Shown here: positions 1 to 34,976 of the stretch, in pieces | Position numbering within the stretch: the stretch's first letter is position 1 | Layout of the letters: every line of letters begins with the position of its first letter | NCBI GenBank assembly: GCA_050253415.1 | Contig: JBFWJC010000010.1 | Coordinates: 1 to 34,976, forward strand | Reading direction: 5' to 3' | Length of the DNA: 34,976 bases | DNA from: Pedobacter sp. | GTDB taxonomy: Bacteria; Desulfobacterota; Desulfuromonadia; Desulfuromonadales; Syntrophotaleaceae | The notes under the pieces: model-generated | Told to the model about the DNA's origin: nothing | Seen by the model: only the letters and a program-made list of their open reading frames with translations | The model's database searches: none | Translations under genes and position numbers: made by a program

Positions 1-127
1 CTTGTCACTTGTCACTTGTCACTTGTCACTTGTCACTTGTCACTTGTCACTTGTCACTTGTCACTTGTCACTTGTCACTTGTCACTTGTCACTTGTCACT
101 TGTCACTTGTCACTTGTCACTTGTCAC
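1..127. repeat. Perfect heptamer tandem array (CTTGTCA)x18, truncated by the window start
   Basis: Direct reading: 18 exact copies plus one C. Rotation TGTCACT shares the GTCAC core of the window's ARTCACY/RGTGAYT heptamer family. Confidence 0.97.
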
Positions 128-154
128 AGCTTACGATTTGCGGATTATATATAC

Positions 155-193
155 AAAGAAAAAAAGGGTTAGCGATGTAATCGCTAACCCTTT
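155..193 (-). terminator. Rho-independent terminator downstream of tRNA-Leu
   Basis: Perfect inverted repeat AAAGGGTTAGCGAT (163-176), GTA loop, ATCGCTAACCCTTT (180-193). U-rich tail on the minus strand; T-run also on the plus side, so possibly bidirectional. Confidence 0.85.
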
Positions 194-202
194 GATTTTT
201 TT

Positions 203-289
203 TGGTGCCGAAGGGGAGACTCGAACTCCCACGGCCCTACGGCCACTAGACCCTGAACCTAGCGTGTCTACCAATTCCACCACTTCGGC
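203..289 (-). tRNA. tRNA-Leu, anticodon CAG
   Basis: Reverse complement GCCGAAGTGGTGGAATTGGTAGACACGCTAGGTTCAGGGTCTAGTGGCCGTAGGGCCGTGGGAGTTCGAGTCTCCCCTTCGGCACCA: 87 nt, acceptor stem, long variable arm, GTTCGA T-loop, encoded CCA. Confidence 0.97.
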
Positions 290-303
290 TTGAAGCGAGA
301 CAA

Positions 304-332
304 CTTATAGCAAATGGCCGAACCCAATGCAA
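304..332 (-). promoter_or_regulatory. Putative sigma70 promoter of the tRNA gene
   Basis: Minus strand TTGCAT-N17-TATAAG with TG of an extended -10, 14 nt upstream of the tRNA 5' end. Confidence 0.6.
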
Positions 333-379
333 CAAAAAAAAATTGTGTTTAGTATTTTTGTTCACCAGAAGCAAAAATC

Positions 380-482
380 AGTGATAAGTAACCGGCAATT
401 AGTGACTGGTGACTTCGAAAAAACCTTTTTAGCTGATTTCGCGTTCCGTAAACTAATCACAAATCACTTATTACCAATTACT
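380..482. repeat. Gene-less inverted heptamer element (RGTRAYY arm, spacer, ARTYACY arm)
   Basis: agtgata agtaacc ggcaatt agtgact ggtgact (380-414) and aatcaca aatcact tattacc aattact (455-482). Confidence 0.8.
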
Positions 483-489
483 CGCCTTA

Positions 490-2145
490 CTACATTCCCC
501 GCAACACAAAAGTCAGCAACACCCCATGAATACCCCAGAACACATACCGCAAGGTAACCCTGGAATGAACAGCCAGGATTTTAAAAGATACGAACAGCAC
601 AATTCCTTTAAAGATCACTTCATGCAGTCTATAGGTCAACTGCAACTCAGGTGACAATATCGCCAAAGACAGAGACATGGCAAACAGCAAAAAATCCATG
701 GAAGGCTGCTGCAGAACCCTTTCACCATTACGAAAAATCACCTTAAATACAACGAGTGCCCCACCCACCAGGAAAAGCACATTACGAACAGCTGCCTGGG
801 AAAAATAACTCTCACCACTGGTTAGTCCCAGTTGTTCACTCTGAAAAGCAATGACCATCCCCGACATGAAGAGCAAGGCCATCAAAAAAGGATTCCGTAA
901 ATCTCTGGCAAGAAAAAAGGACACGGAACTGATAACTAGCAAGACGATAGATATGCGGAATACCTGTTCACCGACATCCAACGGACTGCACGCGGTGTAG
1001 ATGAAAAAAACCAGCAACAACAGAGCCAAAAGAAAATCCACCTTTTGGTTCCAATGCGCCAACGTCTTGAATAAATACGAATCTTTCAAACTTCGATCAG
1101 AGTCTCGCCCCAGGATAGGTATAGACTCTTTATGCTTGAGCAAAAATCGCAACGATATGTAAAACAGGGAGGATAATAAAATATAGGAATACAGCAGAAA
1201 ATGCGCAGGTTGTTTATAACAAGTCAGAGCCACCATGCCCCAGAACAGGGTCATACCATGAATAATCAGTACCGTGAACCGGTGGTGAAAACCTAGGTCC
1301 AGAAAACGATGGTGCACATGCGTTCGATCCGGCACGAACGGGTTTCCCCGCCGCATGAGACGCTCGCTCATCACCCGCACCGTATCAATAATCGGCAATC
1401 CGAGAATAATGAAAGGAACAATAGGTTTAACCGTTGCTCCAGGTGTCTGGGTGAGAAAAATGGCGAGAAAACCAAGTAAGAAACCAACTGTGAGACTACC
1501 AGCATCCCCCATGAAAATACGTGCAGGATAAACATTGAAACGGAGAAAGCCAAACAAGCCACCCATAAGGGCGGCCGACAGAGACATAACAGCCAGGTTT
1601 CCGTCAAGGTAACCCAACAAAACAAACGCACCCAAAGCCACTGCCGCAAACCCGCCCGCCAGGCCATCCAGGCCATCCAGCAAATTCAAGGCATTGACGA
1701 CACCGACAATGGCAAACACTGTGAACACAACACCGAGCCAGGCCGGCATTTCGATCATGCCAAAGCCAAAAAGATTACCCAGATGGGTAATATACAGGCC
1801 ACCGACAAAGATCGTAACCAGACAGCCAAAGATCTCTCCCATAAATTTCTTTTTAGCAGAGAGACCGTATAAATCATCTACCATGCCGGTTGCAAAGACG
1901 ATCAGCGATCCAGCCAGGATACCTTTAACCTGACGCCCGATATCGTCAAAAACCAGCATGGCGAATAAAAACGCAATAAAAATCGCAACACCTCCGAGAC
2001 GAGGCTTGGGCCGAACATGCACCTTGCGCCCATTCGGAATATCAAACTGCTTTTTCTCAATGGCCCAGCGCCGTAGCGCAGGCACCATGATCAAAGAGAG
2101 GAACAAAGCTGTCAAAAATATGTACAGCTGATGCAACCATTCCAT
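490..2145 (-). CDS. wecA: MraY/WecA-family undecaprenyl-phosphate GlcNAc-1-phosphate transferase with C-terminal membrane extension
   Basis: Motifs RKVH..PKPRLGG, GMVDD, NALNLLDGLDGLAGG, IFMGDAGS, PDRTHVHH; many transmembrane segments. Confidence 0.85.
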   Translation of the reverse strand: MEWLHQLYIFLTALFLSLIMVPALRRWAIEKKQFDIPNGRKVHVRPKPRLGGVAIFIAFLFAMLVFDDIGRQVKGILAGSLIVFATGMVDDLYGLSAKKKFMGEIFGCLVTIFVGGLYITHLGNLFGFGMIEMPAWLGVVFTVFAIVGVVNALNLLDGLDGLAGGFAAVALGAFVLLGYLDGNLAVMSLSAALMGGLFGFLRFNVYPARIFMGDAGSLTVGFLLGFLAIFLTQTPGATVKPIVPFIILGLPIIDTVRVMSERLMRRGNPFVPDRTHVHHRFLDLGFHHRFTVLIIHGMTLFWGMVALTCYKQPAHFLLYSYILLSSLFYISLRFLLKHKESIPILGRDSDRSLKDSYLFKTLAHWNQKVDFLLALLLLVFFIYTACSPLDVGEQVFRISIVLLVISSVSFFLARDLRNPFLMALLFMSGMVIAFQSEQLGLTSGESYFSQAAVRNVLFLVGGALVVFKVIFRNGERVLQQPSMDFLLFAMSLSLAILSPELQLTYRLHEVIFKGIVLFVSFKILAVHSRVTLRYVFWGIHGVLLTFVLRGM

Positions 2146-2317
2146 CTTTTACTCCTCCAGATACTGCTCAAATTCAAAAAATGACCATAGTTACATTAGA
2201 TAAAAATCAGATTATTTCAAGCTTTTTAATATTTTGACATGTTTTTTGACACATAGAGTATCGGGCTTACCTTATGCTGGTTATCAGCGGCTATAGATTT
2301 AAGACCTAATAGCTTTT

Positions 2318-2496
2318 TATCCGCAGATTTACACAGATTTTCGCAGATAAAACCCATACCCGAATAGGACGCGGATCACATCTGATGCACGCGGATCTTC
2401 GCGGATAAAACCCCACACCCCAGGTTTTGTTTCGGTCAGATTTTCATCTGCGACAATCCGCCGTTATCTGCGGCTAACAGCCTTGGAATTGATTTT
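2318..2496. repeat. Composite 10-nt-period CGCAGAT/CGCGGAT palindromic element
   Basis: ccgcagattt acacagattt tcgcagataa (2321-2350); acgcggatca catctgatgc acgcggatct tcgcggataa (2369-2408); reverse arm atctgcgaca atccgccgtt atctgcggct (2446-2475). Confidence 0.85.
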
Positions 2497-2683
2497 TTGG
2501 ATAATTCGGATGCTAACGCAACAAGCAAGGCGAATAAAGCTCACATGTGACCGAGGAGTTTTTATGCACCCAAAATGAGCCACACCCCGTGCCACACTAT
2601 TGACCGGATATGTCCCAGAAGAGGAAAATATGAAAAATCAGCAGTGGCCATTTCCCATGACATGATGGCCGATAAAACCCCAT

Positions 2684-4147
2684 CTAAATCCGAATAATAA
2701 CTCTCTCACCCAACGCATCCTGCAACGCAGCCGCTAATGATTGCCGCGCTTCAACCTCTCCATGCACAAGCCGTACCTCTTTCGGAATGCAGCGCATGCG
2801 ACGCACAAAGTCGACAAGGTTACGCTGATCGGCGTGGGCCGAATAGCCCGAAAGAGTATGGATACGGGCACGGATATCGTAACGTTTTCCATCGAGTACC
2901 ACATAGCCACCACCAGGCCCGTATTGCTGGATATCGCGTCCAGGGGTGCCCATGGCCTGGTACCCGACAAACAGAACATCGGTGCGCGCATCACCGAGGA
3001 GTGTTTTCAAATAGTTGACGATCCGACCACCGCTGCACATTCCGGAAGCAGCGATGACCACACAAGGCCGACCATTGCGCTTTAAATAATCGACGGCCGC
3101 CAGGTGATCCTCATGCTCATCGATAGTGGTCAACTGTTCAAAAGACAGGGGGTGACGCCCTGCCCTTACCCGGCGACAAGCCTCCTTGTCCCAGAAAGCT
3201 CCCAGTTCCCGATAAACCTCGGTAAAACGGTTGGCCAGGGGCGAATCGACGATGATTTCCAGGTCCTCCCACGGCACTCCGGACGTCACGAACCGGGTGC
3301 GGTTGCGATGAATGATATCTTCCAACTCATAGAGCAATTCCTGGGTGCGGCCGATACTGAAAGCCGGCACCAGCACCACGCCCCGATTCTCAAGCGCAGC
3401 CTCGATTATCCCCTGCAACCGGGTGCGCCGCTCACGACGTCCCCCGTGCAAACGATCCCCGTATGTACTCTCCAGCACCAGCACATCCGCTCGCCAGGGC
3501 GAACGCGGTGCCGGCAGCAAAGGCGCATAGGGAGCGCCAAGATCGCCGGAAAAGCACACCAGTGATTGGTGATTAGTGACTAGTGACTGGTCCTTTGTCT
3601 TTTGCAAAGCACCGATGCCTGAGGACAAATGACGATGTTCATCTCGTATTCTGCATTCAACATATGCCGAACCGAGTATATGACCTGCAGGTTGCAGCTT
3701 GATGGACAGTTGCGTCGCCGTTCCGGTGTCAACACCTTGCCACTTTCCGTACGGTAACGGTGATATCAGTGCCTTAAGCCTTGTCAGAAAATTGTCCAGC
3801 AACCGGGGGTCCCGCGTCACCCCGACCTTGATCGCGTCTTCCAAGACCAGCGGCAGCAGAACCGCCGACGGCTCGCTGCAATAGATCGGCCCCTCAAATC
3901 CAGCAGCCAACAGATAAGGAATTCGCCCGACATGATCAAGATGCACATGAGTAACCACCAGCGCCTTGATATGCGCAACGGAAAACTCGATCTCCGGATA
4001 TTCCTCGCTGGCCCCGCCGGTGGAACACTCCTCCCCCTGGAACATTCCGCAATCGATAAGGATACCCGCACCCTCCGCCAGACGCAGTTCGTGGCAGGAA
4101 CCGGTTACGCCGTCGGTGGCGCTATGATTTACAAGGTGAAAGGACAT
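2684..4147 (-). CDS. MBL-fold metallo-hydrolase, beta-CASP / RNA-specificity-domain family
   Basis: VTGSCH, IDCGMFQG, THVHLDHVG (HxHxDH), AGHILGS, FSGDLG, ESTYG, PAFSIGRTQE, SGMCSGGR, YSAHAD, VHGE. Confidence 0.92.
   Translation of the reverse strand: MSFHLVNHSATDGVTGSCHELRLAEGAGILIDCGMFQGEECSTGGASEEYPEIEFSVAHIKALVVTHVHLDHVGRIPYLLAAGFEGPIYCSEPSAVLLPLVLEDAIKVGVTRDPRLLDNFLTRLKALISPLPYGKWQGVDTGTATQLSIKLQPAGHILGSAYVECRIRDEHRHLSSGIGALQKTKDQSLVTNHQSLVCFSGDLGAPYAPLLPAPRSPWRADVLVLESTYGDRLHGGRRERRTRLQGIIEAALENRGVVLVPAFSIGRTQELLYELEDIIHRNRTRFVTSGVPWEDLEIIVDSPLANRFTEVYRELGAFWDKEACRRVRAGRHPLSFEQLTTIDEHEDHLAAVDYLKRNGRPCVVIAASGMCSGGRIVNYLKTLLGDARTDVLFVGYQAMGTPGRDIQQYGPGGGYVVLDGKRYDIRARIHTLSGYSAHADQRNLVDFVRRMRCIPKEVRLVHGEVEARQSLAAALQDALGERVIIRI
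3561..3588. repeat. Heptamer array inserted in frame in the beta-CASP gene
   Basis: agtgatt ggtgatt agtgact agtgact; translates as QSLVTNHQSLV just before FSGDLG. Confidence 0.85.
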
Positions 4148-4156
4148 TTGAGAGGC

Positions 4157-4213
4157 AGAGATTGGTGATTTAGTGACTAGTAATTGGTAATTAGTGATTA
4201 GTAGTTGGTTAAC
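4157..4213. repeat. Left heptamer arm (RGTRAYT) of four-helix-bundle cassette 1
   Basis: agagatt ggtgatt t agtgact agtaatt ggtaatt agtgatt agtagtt ggttaac. Confidence 0.88.
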
Positions 4214-4309
4214 CTTGAACGATATTTGTAATTTATACAGGCCGCGAAAAAAAACATTTTCAAAAAAGCCTTATCGTTACACCTATTACGGGTTTTATCC
4301 CCTTACTAA

Positions 4310-4672
4310 TTATTTTTGAGGCTTTCCAAGCGATCTGATAAGACCTTTGAGCATCTTGGAGATCTGAGAAATATCCTGCTGCAGGCCAAGAAGCTTTTCT
4401 TGTTTCCCAATATTAATCAACTTGGCGATCTCTATCTGGGTATCCAACTCACTGGCTGAGCCTGAAGCGATATGAAGAAATTGAATAAACTCTTTTTTCG
4501 TCTGTCTTGCTGCACCTTCCGCAATATTACTAGCTATTGAAACACCAGCGCGACGCATTTGAGAAGTCAACCCATACTTCTCCTCCGGAGGGAAAACGCG
4601 CGTTAGAGAATAAATTTCTCCGGCCAAAGTCACAGATCGTTTCCAAACATCCAATTGCTTATGGTGTTTCAT
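4310..4672 (-). CDS. Four helix bundle protein (23S rRNA intervening-sequence protein / Avd-like family)
   Basis: 120 aa: LDVWKRS, FPPEEKYGLTSQMRRAGVSIASNIAEGAAR, KEFIQFLHIASGSASELDTQ. Confidence 0.93.
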   Translation of the reverse strand: MKHHKQLDVWKRSVTLAGEIYSLTRVFPPEEKYGLTSQMRRAGVSIASNIAEGAARQTKKEFIQFLHIASGSASELDTQIEIAKLINIGKQEKLLGLQQDISQISKMLKGLIRSLGKPQK

Positions 4673-4766
4673 TGATTTTAAAATCGGGCTCCAAGGACTC
4701 GGATTAGATAACTAACAAAGTCAAGATACCCGACTCTAAACATTAAGTAAAACTATTTTTCCAGCC

Positions 4767-4787
4767 AATCACTAGTCACCAATTACT
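4767..4787. repeat. Right (inverted) heptamer arm of four-helix-bundle cassette 1
   Basis: aatcact agtcacc aattact, the reverse complement of the 4157-4213 unit type. Confidence 0.8.
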
Positions 4788-4797
4788 ATAGTTTGGG

Positions 4798-6294
4798 TTA
4801 TCGCCCGTACTTATCATCAAAACGCACAATATCATCCTCCCCGAGATACGCTCCAGACTGTACCTCAATCAATTCCAGCGGAATCAAGCCGGGATTTTCC
4901 AGGCGGTGTCTGACTCCAAGGGGGATATAGGTCGACTGGTTTTCGGAGAGCACCACGGTATCTTCTCCGTGGGTGATGCGAGCCGTACCTTTGACCACGA
5001 TCCAGTGTTCGGCACGGTGATGGTGCAGTTGCAATGACAGGCTGGCGCCGGGATTGACGGTGATGCGCTTGACCTGAAACCGTTCGCAATGGTCGATGGT
5101 TTCATAACTTCCCCACGGGCGGTTGACCCGGCGGTGCAACAGGGCCTCGCCGCGCCCTTGCGCTTTGAGTTGCTCAACGATAGCCTTCACGTCCTGCGCC
5201 CGATCGCGCGGCGCTACCAGCACCGCATCGGCGGTTTCCACCACGACATGATCTTCAAGGCCCACCGCCGCCACCATGCGTCCGGTGGAGTGCAGATAGC
5301 AATTGCGGCTGTCATGGGTCAGCACATCGCCACGCACGACATTTCCCGCCACATCGGACGGCCCCACTTCCCAAAGCGCCGACCAGGAACCGACATCGCT
5401 CCAGCCAGCATCCAGTGGAATCACCACCGCCTCGGCGGTCTTTTCCATCACCGCATAATCGATGGAATCTTTAGGGCACGCGGCAAACGCCTCGGCATCC
5501 AACCGCACAAAATCAAGATCCCGCTGCGCTTTTTCCAACGCCTCACGACAGCAGGTCAGCATTTCCGGCGCAAACTTCTCCAGCTCTTCCAGATACCGCG
5601 AAGCACGGAACATGAACATGCCGCTGTTCCAGTAGTAGTCACCCGAGGCAAGGTAAGATTCGGCGGTGGCTAGATCAGGCTTCTCCACGAATTCTGCAAT
5701 AGCGAAAGCCGTCGGATCATTAACAACCTTCCCAGGATCACCTTCTGCGGATACTTTAGTCAGGGATTTGAGGTTTTCAACCAATAACCAATCACCAATC
5801 ACTAATGACTGCTTTTGAGCCCGTATGTACCCATACCCCGTCTCAGCTTTTGTCGGCACAATCCCAAACGTAACCAGCTTACCGGCCTGGGCAAGCTCAT
5901 TCCCGTAAACCACCGCGCCACGAAAAGTCTCCGCATCAACAATCACATGATCCGCCGGCAACACCAGCAACACCGGATCATCCCCTGCCCCAAGGGCCTG
6001 CAAGGCGGCCACAGCCACCGCCGGAGCGGTATTGCGCCCCACCGGCTCCAGCATAATCGCTCCGGCCGGGCACCCCGCCTGACGCAACTGCTCCGCAACC
6101 ATAAACCGGTGGCTTTCGTTGCACACCACTAGCGGCTCGGCCAGGTTCTGCAATCCGTTAAGACGAAGCTGGGTTTCCTGCAGCAGTGTAGCGTTATTCA
6201 CCAAAGGCAATAACTGCTTAGGATAAAGTTCGCGGGATAAGGGCCAGAGACGAGTACCAGCGCCGCCGGAAAGTATTATAGGTAATAGGTTCAT
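4798..6294 (-). CDS. manC: Mannose-1-phosphate guanylyltransferase / mannose-6-phosphate isomerase
   Basis: ILSGGAGTRLWPLSRELYPKQ, EPVGRNTAPA, FVEKPD, WNSGMF, WSDVGSW; C-terminal cupin RPWG..HHHRAEHW. Confidence 0.96.
   Translation of the reverse strand: MNLLPIILSGGAGTRLWPLSRELYPKQLLPLVNNATLLQETQLRLNGLQNLAEPLVVCNESHRFMVAEQLRQAGCPAGAIMLEPVGRNTAPAVAVAALQALGAGDDPVLLVLPADHVIVDAETFRGAVVYGNELAQAGKLVTFGIVPTKAETGYGYIRAQKQSLVIGDWLLVENLKSLTKVSAEGDPGKVVNDPTAFAIAEFVEKPDLATAESYLASGDYYWNSGMFMFRASRYLEELEKFAPEMLTCCREALEKAQRDLDFVRLDAEAFAACPKDSIDYAVMEKTAEAVVIPLDAGWSDVGSWSALWEVGPSDVAGNVVRGDVLTHDSRNCYLHSTGRMVAAVGLEDHVVVETADAVLVAPRDRAQDVKAIVEQLKAQGRGEALLHRRVNRPWGSYETIDHCERFQVKRITVNPGASLSLQLHHHRAEHWIVVKGTARITHGEDTVVLSENQSTYIPLGVRHRLENPGLIPLELIEVQSGAYLGEDDIVRFDDKYGR
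5776..5810. repeat. Heptamer array inserted in frame in manC
   Basis: ttcaacc aataacc aatcacc aatcact aatgact; translates as QSLVIGDWLLVE between GYGYI and FVEKP. Confidence 0.8.
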
Positions 6295-6316
6295 AATGTC
6301 TTCAAAATGAAATGTG

Positions 6317-6862
6317 TTATGAAAAAACTTCAGATGAATTTAGATTTATACCCAGAGCATCCTTGCTGGAAAGTTTGGGTTCTTCATCAAAAGGCCAATC
6401 AATGCCGATATCTGGGTCATTCCAAGTAATGCAGCGTTCATGCTCCGGAGCGTAATAGTCGGTAGTCTTGTACAAAAACTCGGCGATATCCGACAACACA
6501 AGGAAGCCGTGCGCAAACCCTTCCGGTACCCACAATTGCCGTTTATTTACAGCGGACAGAATAACCCCTACCCATTGGCCAAAAGTAGGACTCGATTTGC
6601 GGATGTCCACCGCCACGTCGAATACTTCCCCTACAGCACAGCGCACCAGCTTGCCTTGCGGTTGTTCGATCTGATAGTGAAGACCGCGTAGCACGCCCTT
6701 AACCGAGCGGGAGTGATTATCTTGAACGAAAGCCCGAGGCTGTCCGGTTGCGGCTTCCCATTGCCGCTGGTTGAAACTTTCATAAAAAAAACCCCGGTCA
6801 TCGCCGAATACTTTCGGTTCAAAAATGAGCACCTCAGGGATATCCGTAGCAATGATATTCAT
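6317..6862 (-). CDS. rfbC: dTDP-4-dehydrorhamnose 3,5-epimerase
   Basis: [37 protein letters not shown]. Confidence 0.96.
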
Positions 6863-7740
6863 GACAAAGTATCCTTAAGAACTGCTTCAAGATAACTACG
6901 ATAACCCGACTTGGGAGTGTCATCGATGATCTGCTCAAAGCCGGCCTTATCGACAAACCCCTTGCGCAAGGCGATCTCTTCCAGGCAGGCGATTTTCAGC
7001 CCTTGCCGAGCCTCAAGGGTGCCGATGAAATGGCTAGCCTCCAAAAGACTCTCGTGGGTACCGGTATCCAGCCAGGCGATGCCACGGCCAAGCTTCTCGA
7101 CCCGCAATGCTCCGCGCCGCAGATATTCCAGATTGACGTCGGTGATCTCCAATTCCCCCCGCGCCGAAGGCTTGAGGTTTTTGGTGATCTCCACAATGTT
7201 GGCATCGTAAAGATACAGTCCCGGCACGGCATAATGAGATTTCGGCTGGACCGGTTTTTCCTCAATAGACAGAACCTTCCCGGCCTTATCGAAATCAACC
7301 ACACCATAGCGTTCCGGATCGTGGACTGGATAGCCGAAAACCATGGCCCCATCGGAGAAACCGCTGGTGATGGCATCCAGCCCCATCTTGCCGTAAAAGA
7401 TATTATCTCCGAGAATCAGACACACCGGATCCCCATTGATAAACTCCTCCCCCACCAGGAATGCCTGGGCAATCCCTTTCGGTTCAGCCTGCACCGCATA
7501 GCTCAAACGAATGCCGAAGCGGCTTCCATCACCGAGCAACGCTTCAAAACGGGGAGTATCATGCGGTGTGGAAATAATCAAAATATCATCAATCCCCGCC
7601 ATCATAAGCGTGGACAAGGGATAGTAGATCATCGGTTTATCATAGACCGGCTGCAGCTGTTTGCTTGCTATCAGGGTCAAAGGATAGAGTCGGCTACCGG
7701 CGCCACCGGCCAGTACGATCCCCTTGCGAATGCCTGCCAT
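6859..7740 (-). CDS. rfbA: Glucose-1-phosphate thymidylyltransferase
   Basis: [49 protein letters not shown]. Start moved to ATG at 7740 (MAGIRK). Confidence 0.95.
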
Positions 7741-7741
7741 G

Positions 7742-8638
7742 TCAGTTCCTCTCATTTTTAAAATATAAGGCCAGACTGTCCTGCCAATGCGGTACGTCAG
7801 CACCCGTGGCGCGGCGGTATTTATCTTTGCAAAGCACGGAATAAGCCGGCCGTGTAGCCGGCAACGGATAATCTGCGGTGCCTATAGGCACCACGCGCTT
7901 GGCCATAATCGGCTCCCCTGCTGCCCTCGCCTCGGCCAAAATCGCTTCGGCAAACTCATGCCAGCTACAGGTACCCTCGTTGGAAAAATGGTAGAGACCA
8001 TAGGGTGGCTCTCCATCATTACTTTCAAGGTCTAGCAGGTTAAAAATGGCACGAGCCAGATCGTCCGTAAAGGTCGGCGAACCAACCTGGTCCGCGACCA
8101 CACGCAGCTCTTCGCGCTCTTTGCCAAAGCGCACCATGGTTTCGACAAAGTTTTTTCCGCCAGGGCCATAAAGCCAACTGGTACGGATGATGAAATAGTT
8201 GTCCAGGCCGGATGCGGCGATGGCCTCTTCCCCGGCCAGTTTGCTGCGACCGTAAACCGAACGCGGCCCAGTTACGTCCGTCTCCCGGCTGGCGGTATGC
8301 GCATCCCCGGGGAAAACATAGTCGGTGGAGATATGCACCAAGGTCGCGCCCAGATCACGCGCCACCGTGGCCAGATTGCCAGGCCCCTCGCCGTTCACCC
8401 GAAAAGCCGTGTCAGCCTCCGATTCGCAGCCATCTACCAGGGTATAGGCCGCACAATTGACAATGACATGCGGTCGCATATCACCAAGCACTGACGCCAC
8501 AACACCGGCGTCCGTCACATCAAACTGCGGCCTTGCCAGACAGCGAATCTCATACCCATCGGGGGCCCCTTTTTGGATGGTCTGAGCCAGCATCCCCCTT
8601 GCACCGACAAGAGCCAAAATCCTCGGCGTATGTTTCAT
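7742..8638 (-). CDS. rfbD: dTDP-4-dehydrorhamnose reductase
   Basis: [40 protein letters not shown]. Start moved to ATG at 8638. Confidence 0.94.
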
Positions 8639-8639
8639 A

Positions 8640-9707
8640 TCAACGCCCGGCATACATCTGCTCGTAATACTGTTGATACGATCCATCCAGGATCGATTTG
8701 GACCACTGGCGATTCTCAAGGTACCACTGCACCGTCTTGCGAATGCCCTCTTCGAAGGTCATGGCAGGCTCCCAACCAAGCTCATCACGAATGCGACTGG
8801 CATCGATGGCATAACGGCGGTCATGCCCCGGCCGATCGGTGACAAAGCGGATCAACTCCTGACGGGACTTGCCAGAGTCAAGCGGAGCGGCCATTTCATC
8901 GAGCAGGTCACAGATCAGCCGCACCACTTCGATATTCTGCTTTTCGCTGTTGCCCCCGACATTATACGTACGCCCCACCTGTCCCTTTTGCAGAGCTGTC
9001 AAGATCGCCTGGCAATGATCTCCCACATACAACCAATCCCGAATATTCTTACCATCCCCATACACCGGAAGATCCTTGCCAAGCAAGGCGTTATTGATGA
9101 TGAGCGGGATTAGTTTCTCGGGGAACTGATAGGGGCCATAGTTATTGGAGCAATTGGTGATAATGACAGGCAACCCGTAAGTGTGTTGATAAGCACTGGC
9201 CAGATGATCGGAGGAGGCCTTGCTTGCGGAGTAAGGTGATCGCGGGTCGTAGGGGGTGGTCTCGGTGAAAAGACCGGTGTCGCCAAGCGTACCATAGACC
9301 TCATCGGTACTCACATGAAGGAAACGGCAATCAGAAGCATCGCGCCCTTGCCCGAGCCATGCGGCACGCGCGGCCTCCAAGAGGGTAAATGTACCGACAA
9401 TGTTGGTGCGGATGAATTCGGTCGGTCCATCAATGCTGCGATCCACATGGGACTCAGCAGCAAAATGAACCACTGTGTTAATCTGTTCCTCGGAAAAGAC
9501 GCTGTCGATAAGGTTCCAGTCGCAGATGTCACTCTGCACGAAACGGTATCGGAAATCTTCTTCTATATCCGAAAGATTTGCCGGATTACCTGCATAGGTG
9601 AGTTTGTCGATATTGATTATGCGGCAGTCAGTGAGTGATTTTAGGGCCAGTCGGATAAAATTGGCACCAATAAAACCAGAACCACCCGTTACTAAGATGT
9701 TCTGCAT
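8640..9707 (-). CDS. rfbB: dTDP-glucose 4,6-dehydratase
   Basis: [52 protein letters not shown]. Confidence 0.97.
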
Positions 9708-9783
9708 TATTCATTAACCTCCAAAATCGGTATCAAGCTGATTCCTAAAAAGGGAAACCTACACTTATCTTTACATATACAGT

Positions 9784-10641
9784 TTAGGAGCCAAGAATCA
9801 GGCGTGTATTCTGTTCGATATTTTCGCGCCGCGAAGACCCGAAAAGAATCGAATCAACACCTTTCGAACCAAGTACATAATCTAGGCTGACATTAGCCTC
9901 TAATGCTCCTGATGCGAACACCGACATGGCAATGTTTTTGGACTTACCAGAAGCAAATGACTTGACCACCTCAGTATTACAAGGATTAGTCCTGAATCCA
10001 CCAAAATTGTAATTTGAGCAAATCCAAGGGGACTTAATGCCAATTTCATCACATAACACCGTTACTGCAGTCGGATGATTCATCGTAATGAAACCTGGTA
10101 TTACACCAAGCTCTTCAGAAACATAACGAAAATATTTCTCCAAAAGGATGTTTGCATTCAGACCCAGCAGAAGATCGAAGAGGATGTTCAATAAAAAAAC
10201 ACCACGAACCTTGAGTCCTTTGGTCATCAGAAGTTCAACATGAACCAAAAGGCGCATCAAACCGCTGAAATCACCAATCATAGCCCTCGAAAGCGCAATC
10301 AACAAACTACACTTTGAAGTCCCGCGCAAGTTATCCAGAACAACGTTGATAGCCCCATTTTCAGCCATTGCATTAGCGTATTTGTGGGCATAGGGAAGAC
10401 ACGGGATATAATTCATCTCGGGGAAAAGATGGGATCGGATTATTTCCTGAAAAACTGCATTAAATCGCTCATGCGTGGTAAACATGAAATCACGAATGCC
10501 GGATTCATACGCCCACCCTAGCACCTCAATGATTGCCTCACACTCACCGAACTTCTGGTTCAGTGAAGATGCTTTGGACTGGTCAGCATGATTTACTCCA
10601 AGGAATTGATTGTCACCTAAAATTATCCTCCCGAAACTCAT
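9784..10641 (-). CDS. Hypothetical protein, possibly TIM-barrel / aldo-keto-reductase-like
   Basis: 285-aa ORF whose start overlaps the upstream stop (ATGA). N-terminal ILGDNQFLGVNH and C-terminal AMSVFASG..ILFGSS; the fold is a guess. Confidence 0.7.
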   Translation of the reverse strand: MSFGRIILGDNQFLGVNHADQSKASSLNQKFGECEAIIEVLGWAYESGIRDFMFTTHERFNAVFQEIIRSHLFPEMNYIPCLPYAHKYANAMAENGAINVVLDNLRGTSKCSLLIALSRAMIGDFSGLMRLLVHVELLMTKGLKVRGVFLLNILFDLLLGLNANILLEKYFRYVSEELGVIPGFITMNHPTAVTVLCDEIGIKSPWICSNYNFGGFRTNPCNTEVVKSFASGKSKNIAMSVFASGALEANVSLDYVLGSKGVDSILFGSSRRENIEQNTRLILGS

Positions 10642-11669
10642 TGCAGTCCTACCTTTGTCGCTATTGAATCAATCAAAATATCCACCGCGACACCGTCTTC
10701 GATGAGCGCTTGACTTCCGATGCCAAATTTATCATCAGCCCGGAATTTCCTATGCAGGCAATTCTCTGAGAACGTTTCAAGTTGCAGACTGAATTCCTCG
10801 CCACGGAGATAATAGCTAACCCGTGGTGGTACATCGAGCATGGATATTTCAAGCATTTGTTCAGGTGTCAGGGGAGCAGAGTCTTTGAACGAAACCTTCA
10901 GCGCTGAATTATTCGCAGTCACGCGGGCATGCTCGAACTCAACCTCAAATTCAATAACGGATTTCCGCTTCGATTTGTCACACCAGTTTAAAAAAACCTC
11001 TCCAATGCAACCAGAACTATGGACCCATGTAAAGTCAATCATGTCATCAGCTTTTCTTGAGTAAACATGGCCCTTAGTAGCGGTAGAAAGTCCGCTGATT
11101 TCGCCAAATATAAACCTGCACAGATCAATAAGGTGTGGACCATATTCGTTAAGACACCCACCTCCAGCAGCAAAATTGGTCCTCCAACCGTTGTTGTCCG
11201 ACTTAGTTATCACATTACCACTCATGCGAGCTACATAAGAGCACACTTTGCCCAGAACACCAGTTTCGGCCAAAGAATGCAGCCGGTTGAACGAGGCAAC
11301 AAAACGCAGAACGAAACCCATCTGGGTATAGACATTATTTTGTCGGGCCAAGTCAGCTAGTTCGAGACTCTTACACACGTCAAGGGTGAGCGGCTTTTCT
11401 ATAAAGCAGGGAATCGAACGCAAAATAGCACTCTTGGCTAACTCATAGTGGTAAGACGTCGGCGTCGCGACCACCACACCAGAAACTGGAGTTTCAGATT
11501 TAAAAGCTTCATCCAAAGAAGAAAAAACTTTGTATTTGAACTTCTTAAATATAAACCTTGTAGACCAACTTGAATCACAGAGTGTTACAAAGTTAGACCC
11601 AACAATCCTGCTTATTATGGCCAGATGCGACAACCCCATTTTCCCGCCGCCAACAACAATAATACTCAT
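10638..11669 (-). CDS. Gfo/Idh/MocA family NAD(P)-dependent oxidoreductase
   Basis: VVGGGKMG, VVATPTSYH, FIEKPL, MGFVLRF, GGGCLNEYGPHLIDL. Start moved to ATG at 11669. Confidence 0.88.
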   Translation of the reverse strand: MSIIVVGGGKMGLSHLAIISRIVGSNFVTLCDSSWSTRFIFKKFKYKVFSSLDEAFKSETPVSGVVVATPTSYHYELAKSAILRSIPCFIEKPLTLDVCKSLELADLARQNNVYTQMGFVLRFVASFNRLHSLAETGVLGKVCSYVARMSGNVITKSDNNGWRTNFAAGGGCLNEYGPHLIDLCRFIFGEISGLSTATKGHVYSRKADDMIDFTWVHSSGCIGEVFLNWCDKSKRKSVIEFEVEFEHARVTANNSALKVSFKDSAPLTPEQMLEISMLDVPPRVSYYLRGEEFSLQLETFSENCLHRKFRADDKFGIGSQALIEDGVAVDILIDSIATKVGLQ

Positions 11670-11786
11670 ATTAATAGCGTCCTGATGTTTAATGATATGA
11701 TGGGTCGGAAGCCCCATAGGAAAAAATTGAAATAATGAAACTGACAGACTTAATCATTTTGAAGTGCAAAAGTAAGGTAAATATTG

Positions 11787-12881
11787 CTATTTACCAAGTA
11801 CTTGCGTAAATGCTTTGAGGTAGCTATCAGCAACTAAGTCCCAATTAAATTCGGAAATCACCTTATTTTTATTGTTTGAACAAAAAAGAGTACGATGATC
11901 AGGTCTATAATTATTAATTATGTTAGTGACATCGTTTGAGTTTTTAAAATAAAAGGCATTTTCTTCTAGAACACTTCTGTTAAAGATGTTGTCATGTGAT
12001 ACAATGTAAGAATTTGAAACCATTGCTTCCAAAAGTGATGGATTAGTTCCGCCGCAAGAATGACCGTGAAAGTATAGTCGAGAAAACCATCTTAACGTCG
12101 ACACAAGATTGTATTCATAAATTCCACCAACAAATCTAATGTTTTTGTTATTATTATATTTACTCTTCAGGTATTCACCATATTTGTTGTGGTGTGACCC
12201 TATAACAAGAAAAGGAAGGTGACTTCCGGAAGAATGATATCCATCCAAAATTACCTCAATGTTGTTGTCTTTTTGAAAACGAGCAAGTAAGACAAAATAG
12301 TTATTCTCAGTAAGATTAAACTCATTTAGTCTTGAAATATCCGGATTTTCAACGTTTTCAGCCCCATAGGGGATGTAGTAGCTGTCTTTAGAGTAATTAT
12401 CTAAAAAATACTGCTGAATTCCAGGATTATCTGAAATAAGTGCATCACTATTCTTGACGGCAAGTTTTTCACAGTAGCGAATAATGTTTCTAGCTAAAAA
12501 CTTCCATTTACTCCTTTTCCACTCCATACCTGCCATATTGGTAATAATTTTTGCTTTCCCACGGTTCTTTAAAAAAAAGAACAGTGAACAAGGTGCATAA
12601 CCAAGTTCGAGTATGATGTCAAAATCTTTCGCGACAGCATCTTTTAAAGTGACGAAGTCGTAGTGAAACGTACTGGGAAGAGGAATAAGCTTCTGCGTTG
12701 AATCCGGTAAACATATCTGGATGCCATTCCATTCAGCTTCTTTATATGGATGCTCTGGTGTGTTGTAGACGCATACCTCATGGCCTTTTTTTACAAAATT
12801 CAATGAAATCTTTTCGGCGCACTGCTCGAACCCACCATAAGTGTTGGGGATACCACGTGTACCAAGAATAGCTATTTTCAT
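11787..12881 (-). CDS. GT-B glycosyltransferase (GT4, DUF1972-type N-terminus)
   Basis: MKIAILGTRGIPNTYGGFE, GMEWKRSKW, HGHSCGGTNPSLLEAM. Start moved to ATG at 12881. Confidence 0.88.
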   Translation of the reverse strand: MKIAILGTRGIPNTYGGFEQCAEKISLNFVKKGHEVCVYNTPEHPYKEAEWNGIQICLPDSTQKLIPLPSTFHYDFVTLKDAVAKDFDIILELGYAPCSLFFFLKNRGKAKIITNMAGMEWKRSKWKFLARNIIRYCEKLAVKNSDALISDNPGIQQYFLDNYSKDSYYIPYGAENVENPDISRLNEFNLTENNYFVLLARFQKDNNIEVILDGYHSSGSHLPFLVIGSHHNKYGEYLKSKYNNNKNIRFVGGIYEYNLVSTLRWFSRLYFHGHSCGGTNPSLLEAMVSNSYIVSHDNIFNRSVLEENAFYFKNSNDVTNIINNYRPDHRTLFCSNNKNKVISEFNWDLVADSYLKAFTQVLGK

Positions 12882-12931
12882 ATCAAGGTCTCTTTTAAAT
12901 ATAAATATGACATAGGAAATGGTCCAAATTT

Positions 12932-14089
12932 TTATTGTGAAACGCAGACAGAGCGATACACTGCTGCAGTCATCGACCCAATTACACCCCAATCATAACG
13001 CTCACGCATTAATTCCTTACCTCGCTTACCAGCGGCAGCAACTAAGTCATCTTGATCAAGAACCTCATTGAGACGCAGTGCAAGGGCTTGGGCATCACCA
13101 CTTTTAAAAAGGAAACCTGTATCGTCGTCCGTAATCACTTCCTTCATTCCTGGCAAATCGGAAGCAAGGACAGCCCGGCCATAACTCATTGCCATCAGGA
13201 CCACGCCGCTTTGGTAAATTCGTCTGTACGGCAGCACGACCAGATCAGCAATACCATAAAATAGCGGGACTTCTTCATCGGGTATATAACGGATATGACA
13301 CAAACAGCTTTCCTGAATTCCAGAATGGCTTATTTGTTCAGAGTAAGACTCAAAATTCGTCTTCCAAGGCCTTCCTGCGATTAGAAGTACTGTATAAGGA
13401 TGTTCCTTGAGCACATTTGGCATTGCCTCAAGAAGCAGATCAAGCCCCTTAACATCCTTTATTTGACCGAAAAACAATAAGACTTTGGCATGATCAGGCA
13501 CGTTTAACTTACGCCTCGTTTCACTAAGCAGAGGTGCCTCACCTAGCATGGAAAGATAATTGCCATGGGGGATAACAGCAATTCTTTCGGGATGGATCCT
13601 AGCAACGCGTATCAATTCATCTCGACTCACCTGATTGTGCACGATAAAATGATTCACCAGAGGATAAACAAATCTCGCAAGCAAAGGCATTTTTTCCCAT
13701 TCAGCAAATGACTCAACATCGTGAATTGTAGCAACTATTTTCCTGCCACTCACTTTCGCAGCAACTACATTAAAGGTTTCAAGAGGCCCTACATTGAAAA
13801 AATGAAAATGTACAAGTGGCGCACTTCGAAGGACTGCATGTACAAGGGCCGAAAGCGTCCCTCTGATATATCGAGCAGCTCGTTTCCAAACAGGTGCATT
13901 GCCAAAAATATCACGATAACAAAAATGAAGGGGAACCTTAGACCCCGCCGGTGGCGTCGTTTCATGGTTTGTGTGAAGAGACACCTCGACACCGGCACTT
14001 TCTAAACCTTCACAGAGCCCAAAATCATAATAGCCCATTCCACCATATCCACCTACAGGCTCAATAACTGCAACTTTAATTACACTCAT
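12932..14089 (-). CDS. Glycosyltransferase family 4
   Basis: TIHD, VIPHG, LFFGQIKDVKGLD, VVLPYRRIYQSGV..AMSYG.AVLASD.PG. Confidence 0.9.
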   Translation of the reverse strand: MSVIKVAVIEPVGGYGGMGYYDFGLCEGLESAGVEVSLHTNHETTPPAGSKVPLHFCYRDIFGNAPVWKRAARYIRGTLSALVHAVLRSAPLVHFHFFNVGPLETFNVVAAKVSGRKIVATIHDVESFAEWEKMPLLARFVYPLVNHFIVHNQVSRDELIRVARIHPERIAVIPHGNYLSMLGEAPLLSETRRKLNVPDHAKVLLFFGQIKDVKGLDLLLEAMPNVLKEHPYTVLLIAGRPWKTNFESYSEQISHSGIQESCLCHIRYIPDEEVPLFYGIADLVVLPYRRIYQSGVVLMAMSYGRAVLASDLPGMKEVITDDDTGFLFKSGDAQALALRLNEVLDQDDLVAAAGKRGKELMRERYDWGVIGSMTAAVYRSVCVSQ

Positions 14090-14358
14090 CTATCCACCAA
14101 TCTAATAATCGAATTAGGTCTATAGTCAGCCAACTTCAGGACACACAGGCACAATGTGTTGATTTACTGAGAAATCATTTAGCCTGTTATTCAGCTTTGT
14201 TATTTTAGCGACCTTCGCATCAACCCCCAACACGGGACAATTCAGAGATTCTTTTAACTCCACCTCACAAGCTGCGATATTGACATGAATGGCTATAGTC
14301 ATTGCCTTAAGCCCCATATTATTGAGAAATAACTGTGCATCATCTTCAAGGTACACTC

Positions 14359-15291
14359 TTATTCGCATGAGGCAAAACAAGAGCGATAGGATTGCCAGCC
14401 CTTAACAATGGCAGCAATACCATCCCAGCGTTTATGCCGCGCAAATGAAACCACTGTTTTGAGCAAAAACAAGCTGAAACCAACGATGAATATCAATCGA
14501 TTTTTCCCTTTAGCATGAAGTCTCATATTAATAAATCGATTGCGAAACAAATGAAAGGTATAAAAAGAAAGGTTACTATTGAGTGGAGATAAGGTAGCAA
14601 CGAACATTTGTTCACCTCGCGAAGAGGCCTGTACTACATGCGAAACTATTGCAGTAGGTTCGTAACGTATTTCCCAACCTAATTTTTGAGTGCGTAAACA
14701 CAACTCCACATCTTCTTCATACATAAATAAACGCTCGTCAAAACCACCAATGCTTTTCAACAACTCACGGCGAGCTAACATAGCACAGCCACTAGCAAAA
14801 GAAACTTGACGGCTCGTCATTGCCAAATTCGAATCACTGGGCCCCAAAAACCCAGGAGTTACAACTGAACCACGCAACCAACTTATTTCACCACCGCCAT
14901 ACCATAAAATCGATGGATTATTCATGAAAACAATACGCGGTGTAGCAATACCCGCCTCGGGATAAAAATCAAGCACGCGTTCCAATTGTTCTATGGTGCC
15001 TGGTTCAACTGTTGTGTCATTATTTAAAATGAAAACAAATTCACAATCTGTCTGAGAAAGGGCCCATTCGATTCCCACGTTATTGCCACAGCCGAAACCT
15101 AAATTTTCAGGAACACTAATGAAGTGGACATTAGGATATTTAAGAATAACTTTACACAACTCAGGATCATTAGGCGTGTTGTCAACGACAATAACTCTTG
15201 GGACAATTGAGGATTTATGTAATGAATAAAGACACTTTTCTGTGTCATTAGCCCCATTATAATTCACGAGAACAACAGTTGTTCGTTTCAA
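14359..15291 (-). CDS. Glycosyltransferase family 2
   Basis: VLVNYNG, IVVDN, NLGFGCGNNVG, LNNDT, SGCAML, GGFDERLFMYEEDVELC. TTG start preceded by GGGAGG. Confidence 0.9.
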   Translation of the reverse strand: MKRTTVVLVNYNGANDTEKCLYSLHKSSIVPRVIVVDNTPNDPELCKVILKYPNVHFISVPENLGFGCGNNVGIEWALSQTDCEFVFILNNDTTVEPGTIEQLERVLDFYPEAGIATPRIVFMNNPSILWYGGGEISWLRGSVVTPGFLGPSDSNLAMTSRQVSFASGCAMLARRELLKSIGGFDERLFMYEEDVELCLRTQKLGWEIRYEPTAIVSHVVQASSRGEQMFVATLSPLNSNLSFYTFHLFRNRFINMRLHAKGKNRLIFIVGFSLFLLKTVVSFARHKRWDGIAAIVKGWQSYRSCFASCE

Positions 15292-15308
15292 ACCATACCT
15301 CCCATAGT

Positions 15309-16601
15309 TTATTTCCCTATAGCAGAAGGAATTTTTTCCATCGAAGCACTATACAAAATGGCGATAAATATCAATAAAGTTCCTACGGAGTGGACAAACT
15401 GCCCTGTCACTAAAGAGGTAATTGCATAATAAAATAAAATTCCCCTTACTGCGCAAATAAGATTGCCCCACTTTCCACCATGATTTGGCAACCTCTTACT
15501 ATACTGTAGCGCAAATCTAAATTGGTAGGCATATACAAATAAGCCTACAACACCATAAAGATACATGATGCCAAGTAAACCAACATCTGAAGGATGAAAA
15601 TAATCAAACAACGATTTGTATCCTCCATTCCACTGATGACTGATCAAGCCGTTCCCTAGCATAAAATTCTTTTTCACGTAAGGTAATGCAATATTAGACT
15701 GATCAATCCTTGAATTTGCCGAAATGTCAGACCCCTTTTCGGCTGTTAAAACAACCATATAGGCTGAATAGAATTTCTCTTTTAAAAAAGTTAACTTTTT
15801 ACTATTGCTTACGCAGGCAATGGATATTAACAAAAGTATTATAAAAGAAACTCTGGACAAAAAAACAAGAAGCCTAGATTTTGACCGCCAACGTATAACA
15901 AAAAATAGACAACTAAATATCACGGCAAGTATTTGCGTTCTGCCCCCAGAGCCAAAAATTAAGTAGCCAAAAAAAAGTAAAGCCAAGCATAGATTACGTA
16001 AACTGTTTTGCCAAAATGAAGAAAAAACATAATAAAACAATCCAAAAACCAAAAAAGTTGTGGGCAATACAAATTTTAGGTCATCCCCCACCCCGACAAC
16101 AAAGGTTGGGATATCTACAAATTGTCTCGGATCAAGAAATAGTACGACGAGTGTGCAGAGAATCAGACTAATCCATGCAAGCCATAGCAATGCGCGCTCA
16201 ACATCTCCAAGAGAAAAAGCGCCTTTCCGGTAAAAACTTAAGAATATTAACATGCATCCAACAAGCACAAGCCCTCGCTGTGCCAAGATACTATAAATCC
16301 AAGGTTGCCCAAACTCAGCGCTCGCCATAAACGCCGAAACTAGCGGCACATAGATCAAGAGAAAAAACCCATATTTTTCAAATGGACTAGGGTAGTATTT
16401 ATGTATTGCAATTTTGGGAAAATACACCAGAACCAGAAATATAAAAACTGCAATAAACCATATTTCCGCTGTTAAAAACATACTTGGAAGATATTTCAAG
16501 GTAGAAAATGAAAGTAAAAAAAATATGGCGAGCATTGAAGTTCGTAACTTTGATTTAAAGAGTCTTACCGGTGCCACATATTTAGAAATTGCTGAATTCA
16601 T
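15309..16601 (-). CDS. Putative O-antigen/polysaccharide polymerase (Wzy-like multi-pass membrane protein)
   Basis: About 10-12 hydrophobic segments, SGGRT motif, periplasmic loop with S..SR and LGNG; position among glycosyltransferases downstream of wzx. Confidence 0.7.
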   Translation of the reverse strand: MNSAISKYVAPVRLFKSKLRTSMLAIFFLLSFSTLKYLPSMFLTAEIWFIAVFIFLVLVYFPKIAIHKYYPSPFEKYGFFLLIYVPLVSAFMASAEFGQPWIYSILAQRGLVLVGCMLIFLSFYRKGAFSLGDVERALLWLAWISLILCTLVVLFLDPRQFVDIPTFVVGVGDDLKFVLPTTFLVFGLFYYVFSSFWQNSLRNLCLALLFFGYLIFGSGGRTQILAVIFSCLFFVIRWRSKSRLLVFLSRVSFIILLLISIACVSNSKKLTFLKEKFYSAYMVVLTAEKGSDISANSRIDQSNIALPYVKKNFMLGNGLISHQWNGGYKSLFDYFHPSDVGLLGIMYLYGVVGLFVYAYQFRFALQYSKRLPNHGGKWGNLICAVRGILFYYAITSLVTGQFVHSVGTLLIFIAILYSASMEKIPSAIGK

Positions 16602-16689
16602 TGACGTTGTCTCTATCTTAATAAATATGTAAATAATTTATAATTTCATATCTTTTTATTACATAATCAAAAATAAACTACATGAAAAC

Positions 16690-17781
16690 TTAAGATTTTA
16701 ACCGCAAACATTCATTGATTGATTTTGAAATTTGATTTAATCGTACTTCCCAGCTGTTATCATTTAAAAAAAGACTTCTCTGATTTAAGGTGTACTTTGT
16801 TTTATTGTCTACAACAAGACATTTAACTATTTCAACAAAACCGTTTCTATCTTTATAGAATGATACAAATTCTGAGAATCTATCTATCTCCTTATAATAA
16901 GGACAAATAATATTCTTATTAAGGTTTATATATTCATAGATTTTTACAGGATCAACACCTTGAATAAGTTCATTAGTTACAAATGGCATAATAAAACAGT
17001 CAAATTTATGTGCACGTGATGACAGGCTTGAATGCTCTATAGTACCATGAAACTTTAATCTATCATGTGCTGGTACATCAACTAATACTGGTCCGAAAAA
17101 GTGAAACTCAACTCCATTAAGGCTATCCACACAGTACAGAAGCAAGTTAAAATCGATATAATCACTAATGGTACCAATGTATAAGATACGGAAGCTATCT
17201 TTAGGCTTACCTGAAACGATTGATGTGGTTGTCTCAGCACATATGGTGCCACCAAAAGCATTTCGCACAAGAGCCAACTTATTCGCCGAAGCGCCCCTTC
17301 CTAGGACTTTATTATACAAATTCTCGCTACTTACAAACACGATATCTGCAACCCCAAGTAATGCTTTCTCACTATTTGAAATGTACTTATTTCTAACTTC
17401 GTCTTTACTAAATTCTTGGGCATCATCCATACAGTCATAAATAATCACTGTATTCTTTAGCATACGCAATCCAATTTTAGAAATCAGAGTAGGAAAAGTA
17501 ACCCAAACAATCGAGGGTCTAAAAAACAGTATCAACAAAAAAATATAAAATTCTCTTATGCATGCATTGATGAAGGATATTCCTTTAAGCCTAGAAAACG
17601 GTAGCGATAATATCGGGACCCGGGTCAGGTTTGATCTATTGCTAACAAGATTTGTTCTTCTATTATTGTGCGGATGCAATACCACCAAATCAAAGTCGGA
17701 AGATAAACCTTCAGCAACAAAATGTGGTCTTTGCTTAATCCAGTGCCAATCTACATGCATTATATATAGTATTTTATCCAT
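16690..17781 (-). CDS. GT-B glycosyltransferase (TuaH-like)
   Basis: WHWIKQRPH, IYDCMDD, YIGTI, IMPF, GVDPVKIYEY, NSWEVR. Confidence 0.82.
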   Translation of the reverse strand: MDKILYIMHVDWHWIKQRPHFVAEGLSSDFDLVVLHPHNNRRTNLVSNRSNLTRVPILSLPFSRLKGISFINACIREFYIFLLILFFRPSIVWVTFPTLISKIGLRMLKNTVIIYDCMDDAQEFSKDEVRNKYISNSEKALLGVADIVFVSSENLYNKVLGRGASANKLALVRNAFGGTICAETTTSIVSGKPKDSFRILYIGTISDYIDFNLLLYCVDSLNGVEFHFFGPVLVDVPAHDRLKFHGTIEHSSLSSRAHKFDCFIMPFVTNELIQGVDPVKIYEYINLNKNIICPYYKEIDRFSEFVSFYKDRNGFVEIVKCLVVDNKTKYTLNQRSLFLNDNSWEVRLNQISKSINECLRLKS

Positions 17782-18023
17782 AGTTTTAGGCTTTCATTAA
17801 CTATAATGACCGATATTTTTACATTTATGGAAAGATTAATTTCAAATTCAATTTAAAATATTGAACGATGTATTTTTTAAAGAAAACAGACACAGTCTTT
17901 ATAATATTTTTAATTTAATGCAATATTTTCTTCCATATTAGAGACAATCAAAAAAAGGCATGTAAATTCTTTTTCGTGCAAAATTTAGAAAAAGAAATAA
18001 CATTGGAACTTTGAGGATTGCTA

Positions 18024-19301
18024 TTAGCTCCACCTTGGGTTTTTTTCGCCTAACATTTCTTGAAAATCGCCCCTTACAATATCACCCATCGACTTGCTTT
18101 TGCTAAGCTGTATCGCACCTATTTTATCTATTTCAGGTTGCATTTTATTGAACATTTCAATCAACCTTGGACCATTGAGCACAATGTCATTTAAGCAGTT
18201 CGCAGACAACCCGAATTGCTGCATGAAATCAATTGTTTTGGGGTGATAAGCTATGGCTATAAGTGGGGTGCCAGTAATAAGGGCCATTATCACTGAGTGT
18301 GTCTTGTGCCCAATAAATAAGCGACACTTAGCCACTTCCATAATGTGTTCCAGCATGGATTTGAAATCATTAACCACTGAACAGCGGTCAGGGGTACTAA
18401 CCGCATTGAGTACAGCCTCTATACAGGGCCGATCATCAGCATCTTCACCTTTGACTTGCATTGGAAAAAACTGGACACGATGCCCCAGGTCAATGACATG
18501 GTTAACGATATCTCGTAGAGAGTTGACATACTTGGCGTGTTCCTCAACTGAGCGGCCCTGAACGCTGTAGACGGAAATTCCAACCAACAGAGATCGTTCT
18601 GATGGTTTTTTCAGTGAATCAAGAAGATTGCTTAGACCAAGCACCGATTCGTAAGTCTGCCGAATTTTATTGTCGGGCACTCCTAAATAGTTAAGCTCGT
18701 CAAGCGATCGCTGATCTCTAGTATAAATAGCCACAGATCTAGTTAGAATTTCTTTAATGAATAGTCTATTATCATCGGTCTCAAATTCAAAAGGTCCTAT
18801 TGACTGTGACCATAGAAAAAGTGGCTTTCCTGCTAATAGAGCCAATGCCATTTCAAAGGTTTGAGGTGAAATAGCTTGGGGGGCAAGAATACTGGTGATA
18901 TGGTGCCCACCAGTACTGACTACAATGTCTGCTGACTGTAGCTCCCTCCAAAAGTCTCTATTACAGCAAAAAGGAAGGTACCAAGGGCGTGTTCCACAAA
19001 TCAAATGGTGGCGGATTAAAGCATAAGTAAGAGAGTAAAATACTTGTTTTAGGCGGCGGATTATCCTTGAAACAAATCCAGGATTACGATTTTTCTGAAT
19101 ATTCCAACCCCACGGGACATATCGTACACTCGGCATCCCATCACGCAATAGCGCTTGACAACATGAGGGCTCATTGGCCGAAACAGAGATCAATTTAACA
19201 CCGTTGGCCGTAAGTTCATGTAAAACAAACTCGAGAACAGCTTTGTCGCCTTTATTGGTGGAGCAGTGGTTTATCACAAGAACCTTCATTAAGCACCTCA
19301 C
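18024..19301 (-). CDS. Polysaccharide pyruvyl transferase family protein (WcaK/CsaB-like)
   Basis: NKGDKA, STGG, SQSIGPF, YTRD, IGHKTHSVI.AL..GTP.IAIAY.PK. True start may be ATG at 19289. Confidence 0.85.
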   Translation of the reverse strand: MRCLMKVLVINHCSTNKGDKAVLEFVLHELTANGVKLISVSANEPSCCQALLRDGMPSVRYVPWGWNIQKNRNPGFVSRIIRRLKQVFYSLTYALIRHHLICGTRPWYLPFCCNRDFWRELQSADIVVSTGGHHITSILAPQAISPQTFEMALALLAGKPLFLWSQSIGPFEFETDDNRLFIKEILTRSVAIYTRDQRSLDELNYLGVPDNKIRQTYESVLGLSNLLDSLKKPSERSLLVGISVYSVQGRSVEEHAKYVNSLRDIVNHVIDLGHRVQFFPMQVKGEDADDRPCIEAVLNAVSTPDRCSVVNDFKSMLEHIMEVAKCRLFIGHKTHSVIMALITGTPLIAIAYHPKTIDFMQQFGLSANCLNDIVLNGPRLIEMFNKMQPEIDKIGAIQLSKSKSMGDIVRGDFQEMLGEKNPRWS

Positions 19302-20249
19302 TTATCGAAAAACAGAAGTAAAACTATCGCCCTTACGAGCTGGGAGAGGAGCGCCCTTCTCTGGATACCCCAAAACAGCATTGGCTACGATTCGATAATA
19401 CGGAGGTATTGAAAGAGCTTTTCTTAGCAAAGAATCTTGTTCTGGACTATGATGTGTCCAATTCAAAATCGCTACCCCAACTCCCAATGAATGTGCAGCG
19501 AGGCAACAGTTTTGCATGCCAAGCGATACATCAAGAACTGGAAGCATCATCTCGGTAGGAAGGTCATATGGGCGGAGATCAGCACAAAAAGACATGTAAC
19601 AAGAGATTTCACCAGTAAAGCAGGTTGCTCCGTTATTCGCCTCGGTGCAGACCTTGATTAGTTCTTTTGAATCTGCAATGAATATTTTGGTAGTTTGTCT
19701 ATTACAACTGGACGGTGCCCAATTTACAACATCGGTAATCTTTTTAATAACTTCAGGTGAAATTAGTTGGTCTGTAAAACTTCTTATAGAGCGACGAGTT
19801 TTTATCAAGTCAATCAAATGATCGTAGTTACATATAGTAGTTTTAAAAGGTTGTTCATTTTGAATAATGTTTCCGCTTTTCTGTAATTGATCATATTCTG
19901 AAAGCTTCTCGATTGCCCATAAAATAGAAGGATCATTAATCATGTCATCACCTTTTATATTGTCCAAACAGTTGCGGGCTTTTTGATAGAAACTAACGCT
20001 ATGGCCTGGCTCACAATCAAATCGCTGCAAACCCTTATCTAAAATATGTGCGGCCTTGCGAAGATTTGATGCCCAAAACTCGTCATCTAGGTTCTCTTTA
20101 TTATGTTTCATCAAAAGTACCGATTCCGTGAGCGCTATCTCACAGCTATAATCATTATGTACAACCAATGGATGAAACAGTTTACGGCGAATCTGAAACG
20201 GAACAAGGCCCACAATTATTTTTTTAATAATTTTAATCATTGAAAACAT
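19302..20249 (-). CDS. Nitroreductase family protein with N-terminal extension
   Basis: KTRRSIRSF, APSSCNRQ, LAAHSLGVG, LGYP. Confidence 0.85.
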   Translation of the reverse strand: MFSMIKIIKKIIVGLVPFQIRRKLFHPLVVHNDYSCEIALTESVLLMKHNKENLDDEFWASNLRKAAHILDKGLQRFDCEPGHSVSFYQKARNCLDNIKGDDMINDPSILWAIEKLSEYDQLQKSGNIIQNEQPFKTTICNYDHLIDLIKTRRSIRSFTDQLISPEVIKKITDVVNWAPSSCNRQTTKIFIADSKELIKVCTEANNGATCFTGEISCYMSFCADLRPYDLPTEMMLPVLDVSLGMQNCCLAAHSLGVGVAILNWTHHSPEQDSLLRKALSIPPYYRIVANAVLGYPEKGAPLPARKGDSFTSVFR

Positions 20250-20287
20250 ACCTCTAATGCGATTGTTATTCTATATCCAAGTCGAAT

Positions 20288-21811
20288 CTAAATCCCTACT
20301 TTTAAGTGACGCTTGCCTCTAATATTTTCCAAAAAAACAAAAGTACAGCCCTTTTCTTTTCCAATAATATGGTCAAAAATAATATGTACTGTGGTGGTCA
20401 TGAGGATTATCACGACGACCTCGAATATCAAAGAGAACCACCCAAGGGGTGGATACATGGATTTAAATTTAAACCCTATAGCAACACAGAAATAAGATAA
20501 GATCGCTGGGATAAAAAACACTCTTATTAGTGGCCGAAAATCGCTATGTTTGAATAGGTATTTCCATACTAATGTCAAAGTTACAATTCCCCAAAAAACC
20601 GTAATACAATATGAGTATCCAGCACCAGAAAGACCATAGCGTGGGATCAAGATGAGATTTAGTCCTAAACTTGTTATGCCAACACAAAAGGAGAGAACGG
20701 TTATATATTGTGGTTTATTTATTCCTTTAATAAATGACTCATATACAATAAATGGCCCCCTGATAATTGAACTAATAGCAACCAAAAATCCAATGTCGCT
20801 GCAACTAGCAGCGAACTTAACATTTATCCAAAGGCTAAGAAAGTCTTTCATGAAAATTGTTAAAGGAACAAATATAATACTTGACAGGACAAGCATTGCC
20901 CACGTGGCTTGTAAGAAAATCTGAGACTTCTCTTCTATACTTTCGAGAGTACAGAAGTGTGGGAAAAGAACGGTACCAGCTTGGCCTGCAAGAGAAAGTG
21001 CGCGCATGGCAAGATCTTGAGGAACAGTAAGATATCCAACACTACTGGCACCAATAAAGACACCCATAAGAAGTCGATCTGAATAACTGAAAATGACACC
21101 AAATAATTGAGACAAAAAAGAAAAGAGTCCGTAGCCAAATACTTCTCGAATGCCTTGATATGACATCGAAGGCATGAGCCGAATGGAAGGTAAGAGGCGT
21201 TTGGCAAAAAATCTATTCATCAGTACTGAAATACAATTAACTGAAACCCCCAGGATAACTAAAGAAACAATTCCCAGACCATAAAATAATAGAAGAAGGG
21301 TGAAAAAGGCCTGAATAATTGTGGTAGTGATTACGACCTTAGTGCTGATATCATACCGCTGTAAGGCTTGAGGAATTGCGCTAAATGCTCCGTTTATAAG
21401 GCTAAAAAAGAAACTCATTGATGTTAAACGTAAGAGGATAGTGGCCACTCCATGTTCGGATGGTTCAATAGAGAATAATGAAATAACCCAAGGTGCAAAT
21501 AGGAAAATTACGGTGACAGTCAATATGCCTACAAGAAGGTATACAAATAAGGTTGCCCGAATTACGCGATTAATTCCGGCAATATCTCTTATATTACTAT
21601 AGTAAGCCACATATCGAAGGGTTGCATCGCCAAGACCAAAAGACATAAGCCCCATTAAGCCGCTGACTGCCATAATCAGCATGTACAAACCATAATTAGC
21701 CGACCCGAGATGTGTAATCAGAAGAGGAGTAATAAAGAATGTAATAGCTAAAGGGATGACCCGACCAAAAATATTCCAAATAGCATTTGATGTTAGAGAG
21801 TTTTTTTGCAT
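20288..21811 (-). CDS. wzx: Polysaccharide flippase (Wzx / MOP superfamily)
   Basis: NAIWN..G, LG...YG.Y, FGL..A.LRY, DRLLMG, LILIPRYGLSGA; about 12-14 transmembrane segments. Confidence 0.85.
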   Translation of the reverse strand: MQKNSLTSNAIWNIFGRVIPLAITFFITPLLITHLGSANYGLYMLIMAVSGLMGLMSFGLGDATLRYVAYYSNIRDIAGINRVIRATLFVYLLVGILTVTVIFLFAPWVISLFSIEPSEHGVATILLRLTSMSFFFSLINGAFSAIPQALQRYDISTKVVITTTIIQAFFTLLLLFYGLGIVSLVILGVSVNCISVLMNRFFAKRLLPSIRLMPSMSYQGIREVFGYGLFSFLSQLFGVIFSYSDRLLMGVFIGASSVGYLTVPQDLAMRALSLAGQAGTVLFPHFCTLESIEEKSQIFLQATWAMLVLSSIIFVPLTIFMKDFLSLWINVKFAASCSDIGFLVAISSIIRGPFIVYESFIKGINKPQYITVLSFCVGITSLGLNLILIPRYGLSGAGYSYCITVFWGIVTLTLVWKYLFKHSDFRPLIRVFFIPAILSYFCVAIGFKFKSMYPPLGWFSLIFEVVVIILMTTTVHIIFDHIIGKEKGCTFVFLENIRGKRHLKVGI

Positions 21812-22009
21812 TCTAAAAGATGCTCCATTAGTGGGTATTTAAAATTTATTTCATACGTCATAAAAGAAAAATTAACGAATGGATTAACCCTCGACAGAGA
21901 GACAACCAGAGGGGGACAGATACCAACTGAGCCTTAGAGTATCTTTTAACCACGGCCGTTAACGTATAAGCTTGGAGACAGCAGCCCCTGTCTTTGCATC
22001 CAGCAAAGA

Positions 22010-23131
22010 TTAGGTGCCTAGCGCCGTTACAATCTTCTCAGCCGCCTGGCCATCCCCATAAGGATTATGTGCTCGACTCATAACCTGATAGGCAGCCTCA
22101 TTGCTGAGTAGTTTTTCAGCCTCCGCTACAATCCGTGCAGCGTCAGTTCCTACCAGTTTGACCGTGCCAGCATCGACAGCTTCAGGTCTTTCTGTTGTCT
22201 CGCGCATTACCAACACCGGCTTCCCCAAGGCCGGCGCCTCCTCCTGGACACCACCTGAGTCGGTGATGATCAAATAGGACCGATCCATAAGGTAGACGAA
22301 GGGCAGGTAGCCTTGAGGTTCAATCAGATGCACGGAGGGGCAGTCAGAAAGTAAACGATGCACAGGTTCCTGAACATGGGGGTTCAAATGCACCGGGTAG
22401 ACGATCTCTACATCTGGATTTGAGTTTGCAATTACCTTGAGTGCCTGACAGATATTTTCAAACCCGTCACCAAAATTTTCTCGGCGATGACCTGTCACCA
22501 GGACTAGACGCTTGTCTTTGTCCAAGAAGCCGAAGCGAGTTGCCATGTTATTTTGCAAGGCACTATCATTGCGCACTTTCTCGACCACATCAAGAAGAGC
22601 ATCGATAACAGTATTACCTGTAACGTAAATAGCTTCTGGAGCTACGCCCTCACGAAGAAGATTCTCGCGAGAACACTCCGTTGGGGGAAAATGGTAACGG
22701 GTTACCGCACCCGCCAAACGACGATTCATTTCCTCGGGCCATGGGGAATAAATATTCCCAGTTCGAAGCCCGGCCTCCACGTGCCCCACATCAATCTTCT
22801 GATAAAAAGCTGCAAGGCTTGCAGCCATGGTAGTAGTAGTATCACCGTGCACCAGTAACACATCAGGCTGAAAGTCTTCCAGTACAGGAGCAAGCCTCTT
22901 CAGGACATTACAGGTCACGTCGGTAAGGCTCTGGCCTGGCTTCATGATATCCAGATCATAGTCGGGGTGAATTTCGAAGAGATCCAGCACCTGGTCTAGC
23001 ATCTGACGATGTTGGGCGGTAACACAGACCTTTGTCTCGAACTGGTGAGGATGTCTTTGTAGTTCTTTTACTACCGGCGCCATCTTGATGGCTTCTGGGC
23101 GAGTACCAAATACTGTAAGAATTTTTTTCAT
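22010..23131 (-). CDS. wecB: UDP-N-acetylglucosamine 2-epimerase (non-hydrolysing)
   Basis: [45 protein letters not shown]. Start moved to ATG at 23131. Confidence 0.96.
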
Positions 23132-23288
23132 ATTTTGTAAGGTCCCGGGATCGTAAAGAAGTGATCTTAAAAACTTAAACTGCTTTTTCTCACGCATATT
23201 CGCTTCACTCAGTAGAGACCACACGTGTGCGCCGAAGCGTTAGCAAAGGACTGTAAGGGGAAAGGTTTTTTTATGAAGAATGTTGGCT

Positions 23289-25118
23289 TTATTCCACCGT
23301 CACACTCTTCGCCAAATTCCGAGGCTGATCCACATCCGTCCCCCGCAAAACAGCAACATGATAAGCCAACAACTGCAAAGGAATCGAAGTAAGCACCGGC
23401 ATAAGCTCATCAGCGATAGTAGGAATAGTCAAAACAACATTCGCCTTATCCCTCAAGCCATCATCCGAGCCATCGGTGATCACTATCACCTTCCCGCCGC
23501 GCGCCCTGACCTCTTCCATATTGGAAAAGACCTTTTCATACCCCTCATTCTGCGTGGCAATCACCACCACCGGCAGTTGATCATCGATCAATGCGATGGG
23601 GCCGTGCTTCATCTCCCCAGCGGGATAACCTTCGGCATGAATATAGGATATTTCCTTGAGCTTGAGCGCACCCTCCAGGGCAATGGGATACTGGTTACCG
23701 CGTCCAAGAAACAAAAAATCGGTGGCCTGCGCGTAGATACGCGCAACCTCTTCGATGTGTTCGCAAGCTGCAAGGGTGTCCTGAATTTTTGAGGGGAGCG
23801 TTTTCAGGGCGGCGATTATTGAACCCAGGCGCTCATCCGTCAAGGATTTTCGTGCCCGCCCCAAACGCAGCGCCAAAAGAACGAAGGCTACCAGCTGAGT
23901 GGTAAATGCCTTGGTCGAGGCGACGCCGATCTCAGGACCGGCATGGGTATAGATAACGCCGTCACTTTCCCGCGCGATGGAGGAGTCAACCACGTTGCAG
24001 ATGGCAACCGCTTTGCCCTGCTTCCCTTTGGCCTCGCGCAAGGCCGCCAGGGTATCGGCGGTTTCGCCGCTCTGGCTGATCAGGACAGTCAAGGTGCCTT
24101 CATCGACGATGGGGTTGCGGTAGCGAAATTCGCTGGCAATATCGACCTCGACCGGGACGCGGGCGAGTTTTTCAATGAGAAACTTACCCACCAGTGCCGC
24201 ATGCCAGGAGGTGCCACATGCGACCAGGAAGACTTTACGGAAGCTCTGGAGCTCTTCGTTGCACAGCCCGAGTCCGTCAAGCAAAACGTCGGTCTGATCA
24301 TCGAGAATACGGCCGGCAAGCGTATCGGCTATGGCGCGGGGCTGCTCGTATATTTCCTTGAGCATGAAGTGGCGATAACCGCCCTTCTCCGCCATGGCTG
24401 CGTTCCAGGTGATGGTCTTCGGCAGCCGGGTCACCGGATTGCCTGCGAGGTCCATGAGGGTCATGGTATTCCCTGCGAACCAGGCGAGTTCCCCATCCTC
24501 AAGAAAGATCATCTCCCGGGTATGCGCAAGGATCGCAGGCACGTCGGAGGCCACGAAAAATTCCTCCTGTCCTTGCCCGATAACCAGGGGCGACCCGGAA
24601 CGGGCAGCGACCATCTTGCCCGGCTCCATTTCGCACAACACAGCAATAGCGTAAGCGCCGCGTACCTCGGATAAGGTCATCCGCACAGAGGCGAGAAAGT
24701 CGCCGGTCTCACGATAAAAGTCCTCAACCAAATGGGAGATGACCTCGGTATCGGTCTCGGAACGAAAGCTGTGCCCCTTGCGAGTCAGCCTTTCCCGAAG
24801 AGCCAGATAGTTTTCTATAATGCCGTTATGCACGACGACGATTCCACTAGCGCGATGCGGATGGGCGTTAGCCACCGAAGGCCGCCCGTGAGTCGCCCAG
24901 CGAGTGTGGCCAATGCCGCAACTTCCGGATACGGGGTTTGCGGTGAGCAATTGCTCCAGGTTGATAAGCTTGCCTTCGGCACGCAGAAGCTCTATACCGT
25001 TGCCATTCTGGGTAGCAATACCGGCGGAATCGTATCCCCGGTATTCAAGCTTTCTCAGCCCTTCAATAATAATCGGCGGCGCCTGACGCGCCCCTACGTA
25101 ACCGACAATACCGCACAT
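23289..25118 (-). CDS. glmS: Glutamine--fructose-6-phosphate aminotransferase
   Basis: [49 protein letters not shown]. Confidence 0.98.
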
Positions 25119-25177
25119 GGTCTATATTCCCTGTCCAATCCAGATAAATGAAATGAAAAATATACTTTTAACAATTC

Positions 25178-25262
25178 TTAGCCACAGACTTACACAGATT
25201 AAATCTAGAACAAGGTCTATGTAGTTGAATCAGGTTTTATCCGCCGTTATATCCGTAGGTAA
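25178..25262. repeat. Degenerate 10-nt-period palindromic element
   Basis: ttagccacagac ttacacagatt ... ggttttatccgccgtt atatccgtaggtaa; same unit type as 2318-2496. Confidence 0.6.
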
Positions 25263-25297
25263 GGAGTCAGGGTTCCTAGATGCCAATTTTTTTGCGA

Positions 25298-26311
25298 TCA
25301 CTCATACCCATTTGGATTCATTTGCTGCCAGCGCCAACCATCCTCACACATGTCATCGAGTGACCGCCCGACTCTCCAGCCAAGCTTTGATTGAGCAAAA
25401 GATGGATCGGCATAACAAGCAGCTATATCCCCAAAACGTCCGTCGGCAATCTCGTAAGGGATGGTTTGACCCGTGATTCGTTCAAAGTGTTGAATCACGT
25501 CTAAAACACTATAACCCTGCCCAGTACCAAGATTACAAGTAACGACCCCAGGGTCAGTTGCCAAGTATTCGAGAGCTTTAAGATGCCCAAGGGCCAAATC
25601 AACCACATGAATATAGTCGCGCACCCCAGTGCCATCCGACGTAGGGTAATCATCGCCAAAAACGGCTAAGCATTTCCTCCGGCCTATTGCAACCTGCATG
25701 ATGAAAGGAAATAGGTTGTTAGGTATGTGCTTCGGATCCTCTCCAATAAGGCCACTAGGATGGGCCCCAATGGAATTAAAGTAACGCAAGATAGCTATAT
25801 TCCAGGAAGAATCAGATGCATGAATATCCCGCAACATATCCTCAATGAAAAGTTTGGTACGGCCGTAAGGATTGGTCGCACTAAGAGGTGAGTTCTCACG
25901 AATCGGCAGACGGGATGGGTTACCATATACCGCCGCCGATGAACTGAACACAAGCTGTTTGACTTTAAAATCAGCCATCACCTCGCAAAGCGTTGCCGTG
26001 CCTGCAATATTGTTCTGATAATAGCTGAGCGGTTTGCGAGCTGACTCTCCTACGGCCTTGAGTCCGGCAAAGTGAATTACCGCCTCGGGACGGTAGGTGG
26101 TAAACACTTGACGTAACCCCTCACGATCGCGAATATCTACCTTTTCAAAAGCAGGAGTGCGCCCTGTGATTTGAGCTACCCGTTCCAAAGCCACAGAGGA
26201 ACTATTGCTCAGGTTATCGACCACAACCACGTCGTGACCCGCTTGAAGCAGTTCAACTACAGTATGTGAACCGATGAAACCGGCTCCTCCTGTTACAAGC
26301 ACATTTGACAT
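25298..26311 (-). CDS. galE: UDP-glucose 4-epimerase (paralogue 1)
   Basis: VLVTGGAGFIGSH, HFAGLKAVGES, PYGRTK, DGTGVRDYIHV. Start moved to ATG at 26311. Confidence 0.92.
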   Translation of the reverse strand: MSNVLVTGGAGFIGSHTVVELLQAGHDVVVVDNLSNSSSVALERVAQITGRTPAFEKVDIRDREGLRQVFTTYRPEAVIHFAGLKAVGESARKPLSYYQNNIAGTATLCEVMADFKVKQLVFSSSAAVYGNPSRLPIRENSPLSATNPYGRTKLFIEDMLRDIHASDSSWNIAILRYFNSIGAHPSGLIGEDPKHIPNNLFPFIMQVAIGRRKCLAVFGDDYPTSDGTGVRDYIHVVDLALGHLKALEYLATDPGVVTCNLGTGQGYSVLDVIQHFERITGQTIPYEIADGRFGDIAACYADPSFAQSKLGWRVGRSLDDMCEDGWRWQQMNPNGYE

Positions 26312-26332
26312 TTCATTTCCTGGCAGCTTCTG

Positions 26333-26362
26333 AATGGTACGCGGATCTTCGCGAATCAAACC
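26333..26362. repeat. Partial 10-nt-period element
   Basis: aatggtacgcggatcttcgcgaatcaaacc; first 15 nt identical to 32745-32759. Confidence 0.65.
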
Positions 26363-26516
26363 TTAAATCAAGCAATCACTTTCCCTGACATTTACCTGTG
26401 ACGCTTCGCTCCACGCTTTTGGATAATTGTCACAATTGCTACATGGTACTAAGAAGGAAAAAAGCTCGATAAAAAGCACTCTTATCCTCAAGCAATTATC
26501 CGACCAATTTAATCAT

Positions 26517-27491
26517 CTAATAGGCCGCTTTTCGATGCCAATCCCAGGCTGTCTTGAGAATCTCTGTAATATCAGGATATTTTGGCCGCCAGCCAAGTTC
26601 CTTTTTTGCCCGGGTGGCGTCGGCCACCAGAATAGGCGGATCGCCGGGGCGACGGTCGCATGACTCATATTGAATCTCCGCTCCGGTGACATGCTCGGCG
26701 GCATTGATGATCTCAAAAATGGAGAATCCCTGCCCGTTACCGAGATTGAAGCCAAAGGCCCCTTCCCTTTTATCCATGTAGCCCAGCGCAAGCAGATGCG
26801 CCTGGCACAGATCGTTGATATGGATGTAATCGCGCACGCAGGTGCCGTCGGGGGTCGGGTAATCCTGCCCGAAAACCTTTAGTTTTTTATTAGGATCAAG
26901 AGCTGCTTTAAGCACGTTAGGGATCAGGTGCGTTTCGGGGTCGTGCGCTTCGCCGATCTGCCCGGAGGGGTCGGCACCGGCAGCATTAAAATAACGCAGA
27001 CTGACTGAGCGTAATCCGTAGGCAGCTGCATAATCGCGCAGCATGTGCTCAACCATCAATTTGGTCTCGCCGTACGGGTTGATCGGTACCTGAGGGTGGG
27101 TTTCGTCGATGCGGTCGGCCACAGGATTGCCGAAGGTAGCAGCCGAGGACGAAAACACGAAATGCTTTACACCGGCAGCGCACATGGCATCCAGAAGATG
27201 CAATGTTCCGATGACGTTGTTGCGATAGTATTTGGCAGGCTCGCTAACGGACTCGCCGACCAGCGATTTAGCAGAAAAATGCATAACGGCATCGAAACTG
27301 TTATCGGCGAATAGTTGCCGCAACGCTGGCTCGTCGAGCAAATCCCCCACCACCAACCTGCCCCACTTGACCGCTTCGCGATGACCAGTGGAGAAATTGT
27401 CAAAGGTTGTTACATTGTGACCGGATTCGGTCAACATTTTGACCATGTGAGAGCCGATGTAACCGGCCCCGCCGCATACTAAAATATTCAT
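26517..27491 (-). CDS. galE: UDP-glucose 4-epimerase (paralogue 2)
   Basis: ILVCGGAGYIGSH, VGESV, PYGETK, LRYFNAAGAD, PETHLIP, DGTCVRDYIH, RRPGDP. Confidence 0.92.
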   Translation of the reverse strand: MNILVCGGAGYIGSHMVKMLTESGHNVTTFDNFSTGHREAVKWGRLVVGDLLDEPALRQLFADNSFDAVMHFSAKSLVGESVSEPAKYYRNNVIGTLHLLDAMCAAGVKHFVFSSSAATFGNPVADRIDETHPQVPINPYGETKLMVEHMLRDYAAAYGLRSVSLRYFNAAGADPSGQIGEAHDPETHLIPNVLKAALDPNKKLKVFGQDYPTPDGTCVRDYIHINDLCQAHLLALGYMDKREGAFGFNLGNGQGFSIFEIINAAEHVTGAEIQYESCDRRPGDPPILVADATRAKKELGWRPKYPDITEILKTAWDWHRKAAY

Positions 27492-27558
27492 GATCAAGTC
27501 CTTTCAGTAAGGGCTGAACACCTACACCGTAAACACAAATCAAATTCTGTTAAAGCAT

Positions 27559-27670
27559 TAGCCGCAGATGCACGCAGATTTTCGCAGATCAGACCCAACC
27601 TATAAGCGAATATGTTAGTTCAGACCTTGCTTGGTTTCCATCTGCGGCAATCCGCTCTTATCAGCGGCTA
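27559..27670. repeat. Palindromic 10-nt-period element, downstream flank of the GxxExxY gene
   Basis: tagccgcagatgcacgcagattttcgcagat ... atctgcggcaatccgctcttatcagcggcta. Confidence 0.9.
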
Positions 27671-27736
27671 TTAAGCTTTTGTGTTTTTCTTGCCCCATGT
27701 TCACGTAGATTTTTGCAAATCAGTAGCCAATAAATT

Positions 27737-28120
27737 CTAAAGTCCGTTCACCACACGCTTAATATGGACTTTATCTGCCCCATAATTAATCAAAAGGCCT
27801 AGTTTTTTCCTTGTGGCTTTCAGATAATTTAGGCACTGAGCCAAATGAATATTATCAAGATTTTTGACTGTCTTAAGTTCTACGATGATCTCTCCTTCGA
27901 TAAAGAGGTCAGCGATATAGTCACCGACAACAACGTCATTATAGTAAACCTTAATCGGTACCTGTCCCTCAACTTTTAGACCGGCTTTTTTTAATTCATG
28001 AGACAAGGCATTTTCATAAACTTTTTCGAGAAAACCGTATCCAAGTTTTTTGGCAACAGTGTATGCACCCCCGATGATCTGTTCAGTTACACTTTTAAAG
28101 TACGCCTCGTCACGTACCAT
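27737..28120 (-). CDS. GxxExxY protein (PD-(D/E)XK nuclease-like)
   Basis: 127 aa with GFLEKVY, YIADLFIEGEIIVELK (D...ExK), AQCLNYLKAT, GLLINY. Confidence 0.93.
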   Translation of the reverse strand: MVRDEAYFKSVTEQIIGGAYTVAKKLGYGFLEKVYENALSHELKKAGLKVEGQVPIKVYYNDVVVGDYIADLFIEGEIIVELKTVKNLDNIHLAQCLNYLKATRKKLGLLINYGADKVHIKRVVNGL

Positions 28121-28189
28121 GCAAGCCTCAAGAGTCAGGTTTAAAAATGTCTAGTCCTATCTGTGGTTAACATCTTTTGAGTTCTATTC

Positions 28190-28304
28190 TTAACCGCTGA
28201 TTCACGCAGAATTTCGCAGATCAAACTCTAACCCTGAAGACCATTCTATCTGTTCAGCCTTGCTTAGGTTTTATCTGCGCCAATCCGCTTTTATCTGCGG
28301 TTAA
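28190..28304. repeat. Palindromic 10-nt-period element, upstream flank of the GxxExxY gene
   Basis: ttaaccgctgattcacgcagaatttcgcagat ... atctgcgccaatccgcttttatctgcggttaa; direct-repeat homologue of 27559-27670 including the spacer. Confidence 0.9.
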
Positions 28305-28694
28305 TGGCTTTGGAATTTGATCTTAAACACTGACGTAAAAGGATTCTCCCAGGATATCACCCTAAACCAAAGCTCGGTTAAAATCAGATGTTTATCCGGC
28401 CGATTCTGCGTGATTCGCGTTCTATTGCTTTTTGCCATTTGAATAAAAGGTCTTGAATGAGACGAGATCGAATGTTTTTAAAAGTAGAAATTTCCCTCAA
28501 TAAATTTAGACAAAATTAATCGAACAAAAGAATAGTGCAGACAATACTCTTGAAAATACAAAACTACAATTAAAAATTTTTCAATTAGGAGCCAACAGAC
28601 TAGCAGGCATGGGCGGGAATTTAAGGGAGAGTTTGCCTCTCGTATGCTGGCGATAGGCCCTGTTGCAGCGGCTTCGCCTGCCATTGAAAAGTGC

Positions 28695-28859
28695 TCAGAT
28701 CCTGATAGAAATGGAATGGAACACACGCCAGAAACTCGTATCACAGTGCGAACAGCAATAGTAGGTGGAATGGGGTAAAAAACGCATCCACCAAATGCGT
28801 CTGATCCTTTCAAAATTTCTCGTTCCACACACTGGACAAACCAAAAACCGTGAGGACAT
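28695..28859 (-). CDS. Small zinc-ribbon-like protein (54 aa), not in the ORF track
   Basis: Hand translation MSSRFLVCPVCGTRNFERIRRIWWMRFLPHSTYYCCSHCDTSFWRVFHSISIRI*: two CxxC pairs, AGGGAG Shine-Dalgarno upstream, promoter-like elements further upstream. Confidence 0.7.
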   Translation of the reverse strand: MSSRFLVCPVCGTRNFERIRRIWWMRFLPHSTYYCCSHCDTSFWRVFHSISIRI

Positions 28860-28908
28860 ATGAACTATTCTCCCTAAAATAATATCAAGATATATGGTTC
28901 GGTATTAG

Positions 28909-28982
28909 ATGATATATTGAAAAAAGTCAGTGTCAACTTCCCGACAGTTCAGGATATTAAATTAGAGTTAATTCAGTGTCAA
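28909..28982 (-). promoter_or_regulatory. Two tandem sigma70-like promoters
   Basis: TTGACA(28977-28982)-N17-TAATAT(28954-28959) and TTGACA(28931-28936)-N16-TATCAT(28909-28914). Confidence 0.55.
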
Positions 28983-29200
28983 TCCTTTTTTTTCTATCTA
29001 ATTAAGTTTTACTAACTAATTTTAATGGTGGTATTTTGTCGGATTTATGGAGAGCAAGAGATTAGAACTTGGAAGGAATTTACCGCAAACAAAAATAAAG
29101 GAGGTTGGACGCTGCTGACTAAAAAACTAAGCCCCCGATAGCAACAGCTTCAATTGTAGGGTTAGGGCTAAGGCCAGAATCGGTGTATGGCGTCACGGGT

Positions 29201-29358
29201 TTTATCCGCTTTTATCCGACCTTATCTGCGTTCAAAACAAGCCGTTGACCGAAATCGAAACCTCTTGGCGAACGCAGATAAAGGCGGATGCTCGCAGATG
29301 ACTTCAAAAAGAATACTACTTGTATAAACTCTTATGCACGCGAATCTTCGCGGATTAA
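29201..29358. repeat. 10-nt-period palindromic element with arms in opposite order, plus a partial copy
   Basis: tttatccgct tttatccgac cttatctgcgttc ... gaacgcagata aaggcggatg ctcgcagatg; then atgcacgcgaatcttcgcggattaa. Confidence 0.85.
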
Positions 29359-29388
29359 ATTCAAAATCGCAATACTGGATTAAGCCAA

Positions 29389-31275
29389 CTACCCGAAAAG
29401 CTCCCGTACTATTTTTTCCGCCAGTTCTTCCGGGCTGGCTTCGGCACCATTGACGGTGATTTCGGGGCTTTCCGGTGCTTCGTAGGCGGAGTCTATACCG
29501 GTGAAGTTTTTAAGTTGACCTGAGCGGGCTTTTTTATACAACCCTTTGGGATCGCGTTGCTCGCAAACTTCCAGGGGAGTGTTCACAAATATCTCGACAA
29601 ACTCCCCTTGTTCTACCAGATCCCTTGCCAGTTGCCGTTCGCTTTTGAAGGGCGAGATAAACGATACAAGCACTACAAGACCTGCATCTACGAATAGTTT
29701 GGCGGTCTCCGCAACGCGGCGAATGTTTTCAACGCGATCGGCATCGGTGAATCCAAGGTCGCGGTTAAGACCGTGGCGCACGTTGTCGCCATCGAGGATG
29801 TAGCTGTGTTTGCCCATGGAGTGGAGTTTTTTCTCCACAAGGTTGGCGATGGTCGATTTGCCGGATCCGGAAAGTCCGGTAAACCACAGCACGCGAGGCT
29901 TTTGCCCTTTTTGCTCGGCACGGGACTTTTTATCGATATCGATAGACTGCCAGTGGATGTTGCTGGCACGCCGCAAGGGAAAGTCGATCATGCCGGCGCC
30001 TACGGTGGCGTTGGTAAACCGATCGATGAGGATAAAACTGCCGGTGGCGCGATTTTCCTGGTAGGGATCGAAGGAAAGGGCTTTGCTGAGACTGAAATTA
30101 CAAACCCCTACCTCGTTGAGTTGCAGGGTTTTGCCTGGCTCATGTTGCAAGGTATTGACGTTGACCTTGTATTTCAGTTCGCTGATCTGGGCAGGCAGTG
30201 TGGTGGAACCAATTTTGATCAGATAACTGCGACCAGGCAGCAAAGGCACTTCGTGCATCCAGACAAGATGTGCCCTGAACTGATCCGCATGGGTCGGCCT
30301 GGCCAGGGGATCCGCAAGCAGATCGCCTCGACTGATATCGATTTCATCGGAGAGGGTCAAAGTCACAGCCTGCCCTCCGACAGCTTGCGGCAGATCGCCA
30401 TCCATCGTCACGATGCGCGCAACGGTGCTTTTTTGCCCGGACGACGGCACCACCACTTCATCACCGGGACGCAGGGTACCGGAAGCTATAGTGCCTGCAA
30501 AGCCGCGAAAATCGAGATTAGGACGATTCACCATTTGCACTGCCATGCGAAAAGGCTTGTTCGCTACGTCATCGTCTATTTGAACCGTTTCCAGATACTG
30601 CAGCAGCGTCGGACCCTGATACCAGGAGGTATGACCGTTGGCATCGATGACATTGTCACCGCGCAGGGCTGAAATGGGTATGGCCGTGATCTGCCCGAAG
30701 CCAAGGTCTTTGGCGAATGCTTCGTATTCTTCGCGGATGGCATGAAAGCGGCTGGCGGAATAATCGACCAAATCCATTTTGTTAATGGCGAGTACCACAT
30801 TGCGAATCCCGACCAGCGACACAAGATAGCTATGACGCCTGGTCTGGGTCAAAATACCTTTACGGGCATCAATGAGAATCACGGCCACATCGGCGGTGGA
30901 AGCCCCGGTGACCATGTTGCGTGTGTACTGCTCGTGACCGGGGGTATCGGCAACGATAAATTTACGCTTGTCGGTGGAAAAGAAACGATAGGCCACATCG
31001 ATGGTAATGCCCTGCTCCCGCTCAGCCTGCAGCCCGTCGAGTAAAAGTGCATAGTCGACATCTTCACCTTGGGTGCCTACCCTTTTGCTGTCGGCCTCCA
31101 AAGCGGCGAGCTGATCTTCAAAGATCAGCTTTGAATCCCACAACAAACGGCCGATGAGGGTACTCTTTCCGTCATCAACGCTACCGCAGGTTATAAAGCG
31201 CAGCATCGATTTTTCTTCTTGTTGTTTCAGATATTTGTGGATGTCGGATGCTATTAACTCAGATTGGTGGGACAT
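29389..31275 (-). CDS. cysNC: Sulfate adenylyltransferase subunit 1 fused to adenylylsulfate kinase (CysN/CysC, NodQ-like)
   Basis: [42 protein letters not shown]-terminal [26 protein letters not shown]. Start at ATG 31275 with GGAG RBS. Confidence 0.96.
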
Positions 31276-31296
31276 ATTGAAATCTCCGATTTCAAT

Positions 31297-31331
31297 AGCT
31301 TCAAGCCTCAAGCTTCAAGCCATAAGTTTAA
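31297..31331. repeat. Left heptamer arm (AGCTTCA type) of four-helix-bundle cassette 2
   Basis: agcttca agcctca agcttca agccata agtttaa. Confidence 0.82.
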
Positions 31332-31342
31332 ATTCCATAGAT

Positions 31343-31687
31343 TCAAGGACGATCTATGGATTTCATTAATCCTGTCAACATGGAGGATATTTCGCGGGTT
31401 TCACTCAACCAATCTTGTGCAACCGATTTCATTATGTAATCAATATCCATTCCGATATAAATCTGTGTTCGTAATTCTGCACAAGAAGCTCTCGCTATAT
31501 TGAGAAAATGAAGTTTTTCCTTATCGGAAACCCTTTCCATACCTTCAGCAATATTACTCGGCACCGAAAGACCGGAGCGAGTTATCTGATCCTTGAAACC
31601 AAAATCTCTCAAGTCTGCTAGTTGGCGATAAATATCTGCAGATAATTCACGTGACCTCTTCCAAACCAAAAGCTTTTCAAAGTCCAT
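31343..31687 (-). CDS. Four helix bundle protein (23S rRNA intervening-sequence protein / Avd-like family), paralogue 2
   Basis: 114 aa: FEKLLVWKRS, DFGFKDQITRSGLSVPSNIAEG.ER, FLNIARASCAELRTQ. Confidence 0.93.
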   Translation of the reverse strand: MDFEKLLVWKRSRELSADIYRQLADLRDFGFKDQITRSGLSVPSNIAEGMERVSDKEKLHFLNIARASCAELRTQIYIGMDIDYIMKSVAQDWLSETREISSMLTGLMKSIDRP

Positions 31688-31715
31688 TTTCTTTCCTTAA
31701 AAGAAGCCACAATCT

Positions 31716-31757
31716 TTTAGCTTACAGCTTGTAGCTGATGGCTTGAAGCTTGGAACT
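31716..31757. repeat. Right (inverted) heptamer arm (TGAAGCT type) of four-helix-bundle cassette 2
   Basis: tttagct tacagct tgtagct gatggct tgaagct tggaact. Confidence 0.82.
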
Positions 31758-31783
31758 AACAGGAAGGTTATTTCGGATCCTGA

Positions 31784-32689
31784 TCAGAAATAACCTTCCT
31801 GTTTCTTCTTCTCCATCGACCCGGCCTGATCGTGGTCGATGAGGCGGCCCTGGCGTTCGGAGGTGCGGGTCAGGAGCATCTCCTGGATGATTTCCGGCAG
31901 GGTGTCGGCGGTCGATTCAACGGCGGCGGTCAGGGGGTAGCAGCCCAGGGTACGGAAGCGTACGGATTTCATCTCTACCTTTTCCCCCGGCTTGAGTTCC
32001 AGGCGATCATCATCGACCAGGATCAACATGCCGTCGCGCTTTACCACGGGGCGCTCCTTGGAGTAGTACAGGGGCACGATGGGGATTTGCTCAAGGTAGA
32101 TATATTGCCAAATATCGAGTTCGGTCCAGTTGGACAGCGGAAAGGCACGGATACTCTCCCCCTGGCTGACTTTAGCATTATAAAGGTTCCAGAGCTCGGG
32201 GCGTTGGCTCTTGGGGTCCCAGCGGTGAGTGGCGGTACGAAAGGAAAAAATCCGTTCTTTGGCACGGGACTTTTCCTCGTCGCGTCGCGCGCCGCCAAAG
32301 GCGGCATCGAACTTGTATTTATCCAGGGCCTGTTTGAGGCCCTCTGTCTTCATGACGTCGGTGTACAATGCCGACCCATGGGTAAAGGGGGAGATCCCAC
32401 GATTGACGCCATCTTCGTTGGTATGGATAAGCAGATCAAAGCCGTATTCCGCAGCAAGGTTGTCGCGAAATTCGATCATTTCCCGGAACTTCCAGGTAGT
32501 ATCGACATGCATCAATGGAAAAGGCGGACGAGCCGGATAAAAGGCCTTACGCGCCAGGTGCAGCATTACGGAGGAATCTTTACCGATAGAATACAGCATC
32601 ACCGGATTGTCGAATTCTGCGGCGACTTCGCGAATAATATGGATACTTTCCGCCTCGAGTTGGCGAAGATGGGTCATGTTCACTGTCAT
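31784..32689 (-). CDS. cysD: Sulfate adenylyltransferase subunit 2
   Basis: [58 protein letters not shown]. Confidence 0.97.
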
Positions 32690-32745
32690 ACTACTTCCTT
32701 TTTTGGAATACTCAGCATATCGATGGAGCTTATTTCATAACTATA

Positions 32746-32861
32746 ATGGTACGCGGATCACATCTGATGCGCGCGGATTTACACGGATTAAACCCAGAAA
32801 ACTATGACTTTGGTTTAAATCATATTGTTATCCGGCTATTACCGTGGCATCCGCGTACGAT
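32746..32861. repeat. 10-nt-period palindromic element between the permease and cysD
   Basis: atggtacgcggatcacatctgatgcgcgcggatttacacggattaa ... atccgcgtacgat; left arm nearly identical to 2369-2408. Confidence 0.85.
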
Positions 32862-32917
32862 GGTCTTTGTATCATTTTCTTTTTATCGCAAGTTATCTTA
32901 TACGTTTGATACAGCTG

Positions 32918-34696
32918 CTAGAACCCCCACACCCTCGGTATAACAATCAGAGCCACTGTCATAAAAATGAGATTCAACGGAATCCCCAGTTTAAGGAAAT
33001 CGGTGAACTTGTATCCACCTGGGCCGTAAACCATCAGGTTGGTCTGATAGCCTATGGGAGTAGCAAAACTTGCTGAGGCGGCGACGGCAATGGCTACGGC
33101 AAAGGGCATGGGATTAAGGCCCTGTTTTTCGGCAACAGCCATGGCGATGGGGAAAATCAGGGCGGCTGCGGCATTGTTGGTAATAAGTTCTGTCAGCAGC
33201 GATGTCACAAGGTAAACAGCTGCGAGCAAACCTAAAGGCCCCCAATTCTGCACAGTCTCTATGACATAGCCGGCCAAATATCCTGCCGCGCCGGTTTTTT
33301 CCAGGGCACGACTGATCCCCAAAGCGGCGGCAATGACGATCAATACATTAAGCTCAATGGAACGTCGGGCTTCAACGACAGTAACACATTTGGTTACGAT
33401 GAGAATAATGGCAGATAAGATGGCGGCCTTCAGAATGTCCAACGTTCCCGAAGCCGACAGCACTACCATACCTGCTAAAACCGCAATGCTGATAATCGAT
33501 TTCCTGCGGAACACTTTTGGGATATCGACCACCTTGGATACCATATAAAATTCGCGGGAATAGTTCCATCGCTTGACAAAGTCATCCCCGGCCAATAACA
33601 ACAGGGTATCTCCCGGCCGCAACACAATCTTGCCGAGGTTATCTGTCAGGCATTCTCCGTGGCGATGAACCGCCAATATGGCGGCATCATACCTGGCGCG
33701 AAAATTCCCTTCTTTTATGGTTCTGCCGAGCATCGGAGAAGATCGTGACACTACCGCTTCCAGGATACGTCCTTTACCGCTGTTTCGCAGTGCAAGACAG
33801 AATTCTTTTTCGTGGCCGGGGACCAGGCCGGGAATGTTATGCAGGCGCAGAATGGAATCGACACGCCCGGTGAAAAACAGTTGATCTCTGGCCTGCAAAA
33901 CGTCGGTAGGACGCACGGGAGCCACAAGATTCCCATTGCGTAGAATCTGGGCAAGATATAATTGACCAAGATTTCGTAAACCGGCCTCTTCAACGGTTTT
34001 ACCTGCCAGGGAACTTCCTGCCTGGACTTTCATTTCCAGAAAATACTCGCGCCCTGCCCCATTTTGGATATTTTCGGCCAGATCTTTACGCTCAGGAAGC
34101 AGACGGAACCCGAACAGCAGCATAAAGGCAATTCCGGCTACGGCACAGGGCAACCCCACCCAGGCCAGCTCGAACATGCCGAAACTCAGCTGTGTTGCTT
34201 GATACAGCATACCGTTGACGACCAGGTTGGTGGATGTGCCGATGAGAGTACAAATCCCACCGAAAATGGAGGCATAGGAAAGGGGAATCAGGAATTTACT
34301 GGGAGAGAAACGGTGTTTCAGTGCCCAGTCGCGAATGGTTGGGGTAAACATCGCCACGATAGGCGTGTTGTTGAGAAAAGCCGACATACCGAAAACGGGT
34401 GTCATCATTCGGACCAGGGACCGGCGTCCGCCGCCGCTTTGCCCCATCACCCTATCGGCAAAAAAAGAAAGAATTCCGGAGGATTGCGCCGCATAGGCAA
34501 CGATAAAAAGAAGCCCTACTGTCAACATTCCGGGATTCGAGAAGCCTGCAAAGGCTTCACTTGGAGACAATACATCACCCAACAAAAGCAATCCCAGTGC
34601 CGAAAAAACGATGATATCCGGTGCCAATATCTCAAAGGCCAGAGTTATCAGCATCATACAAACAATGACCAATGTGAATATTGCAGCGCCTGTCAT
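32918..34696 (-). CDS. SLC13/DASS-family permease with two TrkA-C (RCK_C) domains, probably an anion (sulfate?) transporter
   Basis: GFSN, SAFLNNTPIVA, GGICTLIGTSTNL, central RCK_C-like repeats, TELITNNAAA, FATPIGYQTNLMV. Confidence 0.88.
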   Translation of the reverse strand: MTGAAIFTLVIVCMMLITLAFEILAPDIIVFSALGLLLLGDVLSPSEAFAGFSNPGMLTVGLLFIVAYAAQSSGILSFFADRVMGQSGGGRRSLVRMMTPVFGMSAFLNNTPIVAMFTPTIRDWALKHRFSPSKFLIPLSYASIFGGICTLIGTSTNLVVNGMLYQATQLSFGMFELAWVGLPCAVAGIAFMLLFGFRLLPERKDLAENIQNGAGREYFLEMKVQAGSSLAGKTVEEAGLRNLGQLYLAQILRNGNLVAPVRPTDVLQARDQLFFTGRVDSILRLHNIPGLVPGHEKEFCLALRNSGKGRILEAVVSRSSPMLGRTIKEGNFRARYDAAILAVHRHGECLTDNLGKIVLRPGDTLLLLAGDDFVKRWNYSREFYMVSKVVDIPKVFRRKSIISIAVLAGMVVLSASGTLDILKAAILSAIILIVTKCVTVVEARRSIELNVLIVIAAALGISRALEKTGAAGYLAGYVIETVQNWGPLGLLAAVYLVTSLLTELITNNAAAALIFPIAMAVAEKQGLNPMPFAVAIAVAASASFATPIGYQTNLMVYGPGGYKFTDFLKLGIPLNLIFMTVALIVIPRVWGF

Positions 34697-34734
34697 GCGA
34701 AATACTTTTGGTTGTTAAGGGTCATATAAAAGGC

Positions 34735-34976
34735 TGTAACTAGTGATTCGTGATTGGCTTTCACAGCAAACCCGCTCAATTCATGGACTCGCAAGAGCCT
34801 ACAAAAAGAGAATAAGGCTTAAAAGTTTTAGGTTCTCCACCGGTCACCAGTCACCAGTCACCAGTCACCAGTCACCAGTCACCAGTCACCAGTCACCAGT
34901 CACCAGTCACCAGTCACCAGTCACCAGTCACCAGTCACCAGTCACCAGTCACCAGTCACCAGTCACCAGTCACCAG
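34735..34976. repeat. Heptamer element: short RGTGATT arm plus perfect (AGTCACC)x18 array truncated by the window end
   Basis: tgtaact agtgatt cgtgatt (34735-34755); ggtcacc (34842-34848) then 18 exact AGTCACC from 34849. Confidence 0.95.

Follow-up and report, generated by a model that had tools for sequence, protein, structure and literature searches.

The window, a whole contig of 34,976 nucleotides from a Desulfuromonadales genome (4.10 Mb, 18 contigs), carries three small genes, each of them cargo in a compact, self-contained cassette of about 0.45-0.65 kb. The cassettes follow one plan: an arm, a short leader, one ORF and a complementary arm, each arm being a short tandem array with fixed polarity and a unit core specific to the protein family. 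Two of the genes, IVP1 and IVP2, encode four-helix-bundle proteins and are the only two PF05635 matches in a profile search of all 18 contigs; the third, which encodes a GxxExxY protein, is the sole PF13366 match in the same search. All three lie in gaps separating co-directional genes, in surroundings of sugar- and sulfate-metabolism genes. The design is widespread and its gene-less hairpin copies are many, and we lean towards reading the cassettes as elements akin to intervening sequences (IVS) and REPINs, whose protein would recognise its own arms, together with MITE-like gene-less derivatives.

The IVP1 cassette has these features (arrays and hairpins, here and below, are unstranded):

4161-4209, IVP1 arm on the beta-CASP side, GTGAYT-type heptamer array (TRF; inverted repeats I6/I14)
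4310-4672, minus strand, IVP1, four-helix-bundle protein (Pfam PF05635, E 7.8e-39)
4673-4764, minus strand, conserved leader of ~90 nt from arm to IVP1 start (homologous leader in G004 and G070)
4765-4788, complementary heptamer arm of IVP1, adjoining the manC stop (inverted-repeat search and fold)

IVP1 belongs to NCBIfam subfamily NF008911 (140.3 bits; cut-off 137), separate from that of IVP2 (NF008912), and has a PDB relative in 2gsc (E 8.8e-28). The array at 4161-4209 shows periods of 7 and 21 (TRF). The gene is enclosed by the inverted repeat 4178-4199 / 4767-4788 (22 nt, 91% complementary), and in the MFE fold of the minus-strand RNA the 4161-4209 arm pairs with 4765-4788; the cassette fold has a z of -3.2, with 0/20 shuffles as good. 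Among the congeners compared with the window genome (G000), namely G004, G057, G070, G105 and G120, both G004 and G070 have the leader and ORF flipped in place between the arms. Measured against these two orthologs, IVP1 has a dN/dS of 0.06-0.08, and it has been beside manC long enough for dS to exceed 1.4, a long stay that is unlike an actively hopping element. No sigma-70-like site was found within the IVP1 and IVP2 cassettes, the IVP1 leader included.

The IVP2 cassette occupies the cysD-cysN junction:

31297-31332, IVP2 arm, AGCTTCA-type heptamer array abutting the cysN start (I1/I12; TRF)
31343-31687, minus strand, IVP2, four-helix-bundle protein (Pfam PF05635, E 4.3e-33; NF008912)
31715-31752, complementary heptamer arm of IVP2 (inverted-repeat search and fold)
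31753-31808, hairpin formed by the terminal ~22 nt of cysD with their inverted copy (I3, 27 nt, 89%)

The first arm has a period of 7 over 31297-31321 (TRF). IVP2 is enclosed by 31297-31332 / 31715-31750 (36 nt, 78% complementary; core of 18 nt, 94%), and in the minus-strand RNA fold of the cassette the arms form the closing stem (z -7.3; 0/100 shuffles as good). G120 holds an ortholog at the same junction (82% amino acid identity, dN/dS 0.05), G057 has no spacer there, and G070, G105 and G004 have gene-less hairpins with differing units. The comparison of filled and empty sites proposed in the preliminary description thus found this junction empty, gene-less or IVP2-filled in congeners. The cysD-end hairpin occurs only at the filled sites, where the G000 and G120 versions differ by one compensatory change, and was absent from the four empty or gene-less sites examined. 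The inner heptamers of the two IVP2 orthologs differ, so the arms are replaceable independently of the gene. Units are heterogeneous across the IVP2 subfamily, the AAGCT-type unit being present in only 2/29 relatives (L259 and L266). The congener comparisons thus show both the turnover of one junction and, for IVP1, an inversion inside the arms.

The GxxExxY gene sits within a larger block:

27560-27672, intact gene-less decamer (CGCAGAT) hairpin downstream of GxxExxY (fold z -5.2)
27694-27720, decayed 3' arm of the GxxExxY cassette (sequence and unit map)
27737-28120, minus strand, GxxExxY protein, PD-(D/E)XK fold (PF13366, E 1.3e-39; TIGR04256)
28139-28171, decayed 5' arm of the GxxExxY cassette (sequence and unit map)
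28195-28305, intact gene-less decamer hairpin upstream of GxxExxY (fold z -5.8)

Residues D71, E81 and K83 are invariant in 17/17 sequences, and the structure model (pLDDT 95.7) has Cas4 SSO0001, 3ijm and lambda-exonuclease-like proteins as its nearest folds. The dN/dS against G120 is 0.16; for the three genes together it ranges from 0.05 to 0.16 at a dS of 0.4-2.4, and all are under strong purifying selection. The claim that each small gene is bracketed by its own inverted repeats stands for IVP1 and IVP2 (inverted repeats, TRF, folds) and has to be modified here: GxxExxY does have its own arms, but they are decayed to one good core each, and instead of one simple bracket there is a whole hairpin on either side. 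The 3' arm comprises three units at 10-nt spacing, one of them near-consensus, and the 5' arm bears a terminal AAC-CACAGAT motif common to 26/54 relatives. The element they delimit, 27694-28171, measures 478 bp (median of 54 relatives, 482 bp). The flanking hairpins (27560-27672 and 28188-28312) are 81% identical, loop included, and in the minus-strand RNA fold of the block the arms pair around the ORF (z -5.2; 0/20 shuffles as good).

The gene-less copies reported earlier for two repeat families proved real, as judged by sequence, unit maps and folds (z -3.9 or lower in 5/6 of the copies folded, the two hairpins beside GxxExxY among them):

378-487, gene-less heptamer hairpin between tRNA-Leu and a GT4 gene (fold z -3.9)
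2277-2475, composite gene-less decamer element between GT4 and beta-CASP genes (sequence, unit map, TRF)
25180-25255, weak gene-less decamer hairpin between glmS-like and epimerase genes (sequence)
29197-29300, decamer inverted pair in 'inside-out' arrangement (I8, 20 nt, 90%; z -3.9)
32750-32860, gene-less decamer hairpin between a transporter gene and cysD (fold z -4.05)
34740-34976, gene-less heptamer hairpin at the contig end (sequence; TRF, 19.9 copies)

A period of 10 was detected at 2324-2348 and 29200-29218 (TRF). The region 25170-25265 folds no better than shuffles (z -1.2), the 29197-29300 pair has a promoter-like region on one side and the cysN stop on the other, and the distal arm at 34740-34976 has grown to about 20 units. 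The hairpin at 32750-32860 matches two copies on contig C7 at 81-82% identity; decamer copies on separate contigs have loops 81-82% identical, and one pair of copies reaches 99%. These repeats are found away from the small genes too: both families occur elsewhere in the window genome, adjoining unrelated genes, and the heptamer family also forms in-frame arrays within two ORFs. Across the genome, forward and reverse heptamer arrays form 10 pairs, of which only one holds a gene. In G004, which has one GxxExxY gene, 17/31 decamer-pattern hits are no more than 2 kb away from it. Each of the three genes is single-copy in the window genome, and no near-identical gene-bearing copy was found there at a second site.

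Beyond the window, brackets were above the 95th percentile of displaced controls at 24/30 PF05635 and 25/28 PF13366 loci of the order, at 60/71 loci that represent the window's GxxExxY subfamily in more than 10 phyla, and at 50/65 metagenomic loci of the IVP1 subfamily, the controls within ±1.2 kb being themselves contaminated by neighbouring arrays; no bracket above control was seen at 6/30, 3/28, 11/71 and 15/65 of these loci, respectively. Brackets around the small genes are far in excess of the displaced controls in three independent samples. The type of repeat follows the protein: IVP genes have 7-nt arrays with a GTRA core and GxxExxY genes 8-10-nt arrays with a CRCNRA core. A 7-nt run was present in 32/58 IVP flanks, against 6/110 controls and 0/58 GxxExxY flanks, and at least three CRCNRA cores at 7-11-nt spacing in 25/30 GxxExxY loci against 2/30 IVP loci. 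Across more than 10 phyla, CRCAGAT and its 10-nt spacing are maintained in the window's GxxExxY subfamily, with exactly 10 nt in 237/259 core spacings of 5-14 nt; the core positions left unfixed by the search pattern are G in 95% and T in 93% of 320 units from 65 loci. The element termini read AAC|core in 26/54 loci and core|GTT in 22/54, and target-site duplications are lacking in 47/54 elements of this type and at chance level in the remainder. In the IVP1 subfamily, GTRA is on the inward-reading strand in 60/78 heptamer runs (chance ~0.055 per unit). Mapped onto the protein trees, unit class required 10 changes for IVP (shuffled mean 19.5) and 9 for GxxExxY (shuffled 12.8), with 0/200 shuffles as low in either case; the loci are related by kinship and several that share a unit are orthologous positions, and the clades span different junction types. 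Period and core thus differ by family and follow clades, and the central proposal, a cognate protein/repeat system that has non-autonomous copies, is supported by the controls and the family-specific cores.

The arrays and genes could be accounted for in other ways. A possible, if doubtful, alternative is that they are RNA modules serving the host: the arms would be sites for RNase III (or another RNase) in polycistronic mRNA, the neighbouring glycan and sulfate-activation genes would be uncoupled in stability and dosage once the transcript is cut, and the small proteins would act as RNA-binding auxiliaries. This would suit the long closing stems predicted for all three blocks, the co-orientation of small gene and operon in 31/34 loci placed between two co-directional frames, the compensatory change in the hairpin across the cysD stop, and the retention of IVP1 beside manC under purifying selection; Warrier 2016 (PMC4990558) describes RNase III cutting for the PF05635 cassettes of 23S rRNA. 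However, a required regulatory role is disfavoured by the empty congener junctions and by the flipping of IVP1 in place: the cysD-cysN spacer is missing or holds unrelated hairpins in congeners, and in G004 and G070 the IVP1 interior runs antisense to the operon but is still under selection. What is conserved across phyla is sequence core and polarity, beyond pairing alone, and copies adjoin unrelated genes and sit inside ORFs. We think it unlikely, rather less probable than RNA modules, that formerly mobile cassettes have been domesticated and are kept for host service of their proteins at these loci, for instance in recombination or variation of surface-glycan modules at the arrays or in a defence-related role. 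The low dN/dS at saturated dS fits such retention, as do a weak hint from joints between arrays in related populations, at least 16 genomes in which, among the matches listed, PF05635 and PF13366 share a contig no more than 25 kb apart, and some loci beside BREX, DUF6079 or methylase genes. Nucleotide-sugar or polysaccharide genes adjoin 24/59 order loci (27 with three ambiguous ones), with recurrent junctions at manC-manB, rmlB-rmlD, wzm-wzt, gmd-fcl and hldE, but this figure is uncorrected for kinship and high glycan-locus turnover. Many loci lie in unrelated operons (nuoF-G, two-component pairs, yicC, sfsA), occupancy is patchy among close relatives, and PADLOC gave no match of note.

It is highly improbable that the arrays are binding sites of a global regulator (IHF/HU-type) with the small genes merely nearby. 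A 10-nt spacing corresponds to one face of B-DNA, and the paired opposite-strand sites of Geobacter metallireducens, in the portions of Aklujkar et al. 2009 (PMC2700814) covered, include a unit, TCTCCGTS[Y], whose reverse complement fits the CRCNRA core. The arrays nonetheless track two unrelated small-protein families across phyla, and the unit changes from junction to junction and even, at one junction, from congener to congener, so a single regulator cannot account for them. Least credible is that generic intergenic simple repeats (STRR-like heptamers) lie beside three small genes by chance: the genome does contain 44 heptamer arrays, some expanded to 14-22 units, and such arrays terminate both ends of the contig, but all control comparisons and the family-specific cores contradict it.

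In the reading that we favour, of IVS/REPIN-like cassettes, the encoded protein would bind the iterated cores of its own arms, as a PD-(D/E)XK nuclease in the case of GxxExxY and as a probably oligomeric four-helix-bundle protein in the case of IVP. Cassettes and gene-less hairpins with the same arms may be spread or exchanged at the DNA level, through hairpins or recombination and without target-site duplication; we know of no catalytic role of a four-helix-bundle protein in DNA movement. Survival would be mainly in the spacers of co-transcribed genes, where the ORF could be read from the host operon's transcript and the arms would pair into a long stem, as in RNase III-excised 23S rRNA intervening sequences, making the insert tolerable. 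Some copies would be old, fixed at one junction and maintained by selection.

REP/REPIN sequences and their RAYT genes combine a single-copy gene between inverted repeats with dispersed intergenic gene-less hairpins and no target-site duplication, and the cassettes share all of these features. The earlier label 'REP/RAYT-like' is nevertheless only an analogy: the proteins here are a PD-(D/E)XK nuclease and four-helix bundles, no HUH/Y1 transposase accompanies the cassettes in the window, the arms have 3-5 iterated units and not one REP palindrome, and copy number is in the tens, not hundreds. MITEs, and transposons such as Mu and Tn7 whose ends hold several transposase-binding sites, are also comparable, and TnsA is a PD-(D/E)XK nuclease. 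Sharp inverted termini, three phased direct repeats per end and non-autonomous miniatures are shared with the GxxExxY element, but that element has no target-site duplication and no transposase or strand-transfer enzyme, only a nuclease of ~125 aa. Avd of diversity-generating retroelements (DGRs) belongs to the same four-helix-bundle fold family; Avd-type profiles match weakly (PF22296, E 4e-5; NF033474, E 7.5e-4), both below family cut-offs, and no DGR reverse transcriptase or DGR-kind repeat pair was seen among 31 ORFs scanned.

Gene-less arrays were already in print in 2009, as the paired 'putative global regulator/IHF binding sites' of G. metallireducens, a member of the same order-level group (PMC2700814). 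These are short tandem arrays in pairs, one on each strand and a variable distance apart, located within genes as well as between them and built of three TCTCCGTS[Y] units, five MTYCTGA heptamers or else four octamers; a CRCNRA-type unit results when the class 2 unit is reverse-complemented, and class 3 is a heptamer. Their authors present them as regulatory sites without genes, no connection with GxxExxY or four-helix-bundle genes was found in the passages and the 12 of 19 supplementary files covered, and we found no paper on gene-bearing cassettes. The 23S rRNA IVS are similar in build: in the sections of Warrier 2016 covered (PMC4990558), those with an ORF occur in helix 45 of Coxiella burnetii and in Leptospira as ~0.43-kb inserts in which inverted repeats at the termini make up a ~28-bp stem around one ORF of PF05635 (S23p), with a sporadic distribution and suspected horizontal transfer. 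The cassettes likewise are small inserts with terminal inverted repeats and, for IVP, one PF05635 ORF. They differ in lying between protein-coding genes of mRNA operons and not in rRNA, in having arms that are tandem arrays with a conserved core, in their abundant gene-less copies, and in sharing their design with a second, unrelated family, GxxExxY.

Contig C10 (34,976 bases) belongs to a 4.10-Mb genome of 18 contigs, and every long ORF of the window lies on the minus strand. Pfam describes two gene sets: one for sulfate uptake and activation (a transporter, a cysD-like PAPS_reduct gene and cysN/C), and a long polysaccharide set comprising epimerases, a glmS-like gene, a UDP-GlcNAc 2-epimerase, a flippase, a pyruvyl transferase, a Wzy-like gene, four glycosyltransferases, rmlBDAC, manC, a beta-CASP hydrolase and a GT4 initiating transferase. 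Rfam searches over the window returned a tRNA only. The features on which the analysis centers are:

203-289: tRNA-Leu(CAG)
4310-4672, minus strand: IVP1, a PF05635 four-helix-bundle gene ("23S IVS protein") with manC on one side and the beta-CASP gene on the other
27737-28120, minus strand: GxxExxY, a PF13366 gene with a promoter-like region upstream and an epimerase gene downstream
31343-31687, minus strand: IVP2, a PF05635 gene in the cysD-cysN gap

Genome-wide, PF05635 has two matches and PF13366 has one, all in the window; IVP1 and IVP2 fall into different NCBIfam subfamilies. The Wzy, flippase and glycosyltransferase core at ~15000-22000 has a G+C content of 32-37%, against 50-58% in the nucleotide-sugar genes flanking it, as is typical of an exchanged serotype-like module. 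The probable start of the glycan operon, separate from the cys genes, is the region 28478-28982: an ORF of 116 aa (28478-28828) lies downstream of two strong sigma-70-like sites on the minus strand (28909-28982), which match 11/12 and 10/12 positions. This ORF has no family in Pfam, NCBIfam or PADLOC, and no ortholog in two congeners. At the edge of the locus, a gene-less hairpin of 7-nt units (378-487) sits between tRNA-Leu and the first glycan gene. The contig terminates on both sides in arrays of 18-20 heptamers (1-127 and 34838-34976). Contig C8 of the same genome opens with the unit and strand of the window's right end (G000:C8:4-116) and carries polysaccharide-export genes, so the locus probably continues there, the assembly having broken in the repeat.

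Both IVP genes are enclosed by inverted repeats whose arms are periodic at 7 nt, and the sole ORF of each cassette encodes a protein of ~115-127 aa. No sigma-70-like site was found inside the two IVP cassettes. The preliminary description had each small gene bracketed by inverted repeats of its own; this holds for IVP1 and IVP2, but at GxxExxY the gene's own arms are decayed and the whole hairpins lie outside them. This 478-bp element, which is of typical size (family median 482 bp), still has the terminal motif typical of the family, and a single good core on either side (28139-28171 and 27694-27720), the remaining units being decayed. Directly outside it are two complete gene-less hairpins of the decamer family (CGCAGAT-type units at 10-nt spacing), whose sequences, including the loops, agree at 81%. 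In predicted folds of the minus-strand RNA, the arms close all three blocks (z of -7.3 for IVP2, -3.2 for IVP1 and -5.2 for GxxExxY), with no shuffled sequence folding equally well. In the minimum-energy fold of the GxxExxY block, outer arm pairs with outer and inner with inner; local hairpins within the block are the obvious alternative.

We compared the flanks of such genes with control segments in 201 genomes of the order, of which 117 contain PF05635 and 123 contain PF13366, taking the 30 best matches for each family; because these samples are top scorers and include kin, the fractions obtained are descriptive. Bracketing was scored as the best local alignment of the upstream flank with the reverse complement of the downstream flank, and controls had identical geometry but were displaced by 0.6-1.3 kb. 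Controls were equally negative in RNA duplex energy over 215-nt flanks, which made that measure uninformative, and local alignment took its place. The repeats exceed the displaced controls around both gene families: 24/30 IVP loci, our own locus counted, score above the 95th percentile of 431 controls, as do 25/28 GxxExxY loci against 335 controls (two further loci lack flanks). The unit type differs between the families. Runs at 7 nt occur in 32/58 IVP flanks, compared with 6/110 controls and 0/58 GxxExxY flanks, and GTGA at 7-nt spacing has 57 occurrences in IVP flanks and none in those of GxxExxY. Conversely, at least three CRCNRA cores at 7-11-nt spacing are present at 25/30 GxxExxY loci and 2/30 IVP loci; these core-spacing counts replace strict self-match periodicity, which misses most GxxExxY arrays because their spacer letters vary.

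Nucleotide-sugar or polysaccharide genes flank 24/59 of the order loci (27 including three ambiguous ones), with manC-manB, rmlB-rmlD, wzm-wzt, gmd-fcl and hldE recurring as junctions in this sample. Other loci lie at nuoF-G, sensor-regulator pairs, yicC or sfsA, or adjoin BREX, DUF6079 or methylase genes. Where the small gene is placed between two co-directional frames, it is co-oriented with them in 31/34 loci. Several sampled loci adjoin defence-type genes and not glycan operons: L010, L011 and L018 (DUF6079), L054 (BrxC), L043 (methylase/DUF4391) and L025 (SNF2). On the tree, L018 and L025 fall with IVP2; neither has detectable arms.

The coupling of protein and repeat extends well beyond the order. 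With a 4-sequence alignment as query we collected 80 loci, at 52-65% identity, of the subfamily to which the window's GxxExxY belongs; their hosts, according to record titles, include Acidobacteriota, Planctomycetota, Chloroflexota, Verrucomicrobiota, Cyanobacteriota, a Treponema, several Proteobacteria, NC10, an actinobacterium, a Syntrophomonas and two Methanosarcinales. Both flanks are available for 71/80; among these, bracketing is above control in 60/71 and at least three cores are found in 52/71, compared with 6/260 control segments. The spacing is strikingly regular: 237/259 core spacings of 5-14 nt are exactly 10 nt. Over 320 units, the positions not fixed by the search pattern read A (66%), G (95%) and T (93%), followed by R-A-A, which is the CGCAGAT word of the window. 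The element ends are sharp, with AAC ahead of the first core in 26/54 and GTT behind the last core in 22/54. For the IVP1 subfamily in metagenomes, bracketing is above control in 50/65 loci, 77/130 flanks have 7-nt runs (controls, 6/91), and 60/78 runs carry GTRA on the inward-reading strand; the units of the IVP2 subfamily are more varied. The repeat type tracks the protein clade, as expected of the cognate protein/repeat system that had been proposed. In the order-level tree of GxxExxY, 9 changes account for spacing class and the last core letter (T, G or A), compared with 12.8 when shuffled, and in the IVP tree 10 account for unit class, compared with 19.5; in each case 0/200 shuffles were as low. 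Clades of the IVP tree mix different junction types.

Both repeat families are also found apart from the small genes. Two-unit decamer matches number 29 genome-wide, 9 of them on this contig (0.85% of the genome). A strict decamer census undercounts the window's own hairpins, whose middle units are degenerate, and was kept out of the enrichment. The other decamer matches form ~5 clusters adjoining unrelated genes (inositol monophosphatase, DUF4197, thioesterase/Crp and isochorismatase). Heptamer GTRAY arrays number 44, with 7 on this contig, and of ten forward-plus-reverse heptamer pairs only that of IVP1 encloses a gene. Loop sequences are 81-82% identical between copies on different contigs and 99% identical between two neighboring copies. 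The genome thus holds, for each of the two families, a single copy with a gene and several to many without. The gene-less copies noted in the preliminary description are borne out, and in this genome neither repeat is confined to the small genes. At several unrelated loci, single heptamer arms have grown to 10-22 tandem units, giving strongly asymmetric hairpins (C1:1233064, C2:98567, C2:302352, C2:493282 and C7:80290 of the window's genome), which suggests that the arrays are slippage-prone.

Heptamer arrays also lie within coding sequence. One of the IVP1-arm family is in frame inside manC (5780-5806, residues ~160-190), where it lies in a loop that separates the GYGYI and FVEKPD motifs; this loop's sequence differs, and is repeat-derived, in each of five congeneric manC copies. 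This recalls the palindromic elements translated within Rickettsia genes. A second in-frame array is found in the beta-CASP hydrolase ORF (3561-3588; protein QSLV...QSLV).

Comparison with congeners revealed both filled and empty sites, as the preliminary description had envisaged. The cysD-cysN junction has no spacer in one genome, gene-less inverted heptamer hairpins with differing units in three, and an IVP2 ortholog (82% aa identity, dN/dS 0.05) in another, at a site where a further, inner pair of different heptamers and a remnant of the AGCT-type array are also present. Just past the cysD stop codon of the window (31753-31808) is an inverted copy of the cysD 3' end. This copy, of the last ~22 nt, is present only in the two genomes with an IVP2 cassette at the junction, and between them one base pair has changed on both sides, a compensatory change. 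IVP1 orthologs adjoin manC in two congeners, G004 and G070 (78-82% aa identity, dN/dS 0.06-0.08, dS >1.4), in both of which the leader and ORF are inverted in place with the arms retained. The GxxExxY ortholog of a third, G120, has a dN/dS of 0.16. In G004, whose single GxxExxY gene is located elsewhere, 17/31 decamer-pattern matches lie within 2 kb of that gene and nine more in the homologous glycan locus. Decamer hairpins form series at both places (G004:C1:1729072-1730232 and 2080662-2082073): by the gene, at least six in tandem, ~174-208 nt apart, and in the glycan locus, six further copies with a 279-nt period.

Contigs of four DNA metagenome runs were aligned to the window at ≥90%. Joints from 27505 to 29258 (runs X3 and X6) and from 27589 to 29265 (X6) would remove the GxxExxY block, and one from 31212 to 31794 (X4) would remove the IVP2 cassette; because their shorter sides are only 29-38 nt, they may stem from repeats or other organisms and are no more than weak hints. 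In X3 and X6, the bins over IVP2 are uncovered.

PF05635 and GxxExxY, both very large families, have to our knowledge been assigned no function. In line with the preliminary description, GxxExxY belongs to the PD-(D/E)XK nuclease superfamily by its sequence profiles and structure model. It scores far above cut-off for PF13366 (135.6 bits, cut-off 22) and TIGR04256 (142.7, cut-off 35), and G29, E32, Y35, D71, E81 and K83 are invariant in 17/17 sequences, the last three being a putative D...E-x-K triad. The model (pLDDT 95.7) has a predicted restriction-endonuclease-like alpha/beta fold: Foldseek matched it to the Cas4 protein SSO0001 (E 4e-5, TMq 0.54-0.56), 3ijm (an uncharacterised restriction-endonuclease-like protein), lambda-exonuclease-like enzymes, MGME1 and Hjc. 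A sequence search of the PDB gave no match for GxxExxY. PADLOC gave two marginal partial matches for GxxExxY (E 5.6e-4 and 2.9e-3) and none for IVP1 or IVP2. Solved relatives of IVP1 (2gsc and 2rld) were each deposited with five chains.

On balance, we lean towards regarding these loci as small cassettes that keep a protein and its iterated recognition word together as one unit through inheritance and occasional relocation, that shed gene-less hairpins, and whose arms make transcripts tolerate them. The cassette protein would bind its own arms, on which the nuclease would act; the cassette DNA would move; and an RNase would cut the arm stem in the transcript. The chief alternative, which we consider unlikely, is that the arms serve the host in RNA processing; a domesticated host function seems somewhat less likely still. 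If the stems are cut in mRNA, expression of the surface-polysaccharide and sulfate-activation operons would also be affected.

The reading as inherited, occasionally relocated cassettes can be widened, tentatively, to one in which ORF-bearing 23S rRNA intervening sequences (IVSs) are one visible part of a large class, so far undescribed, of minimal selfish cassettes in bacteria and some archaea. This broader proposal holds jointly that at least two unrelated small proteins, a PD-(D/E)XK nuclease and an Avd-like four-helix bundle, would be involved; that each would recognize the core iterated in the inverted arms of its cassette, either helically phased CRCAGAT or nGTRAnn heptamers; that movement would occur without target duplication, via a hairpin- or cruciform-dependent route; that cassettes would seed MITE-like gene-less hairpins; that operons and rRNA would tolerate them because the arms form an RNase-cut stem; and that conserved junctions of exchangeable surface-glycan loci would be populated preferentially. 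Such cassettes would explain where ORF-bearing rRNA IVSs come from, recast the "global regulator sites" annotated in Geobacter, and account for hairpin repeats that break assemblies and sit in operons, even in coding loops. Each family being tied to a specific conserved nucleic-acid word, PF05635 and GxxExxY gain a directly testable ligand.

The cassettes resemble 23S rRNA IVSs, of which the Coxiella stem and its RNase III cleavage are characterised in the part of Warrier et al. 2016 covered (PMC4990558), in that terminal inverted repeats pair into a long stem around the insert and that two of three cassettes carry a PF05635 (S23p) ORF, the third having PF13366. They differ in location: all three lie between protein-coding genes, not in helix 25 or 45. 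The REP/RAYT-like nature suggested in the preliminary description holds by analogy only: there is no RAYT (HUH/Y1 transposase) gene, Pfam and NCBIfam giving only PF05635/TIGR02436 and PF13366/TIGR04256, and the likeness is one of layout, with a gene between inverted repeats that also occur in dispersed gene-less hairpins. Unlike DDE transposons and MITEs, the cassettes have no transposase, their only ORF being that of the ~115-127-aa protein, and 47/54 elements of the window's GxxExxY subfamily have no target-site duplication (2 nt in 5 and 3 nt in 2, approximately as by chance). A diversity-generating retroelement was rejected, since Avd models score below cut-off on the IVPs (NF033474, 19.8 bits against 80; PF22296, 24.5 against 40) and no reverse transcriptase family is found among 31 ORFs; integron cassettes, since there is no integrase and the arms flank the gene on both sides; and CRISPR-like arrays, since there are no spacers. 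The literature search found no description of gene-bearing cassettes like these in operons; it covered part of the supplement of Aklujkar et al. 2009, whose neighbor-gene tables may show whether a connection with small genes had been recognized. In the part covered, that paper (PMC2700814) describes paired tandem-repeat sites of G. metallireducens as putative global-regulator or IHF sites. As described there, classes 1-3 are similar in layout: pairs of 3-5 tandem 7-9-nt units on opposite strands, at variable spacing, within or between genes. The class 2 unit given there is the reverse complement of a CRCNRA-type unit, and fits the core seen here.

Follow-up and report, generated by a model that had tools for sequence, protein, structure and literature searches.

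Among the closest known relatives of the element reported here are intervening sequences (IVSs) of 23S rRNA. In Coxiella burnetii, the IVS carries an S23p ORF and a 28-bp terminal stem that RNase III cuts at mid-stem in vitro, and direct heptameric repeats are found in its 5′ region (PMC4990558). The same report, which cites an ORF-bearing 23S rRNA IVS of Leptospira, contains the only published link between heptameric repeats and IVSs that we found. Proteins of the corresponding family, PF05635, have been described in a review of diversity-generating retroelements (DGRs) as resembling Avd, the accessory protein of these systems (PMC10053308). Heptamer repeats have also been studied on their own account. 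The TAACTGA repeats of Beggiatoaceae are tandem, mostly intergenic, often located near gene starts and prone to break assemblies, with a single inverted set; MacGregor (2015) proposed translational control for those lying ahead of start codons, and that paper does not mention four-helix-bundle or S23 proteins (PMC4679880). In the literature covered by our search, which excluded subscription journals, no publication reported heptamer arms around PF05635 genes located outside rRNA.

The stretch of DNA analysed here, hereafter the window, is the whole of contig C10 (34,976 nt) of a 4.1-Mb Pedobacter sp. genome that is 100% complete by marker genes; we refer to this genome as G000 and to related genomes as G001, G002 and so on. 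The contig is a polysaccharide locus comprising rml genes, manC, glycosyltransferase genes, Wzy, a flippase and cysD/NC, and its GC content is 46%, compared with 51-55% in the large contigs. It starts with (CTTGTCA)x18 (1-127) and ends with (CACCAGT)x20 (34838-34976), both reading GTCAC on the plus strand, and these terminal arrays run on into contigs C7 (at its end) and C8 (at its start). Three consecutive genes lie on the minus strand in the part of the window that concerns us: manC (4798-6294), encoding a mannose-1-phosphate guanylyltransferase / mannose-6-phosphate isomerase with the Pfam domains NTP_transferase and MannoseP_isomer; a gene for a 120-aa protein (4310-4672); and a downstream gene that Pfam identifies as a beta-CASP/RMMBL metallo-hydrolase (2684-4147). 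An earlier note on this DNA had described the small gene as enclosed by inverted heptamer arms in a cassette that fills the manC/beta-CASP junction, and this description proved correct in every particular. Ten nucleotides separate the manC stop codon (4798-4800) from the nearer arm, and 9 nt separate the other edge of the cassette, at 4157, from the beta-CASP start codon (4145-4147), which are the distances that the note had given.

Read in the sense of the gene, that is, on the minus strand, the cassette opens with a 5′ arm of three heptamers (4767-4787; AGTAATT, GGTGACT, AGTGATT, which appear on the plus strand as the complement units AATCACT, AGTCACC and AATTACT). The 5′ spacer between this arm and the start codon (4673-4766) is conserved with the cassettes of G004 and G005B and contains a small hairpin (4738-4716) and no evident Shine-Dalgarno sequence. 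Downstream of the ORF, the 3′ spacer (4213-4309) is not conserved with the cassettes of these two genomes, named type I below. The 3′ arm (4164-4212), just upstream of the beta-CASP start, consists of about seven degenerate heptamers that read RGTRAYT on the plus strand (GGTGATT, AGTGACT, AGTAATT, GGTAATT, AGTGATT and AGTAGTT plus a partial unit); TRF detected a period of 7 at 4170-4203 and a period of 21 at 4161-4209. GC content is 0.37-0.45 across 4100-4799 and 0.53-0.65 in the flanks, in accordance with the AT-richness remarked on before, and the cassette is a discrete AT-rich block bounded by the outer ends of its arms. The small gene is its sole ORF. Inside it we counted 0 sigma-70-like promoters and no convincing terminator. 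Transposase or integrase domains were found neither in the cassette nor among the 35 window ORFs scanned with Pfam, and no direct repeat indicative of a target duplication was seen by eye at the outer ends; on both points the earlier note holds. An insertion sequence or a MITE was rejected on these grounds, the sole ORF being a PF05635 gene. The cassette probably has no promoter of its own and would be transcribed with the operon by read-through from manC.

The 120-aa protein matched PF05635 (23S_rRNA_IVP) with an E value of 7.8e-39 and 132.6 bits (cut-off 33.8) over profile positions 1-106 of 106, and NCBIfam TIGR02436 ('four helix bundle protein') with an E value of 7.8e-39 and 132.3 bits (cut-off 24). 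It thus belongs to both families, above the curated cut-offs and across the full domain. Weak matches were obtained to PF22296 (bAvd; E 4e-5, below cut-off) and NF033474 (E 7.5e-4, far below cut-off). The nearest solved relatives are 2GSC (E 8.8e-28) and 2RLD, for each of which five chains have been deposited. Thus the protein shares with Avd a homologous four-helix-bundle fold and five-chain solved relatives; unlike Avd systems, the genome has no reverse transcriptase. There were 0 matches to PF00078 in its 4.1 Mb, and on this basis we discarded both a DGR and a reverse-transcriptase or telomerase-like origin of the arrays. Only two PF05635 genes are present in G000, both inside the window; their products are 39% identical, and the genome holds no near-identical second copy. 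Comparison of the gene with its counterparts in G004 and G005B gave dN/dS values of 0.06-0.11 (dS 0.5-2.2), and we conclude that it is kept by purifying selection.

We then consider whether the arms pair, on which the earlier reading of the cassette depended. An inverted-repeat search located the best pairing between 4178-4199 and 4767-4788, 22 nt at 91% complementarity, so that terminal inverted repeats can close a long stem around the ORF, as in IVSs. Folding of the RNA of 4140-4810(-) paired the arms in both the minimum-energy fold and the centroid (z = -2.5; 0/20 shuffles folded as well). The arms are thus able to close a stem of ~22 bp. Scored as the ungapped inverted-repeat match between the 250-nt flanks of the gene core, the cassette reached 17, while 300 random positions, all from this same genome, had a maximum of 14.0 and a 99th percentile of 11.5. 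Pairing may stem from the presence of one heptamer family in both arms and not from selection for a stem. Among arm mismatches, G.U outnumbered A/C in the sense RNA by 83 to 65, which is not significant (p 0.16), and 159/307 mismatches were of the transversion type; a selection on the stem specific to RNA was accordingly not retained.

The architecture agrees with that of the Coxiella IVS (PMC4990558), as the earlier note had proposed for ORF-bearing 23S rRNA IVSs in general. In both cases a PF05635/S23p ORF lies in a loop closed by a 22-28-bp stem of terminal inverted repeats, with heptamers in the arms, and the whole unit, of ~430-630 nt, lacks a mobility enzyme. Three differences stand out. 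The cassette lies between protein-coding genes, unlike the Coxiella IVS in helix 45, and an IVS by location (helix 9, 25 or 45) was dismissed since an Rfam scan of the window at gathering thresholds returned only a tRNA (206-289). The Coxiella ORF is reportedly decaying, whereas that of the cassette is under purifying selection. Finally, excision by RNase III has been demonstrated for IVSs (PMC4990558) and would apply to the cassette by analogy. The terminal stem would loop the cassette out of the transcript and RNase III would probably cut it, as in rRNA; looping out and cutting together could be the reason why an insertion between coupled genes is tolerated. We therefore favour, with a probability of about 0.6, an exchangeable cassette of IVS type within the polysaccharide operon, co-transcribed with it and with arms that form a stem.

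Whether such a block is exchangeable can be judged from the manC 3′ junction of sister genomes. A PF05635 gene directly follows manC in G000, G002, G004, G005 (at two paralogous loci) and G008, and in all of these except G000 the next gene after the cassette is that of phosphomannomutase. Two cassette types are found. Type I (G000, G004 and G005B) has proteins 80-89% identical to one another and RGTGAYT arms, and runs in the same orientation as manC in G000 and in the opposite one in G004 and G005B. Type II (G002, G005A and G008) has proteins 83-87% identical and GTCMTTT / ACAAATG arms, and is oriented as manC in G002 and G005A and opposed to it in G008. Identity between proteins of the two types is 25-28%, and 3/6 cassettes at this junction are opposed to manC. 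By blastn, homology of the G000 cassette to those of G004 and G005B, inverted relative to manC, begins where the arm has its outer end, at 4786-4788, and extends through arm, 5′ spacer and ORF as far as 4312-4323, where the ORF ends. In G005, a dS of 0.41 separates the two manC copies, and one is followed by a type II and the other by a type I cassette, which indicates that cassettes have been exchanged at a conserved junction.

Between species, the type I gene and manC show dS values of similar magnitude (0.5-2.2 and 0.9-1.1, respectively), so that a long residence at the junction is likely; judged by these distances, the type I pattern probably reflects long vertical residence and not recent movement. 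A gene stably vertical at this site had been named in the earlier note as contrary to its reading. This is partly borne out by the three species of the genus that carry type I 3′ of manC, while the differing orientation and the unrelated type found in other genomes speak for exchange. The search for relatives with manC directly adjoining the beta-CASP gene, also proposed there, gave no empty site among 20 relatives (0/20), and insertion at the exact junction is for that reason deduced from other junctions. The reverse order occurs in G007, where beta-CASP precedes manC by 129 nt, and in G009, where ~560 nt of repeats lie between them. As an observation apart, a manC copy of G005 is interrupted at ~aa 165, the site of the heptamer insert described below, by ~1.1 kb (L056 3373-4486) carrying a 325-aa ORF with rve integrase-core domains, which identifies this insert as an insertion sequence.

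The second cassette of the window (31297-31750, minus strand) occupies the junction between cysD (31784-32689), which adjoins it, and cysNC, on its other side. Its PF05635 gene (31343-31687) is flanked by AAGCTNN-type arms, 31297-31332 and 31715-31750, which are 36 nt long and 78% complementary and belong to a heptamer family other than that of the first cassette. Among close relatives this junction forms a series. Five sites are empty, with overlapping stop and start codons in the form TGATG or TAATG (G003, G008, G009, G011 and G024). ORF-less insertions of 59-131 nt are present in G001, G002, G004, G005, G007 and G021 and at a paralogous locus on contig C5 of G000; inverted heptamer arms were recognised by eye in most of them, of a family that differs per genome, and are unclear in G021, G005 and G007. 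Full cassettes are found on C10 of G000 and in G006. The cysD/cysN series is the clearest evidence of gain, loss or reduction at exact gene junctions. With the manC junction, it shows at the level of sequence both exchange between cassette types and gain and loss at junctions. The reading of the earlier note, an IVS-like cassette or a mobile unit, is thus partly supported: the IVS-type architecture, the pairing of the arms in silico and the discrete, exchangeable block all stand. Spread or exchange would proceed by recombination at heptamer arrays and not by a transposase.

Some further features of these junctions deserve mention. At least seven pairs of inverted heptamer arrays that enclose no gene, with loop lengths of 2-77 nt, are present in G000. 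Those with loops of 33-67 nt lie at C2 763757-763847, C6 106086-106170, C2 429202-429290 and C5 93169-93287, and several of them are of the GTCMTTT / ACAAATG family, whose type II four-helix-bundle gene is absent from G000. At cysNC (start region examined, 31273-31311), ATG 31275 is favoured as the true start over the listed TTG 31311, which falls inside the arm, on the basis of the alignment of relatives (MAHQSELIAEDIH) and of a GGAG 8 nt upstream. In several genomes an inverted copy of the final 12-25 nt of the upstream gene comes right after its stop codon. This was seen after cysD in G000 C10, G006, G000 C5 and G001 and after manC in G002, G005A and G008 (window 31753-31808; L061 2925-2975; L056 13815-13870; L059 3370-3420). 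The three manC copies follow the coding sequence of their own genome, and the changes are thus compensatory; the inverted copy may form a hairpin that shields the 3′ end or be the footprint left by an insertion.

A PF05635 match was found in 28 of 41 related genomes. Leaving out the two genes of the window, 20 of the 22 full-length loci of relatives scored above the 99th percentile and 17 above the maximum of the random positions, which came from the single genome G000. A set from many phyla (80 loci, 78 scorable) gave 63/78 and 54/78 against the same one-genome controls, leaving 15 of these loci and two of those of relatives with no arms above the 99th percentile. Of the loci from viral contigs, 18 of the 28 scored exceeded the random maximum. 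Heptamer sequence varies widely from locus to locus and the two arms of one locus match, and the first cassette has this same design. Units of 8 nt in place of 7 nt occur in the arms of some PF05635 loci of other phyla (L083, L099, L116 and L118). To what extent might this layout be a mere by-product, in which heptamer microsatellites born by slippage gather where a small AT-rich gene sits and their inverted arrangement has no function? The genome is indeed full of heptamer arrays, some of them perfect over 15-26 copies and some beside unrelated genes such as those of ABC-transporter ATPases, and the absence of an RNA-specific pairing signal would also be expected. Against it, inverted arms matched to their locus recur in the proportions just given across phyla and viral contigs of very different genome composition. 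When flanks were paired across loci, the scores were far lower (median 8.0, as opposed to 16.8 for own arm pairs), and 64/78 loci lay above the 95th percentile of 300 such pairings. Arm polarity is also fixed: of the 69 loci with unequal G and C counts, the strand reading inward is G-rich in 62 and C-rich in 7. These data already disfavour a by-product, which we regard as very unlikely.

Stop codons in all three frames were present in 54/144 inward strands of arms, compared with 25/144 outward strands and 290/2880 shuffles. They occur in both arms of the first cassette and not in those of the second, and a role of the arms as a three-frame stop was set aside because 54/144 represents a tendency and not a rule. 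With respect to both flanking frames, which were called crudely, the gene was co-oriented in 48 of the 78 loci, opposed in 7, mixed in 16 and unscorable in 7. This distribution bears on the possibility that the arms are recombination sites that flip the segment and so alter read-through transcription of beta-CASP and of the glycosyltransferase genes after it, resulting in phase variation of a surface polysaccharide. Such a switch would account for the fact that, at one junction of sister genomes, each cassette type is found in either orientation, and a polysaccharide locus would be a natural setting for it. Nevertheless, neither the cassette nor its immediate surroundings contain a recombinase gene, no internal promoter or terminator would make orientation matter, and across phyla the gene is biased towards the direction of the operon. 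We consider an invertible switch highly improbable, and our estimate for it is the lowest of all.

Similarity between arms, measured on 4-mers, rises with protein identity among pairs below 60% identity (rho 0.16; 0/300 label permutations reached this value). At such identities neutral DNA should be randomised, and the correlation is nonetheless weak and partly expected from co-inheritance. In the closest cross-phylum relatives, L062 (58% identity), L063 (57%) and L067 (52%), the heptamers are of GTGAY type. That protein identity tracks arm similarity suggests that the arms may be recognised by the protein, which, as a presumptive pentamer, would bind its own heptamer family.

Heptamer arrays extend well beyond the cassettes. 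G000 contains 75 period-7 arrays with at least three copies (41 GTCAC-like, 21 AGCT-like and 13 other), and the two major families are those of the arms of its two cassettes. Long arrays as borders of other cargo were considered and dropped, the pairs checked enclosing two ABC-transporter ATPases and one ORF with no Pfam match. All genomes among the 41 with at least 14 matches to GTCACNN x4 or AGCTNNN x4 (G000, G002, G004, G005, G006, G008, G030 and G031) have PF05635 genes, and the 13 that have no PF05635 match contain at most 6 four-unit matches each, although these genomes are mutually related, so that the counts lack independence. In G004, type I cassettes are present without any GTCACNN x4 array. 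Dispersed heptamer repeats are also known in cyanobacteria, as the STRR sequences, and small palindromic elements capable of in-frame insertion into genes include the Rickettsia palindromic elements, MITEs and REPs. The gene-less hairpins at junctions and the arrays lying in frame within manC and beta-CASP behave like these elements, but consist of tandem 7-mers of variable sequence with no single consensus and no target duplication seen. Like the TAACTGA repeats (PMC4679880), the arrays are tandem, mostly intergenic, often near starts and assembly-breaking, and one cassette of a sister genome (L016) uses AACTGAT units; unlike them, they form inverted pairs around a gene.

The in-frame arrays lie at aa 163-172 of manC (5780-5806; TCATTAG, TGATTGG, TGATTGG, TTATTGG) and, in the opposite orientation, at aa 187-197 of beta-CASP (3561-3588; CAGTCAC, TAGTCAC, TAATCAC, CAATCAC). 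They constitute a nested inverted pair 2.2 kb apart, of the heptamer family of the first cassette, and in the units in codon phase 1 of both arrays the stop has been removed by substitution (TGA to TCA or TTA; TAA to CAA). The beta-CASP homologue of G024 has no aa 167-196. Alignment of ManC revealed a hypervariable insert at the site of the array; the heptamer that builds it changes between almost all genomes, and the insert of G008 adds ~70 residues. The heptamer of this insert is that of the arms of the downstream cassette in G000, G005A and G008; in G006 it resembles the arms of the only cassette of that genome, after cysD, and in G002 and G004 it matches neither. The window also holds a third cassette-like gene, encoding a GxxExxY / PDDEXK_3 protein (TIGR04256, PF13366; 27737-28120, minus strand) within the region 27556-28306. 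It is flanked on both sides by palindromic elements with CGCAGAT-type units at ~10-nt spacing (27559-27670 and 28190-28304), and its outer arms (27556-27598 and 28264-28306) are 77% complementary. As this gene is unique in the genome, all three such small genes of G000 lie in one 35-kb locus.

The coincidence between array families and cassette arms admits two further explanations, neither of which we hold to be likely. The chief rival is that of a resident regulator: a host protein would bind the arrays as RNA or DNA, the dispersed arrays, many of them near gene starts, would be its sites, its own arms would serve for autoregulation, and nothing would be mobile. The 41 GTCAC-like and 21 AGCT-like arrays out of 75 would then correspond to the two PF05635 proteins, the restriction of array-rich genomes to carriers of the family and the strong purifying selection on the gene would follow, and translational control has been proposed for the TAACTGA repeats (MacGregor 2015; PMC4679880). 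What a regulator does not explain is that one junction holds two types unrelated to each other, each in either orientation, a pattern which, with the empty, hairpin and full states of cysD/cysN, points to gain, loss and exchange. Nor does it account for cassettes that are AT-rich relative to their host, for relatives in many phyla and viral contigs, for G004, which has the cassettes and no array of the four-unit type, or for arrays in frame within coding regions. The other explanation goes further than the IVS-type cassette that we prefer and is put forward tentatively, as a doubtful extension. The protein would be a sequence-specific binder of tandem heptamers and, together with its arms, a new kind of selfish element that has no transposase. 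Arrays of its heptamer family would be seeded and lengthened by it throughout the genome, in-frame sites within genes included, and recombination would carry its gene into gene-less hairpins of matching sequence. Such an element would suit the fixed arm polarity described above, which fits arrays formed on host DNA ends, as though repeats had been attached to 3′ ends at a break.

No function has been assigned to PF05635, a very large family, and dispersed heptamer repeats and rRNA intervening sequences are two old, unexplained features of bacteria that are here joined with it in one unit. The locus and its relatives offer natural test material: a junction in empty, hairpin and full states, another with two cassette types in both orientations, and in-frame arrays in two enzymes. 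If RNase III cuts the stem of the exchangeable IVS-type cassette, this would allow an operon or an rRNA to take up an extra gene and remain intact. If the protein binds the arrays, it may be the missing factor behind the spread of heptamer repeats, and a selfish heptamer binder, if such it is, would account at once for the intervening sequences of rRNA and for the heptamer repeats dispersed in bacterial genomes.
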